Part shown: in pieces, positions 1-64,000 of the stretch
Layout: each line of letters opens with the position of its first letter
Numbering within the stretch: position 1 is the first letter of the stretch
Source: Nitrospirales bacterium
GTDB taxonomy: Bacteria > Nitrospirota > Nitrospiria > Nitrospirales > UBA8639
Assembly (NCBI GenBank): GCA_965223295.1
Contig: CBDCWC010000002.1
Span: forward strand, 736,001-800,000
Reading direction: 5' to 3'
Length of the DNA stretch: 64,000 nucleotides
The notes under the pieces: generated by a model
The model's input: only the letters and a program-made list of their open reading frames with translations
Database searches by the model: none
Told to the model about the DNA's origin: nothing
Position numbers and translations under genes: made by a program

Positions 1-54
1 GATCTCCCCAAAATCCACGCGACACTCGCTTTTTATTATTGGGACGCACTGTGC

Positions 55-2839
<2,785 letters not shown>

Positions 2840-2879
2840 GACTAGTAAAGGGATTCGTGTTACAGAAATTTACACGAAA

Positions 2880-3191
2880 CTAATCGAGTGAATTCATCTC
2901 TCGCTCACGACGCATAGCATCTCGTCCAGCTTCTAACGCCTCCCGCACGGCACACGAGACTTCGTCTACGAACTCTCGACCACGCCCGACAGCCTCTTCA
3001 ACAGTATCTGTGGCGCGGTCTTTGAAATCTCGCAGACCTTCAGTTTGACGTCGCGCATAGCCTGTGATACGTCCACGAGATTCGCGTCCGGCTTGGGGAG
3101 CAAACACGACCGCAGTCACCGCCCCTAACAATGCTCCACTTAAAAATGCTAATGCCACCGATCCTGCAGAAGCTCCAGAATTAGTCGCCAT
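2880..3191 (-). CDS. YtxH-domain protein
   Basis: N-terminal GALLGAVTAVVFAPQAGRESR followed by a helical tail; directly follows DUF948. Confidence 0.85.
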   Translation of the reverse strand: MATNSGASAGSVALAFLSGALLGAVTAVVFAPQAGRESRGRITGYARRQTEGLRDFKDRATDTVEEAVGRGREFVDEVSCAVREALEAGRDAMRREREMNSLD

Positions 3192-3597
3192 AAGAATGCC
3201 CTCCTTCTTTGCCTTTTGGTTCTTTATTCACTCGGTGCTTCACAGTTGACGTGACAGCTTTAATCCCTGCAAGAAGACTGGTTATGCCAACCATAAGGTT
3301 CCCGCCTTTCCCACGCACTGTTTGATGAACTTGGTTCACCGTTTGCCCCACATCACCCACAGCATCTAAGAACAAGGTCGCACGATCAACGCTGACCCGG
3401 GCTTGCTCGGTGATGATACGAATATTTTCATTCGTGCCTTTCACTTCTTTTAACATTCCTGGTAGCTCGTGATTCAGACGAATCAGGAGGCGTTCTGATT
3501 GGCCCACCGTTCGCTTGACCTGTAAGATGGTCGGAACCAGATACCCCACCAACACGACCACAGCCACTGCAATGATCATCACGGCCAAATCCATCAT
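3181..3597 (-). CDS. DUF948 (YoxC-like) membrane protein
   Basis: N-terminal TM helix plus coiled coil; typical partner of YtxH. Confidence 0.8.
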   Translation of the reverse strand: MMDLAVMIIAVAVVVLVGYLVPTILQVKRTVGQSERLLIRLNHELPGMLKEVKGTNENIRIITEQARVSVDRATLFLDAVGDVGQTVNQVHQTVRGKGGNLMVGITSLLAGIKAVTSTVKHRVNKEPKGKEGGHSYGD

Positions 3598-3612
3598 ACG
3601 TTCCTTATCCTT

Positions 3613-5085
3613 TCAGGACCGAATCACCGGCCGCTTACTGCGCCAGTTCGTCGCATGTTCATAAGCATAGGCCACGCGAAGAACAATATTTTCCTCAAAC
3701 GGGCGACCCATGAGTTGCAGGCCAATCGGCAGACCTATCGAGCTGAACCCACAAGGGACAGAAATAGCCGGCAACCCGGCTAAACTGGCTGGGATTGTAT
3801 ACATATCGGACAAGTACATTTGCAGGGGATCTTCTAATCGTTCTCCAAGAGGAAATGCGGGCGTGGGCATCACCGGGCTCACCAAAATATCCACGTCTTG
3901 AAAGGCCTCGTTAAAATCACGTTGAATCATCGTCCGCACCGCTTGGGCCTTTCCGTAATAGGCATCATAGTAACCCGCGCTGAGCGCGTAGGTTCCCAGC
4001 ATGATACGGCGTTTCACCTCAGGGCCAAACCCTTGTGAACGGGTGCTGTGATACATCTCTACCAATTCTTTAGATTCTTTGGCCCGAAACCCGTACTTGG
4101 CTCCGTCATACCGCGCAAGATTCGAACTCGCTTCAGCCGTGGCAATGAGATAATACGTGGCGATGGCTCGTTCCGTCGAAGGCAATGTGACTTCTTGAAT
4201 TTTGCCGCCGATGTCTTCTAGCACGCCAATGGCTTCTTGAATCTTTTCGTTGACCTCGGGATCCAGACCTTCCGCAAAATATTCCCGAGGCACTCCAATA
4301 ACCAGTTTTTTGATATCCTTTTTTTTGGTCGATTTGGTGAAGTCCGGCGCATCTCGTCTCGCTGAAGTCGAATCCAAATGATCATACCCAACAAGCGTAT
4401 TGAGCATGATGGCGGCATCGGTCACCGTTTTCGTAATGGGCCCAATTTGATCCAGGGAAGAGGCAAAGGCCACCAAACCATAGCGAGAAACCCGTCCATA
4501 CGTAGGCTTCAGTCCCACCACCCCGCAACATGCAGCCGGTTGACGGATAGACCCGCCGGTATCTGAGCCTAAGGCCGCCACGCATTCGTCTGCTGCCACC
4601 GCCGCTGCCGACCCTCCACTCGATCCTCCAGGAATATGTTTTTGATTCCATGGATTTCTCGAAGGACCAAAGGCCGAATGTTCGGTCGAGGACCCCATCG
4701 CAAATTCGTCTAAATTCGTTTTGCCAAGAATCAATGGTTGTTGAGAATGCAATTTAGACATGACCGTTGCATCATAGGGAGGAACAAAATGCTCCAGCAT
4801 CCGTGATCCGCAAGTCGTGCGCATCCCCTTGGTACAAATATTATCTTTAATTCCCAGTGGCATAGCCATGAGCGGTTCGGTTTTGCGCCACGCCTTTAAT
4901 CCATCATCAATGGCTTGTGCGTTGGCTAGCAATTCATCTCGAGGCGTGACAGAAATATAGGATTTGATTTTAGGTTCAACTTGACCGATTCGCAGTAAGT
5001 AGGCCCTGGCAATTTCGCCTGCCGAAATTTCACCACCGGTAAACTTATCCTGTAACTCTTTTAATGTGAGCTTAAATAACGCCAT
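3613..5085 (-). CDS. gatA: Asp/Glu-tRNA amidotransferase subunit A
   Basis: Amidase signature GGSSGGSAAAVA / GSDTGGSIRQPA; EVKRRIMLGTY. Confidence 0.98.
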   Translation of the reverse strand: MALFKLTLKELQDKFTGGEISAGEIARAYLLRIGQVEPKIKSYISVTPRDELLANAQAIDDGLKAWRKTEPLMAMPLGIKDNICTKGMRTTCGSRMLEHFVPPYDATVMSKLHSQQPLILGKTNLDEFAMGSSTEHSAFGPSRNPWNQKHIPGGSSGGSAAAVAADECVAALGSDTGGSIRQPAACCGVVGLKPTYGRVSRYGLVAFASSLDQIGPITKTVTDAAIMLNTLVGYDHLDSTSARRDAPDFTKSTKKKDIKKLVIGVPREYFAEGLDPEVNEKIQEAIGVLEDIGGKIQEVTLPSTERAIATYYLIATAEASSNLARYDGAKYGFRAKESKELVEMYHSTRSQGFGPEVKRRIMLGTYALSAGYYDAYYGKAQAVRTMIQRDFNEAFQDVDILVSPVMPTPAFPLGERLEDPLQMYLSDMYTIPASLAGLPAISVPCGFSSIGLPIGLQLMGRPFEENIVLRVAYAYEHATNWRSKRPVIRS

Positions 5086-5137
5086 GAGAACTGGAAACCT
5101 TTAGAGTTGAGCAAACGCAGGGGGCTGCAGAGATATG

Positions 5138-5500
5138 TCAATGAGATTTCGTCTCACGAATGGCATTTCGTTCATCAACCTGAATGACTTTGGGAACATG
5201 CCGTTTGGCCTCATCGTCTTTAAAAAATTCATAGCAAAAAATAATAATCATATCGCCCGTCACGCCTTTTCGAGCGGTTGGACCGTTAAGAATGATCTCT
5301 CCTTTGCCGCGGGTCCCAGGAAGCGCATAGGTGGAAAAGCGTTCGCCGTTATTCAGATTTGAAACCATCACCAGCTCATAGGGTAAAATACCCGCATGAT
5401 CCATCAGCTCCTCATCAATGGTCATGCTGCCTTCATATTCCAGATTCGATTCTGTCACGGTGGCCCGATGAATTTTACAACGAAGTAATTGCCTATACAT
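5138..5500 (-). CDS. panD: Aspartate 1-decarboxylase
   Basis: KIHRATVT, YEG|SMTID self-cleavage site, NGERFSTY. Confidence 0.95.
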   Translation of the reverse strand: MYRQLLRCKIHRATVTESNLEYEGSMTIDEELMDHAGILPYELVMVSNLNNGERFSTYALPGTRGKGEIILNGPTARKGVTGDMIIIFCYEFFKDDEAKRHVPKVIQVDERNAIRETKSH

Positions 5501-5557
5501 AACCAGATCCTATCTATTCTTTATGGTCCTTGGAAACAACCAAGCACCCATATTCAC

Positions 5558-5854
5558 CTATTTCCCGATAATTTTAGGCACCACGAAAAATCCATTATAG
5601 GCCTCGGGAGCATTGCTCAAGACCTGGTCCTGCGACAACCCTTCTCGTGGAACGTCCTCTCGCAAAACCAGCTCTTGATCTGCAACCGAAGCGGTTGGAG
5701 GAATTCCCTCGGTCGAGACCCCTTGCAATTGCTCTACAAAGGTCAGGATCTGACTAAGCTGTTCACCAAATAGCGTTTTTTCAGGTTCCGTTAGATCTAG
5801 CTTGGCTAACTGTGCCACATGCTCAACTTCTTTTTGAGAAATATCTGCCATCAC
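5558..5854 (-). CDS. gatC: Asp/Glu-tRNA amidotransferase subunit C
   Basis: EVEHVAQLAKL, LRED, NAP, FFVVPKI. Confidence 0.95.
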   Translation of the reverse strand: MMADISQKEVEHVAQLAKLDLTEPEKTLFGEQLSQILTFVEQLQGVSTEGIPPTASVADQELVLREDVPREGLSQDQVLSNAPEAYNGFFVVPKIIGK

Positions 5855-5975
5855 AATTCCTGTATATTTTTTGCCGACGGATGTCGATTAGAGGGAATGA
5901 TATGTATTTTTACCATGAAATTCTCAATGAAAGCTACATTGTAGAGTATTGGGTAGAAAAGAGAACACCTGAGTT

Positions 5976-6710
5976 TCATTGTCCTAGCTGTGATCTTGCT
6001 GATGACGATCCAGGTGCTAACAAACCCTCATCTGCAAAACACACGTATTTCCCATCCCCAATGACGATATGGTCCAATACGCGAATACCTAAAATTTCGC
6101 CAGCCGTCATCAACCGATGAGTCAGGACATGGTCTTCTTGGCTTGGTTGCGGGTCACCGCTGGGATGATTATGGACAAAAATAATCGCTGCTGCTGATTC
6201 TCGTACGGCACGGTTAAAGACCTCACGCGGATGGACAATGCTGACCGTCAAACTGCCTTGAGACACGGTAAAATCTCCAATGAGCTTATGCTTCGCATCT
6301 AGTAGAACAGCTTTAAACACCTCATGCCGCAAATCACGCAATAAGGGATAATAATGTTGAAAAATATGCTGGCTTCCTTGAATCCGTTTTCCGTTCGTCA
6401 ACGGCATGGCTAAAGCCCGTTTGCCCAATTCGACCGCAGCAAGAATTTGCGCCGCTTTCGCAGGCCCAATGCCCGGAATGGCACAAAGTTCTTCCAAACT
6501 CCGATTGGCCAAACCTCGCAAGCCATCTAATTGAGTTAAGAGATCCATCGCCACCTCGACCGCAGAAGAATCAGGACGCCCAATGCGAAGGAGAATCGCT
6601 AAAAGTTGCGCATCAGATAAGCTTTGTGGACCTTGAGACAGGAGAAGTTCACGCGGGCGTTCTTGTTCCGGCCAGGATTGAATGCCTTTTTTTGTCTGCT
6701 CGGCTTTCAT
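5976..6710 (-). CDS. radC: RadC family JAB-domain protein
   Basis: ERPRE, HhH GIGPAKA, VHPREVF, HNHPSGDPQPSQED. Confidence 0.95.
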   Translation of the reverse strand: MKAEQTKKGIQSWPEQERPRELLLSQGPQSLSDAQLLAILLRIGRPDSSAVEVAMDLLTQLDGLRGLANRSLEELCAIPGIGPAKAAQILAAVELGKRALAMPLTNGKRIQGSQHIFQHYYPLLRDLRHEVFKAVLLDAKHKLIGDFTVSQGSLTVSIVHPREVFNRAVRESAAAIIFVHNHPSGDPQPSQEDHVLTHRLMTAGEILGIRVLDHIVIGDGKYVCFADEGLLAPGSSSARSQLGQ

Positions 6711-6853
6711 GGTAGGTTCTCTGAACGAAGTCTATCAATATAATTACTTTCACTATACGCAGCATATTTTCAGTCCGTCAAAATACCGCTGTCAGGCACG
6801 TAAATTCGCCCAATTGTTGAGGTTTTGCTGGTTATGCTATCGTCTTCATCATC

Positions 6854-7456
6854 ATGGAACTCTCATCGATCCGAATCATTACTGGACAATTGAAAGGACG
6901 AAAAGTCCCCACCATACAAGGACACAATATCCGGCCAACCTCCCTGCGGGCGCGGGAAGCCTTATTTTCCATCTTGGGGTCAAAGATCTCAGGCGCATGT
7001 GTCGCCGATCTCTGTGCCGGAAGTGGAGCGATTGGACTAGAGGCGTTAAGCCGCGGAGCGACCAGAGTCGTCTTTGTCGAACAGAATCCCATGGCTGGGG
7101 AACTTCTGCTCAATACGGTGAAACAATTTCGGATGGAGACACAGAGCCGGGTCCTGATTCAGGATGTCGTACTCGCCATCCAAAACCCCATTTTGGTAGG
7201 ATGGCAACCGTTTGATGTATTGTACATTGACCCTCCGTATCGATTTGAACACAGTCACCACCTTCTCACACAGATTGAACACGCCAAGTTAGTCGCCCAA
7301 TCCGGCCAAATTATTTATGAACATTTTTCTAAAGCAAGCCCCCCATTAGCCATTGGCCAATGGGTTCTAACCAGAACAGCAAAGTATGGCGATACCGCCC
7401 TGACCTTCTATCAACTAGATTCTCAAACTAGTCCGATAGCACCAACTCAGGCATAA
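6854..7456 (+). CDS. rsmD: 16S rRNA m2G966 methyltransferase
   Basis: IRIITGQLKGR, RPT, DLCAGSGAIGLEALSRGA, DPPY; adjacent to coaD. Confidence 0.93.
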   Translation: MELSSIRIITGQLKGRKVPTIQGHNIRPTSLRAREALFSILGSKISGACVADLCAGSGAIGLEALSRGATRVVFVEQNPMAGELLLNTVKQFRMETQSRVLIQDVVLAIQNPILVGWQPFDVLYIDPPYRFEHSHHLLTQIEHAKLVAQSGQIIYEHFSKASPPLAIGQWVLTRTAKYGDTALTFYQLDSQTSPIAPTQA

Positions 7457-7459
7457 CAT

Positions 7460-7948
7460 ATGACCATTGGCATTTATCCCGGTACCTTTGACCCGATCAC
7501 CCGAGGCCATGCTGACGTGATTGCCCGTAGTCTTCATGTCGTCCAAGAAGTCGTCGTCGCTGTGGCCCCCAATCCTCGTAAAGCCCCATTGTTTAATTTG
7601 AAGGAACGCGTTGAACTGGCTAAAATTGTGACCAGAGATCTCACTGGAGTCGTGGTGGAGCCCTTTGATGGCTTACTCGTGGATTACGTCCGTCGTCGAG
7701 GGGCCCAGGCCATCATCCGTGGACTGCGTGCCGTGTCTGACTTTGAACATGAATTCCAGATGGCCTTAGTTAATCGAAAATTGGACCAGAATTTAGAAAC
7801 CATGTTTTTGATGGCCAGTGAAGAATATTCGTATTTAACGTCTAGTATGGTCAAAGAAGTGGCCTCCGTCGGCGGCCCCCTTCATGACTTTTTACACCCT
7901 GAGGTTGCCGAACGCTTGAAAGCTCAATTGCGATTGACTCAATCATGA
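7460..7948 (+). CDS. coaD: Pantetheine-phosphate adenylyltransferase
   Basis: YPGTFDPITRGH, RGLRAVSDFEHE. Confidence 0.97.
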   Translation: MTIGIYPGTFDPITRGHADVIARSLHVVQEVVVAVAPNPRKAPLFNLKERVELAKIVTRDLTGVVVEPFDGLLVDYVRRRGAQAIIRGLRAVSDFEHEFQMALVNRKLDQNLETMFLMASEEYSYLTSSMVKEVASVGGPLHDFLHPEVAERLKAQLRLTQS

Positions 7949-9138
7949 AACTTGCCACTCGTACAACACGGATCACGCCTTCGCCAACATTACAACTCTC
8001 CGCCACAGTGAAATCCTTAGTGGCTCAAGGGCAACGAGTCTTTGATTTTACCGCAGGCGAACCTTCTTTTGACTCTCCTGATATGGCTAAAAACGCAGCC
8101 ATTACTGCCATACAAGAGGGATTTACCAAATACACCGCGGTGACAGGCATTGATGAACTGAAGGATGCCATCATTGAAAAATTTCGACGCGATCAAGGCC
8201 TCACCTATTCCCGGTCACAGATTGTGGTGTCCTGTGGAGCCAAACATACGCTGTTCAATTTAGCCCTCACTCTGTTTGAAGCTGGAGATGAGGTGATTAT
8301 TCCCGCGCCCTACTGGGTCTCCTATCCAGAACAAATTCTTGTGGCAGATGCCACGCCAGTATTTTTGCCAACATCCGAATCAGAACATTTCGCCATTGAT
8401 CTGGACACCTTACAAAGTCTCATCACGCCACGAACAAAGGCGATTATTCTCAATTCACCTTGCAATCCCACTGGCAGTATGTACAACCGAGAAACGCTTG
8501 AAGGGATTGCCGCCCTCGCGCTTCAGCACAATTTGCTGGTGATTTCTGATGAAATTTATGAACAGATGGTCTATGACCACCATCAACATTACTCCATTGC
8601 CACCATCCACCCTGACATGATCGACCACACGATCATTGTGAATGGTGTTTCAAAAACCTACTCGATGACGGGTTGGCGAATTGGCTATGCGGCCGGGCCT
8701 GAATCAATACTGAAACCAATGGGAACTATCCAAAGCCAAAGTACCTCTAATCCCAGCTCAATTTCTCAGAAAGCTGCAGTCGGTGCTCTCTTAGGAGGAG
8801 ACTCCTTTATCACCCATATGGTCAAGGAATTCGATGCACGGCGAAAAGCCATCGTGACAGGATTCAACCGAATTGCCGGCATCCACTGCCCCATGCCTGC
8901 AGGAGCCTTTTATGCTTTTCCCAATGTGTCTGGGTTGTTAGGTCGACGCTTCGAGGGAAAGACCCTATCGACCCCTTTTGATCTGGCCACATTTTTTCTG
9001 GATGAAGCCAAGGTGGCTTGTGTGCCGGGAGAACCATTTGGCACAACGGCTCATCTCCGGTTTTCTTATACCGGGACATTGCCGGCCATCGAGGAAGGCC
9101 TACACCATCTGGCGCAGGCCATTTCAAAACTTGAATAG
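7945..9138 (+). CDS. Class I PLP-dependent (aspartate) aminotransferase
   Basis: SKTYSMTGWRIG, NSPCNPTG, SDEIY. Confidence 0.92.
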   Translation: MKLATRTTRITPSPTLQLSATVKSLVAQGQRVFDFTAGEPSFDSPDMAKNAAITAIQEGFTKYTAVTGIDELKDAIIEKFRRDQGLTYSRSQIVVSCGAKHTLFNLALTLFEAGDEVIIPAPYWVSYPEQILVADATPVFLPTSESEHFAIDLDTLQSLITPRTKAIILNSPCNPTGSMYNRETLEGIAALALQHNLLVISDEIYEQMVYDHHQHYSIATIHPDMIDHTIIVNGVSKTYSMTGWRIGYAAGPESILKPMGTIQSQSTSNPSSISQKAAVGALLGGDSFITHMVKEFDARRKAIVTGFNRIAGIHCPMPAGAFYAFPNVSGLLGRRFEGKTLSTPFDLATFFLDEAKVACVPGEPFGTTAHLRFSYTGTLPAIEEGLHHLAQAISKLE

Positions 9139-9277
9139 TGGTTATTCTCTGTATATGAGATTAGAATATTACCTAAAAATGATCCCTATTTCCCTTGACC
9201 TTGAGAAAAGATATCTTATCTAGACTATGTATTTTCGCCTTATAATATTGACCCCAGTTTGATGGAGGAAGTTTCCG

Positions 9278-9718
9278 GTGCCGATTTACGAATATGAATG
9301 TACCAGTTGCCAAAAGCGATTTGAGCTTCAACAAAAAATGACTGACCCCTCAATTCAAACCTGTGATCAATTGGGATGCGCAGAAGCCAAACCCGTCAAT
9401 AAAGTGATTTCCGCTCCTGCCATTATGTTCAAGGGAACTGGCTGGTATGTGACGGATTATTCCGATAAGCTCAAGGACCCCCAATCAAAATCTGAGAATA
9501 AAGGCGAAAAAACAGAAGTCGGCAATTCGACCACTTCCTCTGAAACTAAAGGAACGGCCGAGAGCAAACCCAGTAGTGAGGGTTCAGCAAGTAAAGAAAG
9601 TGGCAGTACTTCTCAGTCTTCAACAAATTCCTCGGGTACGTCGAGTTCCTCAAGCTCTTCCTCATCGGAATCAAGCACAACTTCTTCTACGCCGTCCAGT
9701 TCAAAATCCGACAAGTGA
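9278..9718 (+). CDS. FmdB-family zinc-ribbon protein with Ser-rich tail
   Basis: MPIYEYECTSC, C..C, FKGTGWYVTDY. Confidence 0.9.
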   Translation: MPIYEYECTSCQKRFELQQKMTDPSIQTCDQLGCAEAKPVNKVISAPAIMFKGTGWYVTDYSDKLKDPQSKSENKGEKTEVGNSTTSSETKGTAESKPSSEGSASKESGSTSQSSTNSSGTSSSSSSSSSESSTTSSTPSSSKSDK

Positions 9719-9728
9719 CTCCCAAGAT

Positions 9729-10406
9729 CTAAGCAAGTAGTCCCTTAATCACCTGGACCCAAAGCAATTCTGCTAATCGCTTATAGCCTGCCGTATTCAG
9801 GTGTAACCCATCATTGGAATAGCAGGCGGCAAGAGCCTGTGTCTTGGGTTCGCAAGTTTCTGTAAACCAATCCACTATTGAAATATGTCGCTCTTGACAA
9901 CAGTCTTTAATCAATTGATTCAGAATGACGCGGGCTGCAATAGCTTCTCCAATAACAGGTGGAAGCTCCTCTAATGCGCAATCATCATCTCCAGAAACAT
10001 TCTGCCAAGAGTCGTCTCGCAAAGAAGGCACAGTGATAGCGATGGGCAAAATTTGATGAGTTTGGGCTTGTTCATAAAAAAATCGCAGGTTGTCCAAGAT
10101 TTCATGTGGGGTCATGCCCAAACCTAAGTCATTGGTACCTCCAAGGATAATGACGGCTGTGGGTTTTTGATCTAGTACATCTATCTGAAAACGAGCCCGC
10201 ATGTCCTGTGTGGTCTCTCCACACACGCCCCGAACACATATCCGTCCTCGATCCTCTAACCATTCCTCCAGATACTTGCCATAAGGAATATTTGCGACAA
10301 TTGGAGATTGAAACGTTGGAGATTCCCATCCCAACGTCAAACTATCTCCAAAACACACGATATTGAAGGGAACCCATTGTTCTTTCATAATGTCATAGCT
10401 TGGCAA
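9729..10406 (-). CDS. SGNH/GDSL hydrolase
   Basis: FGDSLT, GVCGETT, GGTND and DGLH blocks. Confidence 0.9.
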   Translation of the reverse strand: MPSYDIMKEQWVPFNIVCFGDSLTLGWESPTFQSPIVANIPYGKYLEEWLEDRGRICVRGVCGETTQDMRARFQIDVLDQKPTAVIILGGTNDLGLGMTPHEILDNLRFFYEQAQTHQILPIAITVPSLRDDSWQNVSGDDDCALEELPPVIGEAIAARVILNQLIKDCCQERHISIVDWFTETCEPKTQALAACYSNDGLHLNTAGYKRLAELLWVQVIKGLLA

Positions 10407-10470
10407 GTCTACGGATCAAGCAAGAAGATTCTATCAAATAACCCCCTTCTATGTGGATGCTATCCCTGGC

Positions 10471-10499
10471 TTGACAGGCTACGATCACCTGGTTACGCT
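10471..10499 (+). promoter_or_regulatory. Sigma70-type promoter of skp
   Basis: TTGACA-17bp-TACGCT upstream of ATG 10581. Confidence 0.55.
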
Positions 10500-10580
10500 C
10501 AAGAAGCTAACAAGGTAGTTTCCATTCAAGCGGTCCACTGGACCTATAAAATCTCATCCTTAAATTGTAGAGGGACCTGT

Positions 10581-11159
10581 ATGATGACGATGAAGTTCTG
10601 GAATGTTCACCGATTACATCAACTCGCGATCGTGGCCTTCGTCGCCTGTTGTTCAGTAGTATTCATAAGCCAATCGGCACTCGCGGCATCAAAAGGCTCC
10701 TTCCGAGTTGGCGTGATTGACCCTCAAGCGGTCATTGAAAAATCAAAGGCTGGCAGCCGAGCGCTCGCAGGCCTCAAAGAACATGCCAAAGCCCGCGAAA
10801 CGGTCATGAAAAATGACCAAAAGGAATTAGAAAAACTCCAACAAGAACTTAGTTCAGCTTCCTCATCTCTTGGTGATGCAGAAAAAAAGAGCCGGCAAGA
10901 ACGTTTTGCGCAAAAGTATCAAGAATGGCAAAAACGCGGGCAAGAATTTCAGGCAGAACTTGGACAAAAACAAAAAGACCTTGTCCAGGAATACATGAAG
11001 AAAATTGAAACGGCCACTAGCATTGTTGCGAAACGCCACGGTTTCGATGTCGTGGTCGACAAAGGAAGCGAAAGCACACTGAAAATCGTCCTCTATAATC
11101 GAGATGGCTTAGATCTGACCAATGAAGTCATCAAAGAATTCAATAAACGCTTCAAATAA
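10581..11159 (+). CDS. skp: OmpH/Skp periplasmic chaperone
   Basis: Signal peptide, RVGVID, long coiled coil, GFDVVVDK, DLTNEVIK. Confidence 0.88.
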   Translation: MMTMKFWNVHRLHQLAIVAFVACCSVVFISQSALAASKGSFRVGVIDPQAVIEKSKAGSRALAGLKEHAKARETVMKNDQKELEKLQQELSSASSSLGDAEKKSRQERFAQKYQEWQKRGQEFQAELGQKQKDLVQEYMKKIETATSIVAKRHGFDVVVDKGSESTLKIVLYNRDGLDLTNEVIKEFNKRFK

Positions 11160-11179
11160 CCTAGACAATCTCATAACAA

Positions 11180-11218
11180 AAAAAATCCTCTGCGAGTGTT
11201 ACTCACAGAGGATTTTTT
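11180..11218. terminator. Probable bidirectional intrinsic terminator
   Basis: AAAAAATCCTCTGCGAG-loop-CTCACAGAGGATTTTTT hairpin after the skp stop. Confidence 0.8.
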
Positions 11219-11417
11219 ATTTGGCAATTCCGAAAAAGGTTGTCAGCAAATATTTTGGGAGAGTAAAAGAAACAAAAATGGACCGCCCGAAAGAAGAAAG
11301 TTGGAATAAATCGGTTAGTTTTCTCGAAGAATGAAAAGGATTCTTTGGAGAACATCTTTAGAACCTCGCCTATCTCTATAGACACCCTATAGAACAAGGC
11401 TACACACTAGATAAAGC

Positions 11418-11464
11418 TTGTCGAGTTGCCTTGTTCATACTATAATAATCTAGACAATCTAGAT
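11418..11464 (+). promoter_or_regulatory. TA operon promoter with palindromic operator
   Basis: TTGTCG-17bp-TATAAT followed by the inverted repeat ATCTAGA-CAA-TCTAGAT (11448-11464). Confidence 0.65.
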
Positions 11465-11482
11465 ATATATATGGAGGTAGGC

Positions 11483-11725
11483 ATGGAATGGAAACTTGCT
11501 GAAGCTAAAAACCGATTTAGTGAACTGGTGAATAAGGCGCTTTTAGAAGGCCCTCAACTGGTATCCCGCCGTGAGGACAGAGTGGTTGTGATCTCTGAAA
11601 ATGACTACCAGCATCTGACGGGCGAAAAGCCCAACTTTATTGAATTCTTGCTGAAAGAAAACATAGACCTAGAAGGGGTGGACTTCAAGCGAGATCGATC
11701 CCTATCCAGGACGACTGAGCTATGA
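11483..11725 (+). CDS. Phd/YefM family antitoxin
   Basis: MEWKLAEAKNRFSELV...GPQLVSRR; GGAGG RBS; 4-nt overlap with the toxin. Confidence 0.9.
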   Translation: MEWKLAEAKNRFSELVNKALLEGPQLVSRREDRVVVISENDYQHLTGEKPNFIEFLLKENIDLEGVDFKRDRSLSRTTEL

Positions 11726-12138
11726 GGGTCTTGCTTGATACATGCGTGGTCTCAGAACTATGGCGCACAGGCAGCTCTGAAAAGGTTCGCAAGCGTGTTT
11801 CGATGTTGAATCCCGAGGACAGCTATTTATCTGTCCTGACGGTTGGTGAGATTACCAAAGGTATTCACCTTCTCAATGAAAGTAAAAAAAAGCGCGAACT
11901 ACGAAATAAACTGACTTTCCTAGAAACTGAATACCAGCAGAATATTCTGAATATCGATATTGAAATCATTAAACTATGGGGGGGACTCCTGGTCGCCTCA
12001 CAAAAGAAAGGAAAACCGCTGCCCGTGAGTGATGGCCTCATCGCTGCAACAGCCACCCGCCATGGCCTCCATATCATGACGCGCAATATTTCTGATTTTG
12101 AAGGAACGGGCGCGCTGCTAATTAATCCGTGGGAATAA
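11722..12138 (+). CDS. vapC: VapC PIN-domain toxin
   Basis: LLDTCVVSE, DGLIAATA, TRNISDF, NPW. Confidence 0.92.
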   Translation: MRVLLDTCVVSELWRTGSSEKVRKRVSMLNPEDSYLSVLTVGEITKGIHLLNESKKKRELRNKLTFLETEYQQNILNIDIEIIKLWGGLLVASQKKGKPLPVSDGLIAATATRHGLHIMTRNISDFEGTGALLINPWE

Positions 12139-12337
12139 CCCTCATCCTAGTTATATTACATCTCTGTTTATTGAATAGAAATGATTGCTCCCCGCTTAAA
12201 ATTTGAGTAGATCTTTCAAGCCGCTCAAACGTTGTTATCCGACAGCTTTTTATGAAGAATATGGAGGATGGTTAGCATGAAATGGCCTTCCACGAAGGTA
12301 GGAATTTATTCCTTTATTTTTGAACAGTGACAGAACT

Positions 12338-12414
12338 TGGCGCGCCCGGCAGGATTCGAACCTGCGGCCACCGGCTTAGAAGGCCGATGCTCTATCCAGC
12401 TGAGCTACGGGCGC
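12338..12414 (-). tRNA. tRNA-Arg(TCT)
   Basis: GCGCCCGTAGCTCAGCTGGATAGAGC...CTTCTAA...GGTTCGAATCC...GCCA cloverleaf with encoded CCA. Confidence 0.97.
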
Positions 12415-12509
12415 TTGCTACGAAAATCGCACAGTGAGGATACTTCCGTCAAACGACCATAGACGGTTGTGTGCTCAAAACAACCCTCTCATTGCCCGTC
12501 CAATCCTGC

Positions 12510-12836
12510 CTATTTTACAACTCTGAGTCCTGTTGGCTTTTTGGGTGGAATAGTATCTCCATTCCCCGATGAAGGGCCTTGGATTTGAATACGAAAACCT
12601 GCAGGGGATGTTTCTGCCGACAGATCGGTAACCGGCTGCTGACTAAAGGTCAGGGCAAGGCAAAACTCAAGTATCGTGAGCTCTTTTACTGTAAGAGAAG
12701 TAGGGTCAGATCCATAGGCCCACGCCAAGTTTTTACAAAGATCTTCATCCAATTCGATGACGCTTGTTTCACTGCCCATAACCGTTCCCGAGAAGATAAA
12801 CAAGCCCAATGCTGTAATAACGAATACGATTTTCAT
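12510..12836 (-). CDS. Small exported hypothetical protein
   Basis: GGAGG RBS, signal peptide MKIVFVITALGLFIFSG, C-terminal DTIPPKKPTGLRVVK. Confidence 0.6.
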   Translation of the reverse strand: MKIVFVITALGLFIFSGTVMGSETSVIELDEDLCKNLAWAYGSDPTSLTVKELTILEFCLALTFSQQPVTDLSAETSPAGFRIQIQGPSSGNGDTIPPKKPTGLRVVK

Positions 12837-13008
12837 AATTGACCTCCGCATTGAAATTGCAATGGTATAAAAAGGTCATTACTCTTCAATACCCAAGCAT
12901 ACCAAAATTGTATAATAAAAGGAACAATGCGCGACATAGAAGTCTACAGATTCTGTTTAGACACCTCACACTTCATCTGATTCCTCTATTCCTACCATTG
13001 CATGATCT

Positions 13009-14228
13009 TGGCGTGCCCCCTTTAAACGGCTCCGAGGCCTATGTTACAGGCTAGGGCATATAAAAAAGGAGGGTATCATGGCACGTGTGAAGTACTCGGT
13101 TGAACAAATCATTCACAAACTGCGGGAAGCGGAGGTCCTGTTGGGGCAAGGGCAGACCGTCAAAGACATTTGTCGGAAGTGGAATATCACCGATCCCACC
13201 TACTATCGGTGGCGGCAGGAATATGGTGGACTGAAACTTGATCAGGCGAAACGACTCAAAGACTTGGAGCGCGAGAATGCCCGCTTGAAGCGAGCCGTGG
13301 CAGATCTCACCCTGGATAAATTGATTCTGAAGGAAGCAGCTGAGGGAAACTTCTAAGCCCCACCCGACGCCGCCGAGCCGTTCACACCATTGGGCAACGA
13401 CTGAGGGTGGCGGAACGGCGGACGTGCCAGGTGCTGGGGCAACCTCGATCGACACAGCGGTATCAGGCTCAGGTCCGAGGGGACGAAGAAGCGTTAACTA
13501 AAACGATTGTGCGGCTGGCTCGAAAGTATGGGCGCTATGGCTACCGACGCATCACCGCGTTGGTTCGAGTCGAGGGCTGGCACGTGAATCATAAACGCGT
13601 GGAACGGATTTGGCGGCGGGAAGGCTTAAAAGTGCCGAAGAAGCAACCCAAACGGGGGCGACTCTGGATCAACAAGGACTCCTGTGTGCGGCTCCAGCCT
13701 CAACATCCAAATCATGTCTGGGCCTACGATTTTGTGGCCACGCGGACCCATGATGGTCGCCCGGTACGCTTGCTGACCATTGTCGATGAATATACCCGAG
13801 AATGTTTGGCTATTGAGGTCGCTCGGCATCTTCGAGCCGATGATGTGCTACATCGGCTGGCTGAGCTGTTTCTGCAGCACGGTTGTCCGGGATATATTCG
13901 TTCGGATAACGGCCCAGAATTTACCGCGAAGGCTGTTCGACAATGGCTCGCCCAGCTAGGGGTCGGCACCTTGTTTATCGAACCAGGCAGCCCCTGGGAG
14001 AATGGCTATAATGAGAGTTTGAATGGCAAACTGCGGGATGAGCTCTTGAACGGGGAAATCTTCTATACGCTCCGGGAAGCGCAAGTGCTCATCGAATGGT
14101 GGCGGCAACACTATAAGCAGGTGCGTCCCCATAGCGCTTTAGGATACAAACCACCAACCCCTGAGGCATTAATTCCAAAATGCGCTTAAAGCTGCATGCA
14201 CACTGGAACAATCACTGGGGGCACGTCA
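13009..14228 (+). mobile_element. IS3-family insertion sequence (1220 bp)
   Basis: Terminal IRs TGGCGTGCCCCC / GGGGGCACGTCA (TG..CA); orfA/orfB with slippery GGGAAAC at 13344-13350; no TSD seen. Confidence 0.93.
13078..14189 (+). CDS. IS3 transposase OrfA (13078-13356) / OrfB, -1 programmed frameshift
   Basis: HTH OrfA; OrfB rve core [24 protein letters not shown]. Confidence 0.92.
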
Positions 14229-14906
14229 GAGCCATAACAACAAAATACAGACAGCCTCTCATGTAATGAGGGCCTTCGACTGTCTTGTTCACTTTCCGTG
14301 CATTTTTTTGAGATTGAAAATGATTTTTTAGTTCATTTGGAGGAAAAAGGAGCCCTAACCAGTTTGACAATGAAATACTTCTAAACTTGCTACAAGGCGT
14401 TTTGTTGTGAGAGAGATAGACTTTCTACCCCATTTGAGGGGCTGAAAGCTTGTTTTCTAGCCCATCATTGACTTTATAGAGCAGAAATGAGGGGAATAAA
14501 AGAGTAGGCACAATACCATCTATTGAACCACTTTGGACGCGTCACTCTTAGCAAAGCAGCAATTCTCTATAGGCCCAGAGCCGCATCAGCCTTTTCTCGC
14601 AAGTTTCCACATTGGATTTAGATGCTTTTGTATTAGTAGTATTACTATACTTTCAATTCTTCGAATGCCCTTCTTAAAAATGCTTGTTATACGGTCTTGA
14701 CAAAAAGACTACTTCTATTAGTTTACTATTTGGAACTGCAAAACAAAGTGCGGTTTGTCAAAAAGTATGAAGAGTATTTCTGCTTAAGGAAGTATAAGTG
14801 GGCGTACTTGTGTACTTATGATCTTAAGTGAGGAAAAACTCAAAAATCTATGTAGATAAATTTGTATTTGCCAGTGAACGACTTGGTCAAAATGCCATAG
14901 AATACC

Positions 14907-17900
14907 ATGCTGATATCCCCCAGTTATCAAAACACGAATCAGACGCTGATTGATATTCTTTCGTGGATAGCAGAAAACCATCCAGAGAAACCGGCCTATG
15001 TCTTTTTAAAAGACGGAAAAACTGAAAATGCAAGATGTACCTACTCAGAATTGTCTTACCAAGCGCAAGCAGTTGGTGCAGGGCTTCGAAACCGTTGTAA
15101 ACGTGGAGATCGAGTTCTTCTCCTGTTCCCCCCTGGTTTAGATTTTATTCGAGCATTATTTGGCTGTTTCTACGCAGGTGTCATTGCCATTCCTACTCCG
15201 TATCCTGAACGACATTTCCCGGCTCTCTATTCAAGAATTCAAACCATCACCAAAGATGCCCAAGCATCCTTGAATCTGACAACATCGGCCCTTTGCAACT
15301 CCGAAAACAAGAGGGATCTATTGTCAGGCGATGGGCCAACTCTTCCTTGCCTAGCGCTCAATGATCTTATGCTTTCAGAATCCAATATGGATGCAGGGGC
15401 AACCATTCATGCACAAGACCTTGCCTACCTGCAGTACACCTCTGGCTCCACATCCTTACCCAAAGGCGTCAAGGTTTCACATGATAATGTCATGTCCCAA
15501 TGCGCGGACCTCTGCTTAGCCGGCAGATGTGATACCGATTCTGTTCTGGTGAATTGGATGCCTCATTTCCATGATTTTGGTTTGGTCCAAGGTCTTCTTG
15601 TGCCACTATTTGCTGGAATCCCTGCGTATATTATGTCTCCCCTCACATTCTTAAAACGTCCGATGAATTGGCTAGAAGCCATGTCTCGTTTAGGCGGGAC
15701 ACATAGCGGCGGACCAAATTTCGCTTACGAACATTGTGTTCAAAAAACTACGGAAACCGAACGGACCACTCTCGACCTCCAACGTTGGCAGGTAGCTAGC
15801 TGTGGATCTGAACCAATCCAAAGAGAAACAATCCAGAATTTCATTCACGCATTTGAACCATGCGGTTTCAAAGCCAATGCCCTCCGCCCAGGCTATGGTC
15901 TGGCAGAGTTTACCCTCATGGCATCGGGCAAACCTCAGATCGAACCTCTCCGCTGGGAAATAGTGAACAGGGATGCGTTAGAACGTCATGAAGTTCTTTC
16001 TGCTTCGGAGAATGAGATGGACTCCACACGCACACTCCTTGGCTGTGGAAATGTTGGAGCGAAGACTCAAATCGCAGTTGTCGATCCGAATCACTTGCAG
16101 AAATGTGGGCCTCATCAAATAGGAGAAATCTGGTTAGCCGGCCCCAGTGTTGCCCAGGGCTATTGGAATCGTCCAAAGGAGACTCAAGATACATTTAAGG
16201 CTTACCTTGCTGACACTGGGGAAGGCCCTTTTCTCCGCACTGGCGATCTTGGCTTCCTCAAGGATGGGGAACTCTTTATCACGGGACGGATCAAAGATCT
16301 GATTATTTCCCGTGGAAGGAACTACTACCCGCACGATATTGAACAGACGATTGATGCCAACCATCAAAGTCTAGGGAAAGGAAAGGTTGCGGCAGTTTCC
16401 AGCGATCGTGAAGGTGAAGAACGATTGATTGTCTTGAAAGAAGTCGCCCGTTCGTTGGAACAGTCCGAAATTGAAAAAACCGCCGGACTTATTCGACAAA
16501 CGGTCATCGACCATCACGATATCCAGCCTTATGCCGTGCTGTTTATGAAGTCAGGGAGTCTCCCATTGACGACAAGTGGCAAAATACAACGATATGCCTG
16601 CCGGTTAGCTTATGAAGCTGGAGACCTACCGGTACTTGGTTCTAGTGTCATAAACCTCTCTTCGACGTCAGACTTCGAGCAGGACACAAAAATTGCCTAC
16701 AACACGATTCAACAAAGCCCTGCAGGTCATGAACGCCAGAAAGCGTTGGAAGACTATCTTTGCCAACAACTCTCACAAAAACTGAGCCAGAGCCCTCAAC
16801 ACATAAAGCCAACCAATACATTGAGTTCTCTAGGCCTAGACTCTCTCATGGCAATAGAGCTTCGTAATCACATTGAATTTAACCTCAGGATCGACCTTCC
16901 CTTAAGTAAAATTTTTGAAGCATCATGTATCACAGACTTAGCCAAGACTATCGAGCAGCGACTCACACCCACGACTGATGCTCATCAAAAACGATTGTTA
17001 ACAGTTTCTCGAGATCGTTCGCTTCCCGCATCTTTTGCTCAGGAAGGATTTTGGGTCCTCAATAGATTCAATCCAGGAGACCCATCACATCATATTTGCC
17101 TTCAGTTTACACTAACCGGTTCTCTCAATCAGAAATTGCTAGCCGAGGCCTTCAATCACATCATTGAACGTCATGAGTCCTTGCGAACAACTTTCAAATC
17201 TCTCGACAACCAAGTAGTGCAGGTCGTTGCCCCCAGCCTCACACTCCCCGTTTCCATGATAGATCTTCGCCAACTGCCAAAAATTCAGCGACACAAACGA
17301 GTGAAAGAAAAAATCCACGAAGAAAATTTACGACCTTTTGATTTAGAAAAAGGCCCTCTAGTAAGAATGTCTTTGATACAAACTACTAGCACAGAACATG
17401 TGCTCCTTCTATCTTTCCACCACATTATTTCTGACTGGCACTCAATTGATCTATTTCTTAAAGAATTATCCGGCATCTATTTCAGCTTATTGAACGGCGA
17501 GCAACCTAGACTTTCCCCGTTGCCTATTCAGTATGCAGACTATGCCCTCTGGCAACGCGAGCGACTTCAGGGAAAAGAAAGTGAACGACTTCTGGATTAT
17601 TGGAGAAAAACCTTACAAGGCGCTCCAACAACAATTGATTTCCCTGATCGATCCATTGCTTTAAGAGAGCCGGCAGCACATCGCACGGCGGGACAATTCT
17701 CGCTTTCTCATGCCCAAATCAAAGCGCTCAAGGATTTGAGCCATCAAGAAGGGACAACGGTCTTTATGACGCTGGTTGCAGCATTTTTCGTGTTGCTGTT
17801 CCGCTATACACATCAAACCGATCTCGTGATAGGCACACCAGCAACGAACCGGATCAAACAGGAACTGGATGGCCTAATCGGCATGTTTATTAATCCACTC

Positions 17901-20900
17901 GTCCTACGAGCCAATATGACCGGCAATCCAACATTTCGAGAGTTTCTTCAACAAGTCAAACATGTCACACTAAAAGCCTACGATCATCAGGCATATCCAT
18001 TTGAACTTCTCGTGAAAGAACTGAAACCGATTAGAGACAAAAATCAGAACCCGTTGTTTCAAGTGCTCTTTGATTTTCAGTCTTCAAATGGCTTAGACCT
18101 AGATTTGTCTGGAGTTGATTCAAAATTACAGGCCTATGACCCCCCGAATACTCAATTTGATCTGACCATATCCTTACTTGAGGAACCTGATAGTCTAGAG
18201 GGCCGTGTTGACTACAACACAGAATTATTCGACTCAGGATTTGTTGAGCATATGGCCGAAAGTTTTCCAATCTTGGTGAATTCCGCCTTAGCACAACCTG
18301 ACCAATCCATTGCCAATCTAACCATCATGTCCAACTCGGAAGAAGATCAGCTACTCAACCTATGGAGTGGAGCTGCCGATCTTGATTTTCACAAATCCGA
18401 TTCTTGTATCCATGAATTGTTTGAATCTCAAGTTATCCAAACTCCTGATGCTATTGCCGTTGTCTACCAAGATGAGCAATTGACCTACCGAGAACTGAAT
18501 GATCGTGCAACTAGACTAGCCCACCACCTACGCAGCTTGGGAGTTTACCCGGATACCTTGGTAGGACTTTGTATGCCGAAAGGGCCAGATCTAGTTATAT
18601 CGATCTTGGGAATTCTCAAGGCTAGTGGGGCATATGTTCCTCTGGATCCAAACTATCCAAATGATCGATTGCGTTTTATCCTTAAAGATACCCAGATATC
18701 TATCGTTCTCAGCCAATCATCAATCCCACAAGAAAAATTCTCGTCAGTTAATCATGTCGTTCTCATCGATCAAGACCAGGGAAAAATTGCACGATATCCA
18801 AAGACAAACCTGCCGAAGGTAACGTCGTCGGAGAATTTTGCGTACATGTTGTACACATCAGGATCTACTGGCATGCCCAAAGGAGTCGTAGGGACCCATA
18901 AAGGACTAGTCAATGCATACCCGGCATGGGAACAAGCCTATAGGCTCCAAACTGTGCGAAATCACCTCCAACTAGCTAATGTCGTCTTTGACGTATTCCT
19001 AGAGGACCTCTTACGAGCCTTGTGTTCAGGAGGAAAATTGGTGATCTGTCCCGAAGACCTTGCCACATCACCTCAGCTCTTAGATTTAATGAGGCGGGAA
19101 GCTATTGATGTCATCGAGATGGTCCCTGCTACGATGAGAGTTATTGTGCAATATCTGGAAGAACGTCGGCAGAAGCTTGATCAAATCAAGCTCTTAATCA
19201 TTGGAGCTGATCGTTGGAATATTGCTGAACTACCGCGCTTACGAAAACTCTGTAGTCCCGAGACGCGAATCATCAATTCCTATGGTGTCACAGAATCCAC
19301 AGTCGACAGTACATATTTTGAAGATACAGAATATGAGTTGGAAGGATCCCGCGCAGTTCCCATTGGAAGACCCATGCACAACACTCTTATCTATATCCTA
19401 GATGAGCAATTGCGACCCGTTCCCCCGTATGTCATTGGAGAGTTGTATATTGGTGGTTCGGGAGTAGCGAGAGGGTATTGGAATAGACCAGAACTGACCA
19501 AAGAACGGTTCGTCTCCAATCCATTTCATCCCCGGTGTGGGAATAGTTTATATAAAACTGGTGACCGTGCAAGATTTCTAGGAGATGGCACGATAGAATT
19601 TCTCGGACGTCAAGATTACCAGGTCAAAATCAACGGACTTCGGATTGAGCTAGGCGAAATCGAACATGCATTAAGTCAGCATACAGAGGTGAAAGAAAAC
19701 GTAGCGGTTGTCGGAAAAGATCACTTGGAGCATAAAGTTTTAACCGTCTATGTTGTGGCAAAGGACAGTGCCCACCCACCTACTTCTCAAAATCTTCGTG
19801 AATTTCTTGTAGAGCAACTCCCCAGACCTATGATTCCCACGACTTTTGTGTTCCTTGCTAGTCTTCCCTCGACTCCTTCTGGAAAGATCAACCGTCAAGC
19901 CCTGCCACAACCTGAAGCAGTTGCGCCTTTGAACCAAGTGGAGTATCAGGCCCCAAGAACAGAATTGGAGCGCCAACTCGTACAAATTTGGGAGGATGTT
20001 CTTCAAAAGTCTCCCATCGGCATTCGGGAAGACTTCTTTGATATTGGTGGGTATTCGTTACTGGCAGTCAGCATATTCCAGCAAATTGAAAAATTGACGG
20101 GACAGACCCTTCCCCTTTCTATACTCTTTCAAGCTTCTACCATTGAGAAACTCGCTGAAGCCATAGGAAATAATGTAAAGCAGCCCTCATTACAGGCTCT
20201 TGTTCCCATTCAAACCACTGGTACGCACCCTCCTCTGTTTATCGTTCACGCCATAGGGGGCAATGTTTTAACATTTGCACCACTGCCCAAGCTCCTCGGG
20301 AAGGACCAACCAATATATGGTCTGCAATCAATTGGTTTAGATGGTCAAGAGAGACCGATCAATAAGATAGAGGAGATGGCTGCGCGTTATATTCAAGAAG
20401 TTCAAATCATTCAACCTCGCGGTCCATATTTTTTGGCGGGAGCATGTATGGGAGGAGTGGTCGCATATGAAATGGCCCAACAATTTCACGCGCATGGGCA
20501 AACCGTGGCCTTCCTTGGACTCGTGGAAAGCTGGTTGCCTGACCTCTTCGATGAACCTGAAACATGGGACTTTGCAATGGGTCCGCGAGTGAATTATCTG
20601 GTCAGGGGGTTACAAGCCCAAAAGGAAATTCTCAAAAATTTATCCGGGAAAGATTGGTTGGCCTTTGGACGGAAAAAACTGAAAGTCATCGCTCAAATGG
20701 CCAGCAACATGGATGTGTACAAGAGAAAAACTGACCAGCAACGTGATTTTGTGTCTCATGCCAATCAGCAGGCGCTCTCAACCTATGTTCCGAAACCCTA
20801 TTCTGGAAGGATTAGCTATTTTCTGGCAGCGAAACGCTCTATCCCAATCAAAAAGGATCCTCGACTCAAATGGAATAACTATGCTCGAGGAGGCTTTAAG

Positions 20901-21023
20901 TTGTATCGCGTTCCAGCGATCAATACAGGCCAAATGTTTAAATCCCCCTGCGTTGAAATACTTGGGAAACAAATTAAGCAGGAGTTGCATCATGCTCGAC
21001 GAAACACCTCCACAAAGGCCTAG
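14907..21023 (+). CDS. Single-module lipo-NRPS: FAAL-ACP-C-A-PCP-TE
   Basis: FAAL (LQYTSGSTSLPKG, FLRTGDLG), ACP LGLDSL, C domain HHIISD, A domain YTSGSTGMPKG / YKTGD, PCP GGYSL, TE GACMGG. Confidence 0.92.
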   Translation: MLISPSYQNTNQTLIDILSWIAENHPEKPAYVFLKDGKTENARCTYSELSYQAQAVGAGLRNRCKRGDRVLLLFPPGLDFIRALFGCFYAGVIAIPTPYPERHFPALYSRIQTITKDAQASLNLTTSALCNSENKRDLLSGDGPTLPCLALNDLMLSESNMDAGATIHAQDLAYLQYTSGSTSLPKGVKVSHDNVMSQCADLCLAGRCDTDSVLVNWMPHFHDFGLVQGLLVPLFAGIPAYIMSPLTFLKRPMNWLEAMSRLGGTHSGGPNFAYEHCVQKTTETERTTLDLQRWQVASCGSEPIQRETIQNFIHAFEPCGFKANALRPGYGLAEFTLMASGKPQIEPLRWEIVNRDALERHEVLSASENEMDSTRTLLGCGNVGAKTQIAVVDPNHLQKCGPHQIGEIWLAGPSVAQGYWNRPKETQDTFKAYLADTGEGPFLRTGDLGFLKDGELFITGRIKDLIISRGRNYYPHDIEQTIDANHQSLGKGKVAAVSSDREGEERLIVLKEVARSLEQSEIEKTAGLIRQTVIDHHDIQPYAVLFMKSGSLPLTTSGKIQRYACRLAYEAGDLPVLGSSVINLSSTSDFEQDTKIAYNTIQQSPAGHERQKALEDYLCQQLSQKLSQSPQHIKPTNTLSSLGLDSLMAIELRNHIEFNLRIDLPLSKIFEASCITDLAKTIEQRLTPTTDAHQKRLLTVSRDRSLPASFAQEGFWVLNRFNPGDPSHHICLQFTLTGSLNQKLLAEAFNHIIERHESLRTTFKSLDNQVVQVVAPSLTLPVSMIDLRQLPKIQRHKRVKEKIHEENLRPFDLEKGPLVRMSLIQTTSTEHVLLLSFHHIISDWHSIDLFLKELSGIYFSLLNGEQPRLSPLPIQYADYALWQRERLQGKESERLLDYWRKTLQGAPTTIDFPDRSIALREPAAHRTAGQFSLSHAQIKALKDLSHQEGTTVFMTLVAAFFVLLFRYTHQTDLVIGTPATNRIKQELDGLIGMFINPLVLRANMTGNPTFREFLQQVKHVTLKAYDHQAYPFELLVKELKPIRDKNQNPLFQVLFDFQSSNGLDLDLSGVDSKLQAYDPPNTQFDLTISLLEEPDSLEGRVDYNTELFDSGFVEHMAESFPILVNSALAQPDQSIANLTIMSNSEEDQLLNLWSGAADLDFHKSDSCIHELFESQVIQTPDAIAVVYQDEQLTYRELNDRATRLAHHLRSLGVYPDTLVGLCMPKGPDLVISILGILKASGAYVPLDPNYPNDRLRFILKDTQISIVLSQSSIPQEKFSSVNHVVLIDQDQGKIARYPKTNLPKVTSSENFAYMLYTSGSTGMPKGVVGTHKGLVNAYPAWEQAYRLQTVRNHLQLANVVFDVFLEDLLRALCSGGKLVICPEDLATSPQLLDLMRREAIDVIEMVPATMRVIVQYLEERRQKLDQIKLLIIGADRWNIAELPRLRKLCSPETRIINSYGVTESTVDSTYFEDTEYELEGSRAVPIGRPMHNTLIYILDEQLRPVPPYVIGELYIGGSGVARGYWNRPELTKERFVSNPFHPRCGNSLYKTGDRARFLGDGTIEFLGRQDYQVKINGLRIELGEIEHALSQHTEVKENVAVVGKDHLEHKVLTVYVVAKDSAHPPTSQNLREFLVEQLPRPMIPTTFVFLASLPSTPSGKINRQALPQPEAVAPLNQVEYQAPRTELERQLVQIWEDVLQKSPIGIREDFFDIGGYSLLAVSIFQQIEKLTGQTLPLSILFQASTIEKLAEAIGNNVKQPSLQALVPIQTTGTHPPLFIVHAIGGNVLTFAPLPKLLGKDQPIYGLQSIGLDGQERPINKIEEMAARYIQEVQIIQPRGPYFLAGACMGGVVAYEMAQQFHAHGQTVAFLGLVESWLPDLFDEPETWDFAMGPRVNYLVRGLQAQKEILKNLSGKDWLAFGRKKLKVIAQMASNMDVYKRKTDQQRDFVSHANQQALSTYVPKPYSGRISYFLAAKRSIPIKKDPRLKWNNYARGGFKLYRVPAINTGQMFKSPCVEILGKQIKQELHHARRNTSTKA

Positions 21024-21157
21024 GAGAGACATAGGAACACGAAATGCTTCCTGAGCAAAAAGATCAATTTTCTATAAATACTCCGAAGGCTGACAGAAGA
21101 ATCAGTCATAACTTTCACATCAAATCTCATTCCTACCTACTTGCCCCGAACTGATTT

Positions 21158-22981
21158 GTGGCGCGACTCTCTACCATTCAGTCGGACCTTCGAGCATTTT
21201 GGTTAAATCTCACTCGAGCTATGGGTTTTGTCTGGCAAGCTAGCCCAGGCTGGACGATTGGAAGTCTCGTGCTTCAAGCTATCTTGGGGCTGGTTCCCCT
21301 TGTTTCCTTGTATCTTCTCAAACAGATTGTCGATACCATTACACAAGTCTATGAAGAACAAGGGAACTCGGCAACATTTGATGATGTCTTGCTCTTCATC
21401 ATCTTGGCGGGACTTGTTGCATTTATGAGTGCAGCACTGACTGCCATTGCAGTGGTTGTCAAAGATGCCCAGGAAAACATTGTCACGGATTTTATGTCTC
21501 AAATGATCCACAACAAGGCCATAGAAGTTGACCTGGAATACTATGAGAATCCTGCCTATTACGACAAATTGCATCGCATGCAAAAAGAAGCGCCATTTCT
21601 TCCCACTAGAATTCTCCAATCGTTACTTCAAGGCATTCAATTTTTCATTTCATTGTTGGTCGTTGCTGGATGGCTTTTTTGGTTTCATTGGATCATTGTA
21701 CCGATCCTGTGCCTCACGGCTCTCCCAAAAGTTCTTGTGCGTTTACGATATACAGAGCACGGGCATGCATTAGAAATTCGCCATACGCCTCTTGAACGCA
21801 AGGCTTCATATCTTCATGAGTTGCTCACAAATGACTTATATGCCAAAGAGATTAGACTTTTTTTCATTGGAACTATATTCAGTCGCCGCTTCCAGAACAT
21901 TCGCAGACAACTGCGCAACGAGGAACTGTCTTTTGATAAAAAATGGCTACGCATTGGTTTACTCACTGAAGTTTTGCCAACACTTGGAGTCTTTGGCATG
22001 CTCTGTTTTGTGGCCTATCGAACCAGCCTGGGAGTGCTCACAATTGGAGACCTCGTTGTCGCCTTTCAGGCGATACAACGAGGACATGGGTTTTTACAGG
22101 GCTTCCTCACGAGCATCACCAATCTTTATGGAAACAACCTCTTCGTTCAAAATCTGCATGAATTCTTGAACATCCAACCCCGTCTCATCAGCCCCCCTGA
22201 GCCCAAAGCAATCCCGCGCCCTTTAGAACGAGGAATGGGCTTTCACAATGTCAGTTTCAATTATCCGAATGGAAAACACGAAATTTTAAGCAAGGTGTCT
22301 CTAGAAATCCGACCGGGTGAGCATATTGCCCTCGTAGGTGAGAATGGTGCGGGAAAAACCTCGTTGGTCAAATTGTTGTGCCGGCTCTACGACCCCACAC
22401 AGGGTAGCATTACCTTAGACAACATTGACCTTCGAGAATTTCCTCTTGCAGATCTTCGTAGGGAAGTGAGTGTCATGTTTCAAGATTTTGTCCGCTATCA
22501 TTTATCGGCACGAGAGAATATCTGGGTGGCAGACACCTCAGTCCCACTGGAATCAGAGCGAATTGAAACGGCCATTCACCAGGCTGGCGCCGAGGGAATT
22601 ATTACAAATTTGGATGCTGGCTATGACGCCATTTTGGGGAAACGATTTGAAGGCGGGCAGGAACTAAGTATTGGAGAATGGCAAAAGATTGCTCTTGCTC
22701 GGGCATTTCTTCGGGATTCACAAATATTGGTCCTCGATGAACCCACCAGCGCAATGGATGCTCGAGCAGAATACGAACTATTTCAAGGATTTCATTCGTT
22801 AACAAAAGGACGAACGGCTATCCTCATCAGCCACCGGCTCTCCTCAGTCAAAATGGTCGATCGGATTTATGTCCTTGAGCATGGCGCAATCATCGAAAGC
22901 GGGACACACCAGGAACTCATGACCTCCAATGGACGCTATGCTGCTCTGTTTAACATGCAGGCTCAAAAATATCAGTCCTGA
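21158..22981 (+). CDS. ABC exporter, fused permease/ATPase
   Basis: N-terminal TM domain; GENGAGKT, LSIGEWQKIALARA, LDEPT. Confidence 0.92.
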   Translation: MARLSTIQSDLRAFWLNLTRAMGFVWQASPGWTIGSLVLQAILGLVPLVSLYLLKQIVDTITQVYEEQGNSATFDDVLLFIILAGLVAFMSAALTAIAVVVKDAQENIVTDFMSQMIHNKAIEVDLEYYENPAYYDKLHRMQKEAPFLPTRILQSLLQGIQFFISLLVVAGWLFWFHWIIVPILCLTALPKVLVRLRYTEHGHALEIRHTPLERKASYLHELLTNDLYAKEIRLFFIGTIFSRRFQNIRRQLRNEELSFDKKWLRIGLLTEVLPTLGVFGMLCFVAYRTSLGVLTIGDLVVAFQAIQRGHGFLQGFLTSITNLYGNNLFVQNLHEFLNIQPRLISPPEPKAIPRPLERGMGFHNVSFNYPNGKHEILSKVSLEIRPGEHIALVGENGAGKTSLVKLLCRLYDPTQGSITLDNIDLREFPLADLRREVSVMFQDFVRYHLSARENIWVADTSVPLESERIETAIHQAGAEGIITNLDAGYDAILGKRFEGGQELSIGEWQKIALARAFLRDSQILVLDEPTSAMDARAEYELFQGFHSLTKGRTAILISHRLSSVKMVDRIYVLEHGAIIESGTHQELMTSNGRYAALFNMQAQKYQS

Positions 22982-23573
22982 CTATGGCCATTGATCGACA
23001 ACCACAAGCCTGCCCTTGCTAGCACTGTTCCAATATCTTCACAATGGAGAAGGTTCTCCCCTTTTACTCTCCTTTCTACTCTTTTAAAATACCCTACCGG
23101 TTCACATTGCCTTCGGCTTATCCCGATTACGGAGAAATCCATTAGTTCAGCAACTTGATGTTTTTCAAGATTTCTGTTCCCATATGCTAAAGAATCGGAA
23201 ACCTGATAACCACTAAGAAAACGAGATTGGCTGGACTCTTTCGATTTCAATATTTTGGGGCAATTCGATATTGGTTCATAAATGGTTGGCTCCAAGTCCG
23301 ATGCAAATCACTCATTTGGACTTCTAGAGGAATCCACAAACGCATTTGGGTATGACGCTAATATAGTATGACTAAATCACATAGATGAGTTGTCCTGGAA
23401 AATTTTATGTCAATCGTTACTTCTTTATTATATGTTGTGAGTATGACGATAGCTCGCGCGGCCACTCAGTCTGTAATTTTCATAATCTTGAGCCATGTGC
23501 ACGCTCAATATGATTCAGCTTTTTCAGGCGTGGGCACCATGTCGTCTTAATAAAATGGAGAAAGGATTCTCCC

Positions 23574-24308
23574 ATGATTGAAATTCCAAGCCTGAGGCCT
23601 GAGTCACGCTACGGAATTCCTACGGCAGACCTCGTCTTGTTCAATCGTCAGTATATCGTGGGCTATTCCTATTTGTTTCGCCAGCCGAGATGGGCCATGC
23701 AGATTATCGATGAGGGTACCATGCAGATGAAGGGCGACTTTGATCGTCTTGACAATTTTCGCGAAGATTTGCGCATCCCCGAGAAATTTCGATCGACTCT
23801 GGACGATTACAAAGGATCTGGATTTGATCGAGGCCATCTGATCAACAGCGCAGACCGCAAAACTTCTCGAATTATTAATAGCGAAACATTTCTCTTGAGC
23901 AATATGAGTCCGCAGAAACTCGACTTCAATCGGGATATTTGGCTTGAACTAGAAAATGCCATACGGATTCTTGCTGAAAAAGAGGAATATGCAGAAGTCT
24001 ACACCACCTGCGGACCACTATTTGCTATTGGAGACCCCATTGAAGTCATAGGCAAAAACCACGTCGTTGTTCCTGACGCATTTTTCAAATCGGTTCTAAC
24101 CGAAAGAACAAAGGCTAAATCGACGAATTAGCTAAAAATGTGGCCCTTCGTGATCCCTAACGGGAAAACCACTAAGTCTCTACAGGATTTTTTAGTGCCA
24201 ACAAGTGAAGTGGAACGTCGGGCCGGACTCCCCTTATGGGATCGGTTAAGAGGCAAGAAAAGCGATGCGCTCAGAACAAAAAAGGGTAGAATGTGGTCAG
24301 TACGGTAG
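23574..24308 (+). pseudogene. DNA/RNA non-specific endonuclease with internal TAG
   Basis: DRGH and NMSPQ motifs; TAG at 24129-24131, after which the frame continues FVIPN...EVERRAGL to TAG 24306-24308. Confidence 0.8.
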
Positions 24309-24396
24309 CTCTCTGGCCAATATCAGTACACTGAGGCTGAATAGAAGTGCCTGTTGGTTCTCTGTAACCTGAAACGTTTAAATTTCATTCAGCATA

Positions 24397-24474
<78 letters not shown>

Positions 24475-24485
24475 ATCCTTTATTT

Positions 24486-24986
24486 TCAATGACTTATGAA
24501 TGGGCCTGATGCGCGTTTTCCATCAGGTGTTATTAAGGTGTTAGCCGTATATTTCTCAAACATGGCGGCCGCCTGGTGAAGATCTGCTGGCTTAATTGAA
24601 TTATAACGCCGCTGCATTTGTTCAGACTTGTGGCCGACAATCTTCATGGCCGTCATCGTATCCACTCCTGCTCGTCTCAGGTTCGTCGTGGCCGTGTAGC
24701 GAAAGTCATGGAGCCGCAGGTCACGAATCCCCGCTCGCCGGCACGCCGCAGCAAATGCTGTCCGTGGATTTTTCCACGGTTTTCCTTTATACAGGAAAAC
24801 CCGATTGGTGTCTAGGCGACACTCGTTCCATAATTCCCAAAAGACGGCATGCACATCCCGCGTCATTGGGACGATTCGTGTTTCCCCACTTTTAGTCTGA
24901 CGAAGTGTAAATTCTCGCCGTCTCAAGTCGACATCCGCCCATTCGGGCTTGAGCAATTCTCCTCTTCTTGGGCCGAGCCCGCGCAA
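24486..24986 (-). pseudogene. Truncated tyrosine recombinase/integrase (catalytic half)
   Basis: G.RRGEL, TKSG, HDFRY, VGHKS, RY; no N-terminal domains. Confidence 0.85.
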
Positions 24987-25149
24987 CGATCAAGAATCGA
25001 AGGAGATGGAAACAGCGGCATGTTTTAACCGTTCCCTCTCTTCACTGTGTAAATGGTTATCATGACCGTTTTATTACATAAGGAAGAATGATGAACAAGT
25101 TCAATACGAAAACCAATACCCTGCTACATGACTTATTGAAGGATTGTGA

Positions 25150-25820
25150 GTCGCCAGAAGATATTCTGGGGAAAACATGGGTTACTCAAAGGGTTAACCA
25201 AACGTCTTGTTAAATGAGCCTTGCAGGCAGGCGGAATTGACCGAACATCTGGGCTATGCCCCTCATGCTCGACATCAGGGCAAGGACGGTAATGTTCGTA
25301 ATGGCACCAGGGCCAAAACCGTGGAGACGGACCAGGATCCGGTGGAGCTGCAAGTCCCCTGAGATCGATCGGGCACATTTGAACCGATAGTCGTGAAGGA
25401 ACGTCAACGCCGTCTTGAGGGATTTGATGACAAAGTCTTAGCGCTTTAAGCGCATGGGCTGACTACTCGCGAGATTCATGGAGATCTGGAAGAGTTCTGA
25501 TATGCGGCTCTAGCAGAGCCGGCCTTTAGAGACGGTTTATCCCATTTTCTATATTGATTGTCTATTTGTAAAATCCCGGCATGAGGGATCGGTCAAGACG
25601 ATAGCCGTCTATGGCAACCTGGACGTCACGCTCACTGCGGTAAAGGAATTGTTAGGCCTCCGGCTGAGTGAGACGGAAGGGGCGAAAGTGTGGCTGGCAA
25701 TTTTTACTGAATTACAGCAACGTGGGGTAAAAGATTGCTTCGTGGCCTGTGTCTATGGATTGCCAGGATTACCCAAATCGTTGGGAATCATCTTTTCCCC
25801 AAACGTAAGTCCAATTGAAC
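25150..25820 (+). pseudogene. IS256-family transposase remnant
   Basis: Manual translation ELTEHLGY...RNG...VP*DRSGTFEP...FDDKVLAL*AHGLTTREI and LGLRLSETEGAKVW...RGVKD; stops, frameshifts and deletions. Confidence 0.8.
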
Positions 25821-25934
25821 ATAGTTTGTGGCTTTATGTCTTTTCTATTCGTAAGAAGGCAAAAAAGAATACGCAACGGATACAAACCATTCCTTTCATG
25901 AATGAGGAATATGATTTTTGTCGTATGCTGCTGA

Positions 25935-27614
25935 CTACAATCCACATACCTTTTCTGAAAGTTCATCAATAAGGACTTTTTGATTTTCGGAATAATCTAC
26001 AGGCACATCAATGATGTGTACTCCACCTTTCTCAAATGCTTTCTCAAAAATTGGAACAAGATCGCTAGCAGCCTGAATTCGGTGACCATATCCACCAAAA
26101 CTTTCAGCATATTTCACAAAATCAGGATTTTTGAAATCTAGACCCCAATCGGAAAAGTTAGCGGCCGTTTGTTTCCAACGAATCATACCATACGCGCTGT
26201 CATTCAAAATGGTCACGACCAGATTAAGATTCAATCGCACCGCCGTTTCTACCTCTTGACTATTCATCATGAAACCACCATCACCACAAATCGCCATCAC
26301 GCGACGGTCAGAATAAAGTAACGCTGCCATCATAGCAGAGGATAATCCAGCGCCCATCGTTGCTAATGCATTATCTAGGAGAACAGTATTAGGGTGATAG
26401 GCTTTATAATTACGGGCATACCAGATTTTATAGATACCATTATCTAAGGCAATAATATCGTGTTCCCTCATAACTTTCCTCGTATCAGCAACGATGCGTT
26501 GAGGAATAATCGGAAAGCGACCATCTTCAGCTCCTTGGCGTATATGCCATTCCACTTCTTTGCGAACCTTATCAAAATATGCGGTATCGAATTGTATTTC
26601 ACCCCCTAGGTTTTTCTTGAGAAGTTGCATAGAACGCGCCAAGTCGCCAACCACCTCGATCTGCGGAAAGTATACTTGATCAACCGTAGCAGCTTTATAG
26701 TTGATATGAATGACTTTTTTACCACTTTTTTCCATAAAGAATGGCGGTTTTTCTACGACATCGTGACCGACATTAATAATCAGATCGGCACGGTCAATCG
26801 CACAATGCAGATAATCACTATCAGACAAGGCTGCCGTTCCCATAAAAAGATCAGATCGTTCATCCACGACACCTTTACCCATTTGAGTCGTAAAAAATGG
26901 AATACGGATTGTCTCCACAAATTCGCACAAAGCCCTATGCGCGTTCTTTCGATTGGCCCCAGCTCCAATTAGTAGCAAAGGCATTTTCGAGTTTTTAATA
27001 AGCTTGCTGGCTTCATCTAGAATAGATTCACCCGCTACAGCATAATGACGTGCATGAGGCTTTAAAACCTGCTCCTCCGTATCCTCTGTAGCGATATCTT
27101 CCGGCAACTCAAGGAGCACAGCACCTGGGCGCTCCTCTTCAGCAATTCGAAACGCTTCCCGAACCAAAGCGGGGATCGTGTTACCATGGACGATTTGTTC
27201 GGACATCTTGCAAATCGGTTTGAATAAATTAACGATATCCACGATTTGAAATCGACCTTGTTTGGAATTCTTAATCGACTTTTGACCTGAAATGATCAGC
27301 AACGGCATTCCACCAAGTTGAGCAAAAGCAGCAGGAGTGGCCAAATTGGTCGCACCTGGGCCTAAGGTAACCAAACACACACCTGCCTTGCCCGTGAGAC
27401 GTCCATGCGTTGCCGCCATAAAGCCCGCACCTTGTTCATGACGTGTCAAAACAAGCCTAATGTTTGAATCGCGTAGAGATTCCACTATATCCAAATTCTC
27501 TTCTCCTGGAAGCGCGAAAATATACTCAACACCTTCCGCCTCAAGAGCCTGCACGAGAAGATCAGACGCTTTACTCTTTGTGGTCTTGTATGGCATTTTT
27601 CCGTATGAACTCAT
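25935..27614 (-). CDS. Acetolactate synthase large-subunit-like TPP enzyme
   Basis: PGEENLD, TRHEQGAGFMA, GPGATN, GDGGFMMNSQE; no small subunit adjacent. Confidence 0.9.
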   Translation of the reverse strand: MSSYGKMPYKTTKSKASDLLVQALEAEGVEYIFALPGEENLDIVESLRDSNIRLVLTRHEQGAGFMAATHGRLTGKAGVCLVTLGPGATNLATPAAFAQLGGMPLLIISGQKSIKNSKQGRFQIVDIVNLFKPICKMSEQIVHGNTIPALVREAFRIAEEERPGAVLLELPEDIATEDTEEQVLKPHARHYAVAGESILDEASKLIKNSKMPLLLIGAGANRKNAHRALCEFVETIRIPFFTTQMGKGVVDERSDLFMGTAALSDSDYLHCAIDRADLIINVGHDVVEKPPFFMEKSGKKVIHINYKAATVDQVYFPQIEVVGDLARSMQLLKKNLGGEIQFDTAYFDKVRKEVEWHIRQGAEDGRFPIIPQRIVADTRKVMREHDIIALDNGIYKIWYARNYKAYHPNTVLLDNALATMGAGLSSAMMAALLYSDRRVMAICGDGGFMMNSQEVETAVRLNLNLVVTILNDSAYGMIRWKQTAANFSDWGLDFKNPDFVKYAESFGGYGHRIQAASDLVPIFEKAFEKGGVHIIDVPVDYSENQKVLIDELSEKVCGL

Positions 27615-27647
27615 CGAGGTGTCCTCTCTGTCTTTGTAAGGTATGCA

Positions 27648-30410
27648 TTATGGTACCGAAGCTTCATTTTGGTGAGAGAAAAATGGAAGATCATAAATAA
27701 ATTGGGGAAGAAGTTCTGAGCCCTCACTCGATTGATCACCAACTAGCAGGGTATTTCGTACACCTTTTGCCCCCCCTTCAAACGCATTTTCAATCGCAAC
27801 ACCTAATTCCGCCCAACTATTCACAGTGCCTCTAAGAGTCGTGATTCCATCCTTCACTGAAACAGTAATATTCTCACTGTCGATGAACGGACTCCACCAC
27901 AATTCATTTCGAATATTTTTGAATATCACCCAATCTGGCTTCCACGTCCATTCAGCATCTATCTGTAAACGGTTTTTCACATTGACCGTGCCTCTCACTT
28001 TTGCTGAAAGATCTTCGGCTAACACCTTTTCAAAAACAGTATCGACTCTCCCATGTAGCCAAACTTGTCCGTCCTTTACCGAAACGATGACCTGCGATGG
28101 AGCCATACTAGGTTCTCGCAATATAGCTCCGCGAATTTTCTCATTTAGCTCTTGATCACTAACCTCATGCGCAGGACGCACCTTAAGAAGATTGTTGACC
28201 ATCTTGACACCTACGATGTGCTTCGCATCTTGTTCTGCAGCCTTTCTAGCCTTCAAATTATCGACCATGCCAGTTAATGTGACATTTCCATCATCTACTG
28301 AAATCTGGGGGTTAAAGGCAGAAACTCTAGGATCATATTGGAATGCAAGTTTGACGGCTTTAGCGATTTCTTGGTCGGTTTTAGCTATAGACTTATTAGT
28401 TCTATACACATCTTTTATGGTTTCCCATCTTACCCGAAGGTCATCGGCTACTACGGAGGTCACCCCGCTTACCCAAGCATTCTGATAAGCACGATCTCTT
28501 TCAGCTGCGCTTCGCACCGTTCCATGAAGCAAAACGTTCCCATTTTCGACATGAATACGAATTGTAGGGCCGAAAACCCAAACATCCATTTCAAGTCTCG
28601 CTCTAATCTCATCAGCAATTTCAATATTGGGCCGCTGAATCTTTTCCTTCACAGTTAATTCATCTTTAACTTCAGAAATGCCAACAACTCCCGAAGCGAC
28701 ATTTCTGGTGAGTAGTTTAGCTGTCCACGATGGTATTTCTCCCAAAAGCGTGACCTGCCCCTCATTCACCTCAACGACAATGTTGAATGAATCGGTTGCC
28801 GGATCCTCATGTAAAACACGTATGACCTCTTGGCGAAATTCCTGGTCTGTTAATGAGCCACGTTTTACTTTGATAAGATTCACGACGCCTTGCACGCCTT
28901 TAATAGTTTTTGCGATTTTTGCAGCTCGCATTGTAAGCTTCCCCGTCAAGCGGACAGGTCATAACTAGAGTGTTCTGGTGTTGGTTGATAATAGGCACAG
29001 GGCGGTGTTCCCCGTAGCGCGTCATGTGGGCGGTGTTCATTGTAGATGGTCATCCACTCGGACGTGAGTTCCCGCACTTCCTCTAAACTCCGAAACAGAT
29101 AGAGATTCAGCACTTCATTCCGATAGGTGCGATTGAATCGTTCAATAAATGCATTCTGTGTGGGACAACCGGGTTGAATGTGATAGATCAACACGCGATT
29201 GGCTTTTCCCCAATCTTTTAGTGCCTGTGAGAGAAATTCTGGTCCGTTATCAACCCGAATCATGTGAGGTAACTCCCGCTCAGTCTTCAAGCGGTCCAAC
29301 ACGCGGATAATCCGTTCAGCTCTTAGAGAGGTATCAATCTCAATCGCCAAGACCTCCCGATTGAAGTCATCGAGGATATTGAAGGTGCGAAACCGCGTGC
29401 CGTGATACAAGGTATCGCTCATGAAGTCGGCTGACCACACCTCATTGGGACCTTCTGGCACAAACACCGGCCAGGAAGGACGCTTGGGCAGCTGGCGTCT
29501 GGTGCGACGAGGCTGATTGTGTCCTAACTGCCGATAGACGCGGTACACCCGTTTGTGATTCCAGACATGTCCGAGGACTCGCAATCGCCGGATATATTTC
29601 CAGATGCCCCAGCGCGGGTACTGCTCCACTAACTGATTCAGGGCCTCAATAATTTCCTGATCACGGATCTGCCAATCAACGGGCGCTTGGTAATACGCCG
29701 ACCGAGAAAATTTGAGAGCCACACACCCTCGTGTGATCGAGACGCCATGTGTCTCTTGTAGGGACTGAATGGCCTCCCGTTTCTCCGCCGGCGTTAGAGC
29801 TTTTTTTCGATCAAATCCTTCAGCGCCCGATTCTCTAAGGCCAGATCCGCATACATCCGTTTAAGCTTCGAGAGTTCGCCTTCTGTTTCTTTGAGGCGTT
29901 TCAGATCCGAGGCTTCTAAGCCCCCGTACTTCGCTTTCCAATTGTAATAGGTCGCATCACTGATGCCATGCTCCCGGCACAAGTCTTTGATCTTGATGCC
30001 GGCGTCACCTTGTTTCAAGATGGCGACGATTTGGGTTTCGCTGAATCGACTCGTTTTCATGAGAACCTCCTGGGATCATTCTGCCAGAACGCTCTACTTT
30101 TGGTCTGTTCGGATTTAGGGGAAGCTTACAGCATCTTTTCCCGTAAAGCTGGAACAAAACCCGAAATTTTGGCAATACCGTGATCAACCTGGACATCAAT
30201 ACCATGCCCCTGTACGACAGGATCAATTAATAGTTTTCCTTCAATAGCTATTCCAATATGTTTATCGTCGAAGGAATTTTTGCTGGAATGCGCGCTCAAA
30301 CAAAAAAGGGCTTCACATAAGATCACACAGGAGCAAATTAGGATGGCTTGCCATAATCTTTGCTTATTCAAAAGAGAACCCGCATTGCGAGTGCGAAAGT
30401 TACCAGCCAT
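27648..30410 (-). pseudogene. Multi-BON-domain exported protein interrupted by IS3
   Basis: Repeated BON units; removing IS 28932-30130 and one GCAT restores ...AREKMRAAKIAK... Confidence 0.9.
28932..30130 (-). mobile_element. IS3-family IS, copy 1 (1199 bp)
   Basis: IRs TGTAAGCTTCCCC / GGGGAAGCTTACA; 4-bp TSD GCAT; orfA 29794-30060, orfB to 28946, A7G slip site. Confidence 0.96.
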
Positions 30411-30656
30411 CAGTTACTCGACAGTCAATCCTCAATTTTCAATGATGCAAACAATTCAATATTCATATTTTCAATTTTGGAAGTTTCTTAAAAACACGTT
30501 TACACAGATTCCCGGGTAAATAAGAAAACTAGACGGAATAAATCTTTTCCTTTTGCAGAGGCAACGTTCCTTATATAGCGCAAGCACACGGATTAAACGA
30601 AGGATTCTATCTATTGGAATCAACGATGTATTCTGCAGACGATCAACCTGTTCGCT

Positions 30657-31523
30657 TTACTGATCAGCATGCTCAGTCACCGTTTTTAATGGTTCTTTAA
30701 ACGTTAATGTGCGATACGGGAATGGGATTTCAATATCAGCGTCATCTAACGCTTTCTTGACCGCCGCGACCACCTTGTCGCGCGACTCCCTTACTTCGAC
30801 CGGTTTCGATCCTGTCCACCAGGTCACTTCAAAGTCAATACTACTCGCCCCGAACCCTTGAGCAAATATTTGAACATCCTTTTCCATATCAACTGTATCA
30901 AGCCCTTGAACGGCGTCCATGATCACCGATCGAGCCTTATCAACATCTTCGCCATAGGCTACGCCACACATGATCGTCACACGACGTCGATCTAGGTCGG
31001 TTCGAACCGTTACTGGATTTTTAAAGAGCTGCGCGTTTGGAATAACCACCCTCTGTCCATCTACTTGACGAATGTGCGTATCCCGAATCGTGATCTCTTC
31101 GACAAAACCTTCAATTTCTTGGCACTCAATACAATCCTTGAGCTGGAAAGGTTCTCTGAATAGAATAAGCATTCCCGCGATGAAGTTTTCAAAAATATCC
31201 TTAAACGCAAACCCTATCGCGATTGACCCTAATCCAATCGCGGTCAGTACCTTGCCAGGCGTCAACGTGGGGAACATCACGATGGCCGAGGCCAAAATTC
31301 CAACAATCCAGATGATGATGTAGGTCAGCTGTTGAATTAGTTCCTGCAGAGAGGTTCGCAATCGAAAGCGAGGAAGTATTCGCTTGAGAATCAACTGAGC
31401 GACTCGGCCGACTCCCCACGTGAGAACGAGAAGAAGACATCCGAATACAATCTGAGGAAGATGCGCAAGAAAACCTTCACCCAAGTTGCGCAAGCTTTCC
31501 ATGATGACCCTGAGTGGTTCCAT
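30657..31523 (-). CDS. MscS-family mechanosensitive channel
   Basis: GFAFKDIFENFIAG, IPN, IEIPFP. Confidence 0.92.
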   Translation of the reverse strand: MEPLRVIMESLRNLGEGFLAHLPQIVFGCLLLVLTWGVGRVAQLILKRILPRFRLRTSLQELIQQLTYIIIWIVGILASAIVMFPTLTPGKVLTAIGLGSIAIGFAFKDIFENFIAGMLILFREPFQLKDCIECQEIEGFVEEITIRDTHIRQVDGQRVVIPNAQLFKNPVTVRTDLDRRRVTIMCGVAYGEDVDKARSVIMDAVQGLDTVDMEKDVQIFAQGFGASSIDFEVTWWTGSKPVEVRESRDKVVAAVKKALDDADIEIPFPYRTLTFKEPLKTVTEHADQ

Positions 31524-31669
31524 GCGTTAGAGCTCCTTCTTGATCTTTTACCAACTGACACAAACAACACAATCTAGGCTACTCAATCAAAATCTGGAAA
31601 CAGCAATGACGGTTATACAAAAGCCAGCCATAAGATGAGTGTAAACATAAGGTAAAAAAGAGAGATTTG

Positions 31670-32797
31670 TTACCGTCCTAAAAACTCGCCAATAGGAGCA
31701 AGCGGCTCCAAATGGTCACAGATGATCTTAAACGAAGCCACAAGAGGAACGGCCAGTAAGGTCCCGGGGATCCCCCAAATCCATCCCCAGAGAAACACGC
31801 TGAGAAGCACGACCACAGGATTCAGAGTGAGCTGTTTCCCTAAGATCATAGGAGTCAACAAGGTCCCCTCAACGGCTGTCAGGGACCCATACGATACTCC
31901 AACAAGAAGGATCCATCCAAGATGTTCAAACGTCAGTGCAGCCGCCAAGGTGACGATGACAATTCCAAAAATACTGCCGGCATAGGGAATAAAGTTCAAG
32001 ATCCCGCCCATGACACCCCAAAGAATAGGATTAGGCATCCCCAATAAATACATCGAAAACCCTATAGCTGCCCCAAGGCCGACATTGATACATGTCACGG
32101 TCACCAGGTGCGTGGAAATGCTCTTCTCAATATCACGAACGATTTCAACGGCTCGTCTTTTGTCAGAGAACGTAGGTAGGACCTTTACCAGCTTTTCAAG
32201 GAATAAATCCCCAGAAGCCAAAAGAAAGTAAAGAAGAATCATAGTGGCAATCAAGCTCCAAAGAAATTCAGTCGTAACTCCTATCAATGTCCCACCAAGA
32301 CTTGGCGCCTTGAGTTCAACCAGGCGTCGCTTGGGTGCTCCATCCTCAAGAGTCGTAAACTTTTCTATGAATTCAGTAGCCTGGTTCAGTTGCAATACAG
32401 AATCTTTGACAGCTTGCAATTTTCGTTCGACGGCGTCTAAGGCATCAGGTGCTTTAGACAACCAATCGACAGCGGGATCTGCGAGTTGGGAAATGCTATA
32501 AGCAACAATTCCCCCGACGACCATCAGCACAAGGGCCGCACCAAGTGCTTCTGGTATCCACATTTTCGTCAGAAGTCTGATAAATGGAGCCAACAGAAAA
32601 CTAAAAACGAGTGCGATGGCAATCGGCAAAAACACAGCTTGCGCCACGGTCAAGACATACACCGTCGCAATGATGAATAAGCCTGTTAAGGCTAAAGACC
32701 GGACGTCAATCGGACCTCTTATAAATTCAGAAAGCTTAGAAATATCTGGCTTCAGGGGCGTGGAAGAAGACGTCTCTTGAGGATCAACATTACTCAT
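31670..32797 (-). CDS. AI-2E family transporter
   Basis: NFIPYAG, EG..LTPMILGK..LNP, WG.IWGIPG.LLAVP. Confidence 0.9.
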   Translation of the reverse strand: MSNVDPQETSSSTPLKPDISKLSEFIRGPIDVRSLALTGLFIIATVYVLTVAQAVFLPIAIALVFSFLLAPFIRLLTKMWIPEALGAALVLMVVGGIVAYSISQLADPAVDWLSKAPDALDAVERKLQAVKDSVLQLNQATEFIEKFTTLEDGAPKRRLVELKAPSLGGTLIGVTTEFLWSLIATMILLYFLLASGDLFLEKLVKVLPTFSDKRRAVEIVRDIEKSISTHLVTVTCINVGLGAAIGFSMYLLGMPNPILWGVMGGILNFIPYAGSIFGIVIVTLAAALTFEHLGWILLVGVSYGSLTAVEGTLLTPMILGKQLTLNPVVVLLSVFLWGWIWGIPGTLLAVPLVASFKIICDHLEPLAPIGEFLGR

Positions 32798-32987
32798 TGA
32801 TCACTCCCAAGGATTCATGAGAAATCTTCCTATCATGAGTGGATTACAGCGACTAGAGGAAAAATGATCCGTGTTGAGGCTCTCAGATAATTTCCGTAGC
32901 GTGTCAACGCCTTTAACATCAAACCTGGAAGTAGGCATAACCATTTATGATGATATACAGCCATGTGTTGAAAAGCCTCAGACTTTT

Positions 32988-33173
32988 TTAGTTAGCAGCA
33001 TCTTGCACGGATTCACCCGCCTCTTCTAACTTCTTGCCTACGTTTTCCGTAGCTTCATCAACAGCCTCGCCCGCCTGTTCGGCTGGACCTTCTTGTTCAC
33101 AACCAGGAAGTATGGGCACAAGGAACATGAAGCTCAGAAGAAGTGTTATGGCCAATGGCATTAGCGTCTTCAC
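32988..33173 (-). CDS. Small lipoprotein
   Basis: GTG start after GGAGG; lipobox LPGC, then EQEGPAEQAGEAVDEA. Confidence 0.7.
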   Translation of the reverse strand: MKTLMPLAITLLLSFMFLVPILPGCEQEGPAEQAGEAVDEATENVGKKLEEAGESVQDAAN

Positions 33174-33555
33174 AGTGTATCCTCCAGTTCTATGATGGCA
33201 GAAATCAAACGTGTAAGTGTCTAGTTCAGTGCTTTGCGCGAGGATAGTGCGAGTAAATTTCCCCACTCTTCCGCAGAGTTCCCATGCTCAAATCAGTTGA
33301 GACGTAACGGAGACCCTCTCACAAAAAAAGACCAATTGACATCTGGAAATCACCAGTATAGGATCAATTGCAAGTTCTCAATTTTAATATATTTTCCTAA
33401 TTCACTTAAGTTATATCACCTAATATGAACCTATAATGGGAGCAAGTGATCGGAATATTAGAATTAGGTCAAAAACTATGGGCGGATCCCAGTACATCAA
33501 AAAGGCCTAAGTCATTCACAAGCATATCCCCTTCTTGTAAGGATGTTTAAAGTTT

Positions 33556-33975
33556 ATGCATTCCCACGCTACACAAACTCATCGAATTCTAGGCCTAATA
33601 ACCATTATGTTCCTCATGCTGTGGGCGGTTCCCTCTAAGAGTCAGGGCACGTTCATACTAAATGCAGATGACACTCAAGCCAAAAAATGGATGGAACTCC
33701 AGCCGGATATCCGTTCATCTTTTGTCCTGGGATTTCTAGCGGGCCTCGATTATGTGTATAACTCCACGGGGCTTACGGTCACATTAAACCGTGCACTATC
33801 GGCAAAAGAACTTTCTGCGCATGTCTACAAAAGCCTATTGGACCAGCCTGAGTTGCGGGCAGGCCCAATAGACGAAATCATTCTTAATGCGCTTGACCAT
33901 GTGCTCACGATAACCGATAAATCTGGCATACAAGTGAACCCAGGACTAAAAGAAGTCGATCTCACGACCCGCTAA
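33556..33975 (+). CDS. Exported hypothetical protein
   Basis: Signal-peptide-like N-terminus; 139-aa ORF. Confidence 0.6.
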   Translation: MHSHATQTHRILGLITIMFLMLWAVPSKSQGTFILNADDTQAKKWMELQPDIRSSFVLGFLAGLDYVYNSTGLTVTLNRALSAKELSAHVYKSLLDQPELRAGPIDEIILNALDHVLTITDKSGIQVNPGLKEVDLTTR

Positions 33976-34019
33976 GACCAACCTTCTGTTTTCATCAGGG
34001 TTCATGCTCATTCACCTGA

Positions 34020-34313
34020 CTAGTCGTGTTCGATTTTACGAGCACTTCCGGTTTGGGCATCAATGTAGACTTCCTTCGTGCCTCCTTGATCACTAATTAT
34101 TTCCACTTCAAACACCGTGCGGTCATCTTCTTTGTCTATGTAAGCTTCCACAGCTTTTCCAGGAACCGCTTGAACAGCAGCATCAATAGCTTCCGCCATG
34201 GTCAGCTTAGCTGAATTGACAAGTTCTTTCTTCGAATCGAATAAGGCCAAAGCCGTACCCACACTACCACACATGAAATATATGAGAACTACTAATGATA
34301 ATCGTTTCATCAT
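34020..34313 (-). CDS. PepSY-domain protein
   Basis: Signal peptide; EAIDAA..VPGKAVE, VFEVEI, YIDAQTG. Confidence 0.85.
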   Translation of the reverse strand: MMKRLSLVVLIYFMCGSVGTALALFDSKKELVNSAKLTMAEAIDAAVQAVPGKAVEAYIDKEDDRTVFEVEIISDQGGTKEVYIDAQTGSARKIEHD

Positions 34314-34392
34314 AACGCTCCTCTTTTTTAGTTTTAGACCAGTTACCTCTCAGTACCCAATGTATTCAAAGTGTTGCGTTTAACTGATGGTT

Positions 34393-34782
34393 CTATGGGC
34401 TTGTAGGGAAGTTGGGGCTACTTGATTGTGTTTCGTAGGTATGCCGCTCAAACCACTTATCAGTCCACGCCTTGAGTTCTTCTTTGCGGTCTCCATAGCG
34501 CTCTTGCATTTTTCCTTCGAACTTATCCATTTTCCCTTCGATCTGTAGTAGATCATCATCTGTAAACTCGCCCCATTCCTTTTTTAACTCTCCCATAAAT
34601 TGCTTCCATGCCCCAGCAAATTGATCTTGATTCAGGATAAACACGACAAAGGTATCAGCTAAGCCAGATTGTTGTGAAAGTGGGGCGAGAGCCTTCCAGC
34701 TATCTGACCAAGTTGTACTAGCCGCTCCTAGAATCAAGGTACAAACTAGACAAAGTGAGACGACTCTACGTTCCGTCTTCAT
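34393..34782 (-). CDS. CsbD-family protein with N-terminal signal peptide
   Basis: NQDQFAGAWKQFMG..KKEWGEFTDDDL..IEG..GKMQERYG. Confidence 0.8.
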   Translation of the reverse strand: MKTERRVVSLCLVCTLILGAASTTWSDSWKALAPLSQQSGLADTFVVFILNQDQFAGAWKQFMGELKKEWGEFTDDDLLQIEGKMDKFEGKMQERYGDRKEELKAWTDKWFERHTYETQSSSPNFPTSP

Positions 34783-34808
34783 AATAATTCCAAGCTCCGT
34801 CCTACTAC

Positions 34809-35108
34809 TTAGTCATCTTTTTCCATATTCACGACTTTTCCTGTTTCTGCATCAACATAGATAGTCCGTGTTGTATTTTTAGAATCAACTACCTCAATCC
34901 AATAAACGGTCCGGTCATCTTCTTCACCAATTTGAGCTTCCACGGCTTTACCTGGGGCCATTTCCGTAGCCGTTTTAACAGCTTTCGACAGCGTGATTTT
35001 TGCTGACTTTGCGAGTTCTTTATTCGTCTCGAACAAGGCCCAGGCTGAACCTCCAAATCCGATGAGAAGACATGTGGCGATCGTTAAAATTTTTCTCGTG
35101 CTCTTCAT
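34809..35108 (-). CDS. PepSY-domain protein
   Basis: Paralog of 34020-34313; PGKAVE, YVDAETGKV; GGAGG RBS before MKSTRK. Confidence 0.85.
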   Translation of the reverse strand: MKSTRKILTIATCLLIGFGGSAWALFETNKELAKSAKITLSKAVKTATEMAPGKAVEAQIGEEDDRTVYWIEVVDSKNTTRTIYVDAETGKVVNMEKDD

Positions 35109-35165
35109 AGTGTCCTCCAGTTCCATTACTAGCCGATATAATTGCATTGCTCTACTCAAAATATC

Positions 35166-35366
35166 TTATGGATTTCTCTTGTGCCAATTCTCTGCCCAAT
35201 CATTTACGGCTTCCTTCTGATCACCATACCGTTCTTGCACTTTTCCTTGAAACTTATCATAATCCCCTTCAATTTCTTTTAAGTCGTCATCTGTCAATTT
35301 CCCATACTGTTGTTTCACCTCTCCCTTAAACTGATTCCATTTCCCTTTAAATTGCTCTTTGTTCAT
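35166..35366 (-). CDS. CsbD-family stress protein
   Basis: MNKEQFKGKWNQFKGEVKQQYGKLTDDDL...QERYG. Confidence 0.92.
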   Translation of the reverse strand: MNKEQFKGKWNQFKGEVKQQYGKLTDDDLKEIEGDYDKFQGKVQERYGDQKEAVNDWAENWHKRNP

Positions 35367-35455
35367 GATGATGTCCTCCTGCATTAAATGTGTGATTAGA
35401 AAAACATGTAGTTAACTTGTCTTTAGTAATACTTGAATGCCATGACGGCACTCAA

Positions 35456-35491
35456 TAGACAAAAATTGGTGACTTGCTGGGTAAATGTCTA
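35456..35491 (-). promoter_or_regulatory. Island motif copy (TAGACAT-N21-TTTGTCTA) upstream of the csbD/pepSY cluster
   Basis: + strand TAGACAAA...AAATGTCTA, 36 bp. Confidence 0.75.
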
Positions 35492-35603
35492 GTACTCAAG
35501 TATCTCGATTCAATAAACACTTTTCACCCAAGCACGAGATTAAGAAAGAGAACTGGATGTTTTTTAGAACCGTAAAAATAAGGAAGGCTACATAGTGGAA
35601 AAA

Positions 35604-36482
35604 CTATGCTGTTGCAGTTTTGTTTTGAGCAGCATTTTCAAGCACGACGTCTACCTCGCCACCAATAAGCAAGACTAATCCACTCATGTACAGCCACAAC
35701 ATAAGCACGATGACTCCCGCGAGTGAACCATAGGCGGCATTGTACGTTCCAAAATTGGCGACATAATATTTGAAGGCTAGAGAAGACAAGAGCCAAAGCA
35801 TCACGGCCACCACTGAACCGGGTGTGATAACACGCCATGAGTGATTAACATTTGGCGCCATATAGTAAATCATACTCACAGCTAACAGCATGAACATGAC
35901 CACAAGCGGCCACTGTACTAAAGACCAACTTATCGTAAAGACGGCGCCGTAGCCTATGGCATTGGCAATCCATTGACTCATATAGCCACCAGCAAGGATA
36001 AGAAATATGGAGAGAATAACGAAAAGAGTGCAAACGATCGTCATAATCATGGCAATGCCTCGGGCTTTCCACAACGGTCGAAAATCCTCGACATTGTAGA
36101 CCGTATTCAGGGTATCAATGATCGCAGCCATTCCTGTGGAGACGGCCCAGAACGTGCCCAGAAAGCTCAAAGATAAAATACCTGCTCCACTCCCTGCCAC
36201 CACTTGATTCAAGTAGGTTTCGATTAACGGCATCGAATCAACTGGAAGAACGGTTTCGAGGTAAGACAATACCTTGGGAAGCATGGATTGAGTGGGCAAC
36301 AATCCGATGAACGCGGTGAGGAACATGAGCGCGGGGAACAGGGCAAGTTGAAAATAAAAGCCCAATTGCGCGGCTCTTCCAAATAGATCATCTTGTTGAA
36401 TTTCTTCCCAAACCTGCTGGAGGAGTTCTATCCAAGATAGACCTTGTAAATTCCAGGTTGATTTTTGCGGCATGGGTTTCAA
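35604..36482 (-). CDS. YihY/virulence factor BrkB family membrane protein
   Basis: AAQLGFY..LALFP, YNAAYGSLAGVIVLMLWLY. Confidence 0.92.
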   Translation of the reverse strand: MKPMPQKSTWNLQGLSWIELLQQVWEEIQQDDLFGRAAQLGFYFQLALFPALMFLTAFIGLLPTQSMLPKVLSYLETVLPVDSMPLIETYLNQVVAGSGAGILSLSFLGTFWAVSTGMAAIIDTLNTVYNVEDFRPLWKARGIAMIMTIVCTLFVILSIFLILAGGYMSQWIANAIGYGAVFTISWSLVQWPLVVMFMLLAVSMIYYMAPNVNHSWRVITPGSVVAVMLWLLSSLAFKYYVANFGTYNAAYGSLAGVIVLMLWLYMSGLVLLIGGEVDVVLENAAQNKTATA

Positions 36483-36582
36483 ATGAACAATGTAAGGAGA
36501 TGAGATAATACCGTGAATAGTCTAAACGCTCTCAAATTCTTGATTTTAAGACATTGAATTAATATCACCAATACTTGGGAAT

Positions 36583-36611
36583 CTGCCTCGAGTCACTATG
36601 ACTCGAGGCAG
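36583..36611. terminator. Perfect 13-bp hairpin downstream of the BON lipoprotein gene
   Basis: CTGCCTCGAGTCA-CTA-TGACTCGAGGCAG; no clear U tract. Confidence 0.5.
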
Positions 36612-36628
36612 GTAACCAAACCACACAG

Positions 36629-36940
36629 TCAGTTCGATTCTATTTGGAGATTATTGTTCACTCTTTTAACGCCATCGACTTGCCCGGCCAGTTGCTCCGC
36701 TTGCTTTTTCGCAGCTTCAGTTTCCACGACACCATTGAGGGTAACAATACCTCTGTCAGTATCCACATCAATCCGTGTTAGCGATGCCATGCTGTCTCCA
36801 GCAAGTTTTGTTTTTACCGAGGACGTAATCATTGTATCATCGATATTCGTACCGGCAGTTTTTCCGGTCATCGCTTGACAGCCCGTCATCATAACTAACG
36901 ATAAGATGATCACACCCAAATAAGTCATCACTCGGTTCAT
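36629..36940 (-). CDS. BON-domain (OsmY-like) lipoprotein
   Basis: Lipobox MTGC; DDTMITSSVKTKL, GIVTLNG, GVKRVNNNL. Confidence 0.9.
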   Translation of the reverse strand: MNRVMTYLGVIILSLVMMTGCQAMTGKTAGTNIDDTMITSSVKTKLAGDSMASLTRIDVDTDRGIVTLNGVVETEAAKKQAEQLAGQVDGVKRVNNNLQIESN

Positions 36941-36985
36941 AGTCTTTCTCCTTAATAAGATTATTAATGATTGGAACGAATGGAA

Positions 36986-37288
36986 TTAATCCAGATTTCT
37001 GTTTGCACCTCTCACTGACTCCTTAGCCTCTGACCGTCCCACTTCGAATGCTTGTTTAGCTTCCTGAATCGCTTCTTCTGCAACTTCTAAAACCTCCTTT
37101 CCTTGTGCCTTGACCAAATCGACAGTTTCCTCAACCGTACTTTTCGCTCTTTGGGCGCCGCGATTAAGATCTCTGCGAAGTTGTCGTCCAGATTTTGGCG
37201 ACAATACTAGTGCAAGCCCCACCCCTAAAAGAAATCCAACAAGTAATGGGATAACGGAAGAACGTTTATCATGTTCATATGTTGTCAT
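36986..37288 (-). CDS. YtxH-domain protein
   Basis: GFLLGVGLALVLSPKSGRQLR. Confidence 0.82.
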   Translation of the reverse strand: MTTYEHDKRSSVIPLLVGFLLGVGLALVLSPKSGRQLRRDLNRGAQRAKSTVEETVDLVKAQGKEVLEVAEEAIQEAKQAFEVGRSEAKESVRGANRNLD

Positions 37289-37340
37289 AAGTTCAGTCCT
37301 CCTAAATTTATGGACACGTCAATAGCGTGAGTCCAGCGAT

Positions 37341-37955
37341 CTAATGAGTATTGGTTAAACGAGCATCCACCGCCTTCCAATCAATATTGGCAAAAAAGGC
37401 TTCGATGTACTTTTGCCGATCAGAAGGAGCATAGTCGATGAGGTAGGCATGTTCCCACACATCTAGCACAAGAATAGGGATAAATCCGGCGACGTTGCCG
37501 CTCTCATGTAGACTAATCCAATGATTAGACAGTCGCCCGTTTTGGGGATTCTGATAACAGATGGCCCACCCCACCCCACGCAGATTCGCTACTCCCACAA
37601 AATCAGCTTTCCAGACCTCATAATCTCCAAAACTTGCATCGACTGTTTTTCGAAAGAGAGATTCTGGTTCAGGATCTTCACGGCCCTCCTTCGTGAGGTT
37701 TTCAAAATAGTATTCGTGCAGGACCATGCCGTTATATTCGAAACCAAGACGCCGCGTGAGTTCCGAATACGCCGGCTTCTCTTCTTGATCAATGTGGCCA
37801 TCTCTTAAGAATTCATTGATTTGATCCATCAGGGAGTTTGTTTGACTGACATATCCTTCATAGAGATTAAAATGCATTTCCAGGCTCTGATTTGAAATAC
37901 CCTTCAATCCGTTAAGATGGAATGATTTCACTGTGTAAGGTGCTGGCTTGATCAT
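37341..37955 (-). CDS. Fe/Mn superoxide dismutase family protein (ChrC-like)
   Basis: H..LYEGYV, NGMVLHEYYF, GVGWA, DVWEHAY. Confidence 0.88.
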   Translation of the reverse strand: MIKPAPYTVKSFHLNGLKGISNQSLEMHFNLYEGYVSQTNSLMDQINEFLRDGHIDQEEKPAYSELTRRLGFEYNGMVLHEYYFENLTKEGREDPEPESLFRKTVDASFGDYEVWKADFVGVANLRGVGWAICYQNPQNGRLSNHWISLHESGNVAGFIPILVLDVWEHAYLIDYAPSDRQKYIEAFFANIDWKAVDARLTNTH

Positions 37956-38099
37956 CGCTGCTCTCCTCAATATTTAGTTGGGTTCATGCCAGAATATTCT
38001 TAGCATTGCCTTTTTGTTCTTCGTGATATGTGACTGCCCGGCACACGTTAGCAATCGACTAATGTCTAGTTATAAATGAAACAACTCCCACTTTCACAA

Positions 38100-38135
38100 T
38101 AGATTTTTTTCCTATTTTCGCAGTCAAAATGTCTA
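38100..38135 (-). promoter_or_regulatory. Degenerate island motif copy upstream of the SOD gene
   Basis: - strand TAGACATTT...AAAATCTA, 36 bp; proximal half degenerate. Confidence 0.5.
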
Positions 38136-38359
38136 TCTCATGCCATGCCCGCAAGATTTATCAACTTGCCTGATACGAAAAAAGTAGCATTTTCCTATAA
38201 ATACTCAGATACTCATCGCACCAATAGCATCACTGAACATTTTGTTCATGTCACAGTTGTTTTAGTCCATTTCACGCATCCCATGCATTTGGTATTTCAT
38301 AATCAAATGGCTTTCGTTCATTTTCTCAAATAATCTTGGCCTAATTTAAGGAGGCATTT

Positions 38360-38599
38360 ATGAGACAAGCGCTTTCACAACCGACACAGCACTTCAGTCA
38401 CATGACTGAGAAGGATCAAGTCTTTGAAAATTATTATCGGTGCGGAGGGATGTTAGTAGACGATCGGTGCTACGACCTTACAAGCAGTGGAATCTTCAAG
38501 ATTGCGACCAAACGGTGCATTCAATGCGGAGATGTGATTGACCCCGTGATTCTTCAACATCGACGTCACTCAAGATTGAGTGAAGCCTACGCAAGTTAG
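38360..38599 (+). CDS. Small zinc-ribbon-like protein
   Basis: RCGGMLV...RCIQCGDVIDPVILQHR; GGAGG RBS; first Cys of the expected CxxC is absent. Confidence 0.65.
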   Translation: MRQALSQPTQHFSHMTEKDQVFENYYRCGGMLVDDRCYDLTSSGIFKIATKRCIQCGDVIDPVILQHRRHSRLSEAYAS

Positions 38600-38636
38600 A
38601 ATATTTTTACGGGAAAGGCAGCACAAAAAATCTTGC

Positions 38637-38672
38637 TAGACAAATTCGATTAACGAGCAGGAAGCATGTCCA
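38637..38672 (-). promoter_or_regulatory. Island motif copy overlapping the 3' end of the anti-sigma-like gene
   Basis: + strand TAGACAAA...GCATGTCCA, 36 bp. Confidence 0.45.
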
Positions 38673-39843
38673 TATTGACGTTTAACTTTTCAACGATATT
38701 TCCGGAACGCAAGCTACCAATGAACTCTTTGGGGTCCACTGGCTCTGGAAGTGGCAAATCCACGTTATACCAATTATCCTTGGGCTTCCCTCTTTTGACT
38801 CGGATCTCATCGAAAAACCCATTAACCTTATCGTCGTCAATGTCTTTCTTAAAGCGTACTTGAACATGACGCGTCACGACTGATGTCGTAATAATTTCGA
38901 TATCGCTTCTCTTCGACAAAGGTTTTAGAATTTTATCTGGTGATTCTGAGTTGGGAACGCTCATATTAAAGGAATACCACCCACCCATCTGCGCATGATC
39001 TTGGGCGGACACATCTTTAAAGAATTTTTCTATCCCCGTAGGCTTCGTTCCTTTTTTGAATCGTACCCACACCGGACGACTTTCCAGAATTCCACTTTTG
39101 AAAGTTTCGGCTTTCTTCTCTAGTAATGTGTTGCCAGTGTCCTGACTCTGCTCACTTCGGCTGACAACTTGAGTTCCTAATGTCTGCTGTTCCCCATCTG
39201 TGCCACTATTTACCGCCATAACCGAGGTCTGATCCAGTCGCTTCTGAATCGCGGTCAGTTGTTGGAGCACTTCCTGAAGCTGATGATCCTTGGAAGCCAC
39301 AAGTGAGCCTCCGTCATTCGAGCGAGTGGAAGTTTGTGCAAATCGGTCAATAACTAGGAACACTACCCCTGCAGCTAAAATGATTTGAGCCGCGAGAGCA
39401 AGCATGGACCATGAACTCGGTTCATTTTTGCCATCTTGTTGCTTTTGCTCGCTTGATTCACTCACTGAGGGCTCTGATGGGATAGCCAGTAGGTTTTTCG
39501 ATGTCAGTTGAACGACACTCTTGTCTTCCTCACGCTGAAGATCGAGTTCAAACACATAATTTCCAGCCTGCAATTCTGCCTCTGCGGACTTCTGACCCTC
39601 AGACGAAAGAGAACCCACTGGAAGCCCGGAAGACGACCGAAGTTCTATAAGACTCGGAGAAGGGCCGACTTGAAAAGTTTTTGTGGCGATAGCTTGAGGA
39701 TGACATTCTAGGGTACCAACGCTCTTGTTATCCACAAAGATTTGAATTGATTCTAGTGATTCAGTTTCTCTTCGGTAGCGTTGATCCCACAATGCCTGAA
39801 TGAGGTATTCCTCGTATGCTTTGAGCTCTTCCTTAGCTTCCAT
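38650..39843 (-). CDS. Single-pass membrane protein, putative anti-sigma factor
   Basis: Central TM (MLALAAQIILAAGVVFLVI), coiled coil, two C-terminal VxVRFKK...FF...WY repeats; overlaps the upstream gene by 11 nt. Confidence 0.55.
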   Translation of the reverse strand: MEAKEELKAYEEYLIQALWDQRYRRETESLESIQIFVDNKSVGTLECHPQAIATKTFQVGPSPSLIELRSSSGLPVGSLSSEGQKSAEAELQAGNYVFELDLQREEDKSVVQLTSKNLLAIPSEPSVSESSEQKQQDGKNEPSSWSMLALAAQIILAAGVVFLVIDRFAQTSTRSNDGGSLVASKDHQLQEVLQQLTAIQKRLDQTSVMAVNSGTDGEQQTLGTQVVSRSEQSQDTGNTLLEKKAETFKSGILESRPVWVRFKKGTKPTGIEKFFKDVSAQDHAQMGGWYSFNMSVPNSESPDKILKPLSKRSDIEIITTSVVTRHVQVRFKKDIDDDKVNGFFDEIRVKRGKPKDNWYNVDLPLPEPVDPKEFIGSLRSGNIVEKLNVNMDMLPAR

Positions 39844-40720
39844 GCTGTTGTACTCCCGAAAAGTTACCCTGCAATATTTTTGATGTTGGGCTTGCCAGTT
39901 GAAGCTGCAATTTCAATTCTAGTGATTCTTCACTTTGAGCACCCTGGACCGTAGACTTGTAGACCATATCGAGACAGGGATAGCACATTGCCAGATGCCA
40001 AATGCGATAATCTTGCCCATAACCATCCGAGAACATCTCTTCCCATTTCTCTTGTGTTTGGCATGGGTAATGCTCTGGTTCACTTTTTCTGTAATGAGAC
40101 TGCACCTCTATCAACAATTTCTGAGCTTCGGGATTAACGATATGAGGTTTGACTTCCAGCTGCTGCTCTAAACTGGCAATCTGTGAAATATCGAGACCAA
40201 TTTCTTGCATGGTTCTATGCCATCCAGATTGTCGCCAACGAGTGAAATTTTTGTAAATCCGCTGACTTTGTTCCTCGGCTAGGCCAAGTAGCTTAATCAC
40301 CTGCGAAGGAGTAAAACTATAAAAATGCGTAAATTGAGCAATGAGGGCATCTCGACTGATTACGGCCCTCGAAGTCAATCCATCAATAAATTTTTCAAGA
40401 GGTGAGTGCGGCGTAGGATGGTAAATAAATGAGTTTGGCTGGCTAAAGTGCTTTGCGACAAAGCTATCCAACAGAAGAACTGGTCGACAAGGAACTTCAT
40501 TGCGGGCATAGACAAGAAAACGTTCAACCAATTCATAGGCTAACCGTAGCGCCAATTTTTCATGGTTCACGTTTTCAGACCAACTATTCGTCTCCTTCAA
40601 TAATTTTTTCGTGTAACTACTTGCTCGGCTTAAAAGTAGAGACATAGACTCTTCCGCGAACTGATCGTACTCGGCTTTAGTCCGGACGATTGTGTCTGAA
40701 ATGACGGGTTGAGTATCCAT
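39833..40720 (-). CDS. Divergent ECF-sigma-like protein with C-terminal HxxxCxxC motif
   Basis: Region-4-like LEKFIDGL..RDALI..FYSFTPSQVIKLLGL..IYKNFTRWR; C...HLAMCYPC; GAGGGA RBS before MDTQP. Confidence 0.5.
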   Translation of the reverse strand: MDTQPVISDTIVRTKAEYDQFAEESMSLLLSRASSYTKKLLKETNSWSENVNHEKLALRLAYELVERFLVYARNEVPCRPVLLLDSFVAKHFSQPNSFIYHPTPHSPLEKFIDGLTSRAVISRDALIAQFTHFYSFTPSQVIKLLGLAEEQSQRIYKNFTRWRQSGWHRTMQEIGLDISQIASLEQQLEVKPHIVNPEAQKLLIEVQSHYRKSEPEHYPCQTQEKWEEMFSDGYGQDYRIWHLAMCYPCLDMVYKSTVQGAQSEESLELKLQLQLASPTSKILQGNFSGVQQHGS

Positions 40721-40874
40721 TCCCTCTGATAATGTTGAATTTTTTTTTATGCGGAATGGAAGCAGTGTACCCAGAACATGAGTACATGGCAACCTGTCAG
40801 GAGTCGAATCCGTCCAGGGAGGAAAGGTTGAGTTCATAATAAATTCCCCAGGATTTACGGACTTTTAAAGTCTA

Positions 40875-41394
40875 TCAGTTCACGGTCTTGGTCGGCTGAG
40901 CTTCTAAGGAAGATGACTTGAGGCATTTGAGAATTTGACGTTCGGCTTCTAGCCAGTCCTCCCATTCTCGACCAGGATCGCATCCCCTCTCTTCAAAGAG
41001 CCTGTACGCCAAGCTTTGGATGTCCTGGTGAAAAAAAGAGCGAATTGCGGCATCAATCGGTCCTCCCAGAAACGGTTCTTCATTTCCTCTCGGCCCGCCG
41101 ACAACTTGGTCAGCTCCCAAACGAAGCACTTCGGGAACAGCATTCCTGACGGAAGCCCCAGCCACGATAAGAATCTTTCCCATGAATCCCTGCTGACGTA
41201 GATTCTCCACAATCTTCAGAGCGTTAGGATCCACTATATATAAGTCCAATACAACAACATGGGGATCAGTCTCTAGCACCAAATGTGCACACTTCCTGAC
41301 TATGGGGAGAGACGACGACTTCATAACCTTGCTGACTGAGAAACTCTGTGAGTTGGTTTCGGAGCGATTTATGGTCTGTCGCTACGACAATCAT
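40875..41394 (-). pseudogene. Atypical receiver domain + DUF2934 protein, +1 frameshift near 41289
   Basis: Upstream frame MIVVATDHKSLRNQLTEFLSQQGYEVV joins HLVLETDPHVVVLDLY; C-terminal IQSLAYRLFEERG..PG..EDWLEAE (DUF2934 pattern). Confidence 0.75.
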
Positions 41395-41514
41395 GAGCTT
41401 TCTCACCCCAAGATACGTGGCACCATCGAAAACAATTTTCTACTCTTAAGACTGCACCAAACTTATCTTTTCCGTTTAGTCGGTAACTTAGCTACAGAAT
41501 AAAGAATTATTCAA

Positions 41515-41550
41515 TGGACAAACCTGTCTACCCCATTTGCAAAATGTCCA
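41515..41550 (-). promoter_or_regulatory. Island motif copy upstream of the receiver/sigma-like operon
   Basis: - strand TGGACATTT...TTTGTCCA, 36 bp. Confidence 0.8.
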
Positions 41551-41579
41551 GCTCTAGGCTGAATCCGTCACGAAAATGA

Positions 41580-41615
41580 TGGACATTAGGTAAATCGTGA
41601 ATCCAGATTTGTCCA
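41580..41615 (+). promoter_or_regulatory. Island motif copy upstream of the Pro-rich ORF
   Basis: TGGACATTA...TTTGTCCA, 36 bp. Confidence 0.8.
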
Positions 41616-41693
41616 TTGAGTTAAGTTGACCTAAAACAGAAAATGAAGGAAAGAAAAGGTAACCATCGAGCAATGACGGATGAGAGGGGAAAT

Positions 41694-41924
41694 ATGGGAA
41701 AAAACAACCCAGCCAAGGAACCTCAAAAACTCAAGCGGGACGATCCACCCATACAAGAGCCACCGAATGAGCCGAAAAAGTCTCCAGTGGAGCCTCCTAA
41801 GCGCACACCTCAAAAACCACCCGTTGAGCAACCACCCACGCCCTCGCCACCTAATGAACCACCATCGAAAGACCCTCAACCCATCGGAGATCCACCACCT
41901 ACGAGTCAACCAGTCATGACGTAA
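41694..41924 (+). CDS. Small Pro-rich disordered protein
   Basis: Repeated (P/S)P(I/V)xEPP units; GAGGGG RBS. Confidence 0.6.
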   Translation: MGKNNPAKEPQKLKRDDPPIQEPPNEPKKSPVEPPKRTPQKPPVEQPPTPSPPNEPPSKDPQPIGDPPPTSQPVMT

Positions 41925-42079
41925 ACGTTTTTGGTGATGTTTGTATTGTTATGAAAATATAGAAAACGTTTATTGAATTAAGGAACTCTGTCGGAAGGGG
42001 CATGTCAAAACTTTGGATATATCCAAGTGAAAGTCCTGAGTTACTTGTTCATCTAGGAGTTCGTAATACTTTTCAATGC

Positions 42080-43210
42080 CTAGCTCTCCTCGGCCCAGCG
42101 CTTCAGCCGTATCAACAGAACTTCTTCAAAGAGGATCTTGATGCACACGGTCAGTGGAATAGCTAAGATCAATCCATAAAGCCCTCCGACAGCTCCACCG
42201 ATAAACACAACAATTAGGATGGTGACCGCACTAAGTTCGATTGACTGACTCTGAACCCAAGGTGTTAAGACCCATCCCTCTAAGATTTGGACCACCCCAA
42301 AAACGACTGAAGGCCACAACAAGATCGCTGCCCAGACAAAACCTGAACTTCCAGAACCGGTGGTCATATCCAAATACTTGAGAAAGACTGCCAATGGCCA
42401 ACCTAAAATTGCTCCATAAGGAATGATGCTCAACAGCCCTGTTCCGATCCCAAGCAGGAACCAATAGGGCACATCGACGATCCACCAGCCAATTGACAGC
42501 ATTGCCCCCATGAGTAAGGCAATGACCAGGCGTCCTCGAAAAAAACTACCGACAGCTTGATCCATACGTTCAACAATGGCCACAATTCGATCTTTACGAC
42601 TGGATGGCAGATACTCTTGGACTGTGTGTATCATCGAGGGAAAGGTCCAAGCAAAAAAGAAGAAATACACTGGGATCAGGACAAAGGAAATTAAAAAATA
42701 CGTCGTCGCACTCACAACATTACCTACAAAACCAAAGGCATGGCTCGTTCCTGTTAATGCCGCCTTAATGAGCGACATCGCATTCATTTTTAGCGTGGAT
42801 GCAACATCTTGAAAGTGCTCGCGTGGATTTTCCAAATCAACATTGTACTGTTGACCCAGGCTTTCCAAGTAGGTAGGGACCTTCTCCGTGAGCGTCACGA
42901 TTTGCTCTTCGACTATTGGTCCGAGCCAACCGCCCAATCCTGCTCCAATTCCAACCAGGACCACAAATAACAGAGTAATGCTCAGAGGGCGAGGGAAACG
43001 CCAATGTTCCTGGGCATACGTTATGGATGGACTAAAAAGGTAGGCCAAGAGCAACCCGATGAGAACTGGGGTAAAAATACCTCTGAGTGAATATCCAGCC
43101 CATAGAATGAACAGGAAAAACCCAATCCAGAAGAGATCACGGACGGCCGCAATCTGCCAAAGGTGTCTGTCCACTATAGGGCGGCGTGTACTCGAATCGC
43201 CTTCAACCAT
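42080..43210 (-). CDS. AI-2E family transporter
   Basis: FFRGRL, IIPYG, QILEGWVLTP, GGAVGGLYGLILAIP. Confidence 0.9.
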   Translation of the reverse strand: MVEGDSSTRRPIVDRHLWQIAAVRDLFWIGFFLFILWAGYSLRGIFTPVLIGLLLAYLFSPSITYAQEHWRFPRPLSITLLFVVLVGIGAGLGGWLGPIVEEQIVTLTEKVPTYLESLGQQYNVDLENPREHFQDVASTLKMNAMSLIKAALTGTSHAFGFVGNVVSATTYFLISFVLIPVYFFFFAWTFPSMIHTVQEYLPSSRKDRIVAIVERMDQAVGSFFRGRLVIALLMGAMLSIGWWIVDVPYWFLLGIGTGLLSIIPYGAILGWPLAVFLKYLDMTTGSGSSGFVWAAILLWPSVVFGVVQILEGWVLTPWVQSQSIELSAVTILIVVFIGGAVGGLYGLILAIPLTVCIKILFEEVLLIRLKRWAEES

Positions 43211-43422
43211 AAAATCGCCTCATCTTCAAATAGGAAATAACTAGACTGGATATCTGCTAACCTGGGGCAGATTCTGTACTTGATACTGAAAGAAAGCGCT
43301 TAATCTTCTGATTACAGACCAAACGTACCTCAAATATTTAATCAAGATCCCGTTCACAAATTTAGAGAACACACCATAGCGTATTGTACGCTACTTTTAA
43401 ATGAACTAACTCAACAGAATGA

Positions 43423-43458
43423 CAGACATTTCGTGCCTCCAGGGTAGCGATTTGTCCA
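43423..43458 (+). promoter_or_regulatory. Island motif copy
   Basis: CAGACATTT...TTTGTCCA, 36 bp, 59 bp before ATG 43517. Confidence 0.75.
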
Positions 43459-43516
43459 CTAGCCAAAATTTGGAGATCTCATTTACGATTAGGCGTTTAC
43501 ATCTGATGAGGAGAAA

Positions 43517-43813
43517 ATGACTAATCCACAAAAGGCAAACTTGATCAAGCCATGGATTAATCCTGCGGAACGAATTACGGTGGACTTTACAGATATCCGA
43601 GGGTTAACTGCGCAAGTGCTCGGATGCACGGAGAATGTGGTGCATTTAGCTTTTCCTGAAACATTTCCTCACATGAAAGATCGAGTCACGATTCCCTTAC
43701 GGAAGGTGCATGTAGGAGAAGATCGTAGCCATTACACTCGAGATCCACAGTCTCCCATTCAATGGGGGCGACTTCGTTTGCGGATCGAACAAAAGCATCC
43801 CGATGCTCTCTAA
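43517..43813 (+). CDS. Hypothetical protein
   Basis: GAGGAG RBS; 98-aa beta-rich ORF. Confidence 0.7.
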   Translation: MTNPQKANLIKPWINPAERITVDFTDIRGLTAQVLGCTENVVHLAFPETFPHMKDRVTIPLRKVHVGEDRSHYTRDPQSPIQWGRLRLRIEQKHPDAL

Positions 43814-43938
43814 CGCCTCCCCAACGCCTCAATAATACACCATGGTGCATAGCCGTGTTCTCAGTCCTTGGACAATTCTCCCCTATTCTCTGTTCTTCTA
43901 GCCAGAAAGCAGGATGTAGCCGGTTAAAGACTTAGCGT

Positions 43939-43974
43939 TGTACATCCTGACAACTTTCTCAGGGTATTTGTCCA
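43939..43974 (+). promoter_or_regulatory. Island motif copy
   Basis: TGTACATCC...TTTGTCCA, 36 bp; TGnTACACT downstream (-10 at 43998-44003). Confidence 0.7.
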
Positions 43975-44098
43975 TAATTAACCGATTTTCATTTTGCTAC
44001 ACTCAATCACTTGCCTATTCGTTAAGACAAATTTGCTTCAGCTCTAACGACTTGACATGCTGTGGCTCATGAAGGTGCACGAATAAATAACATTTCAT

Positions 44099-44575
44099 AT
44101 GGATGGAGAAATAGATTTGCTGTTTGAACTCACATTGGCGAGCATGATGGTTGCATTCATTATATTAGCTATTTGTTTGGCAGTGACCGTAATCCAAATT
44201 AAAAAAACGTTCATCCAGGCTGAGCGATTCTTCTCTCAACTCAACACGGATATACCGAAAGTGCTCAATAATTTTCACGTCACGAGCGAAAATATTCGCC
44301 TCATGACCCAGCAGACGCGGGACGGAGTTGGCCATGCTTCGGTTCTTTTCCATGCTGTCGGAGAAATTGGAACGACTGTGAATCAAGTACATGCAGCTTT
44401 GCGTGAAGGAGGGAAAAGACTAATGAACAGCTTCGACGTCATAAAGGCTAGAATCGTGGCCACAGTAACCTACAAACGACAACGATGCAGTGATTTCCAT
44501 AGATCTCCCATAACAAAGCCAACATATATTCCTCAGCCAGACAGAAGAGTAAAGCAGGCATTGACAGGGCACTGA
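44099..44575 (+). CDS. DUF948 paralog, degenerate C-terminus
   Basis: Aligns with 3181-3597 (QIKKT..QAER, ENIR..T.Q.R, AVG.IG.TVNQVH). Confidence 0.75.
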   Translation: MDGEIDLLFELTLASMMVAFIILAICLAVTVIQIKKTFIQAERFFSQLNTDIPKVLNNFHVTSENIRLMTQQTRDGVGHASVLFHAVGEIGTTVNQVHAALREGGKRLMNSFDVIKARIVATVTYKRQRCSDFHRSPITKPTYIPQPDRRVKQALTGH

Positions 44576-45048
44576 TCGGAAACCATGTCACAACCGTTAT
44601 TCTTTGCTCCTCAGCTTAGTCGAGAACTCGGATATATAGCCTGTTACCGACCGTCTAGCGTGAAGATAGTTTAATTATCAGGATGACGTTGCCCTATCAC
44701 TCAACCGTATCAAGTTCTGTGCTAGAACAAAACACGAAGCAGCGCATTCTTCACGTGGGATGAAACTTGTCACGAAGAAAAATGCTTGATCTTTTAGAAC
44801 TACAGCAAAGTTTTTCATCTGAAGTTCACGTTAAACACCAACTTTTTTCGTGGGACCTTGAAATGTCTGGTAATCCTATATTGATAAGCCACCTCATACC
44901 TCACTTAAATAAGTGACATTTTGTGTCAGAGCTCTTAGATTTATCCCTTTCACACCCAAGAGAATAAATGAAATGGGCCTCTGCTACAATCCGTGCATCA
45001 CTGTTCTGTGAACTGGAAAAAGCGAGAGACACGACCCTGAATGCGATT

Positions 45049-45570
45049 ATGAGAATAGACTTTTTGACTTCTTGGTTAGTTGTCCTAGCATTTCTTTCGG
45101 TGCAGTCATTTTTACCTGGCTGTACGAGCGTTACGACCCAGCCCGAGGTTCTTACTCCGGAAAAGGAGTCCAGGACTTTGTCTAGGGAACCAGTGGACCT
45201 ATCTGGAATTTGGGAGTATCAAGATAAAGATGCTGCCTATCCTTTGACACTAGATGAAGAAGGAAATGGTAGATACAATTGGCAGGGCGGTCATTTTGTG
45301 ACAATTAGTATAGTTGACGATCGGTGGCAAGGAAAGTGGCGCCAGACAGCAAATGATCGTGAAGGCGGGTTCGCTCTCAGGTTATCATCGGACGGAAACT
45401 ACGCAGAAGGTCGATGGTGGTATACCAGAATAGAGGACAATGATTCTCCCACTGAACCGGGAGGCAGTTTTACGTTGTTAAGAAATCCATCTTCTTCCCA
45501 AATTGATACGGGTAGCTGCGCTGATCCGTTTGGAGAATTAGAGGAAGTTTTCAGCAGTCGTGAATGTTGA
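45049..45570 (+). CDS. Lipoprotein, beta-rich
   Basis: Lipobox LPGC; DLSGIWEY, WQGKWRQ, EGRWWY. Confidence 0.65.
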   Translation: MRIDFLTSWLVVLAFLSVQSFLPGCTSVTTQPEVLTPEKESRTLSREPVDLSGIWEYQDKDAAYPLTLDEEGNGRYNWQGGHFVTISIVDDRWQGKWRQTANDREGGFALRLSSDGNYAEGRWWYTRIEDNDSPTEPGGSFTLLRNPSSSQIDTGSCADPFGELEEVFSSREC

Positions 45571-45859
45571 TCACTCGCAATCGTTTTTTCCTTATCCCAC
45601 CAGCAACCTAAACCTGGTCATTGTATCTTCAGGTTGGATATGTATGGAAGCCTGATCTTGTGAATTGACTCCATCTTCATAATCATGAAGAATGGGTTAG
45701 TCGCGTTTATATAGGAGTGTTCTTCGTTTCCCAATATCGATCATATGGAAAACCATGTCCAAACAATCAAGATGGTCATGGGATAACTGTCTACTCATTA
45801 TTCTGTACACTTCTTTGAAAATCTCTTTTAGTTCGCCTTCAAGAGTAACCTCCCAACCT

Positions 45860-47251
45860 ATGCAATCCAGATCAACTCCTTGCTTTGTCGTCATGTGCAT
45901 TCTGGCGCTTTTGACCATCCAGGCTACACTGATTTGGTCTCAAGAGCCTCCGGCTATTAATGAGGCTCCATCTGAAGTCTTACCTCAAGATCCTGCACAA
46001 GAAATTTCTGTTGGACCAGATAAAGTCGAAGATGCGTTAATAGAAAACCGTCTTGCCGATGTCTATCGGCATATACCTGAACTTGCTCATATCAAAATCG
46101 ACGTGAAGGCCGGGGTAGCTAGGCTCGCAGGAAACACCCTTTCGAAAGAATCCCATCAAAAGGCACTTGAGCTCGCCCAACGGACGGAAGGGGTCGTGAG
46201 TGTGACGGACGATATCACACAAAAACGTGATATTCGTAATCGACTGTCAGTCGTTCAGGAAAAATTGATGACTCAGATCAACGAGTTTTTCTCGTATATT
46301 CCACTCCTGATCATCGCCTTGATCGCTTTTCTTGCTTTTTGGTTCCTCGCATCATTTTTATCTCGTTGGCAGGCTCCCTATAGAAAACTCACGTCCAATG
46401 TATTTTTGCAGTCTTTACTCAGACAGACCGTCAGAGGAGTAATTCTCTTTATAGGCTTTATCGTCATGCTAGAAATCTTGGATGCGACAGCCTTATTAGG
46501 CACCATCGTTGGAGTAGCCGGCGTGATGGGCCTCGCCGTAGGATTTGCCCTTCGAGATACTGTTGAAAACTATATTGCCAGCATCTTACTCAGCCTTCGA
46601 CAACCCTTTCGGCCAAAAGACCATATTGTGCTTGAAAATTACGAAGGACTGGTCATGAAGCTCACATCTAGAGCGACTATTCTCATGACGCTCGATGGAA
46701 ACCATGTGCGAATACCCAATGCCACAGTTTATAAAGGTATTATCCTGAACTACTCCCGTAATCCAAAACGTCGCTTTACCTTTGAAGTAGGGATTGATAC
46801 GGCCGTCGCCATTGAAGCCGCTCGCCAACTTGCCATTAAGACGTTACGACAAACCCCAGGTGTGATTCCCGACCCGCCAGTTCGATGCTTGGTAGAAAAA
46901 CTCGGTGATTCAAATGTGGTGCTCAAGATGCTGGCGTGGACAACGCAAGATCAATTTGATTTCTTAAAAGTGAAAAGTGCGGCCATTCGAGATGTCAAAG
47001 AAGCGTTTGATCTCGCAAATTATGAAATGCCAGAACCCATCTATCGCCTCAAGGTACAAGGGGTATCGCAACTGGATTTCCAAGCCGATTTAGAACAAGA
47101 TCAACCTAAGCAGAAGATTGCACATCCGCCAATCACCCAACCGAAGCACGATGCTGACGTGTCCAAAGACAGCCACATTGCTGAACAAATTTCGATGGAA
47201 AAAGAAAGTCAGCAAGATGAAGAGGTAGATTTATTAGATTCTGGAAAATAA
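45860..47251 (+). CDS. BON-domain + MscS mechanosensitive channel
   Basis: N-terminal BON; GFALRDTVENYIAS, LRQPF, IPNA. Confidence 0.9.
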   Translation: MQSRSTPCFVVMCILALLTIQATLIWSQEPPAINEAPSEVLPQDPAQEISVGPDKVEDALIENRLADVYRHIPELAHIKIDVKAGVARLAGNTLSKESHQKALELAQRTEGVVSVTDDITQKRDIRNRLSVVQEKLMTQINEFFSYIPLLIIALIAFLAFWFLASFLSRWQAPYRKLTSNVFLQSLLRQTVRGVILFIGFIVMLEILDATALLGTIVGVAGVMGLAVGFALRDTVENYIASILLSLRQPFRPKDHIVLENYEGLVMKLTSRATILMTLDGNHVRIPNATVYKGIILNYSRNPKRRFTFEVGIDTAVAIEAARQLAIKTLRQTPGVIPDPPVRCLVEKLGDSNVVLKMLAWTTQDQFDFLKVKSAAIRDVKEAFDLANYEMPEPIYRLKVQGVSQLDFQADLEQDQPKQKIAHPPITQPKHDADVSKDSHIAEQISMEKESQQDEEVDLLDSGK

Positions 47252-47257
47252 TCCTCG

Positions 47258-48746
47258 GTGCAGATTTTTCCCCAACGTGTGACCTTTCTCGTCGATGCAA
47301 GATCAGCTTTAACTTTCCTTACTCGTGCTCCAGCGCTATTGGTTAGACGACAGAAGGTGCGTCGAACAATCGCTACATGCTGCTTTCTGCTTATTTTGTT
47401 TGGCGCCCCTTCTCTTTCAACATCATCTGAAGCCTCTCCGGAATCTGGTGAACGATCCTTCACTGATTATTGGAATGACTTCCAAACATACATGAACGAC
47501 AAAGGTGTGATTCTCCAGACCATCAACACACTAGATTTTCTAGGAAATACATCAGGAGGTTTACGTCGAAAAACCGCAGTTGCTGGTGACCTGGATTTAT
47601 TGCTGATCCTCGATGGCGAAAGATTTTCTAGGTTGGAATGACGCTACACTTTTTCTGTATGGACTCGGTGTGTATGGTGACGATCCGAGTCAAAACATCG
47701 GAGATGCTCAGGCAGTCAGCAATATCGCCGCGCCTAATGAATGGAGACTCTTTGAAGCCTGGTATCAGCAAAATTTCTTTCAGGGTCGTATGTCACTGTT
47801 AGCCGGCCTGTATGATGTGACTTCCGAATTCGATGTCATCAGATCATCGTCAGAGGTTTTTTTGAACGGTTCATTTGGAACAGGTCCTGAATTCGCTTCA
47901 AGCGGTAAAAATGGTCCATCAACCTTTCCAGTGACATCTTTGGCGTTTCGAGCCCAAGCAATCCTGAGCGATAACATCATGGTCCGCGCGGTTATTGCTG
48001 ATGGTGTTCCAGGTAATCCCAAGGATCCTGGCGGCACTCAAGTCATAGTGCGTAAAGCAGATGGGGCATTTATTGGAACAGAGCTTACTTTTTATCAACA
48101 CCGAAAAAAAAAGAAGAGAGATGCACAAGAAATTCTCAAACAACGCCCATTTCGTCTCGCCTTTCAACGGGTGGGACGAGCGGCTCCCATCGAGTATCAG
48201 GGGAAATATGCTCTCGGACTATGGGGTTATACTACAGACTTCAATGATCTCAGCGATGTCGATGCGACTGGCTTACCCCTGAAACGAGAGGCGACCTACG
48301 GTATATATGGATTAGCTGAAACAATAGTTTATCATGAATCTCAGGATAGAGAACAGAATCTGACCTTATTTGCCCGAGTTGGATTTGCTGATCCAAGAGT
48401 CAATCGCTTCTCGCAGTATTATGGAGGAGGTTTTGTCTATCGAGGTCTGCTTCCGAACCGTAATGATGATCAGATTGGGATTGGCGTCGCTGCCGCATTG
48501 AACGGAAGTCATTTTAAGCAAGCACAGCGAGATGCAGGAGACGCGGTAGATGATGCAGAAATTGCTCTAGAAATGACGTATGCCATCAATGTAAGCCCAG
48601 AACTCGTTATTCAACCGAATGTGCAATACATCATTAATCCAGATACGAATCCAGCCATCAAAAATGCCTTCGTCATCGGTGCAAGGTTGCAGCTGAACCT
48701 GAATTGGTTCGAAGGGCCAACTACATCTGTAGAGATTCAAAAATAG
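47258..48746 (+). pseudogene. OprB-family carbohydrate porin, frameshift in the T-run at 47624-47627
   Basis: LDGERF|LGWNDAT joined across an extra T; VSNI.A..RLFEAWYQQ, EFD, QPNVQYIINP. Confidence 0.82.
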
Positions 48747-48810
48747 ATGCCAAATCTCTTCCCCTTTCAAAGAAAACAATATGAATTGCAGATAGTTCTC
48801 TCCTTCGTAT

Positions 48811-49662
48811 TTAATTCAGTTCTTTTGTGGGATAGGAAATGCCCACAACCTTATCATGCCGATCGATTAATAGGGTCACATCCATTCCTTTAGAAAGTTT
48901 GTTTAAATCGTCCTTCACGAAATCCCATATGAGAAATGAGATCGTTTGATCGTCTTTTTTGATGGTCAAGTCTTGGTCACTTGGCTCCTCATGTACGGTT
49001 CCTTCCACGTGACGATAGACATTGAAAGCAGTGGATCGCGCCCAATCTCTTTCTGCGACGACATCCTTCGTGAGTGTGGCGCTTGCGATTTTATTAGTTT
49101 CGTCCAGTAAGAACAGCCCTTGGGTATCGAATGGAAGGGCGGCGACCTCGCTACGCGCAAGCGGACGTATGGAAAATGTTTTGACCGATCCATCTGACAT
49201 TTTAATCATGGCATGCTCGTGCCCGACTGGTAAGGGTTGGGCGAGAAAGCCTTTCATCACTTTGTGATGGCTGTCGATTTTCTTATCCAACAGATGGTAA
49301 TCCACAACATGGTTTTTCGCGTTCACGATAATTTGAACCTTGTCTTCATCCTTAAGAATAAACCCTTTCTCTCTTGCACGCTCTAAAGACAGATACCGTG
49401 GGCTTATTTCCCCCGTATCACCGGAATTGACTTTTGCATGGTCTTCCGCCACACCCTCTACCGTACCAGTGATGATCCTGTGATTTGGGATAAGTGAGTT
49501 GTGCTTCTGTTGATCGTTTCCGATCTGTCTCGGTTGAGCATGAGGTGTGGTTGAAGTTGGTTCTTCGTTACCAGCAGCCAGGCTGATGGAAATCAGAGAC
49601 AAGATAATATAAGGAATTGCCACGAAATTTAAGAATTTTCTTGTTGGGCGAAGCCTGAACAT
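48811..49662 (-). CDS. Exported protein with repeated OB-fold-like segments
   Basis: Signal peptide; three G.V/L...V.L.(I/V)(N/D)..NK(V/I) units. Confidence 0.65.
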   Translation of the reverse strand: MFRLRPTRKFLNFVAIPYIILSLISISLAAGNEEPTSTTPHAQPRQIGNDQQKHNSLIPNHRIITGTVEGVAEDHAKVNSGDTGEISPRYLSLERAREKGFILKDEDKVQIIVNAKNHVVDYHLLDKKIDSHHKVMKGFLAQPLPVGHEHAMIKMSDGSVKTFSIRPLARSEVAALPFDTQGLFLLDETNKIASATLTKDVVAERDWARSTAFNVYRHVEGTVHEEPSDQDLTIKKDDQTISFLIWDFVKDDLNKLSKGMDVTLLIDRHDKVVGISYPTKELN

Positions 49663-49692
49663 GGGATCTCTCCTTTAAATTTAAACCATTCA

Positions 49693-49726
49693 TTCGCCAG
49701 CCTCCCGTTATCAGGGGGCTGGCGAA
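49693..49726. terminator. Hairpin between two minus-strand genes
   Basis: TTCGCCAGCCTCC-loop-GGGGGCTGGCGAA. Confidence 0.5.
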
Positions 49727-49783
49727 GGCCTGGCAACCAATCTCTCTAGCAAGTTAAAGTATACAGTCGATTTGTATCTATGC

Positions 49784-50311
49784 TTACTTCCGTTGTTCAA
49801 CAGGCATACCTGAATCGACTGCATCAAGGGCAGATCCACCAGAGATTGCACTCATGGCTCGATCACGTTCTTGACGGATATTTGATGTTTCTTGTTGAAG
49901 AGCATCTCGCTCTTTCAAATACTGATCCCGCTCTTTAACTAATTGTTTAGTTTCTTGGTTTCCGTTTTCGTTAGCGCTCTTAGCCTGAATAGATCCGCCC
50001 TTACTAGCGCTGGCCTGAGCCTGTTGCGCTTCATCACGTTCCTTTTTGGCTTGATCACGTTCCTTTTCAGCCTGTTCTTTGCTTTTCTTAGCTTCATCTC
50101 GTTCTCGAATTAGCTGATCGCTCCATGTTGCGCCAAACTTTGCACTAGGATGTTTCTTAACGTCAGACATGCCACTAGCTGACGAGGGTGACGTGGAAGA
50201 ACCGACCGACTTGTCCATGGCCACAGCTAATTGCACCGCTCCTGATGCGACAAATAATCCACACATTGCTAACGCGAAAATTGGAGATTTACCCTTTTTC
50301 ATGATGACCAC
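49784..50311 (-). CDS. Exported coiled-coil protein
   Basis: Signal peptide; heptad (K/R/Q)ERD repeats. Confidence 0.7.
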   Translation of the reverse strand: MVIMKKGKSPIFALAMCGLFVASGAVQLAVAMDKSVGSSTSPSSASGMSDVKKHPSAKFGATWSDQLIRERDEAKKSKEQAEKERDQAKKERDEAQQAQASASKGGSIQAKSANENGNQETKQLVKERDQYLKERDALQQETSNIRQERDRAMSAISGGSALDAVDSGMPVEQRK

Positions 50312-50595
50312 CTTTCAATAGAAAATGACTGTTATTGGAGTTCATTGAATACTACTCACAAGTATTTATTCTAATTTGTGATCGTTTAATTTAAGTAACC
50401 TCCTTTCTTAACTTAAACGAGATAATTAACGGCTTAACGGTCAAGTTGCATACACTAAGGAAATTTGTCTTATGCAGATTTCTTCACCATCCAAACTCAC
50501 CATCATATTTTGATTAATTCGCAAGGAACACGACTACACAACATGTATGAATGAGTCATTAACTCATTCTAGCAAGATAAAAATGCGTCACTTAA

Positions 50596-50631
50596 TGGAC
50601 AAAAATGGGAATATACGTTCAAAGATGTCCA
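50596..50631 (-). promoter_or_regulatory. Island motif copy
   Basis: - strand TGGACATCT...TTTGTCCA, 36 bp; TGnTAGAAT 24 bp downstream. Confidence 0.75.
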
Positions 50632-50935
50632 ACGTTACCAGGCGTCTAAGGTGAGATCAGGCTGCCTCAACTCTCGACTGTACTGGGTTTTATCTCTATT
50701 TAAAGGAATGAAAATGTAAAGTATAAAGATGGTTGTACTCGTGCTGCAGGCAAGGAAAAGCTAGCACCTTTTAAAGGATTGATTCCTCAAAGGAGGTGAG
50801 GTGACTACATTCGAGAACCTTGGGAGGTTGAGAATGACTCAAGGACCTTGTATCTCTTCACAAGAAAGTTGAGAGGGGCAAGGCGAACTTTTAGGCAATT
50901 TCAGAATATAATCAGAAAGAATCGAGGGAAATACG

Positions 50936-50951
50936 CGGCACACGACCTGCC
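50936..50951 (+). promoter_or_regulatory. Possible sigma54 -24/-12 promoter of mgtE
   Basis: CGGCACACGACCTGCC = GG-N10-GC. Confidence 0.35.
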
Positions 50952-51008
50952 ATAAAAAAAGAGAAGAAGGTTCGCAAGCAAAAAGATAAAAAGATTGGAG
51001 AGCCTACT

Positions 51009-52358
51009 ATGATAAATTCTAGCCTGGAAACGTTGGTCGAACAAAAAGACTGGAGTACGCTAAAAACCCATCTTTCAACAATGCCGCCTCCAGAAGCGGC
51101 AGAAATTCTTATGCATTTAGCAAGAGCTGATAGAGTGCTCTTGTTTCACATGATCCCTCCTTCTCAATCGGTTGAAATTTTTTCTTATATCAAACCAGAT
51201 ATTCAGGAATCATTGTTAACAGAGCTAACCGACGAGGAAACTCAACAGCTTTTAGCGGTACTTCGACCCGATGACCGAACAGTCTTATTAGGAGGTCTGC
51301 CTCGAGAAACAGTTCCTCGACTTCTTAATCTTCTCAGTCCTGAAAATCGTCGTAAAGCTCGCCAGCTGTTGGGATATCCTGAAGAAAGCGTTGGAAGACT
51401 GATGACCCCGGACTATGTGGCGGTACTTCCCGAATGGACCATTGAGCAATCATTACGTCAAGTTCGAGAACGAGGCAAGGATAGTGAAACGATCAGCATC
51501 ATTTATGTGACTGATGCATCCTGGAAGCTATTAGATGCTCTCGATCTTGGGGTATTCGTCTTGGCCAATCCATCTGACAGGGTTGAGCAGATCATGGACC
51601 ACTCTTTTATTTCATTGTCCGTATTAGACGATCGGGAAGATGCGGTTCGAACAATGCAGAAATACGATCTTATCGCACTGCCTGTCATCAATAACTCTGG
51701 AATTCTTCTCGGTCTGGTTACTGCCGATGACGTACTGGATGTGGCTGAAGAGGAAGCGACGGAAGATATCCAAAAGGGAGCGGCTATTGAGCCGTTGAAG
51801 AGCAGTTATCGAGAATCTAGCATTGGAGCCTTATTTCAAAAACGAATTCCTTGGCTTGGAACCTTGCTATTGGTGAATTTGGTAGCGTCTGGAGTCATCG
51901 TCATGTTTGAAGATACGTTGTCTTCGGTTTTAGCACTAGCTTTTTTCATCCCACTTCTGATGGGAAGTGGAGGTAATACTGGAGCTCAGTCAGCCACCCT
52001 GATGGTTCGCGCATTGGCCACAGGAGATGTGAAGGTATCGGAATGGATCCGGGTAGTCGTCAAGGAAATTGCGGTTGGTTGTTCACTTGGTATTACGATG
52101 GGAATCGTTGTTGGCCTCATTGGAGTGTGGCGTGGTGACTATCTCATTGGATTAGTCGTTGGGTTTGCGATGACGGCGATTGTATTGGTGTCGAATCTTC
52201 TCGGTGTGTTATTTCCGGTTGTGCTGACGAAACTCCGTGTTGATCCTGCGGTGGCCAGTAGTCCGATGGTTACGTCCACGGCCGACGTCACGAGTCTTAT
52301 ATTGTACTTTTCCATTGCCACATGGATTTTACAAGGAGCTGATGGAATTGGCCTCTGA
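51009..52358 (+). CDS. mgtE: Magnesium transporter MgtE
   Basis: MgtE_N, CBS pair, GGNTGAQS, DPAVASSP.VT..AD. Confidence 0.95.
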   Translation: MINSSLETLVEQKDWSTLKTHLSTMPPPEAAEILMHLARADRVLLFHMIPPSQSVEIFSYIKPDIQESLLTELTDEETQQLLAVLRPDDRTVLLGGLPRETVPRLLNLLSPENRRKARQLLGYPEESVGRLMTPDYVAVLPEWTIEQSLRQVRERGKDSETISIIYVTDASWKLLDALDLGVFVLANPSDRVEQIMDHSFISLSVLDDREDAVRTMQKYDLIALPVINNSGILLGLVTADDVLDVAEEEATEDIQKGAAIEPLKSSYRESSIGALFQKRIPWLGTLLLVNLVASGVIVMFEDTLSSVLALAFFIPLLMGSGGNTGAQSATLMVRALATGDVKVSEWIRVVVKEIAVGCSLGITMGIVVGLIGVWRGDYLIGLVVGFAMTAIVLVSNLLGVLFPVVLTKLRVDPAVASSPMVTSTADVTSLILYFSIATWILQGADGIGL

Positions 52359-52415
52359 AGGTGAAGCGAGATTTCGTGCGTGACTTTCAATTCGGAAATA
52401 TTCGATCAAACTCTC

Positions 52416-52715
52416 AATCCACTGAAAGTGGCCACTCAGTGACGCGATGATGGACCAGGTAATGGCGAAGGGACATTAAAGATACGACAATCCACAATGC
52501 AACGTGTGCACGGTCCACATTATCAACGAGTCAGATTTAAACGAGTTATAAATTTCCTTAATCAAGTTGAGTTGAGCAAGGACGAGCAACAACAAAAAGA
52601 CTGTAGGCAATAGACTATAGTGAGGGATTCCGATTAACCCGACCGTGATCGTGATGTACATCACGCCCACTGCAGTAAATCGTGCCCAGTATTCCTTTGC
52701 TTTGTCTTTGCCCAT
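52416..52715 (-). pseudogene. Small membrane protein, paralog A, internal TAA at 52476
   Basis: MGKDKAKEYW...TITVGLIG...; past the stop reads IIASLSGHFQW as in paralog B; 3' end approximate. Confidence 0.55.
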
Positions 52716-53010
52716 GCAGGGCAGGGCCCTTTCTTCAGGTCTTGGCGCGTCCCCTCTTCGACTCTCAACAATACTTGTTTTAATACTCGTACAACGAGAG
52801 AAAATTCTATGTATTCTCTTAGCAAGCATTTTGATTTGAAATCTCAATCCCAGTCCAACTTCCCAACTACTCATAAACTGGGGGCAACTTTGGTCTCTGC
52901 ACACCAAACTATCGGTTACTGGAGGTCTTTATCAAAGAAGACCATAGACATATCTAGTCGAAGTTAAACGAGTTCAGCCGGCCACTTACTCTCCCGCGCT
53001 GGAAAATCAG

Positions 53011-54099
53011 CTAGATGCCAGCCGTGGCAGGAGAATGCGACGATGCTGTTCGAATAAGATTGTGGGTAAATCGTAACTTCTCGACGACTGGAGGAAGGAG
53101 AATTTCTGGCATCAAATCAATTAATCCCATTTCACGATTCATTTCGTTTAGTACAAGCCCCAGGCTTTGATAGGATTGAATCATTTTTTTCATCTGAGCT
53201 TTGGTCGGATCGACAGCATTTTTCAGGAAATTATGCCTTGCTGTATCTAAGACACTCACCATGGCAAGATATTTGGCAAACGTTTCGGCAAAATCTTCCC
53301 ATGGGTGCATCGTGGCATACGCACTGATGAAATTAGAATGCCAATTTGGTGGTGGTCCCTCTTTATAGTGTCGTTCCAGAGCGTGCGTATAGGTCGGGTT
53401 TTGATAGTCCCCAAATATCTGAATAAATTGAGCCTCTTGCTGATCTTGTATCAACAGTTCCCAATAATAATGTGCAATCTCATGTCGGAAGTGACCAATA
53501 ATGGTCCGATGGGCTTCTCCAAACGAAACACGTAATTTTTCACGTTCTACATCTTCAGCCTCTCGAAGGTTAATCGTAATTTTTCCGTGAAGATGACCCG
53601 TATGAACCTGCTCATGATCGCCCATTGTCTTCCACTGATTACCAGAGAAATGATTATCGGCCTTGAAGTCAAATGATAGAGGGAGGTGAAAGCCGTCTTC
53701 AGCATTACCGTAAGGGAGTTTTAACAAATCCAAGGTATACAACAGACGCCTCTTCGCGGTTTCTAGGCGATACCAACGTTCTCGGTTTCCTTCTACAGAC
53801 AGATCTGGAATCGTTTCATTGTAACGGCAATAATCACACAGTCTGGTGCCGGATACTTCATTGGGATTAGCCAACAGACACCGATTGCATACGTGTTCAA
53901 CGTGATAATTATGGCATTTAACGAGTGGTGAATGACAATCTCCAAATCCACATTGAAAGGTTCCATCCGCACGGTCGAGCAACCCGTTCAGCCGCTGGCA
54001 TACCGGGCACCAACCAACCTGAGAACCACAAGCCACACACTGCGTATTTTCGAAAAATAAAACATTGCTGCAATGGCAGACAAATCTATTCATATACAT
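53011..54099 (-). CDS. Zinc-ribbon + putative zinc-binding metallopeptidase
   Basis: Cys-rich N-terminus; GHFRHEIAHYYW; YATMHPWEDFAE. Confidence 0.85.
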   Translation of the reverse strand: MYMNRFVCHCSNVLFFENTQCVACGSQVGWCPVCQRLNGLLDRADGTFQCGFGDCHSPLVKCHNYHVEHVCNRCLLANPNEVSGTRLCDYCRYNETIPDLSVEGNRERWYRLETAKRRLLYTLDLLKLPYGNAEDGFHLPLSFDFKADNHFSGNQWKTMGDHEQVHTGHLHGKITINLREAEDVEREKLRVSFGEAHRTIIGHFRHEIAHYYWELLIQDQQEAQFIQIFGDYQNPTYTHALERHYKEGPPPNWHSNFISAYATMHPWEDFAETFAKYLAMVSVLDTARHNFLKNAVDPTKAQMKKMIQSYQSLGLVLNEMNREMGLIDLMPEILLPPVVEKLRFTHNLIRTASSHSPATAGI

Positions 54100-54164
54100 C
54101 TATCCTTTCTTTCAACGAGTGAGTTCTACCGTGCAACTCATAGGTTCCAAGTAGAAAATACACA

Positions 54165-54467
54165 CTACACCCATTGGAAGTGACCGCTCAGTGAAGCGAT
54201 GACGCCCCAAACAATGGCCACAAGACCCAGGAGCTACGGCAAGCCATAGCGCACAACTTGACGAGTCTGGATCATCTTTGTGTTCGGTTCAAATGGATTG
54301 TATAGTTCTTTAATCGAATACAGTTGACTACACACAAATAACAGTAAAAAGCCCGCTCCCCATCGGTTGTAGTTAAGTGGGCCCACCAACCCTACCGTGA
54401 TCGTGAGATACATCGTTCCCACAGAGTTAAATCGAGAGCACCACTCTTTTGCTTCATCTTTGTCCAT
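54165..54467 (-). pseudogene. Small membrane protein, paralog B, internal TAG at 54234
   Basis: MDKDEAKEWC...TITVGLVG...YGLP*LLGLVAIVWGVIASLSGHFQWV*. Confidence 0.55.
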
Positions 54468-54542
54468 ATGAGTGCAACGTGTAACTTTTAGAGCATACTA
54501 CCAGGACACATTCAACATACTATGGATAGACAAACGATTTTT

Positions 54543-56045
54543 TTAACGTCTACTGAATACACTCATAAACGGACTCAAGATCAGCACAAGCACCGCTAAA
54601 ATTTCGAGCCGTCCCATCCACATCAGCAGCATCAACGTGGTCTTTGCCATACCTGACAGATCAGTGCTCGTGATACCTACACTCAGACCAACCCCCCAAT
54701 GCCGACGTAGCCTCGAATAAAATTTCATATAAGCTATATCGATCGCCGAGCACAACAAAAAGGATGAGTGTGCCGGTGACCAACGTCACCATGTAGAGGC
54801 ATGCCAACAAGGCAGCGGAGCCCACGCGACGCATCGCGACAGCCTCTTCCACCTCTTCCCCATCGTAGAAATACTGTTCTTCATGCTCGTCTTTGATCCA
54901 AAAGCTTCGGAGCCTCCAAAGCATGGCTTTATATAACCACGTCACTCGGCTCACTTTTAGCCCATCAGTTGTGGAACCGGCCATTCCCCCGATAAACATC
55001 CCGGGCGTGAGAATGAACAGTGCGGGTTGGGACCACATGGCAATCTCCACAGAGCTAAATCCGCAAGTGCCTAGTGCGGAGGTCCATTGAAAGAGCTGAT
55101 CAATGACTGACTCTTGGACATTTCCTACAAATTGCATCGTCAGTAAAACAAGCAGTCCAGAGACAAATAACACAAGAAATGCTCGCAATTGAGATTGTTG
55201 AATCACAAATCGTAGATCACCTCGTAAGAGTAATGCATGATGAATCGGAAAGCTTATGGCTCCAAGCATCATGATGAGGATGGCCGCAGATTTGACGACA
55301 TCGTCATGAGCCCAAAAACTGTGTGAGGTGATGGTGAATCCTCCAGTGGCAATGCCGGTCATCCCATGGTTAACAGATTCCCACCATGGCATACCTGCAA
55401 AATAGAACATTCCGATGGCTAGGAGCGTATACCCAACAAATAGCCCCCAGATTCTTCGAGCTGACTCTTTGATGCTGTCACCTAATTGTGAAGACCGTGT
55501 TTCAGCGGAGTACAGGGCATAGTTATCTTCAGACGGTTCGATTAATGCCAAGGCCAAGACAATGACCCCCACGCCACCTACCCATTCATTCACACTACGC
55601 CACCACTGAAGGCTCATCGGCAACTCACTTGGATCCTTGGTCATGATCAGACCCGTGCTCGTGAATCCAGACATTGATTCAAACAAGGCGTTCAATGGGT
55701 GACTGAAGGCACGGGTGGTCTCACTCAGTTCATTGCCCATATGTGCAGCCATAAAGAACGGAAATGCACTGAAAATGCGATCAAGAGCCAGCCCAGTGCT
55801 ACGACAATCATGGGCTGAGATGAGGGGCTTGGGCCACCTTGAGGACAACAGCGATAGAGGAGTTGTCCGCCACCAAGGCCCAGCAGCACCGAAATCAGAA
55901 ACCCTGGCAGCGTAAACCATTCTTCAGATCCTATGACGATGAAAATGTTGACAAGCGCCATCGCACCAGGGATCGGCAATAATAGACCTAGATCATGGCC
56001 AATCGCCGTCAACGAAAGTGGATCATTATCGTGTTTCATATGCAT
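54543..56045 (-). pseudogene. trkH: TrkH potassium uptake permease, two frameshifts
   Basis: FESMSGFTSTG, ATGGF, GTCGF, FEATSALG, MWMGRLEI spread over three frames; breaks near 55772 (T-run) and 54692 (G-run). Confidence 0.85.
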
Positions 56046-56135
56046 TCATGAGGGTTCAACGAGGAATTCACTGGGAGGGAGAAGTATGCTCCTACAAAGC
56101 TGTTGTATTATGCTTGATACTTCCTAAATCTGTAC

Positions 56136-56171
56136 TGGACATTTCAGAAGATGCGTTCTGTCTTTTGTCCA
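56136..56171 (+). promoter_or_regulatory. Island motif copy upstream of hemerythrin 1
   Basis: TGGACATTT...TTTGTCCA, 36 bp. Confidence 0.8.
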
Positions 56172-56265
56172 TATCTCGTGCAAGCACCTCTATGTTGTAC
56201 TGAGAATTAATCGAGCTTCATTATTTCCTAACTATCTCAATCACAATTACTTCAAGGAGTAACAC

Positions 56266-56694
56266 ATGGACATCTTCCAAACGCTGAAAGTTGATCACCA
56301 GGAAGCTAAAAAGTTATTTGAGGATCTCGAACAGACTTCAGACAAGGACGATAAGACTCGCGACAAGCTTTTTGGGGAACTCAAAGATGCACTCGAAGCC
56401 CATAGCAAGGCGGAAGAACAAGTGTTCTACACACCGCTCAAGCAGCAGGAAGAGACAAAAGGAAAAATCCAACATGCCAACAAAGAGCATGAAAAAGTCG
56501 CGAAGACACTAGAAGACCTGGAAAACATGGATAAGGATGATAAACAATGGCTTAAGGATGTAACCCAATTGAAGGAAGACGTACAGCACCATGTCAAGGA
56601 AGAGGAAAACGAAATTTTTCCCAAAGCCCAGAAGATCTTTTCTGAGCAACAAGCTAAAGAAATGGCGATACAATTTAAAAAAGCTAAGAATTAA
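56266..56694 (+). CDS. Hemerythrin/HHE-domain protein
   Basis: LK.DH, HSKAEE.VFY, EH, HHVKEEE..IF. Confidence 0.9.
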   Translation: MDIFQTLKVDHQEAKKLFEDLEQTSDKDDKTRDKLFGELKDALEAHSKAEEQVFYTPLKQQEETKGKIQHANKEHEKVAKTLEDLENMDKDDKQWLKDVTQLKEDVQHHVKEEENEIFPKAQKIFSEQQAKEMAIQFKKAKN

Positions 56695-56804
56695 ATCGTA
56701 CTAAACACGTAATCTGAAACGCTGTGGTTACAATGTAAAGGTGGCATACTCAGCCTTCAAATAAATGATGTGTGTATAGAACGTGGAAACTTTAAAGAAA
56801 GAAG

Positions 56805-58904
56805 ATGGCTCCTGACGATCTTGACAAGCAGGAGCAAAACACCTTAACCGATCCGTCCAGGCAGGCGCCTACCGAAGGCAAAGCTGTTGAGGACTTTTTC
56901 GGCTCCGACGAGATTTTTCTGCGGGTCCTGGCTACCGCTCACCACGAGCTGCACCAGCCCATCCACACGTTTGCTTGGGGAGCTTTAGCCGCAGGTTTGT
57001 TCATTGGTTTTTCCTTTCTTGCCAGAGTCATGCTTACCACGGGACTGCCTGACGGCAGGGTCTACGAATTGCTCGGTAGCCTGCTCTATCCTGTAGGATT
57101 TATCTTCGTCATCTTAGGTCGTTACCCCCTTTTTACTGAAAATACATTAACGCCCGTGACCCTAGTTCTCACTCGTTTTGCCAGCCTGCCAGATCTTTTT
57201 AGAGTATGGGGCCTAGCGTTAACACTCAATTTGGTCGGCGGCCTTCTGTTCGCGCTATTCCTTGCGACCACAGATGTTTTCTCTCATGAGGCTGCTGAGA
57301 TTGCTAAGAAATTTGGTGAGCATCTCTTCAAAGCAACGTGGACCATCGCTTTTTTTAAAGGGGTGTTAGCAGGTTGGCTTCTCGCAGGCCTAGTGTGGTT
57401 AGTGCATGCTGCCAGAGATACCCTTGCGCGTCTGTTGTTGATCTGGATGGTTATCTACTTCCAAGTCTCGGCCGATCTATTTCATTGCATTGCGGGATCT
57501 GTCGAAGCACTGTATGTCGTGTTTTCTGGTGACGCAAGTCTAGGCAGTTATTTTGTAAGCTTCCCCGTCAAGCGGACAGGTCATAACTAGAGTGTTCTGG
57601 TGTTGGTTGATAATAGGCACAGGGCGGTGTTCCCCGTAGCGCGTCATGTGGGCGGTGTTCATTGTAGATGGTCATCCACTCGGACGTGAGTTCCCGCACT
57701 TCCTCTAAACTCCGAAACAGATAGAGATTCAGCACTTCATTCCGATAGGTGCGATTGAATCGTTCAATAAATGCATTCTGTGTGGGACAACCGGGTTGAA
57801 TGTGATAGATCAACACGCGATTGGCTTTTCCCCAATCTTTTAGTGCCTGTGAGAGAAATTCTGGTCCGTTATCAACCCGAATCATGTGAGGTAACTCCCG
57901 CTCAGTCTTCAAGCGGTCCAACACGCGGATAATCCGTTCAGCTCTTAGAGAGGTATCAATCTCAATCGCCAAGACCTCCCGATTGAAGTCATCGAGGATA
58001 TTGAAGGTGCGAAACCGCGTGCCGTGATACAAGGTATCGCTCATGAAGTCGGCTGACCACACCTCATTGGGACCTTCTGGCACAAACACCGGCCAGGAAG
58101 GACGCTTGGGCAGCTGGCGTCTGGTGCGACGAGGCTGATTGTGTCCTAACTGCCGATAGACGCGGTACACCCGTTTGTGATTCCAGACATGTCCGAGGAC
58201 TCGCAATCGCCGGATATATTTCCAGATGCCCCAGCGCGGGTACTGCTCCACTAACTGATTCAGGGCCTCAATAATTTCCTGATCACGGATCTGCCAATCA
58301 ACGGGCGCTTGGTAATACGCCGACCGAGAAAATTTGAGAGCCACACACCCTCGTGTGATCGAGACGCCATGTGTCTCTTGTAGGGACTGAATGGCCTCCC
58401 GTTTCTCCGCCGGCGTTAGAGCTTTTTTTCGATCAAATCCTTCAGCGCCCGATTCTCTAAGGCCAGATCCGCATACATCCGTTTAAGCTTCGAGAGTTCG
58501 CCTTCTGTTTCTTTGAGGCGTTTCAGATCCGAGGCTTCTAAGCCCCCGTACTTCGCTTTCCAATTGTAATAGGTCGCATCACTGATGCCATGCTCCCGGC
58601 ACAAGTCTTTGATCTTGATGCCGGCGTCACCTTGTTTCAAGATGGCGACGATTTGGGTTTCGCTGAATCGACTCGTTTTCATGAGAACCTCCTGGGATCA
58701 TTCTGCCAGAACGCTCTACTTTTGGTCTGTTCGGATTTAGGGGAAGCTTACAATTTCATTCGCTTTTTGGTACCAGTCACGTTGGGCAACACCGTCGGCG
58801 GCGTAGTATTTGTGGCAATTTTGAACTACGCGCGGGTCAGTGCCGACAAAGGGGATCACGGCGAACGACTATCGTGGCGCGAGTGGGTAGTTGGACGAAC
58901 ATAA
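56805..58904 (+). pseudogene. Formate/nitrite transporter family (YfdC-like) interrupted by IS3
   Basis: YPVGF, LFTENT, HCIAGS; after the IS continues FLVPVTLGNTVGG. Confidence 0.88.
57554..58752 (-). mobile_element. IS3-family IS, copy 2 (1199 bp)
   Basis: Same IRs and identical ORF translations as 28932-30130; 4-bp TSD ATTT. Confidence 0.96.
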
Positions 58905-59216
58905 AATCCTTTCCATAATTTCTCAAATAACTTTCTAAAGTGGAATCGATGAACGAGAGTTATCCTCGAACTAGATCGATACAAAGATGTAATATTTGTT
59001 TAATATTTAGCATATAACAATACCTGAGAAGCATAGGACCTCTATCATGGTAGCTATCCTCGTGACCTTGCGATGATAAGAACACTAAAGAGCATCAAAG
59101 CCCTGTATTTAGCAGTTGCAGGCCAAGGTCATGGCTTATGACCTTACTATAAAAAAGCCAACATTAATACATTCTAGAATTGCCTTTTGTTGATTAAAAA
59201 ACCTTATAAAAAACAC

Positions 59217-59251
59217 TAGACATTTTTAAGCTTATAGTTACGATTTGTCCA
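59217..59251 (+). promoter_or_regulatory. Island motif copy upstream of hemerythrin 2 (35 bp)
   Basis: TAGACATTT...TTTGTCCA with a spacer 1 bp shorter. Confidence 0.7.
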
Positions 59252-59342
59252 TAAAGCATAAGCTCATGAATATGCTGGAATATCACTTTGATAAATTGGG
59301 GCGACTGCTCTCTACCGTCATCATTTATTCAAGGAGGAAGAC

Positions 59343-59771
59343 ATGGACATCTACCAAGCGCTGAAAGAAGATCATCAAAAAGCCAAGAAACTTTTCGATA
59401 AACTTGAGCAACCACCACATATGAACGGGGATTCTCGAGATAAGTTATTTAGAAAGCTCAAAACTGCACTTGAAGCTCACAGTGATGCTGAAGAAGCCGT
59501 GTTCTACGCCAAGTTAAGACAACACGGAGAAACAGAAGAAAAAATTGAACATGCAATTAAGGAGCATGACAACGTCGCGAAAATCCTTGAAGAACTTGAG
59601 AGTCAAGATAGAAATAGTAGTAAATGGCTGAACAGATTGATGTATTTACATGATGATGTCCAGCACCATATCTATGAGGAAGAGGGAGCAATCTTCAACA
59701 AAGCGCAAGGCATTTTTTCTAAGCAACAAGCGGAAGAAATGGGACAAGAATTCCAAAAGGCAAAGCCATAA
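59343..59771 (+). CDS. Hemerythrin/HHE-domain protein
   Basis: Paralog of 56266-56694, same length (142 aa) and His/Glu ligands. Confidence 0.9.
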   Translation: MDIYQALKEDHQKAKKLFDKLEQPPHMNGDSRDKLFRKLKTALEAHSDAEEAVFYAKLRQHGETEEKIEHAIKEHDNVAKILEELESQDRNSSKWLNRLMYLHDDVQHHIYEEEGAIFNKAQGIFSKQQAEEMGQEFQKAKP

Positions 59772-59879
59772 CAGACCTTAAAAATTGAGGTAAAAGTTTA
59801 TTGTTGAGTTAAATGTGGCACAAAGGTCTTATTTTTCGTCTAGACCGCCTTTCGTGAGAATGATGGAACTCGACCCTAC

Positions 59880-60190
59880 ATGAATGAACAATAACGACGC
59901 TTGTGCGAAGAACATGTGTTATTTAAGGTGTCTCAACGATGTTATTTGATTGCACGCCCAAGCCTACTGGGACGACTTCACACATCGAGGCATTGATGTA
60001 CGTTTCGAAGGCAATCATGCATGCGAATGACCTTGACACTAATCTCTTGCGCCCAGTTGATTTCATGCTGCATCCTGAAGTCCATTCTGATATGACCGAG
60101 CGTGGGTTCGATCAGAACGATTGGCCAGAATTAGGCAATAATTTTTGAACGCTGCCACTTTGATCACCAAAAATCCAGCCCACCGGTTGA
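59880..60190 (+). pseudogene. Flavodoxin / NADPH-dependent FMN reductase remnant
   Basis: MNEQ*..LC, FDCT.K..SH.EALM, LRPVD..PEV..DMTE.G...DWP resembles that family's N-terminus; stops and frameshifts. Confidence 0.5.
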
Positions 60191-60275
60191 TATATATACT
60201 CTGATAGACCAACGATAGCGCTACCACAAATGGGGAAGTCAATTGGGTATATGAATGTCCTCTAGCAAATATGAT

Positions 60276-60311
60276 TAGACTTTCTTCATTGAAATATGGA
60301 TTTTTTGTCCA
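60276..60311 (+). promoter_or_regulatory. Island motif copy upstream of the PRC-barrel/catalase genes
   Basis: TAGACTTTC...TTTGTCCA, 36 bp. Confidence 0.7.
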
Positions 60312-60407
60312 TTGATAGCACCTCCCTTCATTGCGATATGGTAACAAGACGTCCCTTCAATTCTTACTAATTAGCATTAAAAATACACGATTTTTTCAGG
60401 AGGATTT

Positions 60408-61175
60408 ATGCTACGTACTACCAAAGCTGTGATGGGTTATACGATCAGAGCTACCGATAAAGACCTTGGATCCGTCAAAGATTTTTATTTTGATGATCAT
60501 GCGTGGATTATTCGATATCTCATCGCGGACACGGGGAATTGGCTTCCCGGACGACAAGTCCTGATAGGCACAGAAGCCTTGGGCCAACCCGACTGGGCTG
60601 AAGAAGTATTTCCAGTTCGACTGACAGCCGAGCAAATTGAAGAGAGTCCTGATATTGCAGACGATTCTCCAGTTTCCCTTCAGCAGGAGGAAAAACTTCG
60701 TGCCTATTTTTCCTGGCAAGAATATTGGGGAGATAAACCCTTTATTCAACCAGCCGCAGGAGCAACATTTGGCCTGGTTGGCGTCACACACGCACCAGAA
60801 GCCGTACCCGTAGATGTAGAAGCTACTCTTCATGTTCCCTCTGGAGACCCCCATCTTCGTAGTATTAATGAAGTCTGTGGGTATTCGATAGAGGTGCTTG
60901 ATGGCAACATAGGCCAGGTTGAGGATTTTGTCATAGACGATACCAACTGGAAGCTCCATTACATAATCGTAGACACTGGAAACTGGCTTCCAGGAAAGAA
61001 AGTTCTGATTTCTCCTGAGTGGATCAAACAGGTGAGTTGGGCCGACAGAACTGTTGCTCTCGATCTGACACAGGAAGGTGTCAAAAGCAGTCCCGAATTT
61101 GATCCTTCGCTCCCAATCAACCGCGAATATGAAGCTCGACTCTATGATTATTATGGACGGCCAAAGTATTGGTGA
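60408..61175 (+). CDS. Tandem PRC-barrel-domain protein
   Basis: Two G.V.DF..DD..W...Y...DTGNWLPG..VLI units. Confidence 0.88.
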   Translation: MLRTTKAVMGYTIRATDKDLGSVKDFYFDDHAWIIRYLIADTGNWLPGRQVLIGTEALGQPDWAEEVFPVRLTAEQIEESPDIADDSPVSLQQEEKLRAYFSWQEYWGDKPFIQPAAGATFGLVGVTHAPEAVPVDVEATLHVPSGDPHLRSINEVCGYSIEVLDGNIGQVEDFVIDDTNWKLHYIIVDTGNWLPGKKVLISPEWIKQVSWADRTVALDLTQEGVKSSPEFDPSLPINREYEARLYDYYGRPKYW

Positions 61176-61241
61176 TCGAGCAATTTGAATGGGATTTTGG
61201 ATTTAGGAATTCAATCATAATATTCTCAAGTAGGAGGAAAC

Positions 61242-62723
61242 ATGGATCGATATAAGACCCTGACGACGAAGGCGGGATGCCCTATTTCCAACAATCAACA
61301 TTCCATGACCGCCGGGCCTCGTGGTCCAGTGCTCATGCAAGATGTTCATTTGATCGAGAAGATGGCCCATTTTAATCGCGAGCGAATCCCAGAACGAGTC
61401 GTTCATGCAAAAGGCTACGGGGCTTATGGGACATTTACGGTGACTCAGGACATCACACAATTTTGCAAGGCAAAGATTTTCTCAGAGGTTGGAAAGCAGA
61501 CAGAATGCTTTTTTCGATTTTCTACTGTGGGAGGTGAGTCAGGCTCAGCCGATTCCGTCCGTGACCCTCGGGGGTTTGCGATGAAATTTTATACGGAAGA
61601 GGGTAATTGGGATCTGGTGGGCAACAATACTCCAATCTTTTTTATCCGTGATCCTCTCAAATTTTCTGACTTTATTCACACGCAGAAACGTGAACCTGGG
61701 TCCCATCTAAAACCGAATTGGATGAAATGGGATTACTGGTCGCTCAGTCCTGAGGCCCTTCATCAAGTTCTTTTTCTATTTAGTGATCGAGGAACCCCTA
61801 AATCAGCTCGGTACATGAATGGCTACGGCAGTCATACATATAGTTTAATCAATCAAGAGGGCGAACGATATTGGGTCAAATTTCACGTGAAAACAATGCA
61901 AGGCATACAAAACTTCACGGCTGACGAGGCCACGCGTATCGCAGGGGAAGATCCAGACTATTCCACACGAGATTTACGAGAAGCTATTAGTAACGACGAT
62001 TTTCCCAAATGGAAAATGTCGGTTCAGATTATGCCAGAGGCGGAGGCTGAGACCTATCGATGGCACCCCTTCGATTTAACGAAGGTCTGGCCCCATGGGG
62101 ATTATCCATTACAGGAAGTGGGTATTGTCGAGTTAAATCGTAATCCGGAAAATTACTTTGCCGAAGTCGAACAGGCAGCATTTGAGCCAAATAATAAAGT
62201 ACCAGGCATTAGCTTTTCACCCGATAAAGTTTTGCAAAATCGGGTACTGTCCTATGGCGACGCACATAGGTATCGACTTGGAGTGAATTATGATCAGATA
62301 CCAGTGAACCAAGCCAAACATGCCAAGGCGCGAACGTACCATCGGGATGGATCTATGCGAGTCGATGGCAATCATGGCAACGATGTGAACTATGAACCTA
62401 ATACCTTTGGTGGGCCGATGGAAGACCCTGCCTATGATGAGCCACCATTAAAAATTGAGGGAGATGCCTCTCGCTATAACAGTTATCCATGTGACGATCA
62501 CGATTATTATGAACAGCCACGAATGTTCTATCAAAACACTTTAGATGATCAAGGTCGAAAACATCTCATCCAAAATCTTGCTAAGAGCATGGAAGATGTG
62601 CCGAACAACATCAAATGTCGACAGGTGTATCATTTCTATAAAGTCGACAAAGAATTCGGAGAACGCGTGGCAAAATCAATAAATGTCACAATCGAGGACG
62701 CACTCAAAGTGTGGAATTCCTAG
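61242..62723 (+). CDS. katA: Monofunctional heme catalase (small subunit)
   Basis: [36 protein letters not shown]. Confidence 0.95.
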
Positions 62724-62805
62724 GCTCGCCTAAATTTGGAGCTTGCCCCCCCACAAGCGTCAATCAAAAACTCGCCAGCTAGGTTCTCGCAGAACAGTTA
62801 TTTCG

Positions 62806-63798
62806 TTAGGGATTGGTCCAACGAGCAGGCGTGCCTCGTACATCCACATGAACGAATGGTCCGCGATGACTCCTTGGACCGTAAATGCCTAACCCACCAA
62901 TAAATGGGCGATACCAAACTTCTTTTGACTTACTCAAGATGATATTGGCCAGGGTTTTCGCATCCGCTAGGGAAACCTTTCCATCACCATTCATGTCGTC
63001 CATCATATTATTGTGATCCTTATCGATAAATATGTCAGCCGCGTCTCCATACAAGTGACGGCTATACCGAGTTGGATTGCCAATAGCTTTGTTATAGAAA
63101 GGAGTCCGAAAGCCACTCATGACGTGAAGAGTTGAAAGCTTGTGTCCTTTCTTCTTCACAGCTTCAAGAATCATTTCCAACTTTAACAGGAGCCGCTCTT
63201 GAAGGGCCACATATTTGGGGTATCCACTCTTTTGTTTAGAGACAAACTGTCCTAACGTGAAATTCGGCGAGATACGCTGGTGACGATTGTGATCTGTGAT
63301 TTCAATGAGCCCGGCAGGTGGCTTGTAAGCTGGATTATTTTTCAACGGTTTCTGCTGATACTGTCCGATGCGATATCCGTTAAGCTTATCGTTGCGAGCC
63401 TGAAACGGTACCATGACAAAGGCTTGTAATATCATGGATGTTCGGCTCTGATTCTCAGTTATCGTTAGTGGAAACATCTCATGGTTCAAAGGTGCCTTCC
63501 AGGTCCATCGTTCTTTTGAGACTGTCTGAAGTGTTCCGCTTGGTGCTGAGATCTTGAAAGTATTGTTGGAATCTGTGAATACGCATTCAATTTCTATTTG
63601 CTCGCCAGGCATGAGATAGATCCCGAGTATTCGATAGGGATTAATCTCATCTTTAACTTTAACAGAAAAATTCACCTTTTCCCGATTCGATAGACCTGCT
63701 TCCTGAGCACCAGCATATGTGCCTGTCATAGAGATGAGTATGCTCGCGATAACGAACAGTCGTATTGTATTCTTAAAGCATGTTTTTACGATGATCAT
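62806..63798 (-). CDS. Peptidase M15A (YcbK-like) exported metallopeptidase
   Basis: SGFRTP..N, SRHLYGDAADI, FVHVDVRG. Confidence 0.85.
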   Translation of the reverse strand: MIIVKTCFKNTIRLFVIASILISMTGTYAGAQEAGLSNREKVNFSVKVKDEINPYRILGIYLMPGEQIEIECVFTDSNNTFKISAPSGTLQTVSKERWTWKAPLNHEMFPLTITENQSRTSMILQAFVMVPFQARNDKLNGYRIGQYQQKPLKNNPAYKPPAGLIEITDHNRHQRISPNFTLGQFVSKQKSGYPKYVALQERLLLKLEMILEAVKKKGHKLSTLHVMSGFRTPFYNKAIGNPTRYSRHLYGDAADIFIDKDHNNMMDDMNGDGKVSLADAKTLANIILSKSKEVWYRPFIGGLGIYGPRSHRGPFVHVDVRGTPARWTNP

Positions 63799-63920
63799 TA
63801 CTCCTTTGCCAAAGCGAAAGGTGAATCTGGCACAGGTCCTTCATTCATCACACCATAAATCCACTGCCCTGTCTTCTGAGGTCGAGTAACTGTATCGGAG
63901 AGGACTGGCTTCAAGGCTTC

Positions 63921-64000
63921 TCACAATCGAGTATCATGACCATAGATGTCTTCACGAAAATTGACTAATCCATCAGCATCTACCCATGTCGTAAAGTACA
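63921..64000 (-). CDS. C-terminus of a YcbB-type L,D-transpeptidase (partial, runs off window)
   Basis: YFTTWVDADGLVNFREDIYGHD; upstream of the M15 peptidase. Confidence 0.7.
   Translation of the reverse strand, partial: YFTTWVDADGLVNFREDIYGHDTRL

Follow-up and report, generated by a model that had tools for sequence, protein, structure and literature searches.

A 36-bp dyad marks a candidate stress regulon on a Nitrospirales island, with a sigma-like protein as its putative reader

What does a 36-bp inverted motif that recurs before stress-type genes do in a Nitrospirales genome, and which protein reads it? Members of the Nitrospirales oxidize nitrite in soils, oceans, and wastewater plants, and genetic work on them is difficult; the genome examined here belongs to a relative of nitrite oxidizers. 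A first-pass annotation of a 64,000-nt stretch of one Nitrospirales contig (the window) listed 11 copies of the motif TRGACAT-N21-TTTGTCYA and proposed that it defines a stress regulon. Here, we analyze the motif, the promoters and genes linked to it, and a candidate regulator encoded in the window.

Recurrence and spacing of the dyad

With up to 2 mismatches allowed, the dyad was matched 10 times in the window. In 100 dinucleotide-preserving shuffles the mean was 0.52 and the maximum 4, so that none reached 10; genome-wide, 24 matches were found compared with 0 for the reversed control. The recurrence claimed by the first-pass annotation, and the excess over shuffled DNA on which it depends, are thus borne out. 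The core GACA-N22-TTTGTC occurs 31 times genome-wide, versus 6–16 times at each other spacing from 15 to 30, and the spacing is therefore specific. Both the recurrence of the dyad and its spacing specificity can be considered confirmed.

Among the 11 listed copies, nine were recovered by the scan and the copy at 59217 was found to be a real 35-bp site (Table 1). The remaining copy, at 38100, is doubtful, because its right half keeps only 4 of 8 bases and it scores <12 bits in the matrix, even though its left half is exact. TTG is present at offset 0 of this degenerate copy, and TATAAC ~25 nt further on. One additional site, at 38234, was absent from the list. The best match in positions 1–35455 of the window scored only 13.4 bits, in agreement with the earlier remark that the first 24 kb lack a complete copy.

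Dyad conservation is confined to the outer 7–8-bp half-sites, the 18 inner bases being non-conserved, and the inverted TRGACA half-sites lie 30 bp apart, centre to centre. Spacers, as had been stated, are unrelated among copies, and so are the flanks; only the half-sites are kept. The reported asymmetry of the motif (ACAT vs TTTG) was also seen: T occupies position 7 in 20 of the 23 strong sites, while a mirror of the right half would need A. An Rfam search of the window revealed two tRNAs only, and no RNA family at the dyad sites.

Table 1. Dyad sites and associated features of the window (positions are those of the window)
Feature	Position	Strand	Score (bits)	First-pass list	Description
tRNA-Pro(TGG)	24398..24474	-			Left end of the island holding all 21 C2 sites
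Dyad site	35456..35491	-	31.2	listed, recovered	89 nt before csbD (35166-35384)
Degenerate dyad copy	38100..38135	-	<12	listed, doubtful	130 nt before Fe/Mn sod gene (37341-37970)
Dyad site	38234..38269	+	22.5	not listed	2 mismatches; 90 nt before 79-aa Cys-rich ORF (38360-38599)
Dyad site	38637..38672	-		listed, recovered	Overlaps 3′ end of gene Y, covering the last 14 nt of this 397-aa ORF; sod is the next same-strand gene, 681 nt on
Y	38650..39843	-			397-aa single-pass membrane protein, no family; encoded after X in families f1 and f2
X	39833-40837	-			334-aa protein of a Nitrospirales-specific family; candidate dyad reader
Receiver-DUF2934 gene	40875..41324	-			Receiver N-terminally short; first in the X-Y operon
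Dyad site	41515..41550	-	32.5	listed, recovered	Before the receiver-X-Y operon, in autoregulatory position
Dyad site	41580..41615	+		listed, recovered	57 nt before Pro-rich 83-93-aa ORF; divergent from the site at 41515
Dyad site	43423..43458	+		listed, recovered	58 nt before 98-aa ORF (43517-43813), no family
Dyad site	43939..43974	+		listed, recovered	Before DUF948 gene (44099-44575)
Dyad site	50596..50631	-		listed, recovered	Before 175-aa secreted coiled-coil protein (49784-50311); near-identical counterpart in genome G110
Dyad site	56136..56171	+		listed, recovered	94 nt before hemerythrin 1 (56266-56694)
Dyad site, 20-nt spacer	59217..59251	+		listed as 35 bp, real	91 nt before hemerythrin 2 (59343-59771)
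Dyad site	60276..60311	+		listed, recovered	96 nt before PRC-barrel gene (60408-61175), then catalase (61242-62723)

Promoters, target genes, and island location

All 24 dyad sites are oriented towards an ORF with a Shine-Dalgarno sequence, which agrees with the claim that the copies point at the adjacent gene, and the distance to the start codon is 57–145 nt in 18 of them. TTG stands directly after the dyad in 9 of the 23 strong sites. TAnnnT begins 23–25 nt past the dyad in 11 of 23, with 0–1 occurrences at most other offsets, and in 10 of 23 a G is present two bases before its first T; −10-like hexamers at just this distance had been reported for several copies. The TTG has a normal 17–19-nt spacing to TAnnnT, and its presence at offset 0 recurs in other genomes (5/7 sites in G047, 5/13 in G110, and 3/10 in G132). 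The predicted promoters thus resemble those read by sigma-70, a weak TTG serving as −35 element and G-n-TAnnnT as −10 element, and the fixed offsets of TTG and TAnnnT would place the dyad at about −72 to −37. Relative to the promoter, its position is fixed within 1–2 nt and never falls over the −10 element or the start. This geometry fits the earlier suggestion that the site abuts the −35 position.

Several other readings of the dyad were rejected. Position counts over the 35 nt after the dyad lack GG-N10-GC, the −24/−12 sequence of sigma-54 promoters, ruling out a sigma-54 reading. The sigma-EcfG promoter consensus is GGAAC-N16,17-CGTT; position counts of the aligned dyad sites and flanks showed no such promoter, which excludes an EcfG reading. 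A LysR-type reading was dismissed on the grounds that the inner 18 positions are unconserved and that the island holds no LysR gene. In genus g2, an apparent start codon ('GGAGGCACAATG') after the dyad would place the dyad inside a 5′ leader; this was rejected for lack of conservation of the ATG, since L018, L022, L027, L029, and L031 have CACAATAGG or CAGAATAGG instead. At 38637 of the window the dyad overlaps the end of gene Y, and genus g2 likewise has a dyad site just after Y.

A single stretch of 77 kb, which spans 35–64 kb of the window and reaches 48 kb beyond it, holds 21 of the 23 strong sites. It is part of an island of ~97 kb that has tRNA-Pro repeats on either side: the 5′ 40 nt of tRNA-Pro(TGG) are repeated 96,870 bp downstream (C2:857306-857345), and the tRNA gene therefore marks the left island end. 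The other two strong sites flank a paralogous X-Y operon on contig C3. Genes linked to the dyad encode CsbD, BON, DUF948, hemerythrin, and PRC-barrel/catalase proteins as well as signalling proteins. In other genera, dyads are followed by the same families (BON, hemerythrin, PRC, BrkB, DUF1328, and CsbD), and also by receiver-DUF2934 genes and a ribosome hibernation factor. The island additionally encodes a CheB/CheR-PAS protein, hybrid kinases, and receiver proteins; Pfam revealed no classical transcription factor encoded in it. IS copies are also present on the island.

Gene content, promoter geometry, genome-wide restriction to stress promoters, and conservation across genera all fit the proposed stress regulon. 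On these computational grounds, the view that the dyad marks a stress regulon and abuts the −35 element of its putative promoters is supported. Among the sequencing runs listed for this DNA, four from one study contain it as contigs and none is from RNA.

A candidate reader of the dyad

The motif is not limited to this genome. Among 30 other Nitrospirales genomes representing three families, 25 have GACA-N24/25-TGTC ≤110 nt ahead of their X homologue, a conserved gene that carries no annotation, and the motif there precedes the operon of X itself; the reversed pattern gave 2 and shuffles 0.45. The half-sites are kept and the spacers diverge between genera. A membrane protein is usually encoded next after X homologues, although Y does not follow X in genome G047. 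Searches of Pfam and NCBIfam revealed no anti-sigma family match for Y, which, solely by its position, is a candidate anti-sigma-like partner. The receiver-DUF2934 orthologue in G110 has a fuller receiver domain.

The excess of dyads over control tracks the X gene across genomes. In 48 genomes with X there were 171 matches versus 52 for the control, while in 72 genomes without X there were 84 versus 137; within genus g1 the corresponding numbers were 57 versus 15 with X and 4 versus 8 without, the related genomes in all these counts not being independent samples. Since X lies on the same island as most sites, their joint presence or absence may simply mirror island gain or loss. Genus g5 has X and the site before X, yet no wider excess (7 vs 13), and in genus g17 X is present with the site only half-conserved. 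The g2 loci examined have only X, Y, and the site in common, and X is the sole DNA-binding-type fold in this conserved core.

The structural model of X comprises a sigma2-like part (residues 45–138), a sigma4-like part (140–220), and a C-terminal His/Cys domain (H281-x3-C285-x2-C288). Sigma2 domains account for 12 of the best 20 fold matches of residues 45–138 (Z 5.9–7.1), the best being SigH (Z 7.1, rmsd 2.5, 72 residues aligned) and PhyR ranking 8th, and sigma4 domains for 15 of the best 20 with residues 140–220 (Z 2.9–4.0); the families matched form a consistent pattern, but Z values of this size are, according to the tool, common among helical domains and can mirror a shared arrangement of helices. 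Foldseek against the PDB gave no match at E ≤ 0.001 for the whole model, the weak top rows being ECF sigmas (E 0.3–3), nor for residues 140–315, and the C-terminal part has no clear fold match. No transmembrane part was found in X. Across 40 X sequences, H281, C285, C288, and C259 are invariant and H256 is nearly so. The ZAS signature is H-x3-C-x2-C with a His/Cys ligand ~25 residues upstream; X contains this motif, including the upstream His/Cys ligand.

Profile methods did not connect X with known families. Pfam returned 0 families at E up to 10 (Sigma70_r2, Sigma70_r4, and zf-HC2 included), and NCBIfam none for X or Y. A PF04542 search of the genome found 14 sigma genes, X not among them, and hhalign of X against 6 ECFs of its own genome gave a probability of 0.2. 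A PDB profile search yielded nothing relevant, and a protein atlas search no usable match. An HMM search of 1.84 billion representatives recovered 43 clusters at E ≤ 0.001, a good part of which were fragments, and none that linked X to sigma families; in the eight clusters scanned with Pfam, no match reached a curated cut-off.

The probable reader of the dyad is X, encoded in the receiver operon of the window. We put at about one in two the probability that X is an autoregulated, sigma-derived dimeric activator that controls a general-stress regulon through the dyad. The mechanism that we infer from the computed sites, geometry, target genes, conservation, and linkage to X concerns binding to the dyad, dimer form, activation, and mode of control. 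The dyad would be the binding site of a positive regulator at a fixed −72 to −37 position. Two copies of X would bind it, the sigma4-like helix-turn-helix of each reading one inverted TRGACA half-site, and the promoter-proximal copy would touch RNA polymerase beside the −35 element. X would activate its own operon. It would probably be restrained by the membrane protein Y, with its zinc/redox-sensitive tail possibly adding restraint, and its signal might be supplied by proteins encoded on the island, namely the CheB/CheR-PAS protein, the hybrid kinases, and the receiver proteins. We know of no sigma-fold protein that acts as a dimeric activator.

Alternatively, a transcription factor encoded elsewhere might bind the dyad, X and Y being mere regulon members, for example a PhyR-like sigma mimic and its partner. 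PhyR, itself among the fold matches, is an example of a sigma-like fold that does without DNA binding, X and the dyad are connected only through position and co-occurrence, and in G047 the regulon includes a 78-aa GerE/LuxR-type protein. We consider this explanation rather unlikely: a GerE gene of this kind was not seen in the island of the present genome, no other regulator is conserved beside X, Y, and the site at the g2 loci examined, and same-genus genomes without X show no dyad excess.

It is less likely still that X is a true alternative sigma, i.e., a very divergent ECF, that uses TTTGTCYA as its −35 and TAnnnT as its −10 element, with the distal half-site accessory or bound by a second, free X. 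ECFs with Cys-rich or ZAS-type C-terminal extensions have been described (PMC8999054). Also compatible with an ECF are the order of the folds, sigma2 then sigma4, and the classic ECF signature of a sigma/membrane-protein gene pair with the motif before its own operon. ECF promoter elements are, however, ~16–17 nt apart, whereas TGTCYA ends 23–25 nt before TAnnnT, the only conserved downstream element. Position counts revealed no conserved base 16–19 nt past the proximal half-site, and the dyad is followed by a TTG that is itself normally spaced. The sigma2-sigma4 linker is short in the X model, the inverted half-site 30 bp upstream is not explained by a monomeric sigma, and X is missed by both the Sigma70_r2 and r4 models.

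A repressor, X or another protein, that holds the stress genes off until its release from the dyad is improbable. Autoregulated repressors are common and the site touches the −35 region, but a site fixed within 1–2 nt upstream of a weak −35 element (TTG in 9/23), and never over the −10 element or start, is the pattern of class II activation and not of occlusion. That the copies are functionless remnants of a repeated or mobile element, as their clustering on an island with IS copies might suggest, is highly improbable given their unrelated spacers and flanks, their consistent orientation with the downstream gene, and half-sites that are conserved between genera while spacers diverge.

Returning to X as a dimeric activator, a more far-reaching version can be put forward only tentatively, and we regard it as somewhat unlikely: X would no longer be a promoter-specificity subunit but a dimeric sequence-specific activator that reads two half-sites separated by three helical turns, docks on polymerase at the −35 element, and is gated by its zinc/redox tail and by a membrane partner. 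It would serve as master switch of the Nitrospirales general stress response, located in this genome, together with the whole regulon, on a 97-kb integrative island. If this version is true, X would represent a class of bacterial transcription factor not seen before, and X binding to the dyad would extend the known roles of sigma-fold proteins. None of the profile libraries tried detects the X family. The analysis provides a concrete, testable circuit made up of a DNA site, some two dozen promoters, X as the candidate regulator together with its membrane partner, and candidate sensor kinases. For Nitrospirales genomes assembled from metagenomes, the dyad already allows stress regulons to be predicted. 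Its location on a tRNA-flanked island suggests that an entire stress programme and its regulator can be transferred as one.

Relation to known systems

Our data suggest that these nitrifiers have a general stress switch of a kind not described so far. A literature search found no paper on the dyad motif, X, or a general-stress regulator of Nitrospira; a proteome study of N. marina lists stress enzymes and, in its main text, no regulator (PMC8115632). In alphaproteobacteria, the general stress response is outlined as the PhyR - NepR - sigma-EcfG system (PMC3892343, PMC7083833). Similar to what is proposed here, it combines regulon genes for CsbD, BON/OsmY, catalase, PRC-barrel, and Dps-type proteins with an autoregulated sigma-fold protein beside a small or membrane partner, and with histidine kinases and receiver proteins nearby. 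On the other hand, sequence similarity is lacking, X has no receiver domain, and its lineage is Nitrospirales; where the EcfG system has a −35/−10 pair, the element described here is a dyad of 36 bp in front of a sigma-70-type promoter.

Regulatory C-terminal extensions are reported for the CorE-like ECF44/ECF238 (Cys-rich) and for ECF48/52/53 (fused ZAS and membrane part) (PMC8999054, PMC5826349). X resembles these proteins in its modelled sigma2-sigma4-like core followed by a Cys/His-bearing extension (H-x3-C-x2-C), and differs in escaping detection by Sigma70_r2/r4 and zf-HC2, in lacking a transmembrane part of its own, and in its non-ECF promoter geometry.

In its placement, the dyad is reminiscent of activator sites. 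Class II sites abut the −35 element, as with CRP/FNR at −41.5 and lambda cI at PRM, and LysR-type tetramers occupy long sites, OxyR having a ~37-bp footprint from −35 to −75. A LysR-type site consists of paired T-N11-A dyads over ~35–40 bp with a divergent LysR gene. The dyad shares with these sites a proximal half near −40 that touches a weak −35 element and a span of ~36 bp to about −72, but it has no inner dyads or T-N11-A boxes and no linked LysR or CRP protein. The mycobacterial DosR/DevR dormancy regulon is marked by a 20-bp palindrome with GGGAC half-sites. Unlike the adjacent half-sites of that palindrome, those of the dyad are 30 bp apart, and X does not have the receiver-GerE architecture of DosR. 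The two systems are nevertheless alike in comprising a stress/dormancy regulon with hemerythrin-like and hibernation genes, in the GGAC core of their half-sites, and, if X is the reader as proposed here, in the use of a sigma4-related helix-turn-helix.

The dyad sites and the island that carries most of them

The 36-bp dyad TRGACAT-N21-TTTGTCYA was matched ten times in the window (two mismatches or fewer), while dinucleotide-preserving shuffles gave a mean of 0.52 matches and none of 100 reached ten. Nine of the 11 copies listed by the first-pass annotation were recovered by the pattern. Its 35-bp variant at 59217(+) is real, and the copy it had called degenerate, at 38100(−), retains the left half-site and has lost the right. 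Pattern and matrix scan added a copy missing from that list, 38234(+). Genome-wide, the full pattern with at most one mismatch occurred 24 times, compared to zero for the pattern read backwards. The dyad spacing is specific: GACA-N22-TTTGTC is present 31 times in the 3.78-Mb genome, and each other spacing in the range 15–30 only 6–16 times.

A position matrix trained on 20 sites, whose own scores are therefore circular, gave a bimodal distribution over the genome. Twenty-three positions, three of them outside the training set, scored 20.5–32.9 bits; the next-best matches reached at most 19.9 bits, the 19.9-bit sequence lying in a two-copy repeated element. Counting the 35-bp variant, the total is 24. 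Twenty-one of the 23 strong sites fall within 77 kb (2% of the genome) of the contig holding the window, C2, and the remaining two, C3:118399 and C3:121627, lie upstream and downstream of a second X–Y gene pair on contig C3, the latter heading two csbD genes.

All 21 C2 sites are enclosed by two tRNA-Pro repeats, between which GC content is 43–46%, versus 47% for the genome. The enclosed stretch, ~97 kb long, resembles an integrative island, placed unusually at the 5′ side of the tRNA. Since the tRNA-Pro/integrase and the 40-bp repeat bracket these sites, the regulon, its candidate regulator, and sensors appear to reside on one integrative island. No classical DNA-binding regulator was found in the island by Pfam.

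Coordinates of the candidate regulatory genes, the apparent island boundaries, and neighboring features
Feature	Coordinates	Remarks
X	window 39833-40837 (−)	334 aa; second gene of operon behind site 41515(−)
Y	window 38650-39843 (−)	397 aa
Family-less ORF, 79 aa	window 38360-38599	four Cys (C-x10-C ... C-x2-C); own site 38234(+); antisense to transcript expected from site 38637(−)
Strong C2 sites	C2:771456-848361	window 35456 to window end and 48 kb past it
tRNA-Pro(TGG) and adjoining truncated phage-type integrase ORF (166 aa)	window 24398-24986	tRNA at 24.4 kb
Exact repeat of tRNA-Pro 5′ half, 40 nt	C2:857306-857345	96,870 bp downstream; no tRNA by aragorn
CheB-CheR-PAS fusion and two PAS hybrid kinases	C2:810179-817173	one dyad-headed operon; no DNA-binding response regulator nearby
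Single-domain receiver	C2:847834-848238	own dyad site
Second, shorter system copy	C3:118399-122427 (locus L016 8399-12427)	site, DUF1328-like small membrane protein, X paralogue (281 aa, 65% identical), Y paralogue (395 aa), second site, two csbD; no receiver-DUF2934 gene
Second YtxH + DUF948 pair	window 2880-3597	between gatB and gatA; off island
Formate/nitrite transporter gene interrupted by IS3-type element	window 56805-58904	transposase ORFs 57568-58344 and 58416-58682; profile positions 1-214 in ORF 56805-57590, 214-239 in ORF 58590-58904
Same 258-aa transposase ORF	window 28946-29722; C2:829072-829848	equal length, identical Pfam scores
NRPS-like protein, two modules, 2038 aa	window 14907-21023	AMP-binding, condensation, carrier, thioesterase; ABC exporter follows; just off island
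Mannosylglycerate-synthase-like glycosyltransferase genes, genome G141	L088 3202-4434	directly after X–Y
The same, genome G047	L090 7511-10032	directly after X; Y missing

Promoter geometry and target genes

Base counts over 23 sites were T 21, A 12/G 11, G 20, A 23, C 23, A 21, T 20, T 15, and T 16 at positions 1–9, and T 13/A 9, T 22, T 23, T 22, G 23, T 23, C 22, C 16/T 7, and A 20 at positions 28–36; the 18 positions between (10–27) are not conserved. Just past the dyad, positions 37–39 had T 17, T 18, and G 12. TRGACA and TGTCYA, the hexamer cores, form an inverted repeat with centers 30 bp apart, and the counts bear out the asymmetry (ACAT versus TTTG) described earlier. In nine sites, TTG begins immediately 3′ of the 36-mer. 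The −10-like hexamer that the first-pass annotation had placed 23–25 bp downstream was also confirmed: TAnnnT starts there in 11/23 sites (3, 6, and 2 at offsets 23, 24, and 25), compared to 0–1 sites at most other offsets, and in ten sites a G stands two bases 5′ of its T, as in an extended −10 element. The resulting order is dyad, TTGnnn, 17–19 nt, TAnnnT; thus, the dyad is at about −72 to −37 of a σ70-type promoter. Neither the σ54 element GG-N10-GC nor the EcfG element GGAAC/CGTT was seen at the dyad sites in the position counts.

All 24 sites are directed towards an ORF with a Shine-Dalgarno sequence, 18 of them 57–145 nt upstream of the start chosen by script. According to the ORF tables, two long distances are artefacts of that choice, and the CheB-CheR and receiver genes start 132 and 190 nt past their sites. 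The products, assigned by Pfam, constitute a general-stress, osmotic, and oxidative gene content. Targets are a CsbD gene followed by PepSY and second CsbD genes; the receiver-DUF2934/X/Y operon; a DUF948 gene; two hemerythrin genes; PRC-barrel and catalase genes; other PRC-barrel and BON proteins, one with six BON domains; DUF1328-type small membrane proteins; a CheB-CheR-PAS protein (1128 aa) with two PAS hybrid histidine kinases; a single-domain receiver; and several small family-less proteins. A degenerate site lies before sod, with YtxH, BON, and BrkB genes after it. The YtxH + DUF948 pair off the island has no dyad site; therefore, paralogues of regulon genes exist under other control.

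Protein X and its linkage to the dyad

X has no family in Pfam or NCBIfam and no PDB sequence match. A homologue search returned 180 proteins at E ≤ 0.001; those with names are all hypothetical proteins of Nitrospira, Nitrospirales, Nitrospiraceae, or Nitrospirota, except for one from a MAG labeled Bdellovibrionales. The X HMM found only 43 clusters among 1.84 billion representatives. Conservation within the family is high: 43 columns are invariant across 40 sequences, including P116-C117-R118-P119, R193-x-x-K196-N197-x-x-R200-W201-R202-x-x-G205-W206, and H281-x3-C285-x2-C288. Y, encoded directly after X, is a family-less protein with a single transmembrane helix.

The AlphaFold model of X is all-helical (pLDDT 75). 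Residues 45–138 matched ECF sigma2 domains in 12 of the 20 top rows of a structure comparison, the best being SigH (Z 7.1, rmsd 2.5, 72 residues aligned), along with SigK, AlgU, SigR, BldN, the PhyR sigma-like domain, sigma-E, and SigW. Modeled separately, residues 140–220 matched sigma4 domains in 15 of 20 top rows (SigW, SigL, SigD, SigK, SigH, SigB, SigR region 4, and sigma-28), with Z of only 2.9–4.0. The model suggests a sigma2-like domain followed by a sigma4-like one; such Z values alone are no proof of homology, and the likeness is drawn from the consistency of the matched family and the correct domain order. The C-terminal His/Cys domain had no match in fold searches.

Of 121 genomes sampled from the order, 49 have X: 5/47 in family f1, 37/47 in f2, 6/21 in f3, 0/5 in f4, and the genome holding the window, G000. 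Y is kept after X in f1 and f2. In the 300 nt around the X start at the 30 best-scoring loci, GACA-N24/25-TGTC was found in 25, always 52–103 nt upstream of the matched region, versus 2 for the reversed pattern and a mean of 0.45 for shuffles. Half-sites are kept and spacers differ. Among the misses, L019 and L021 each differ by one base within a half-site core, only one half remains in L034 and L036 (genus g17), and the right half of L044 is degenerate. Glycosyltransferase genes following X in two other genera hint that compatible-solute synthesis is part of the X unit.

A looser pattern was tallied across these 121 genomes, grouped by whether X is present; it was derived from G000, and related genomes are not independent samples.

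Matches to RGACAW-N21,22-TTTGTCY and to its reversed control
Group	Genomes	Pattern	Control
With X, G000 excluded	48	171	52
Without X	72	84	137
Genus g1, with X	5	57	15
Genus g1, without X	3	4	8
Genus g11, with X	1	23	0
Genus g11, without X	3	9	5
Genus g3, with X	1	5	1
Genus g3, without X	6	1	3
Genus g5, all with X	10	7	13
Genus g19, with X	3	5	6

Genus g5 has no excess because its left half-site, YCGACAAG, falls outside the pattern; the three g19 genomes have none either. Other genomes, too, have large regulons. In G110, from another genus, the X gene is surrounded by 19 of the 23 matches (control 0), at C1:757-854 kb; in G132, 10 of 11 lie at C17:68-115 kb; G047, from another family, has 12 (control 0). 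Genes behind these sites encode BON, hemerythrin, PRC, BrkB, DUF1328, CsbD, and receiver-DUF2934 proteins, and G047 sites also head an S30AE-CSD ribosome hibernation factor and a small GerE protein.

Candidate mechanism and relation to known systems

Class II-type activation is marked by a constant position in contact with a weak −35 element. An inverted repeat requires a DNA-reading domain to be present twice, sigma4 domains read sites of 8 bp, the length of the half-site, and within the conserved core (site, X, and Y) no DNA-binding-type fold other than the sigma4-like helix-turn-helix of X is seen. Ranked first, therefore, with a probability of about one half, is binding of the dyad by an X dimer that activates transcription, its own operon included. 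Two copies of X would occupy the inverted half-sites through the sigma4-like helix-turn-helix, and X would activate its own operon along with the other dyad promoters. Gene order and motifs suggest that X may be controlled by Y, by its His/Cys tail, whose ZAS-like motif suggests zinc or redox sensing, or by the kinases and receivers of the island.

X and most sites share the island, so their joint loss is expected whichever protein binds. That some other protein reads the dyad, X being a PhyR-like mimic, is considered unlikely. It is rather improbable that X is a true sigma factor, which agrees with the fold, the gene pair, and autoregulation but is at odds with the 23–25-nt gap to the −10 element, the adjacent TTG at normal spacing, and the distal half-site. 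By sequence and by promoter geometry, the system does not qualify as an ECF one.

No published description of the dyad, X, or a Nitrospira general-stress regulator was found in the literature searched. A general-stress regulon is of a known kind; the candidate regulator family is new and the site architecture unusual. In gene content and logic, the dyad/X system resembles the alphaproteobacterial PhyR-NepR-EcfG response. X itself resembles the CorE-like and ECF52-type sigma factors in its Cys/His extension (PMC8999054).
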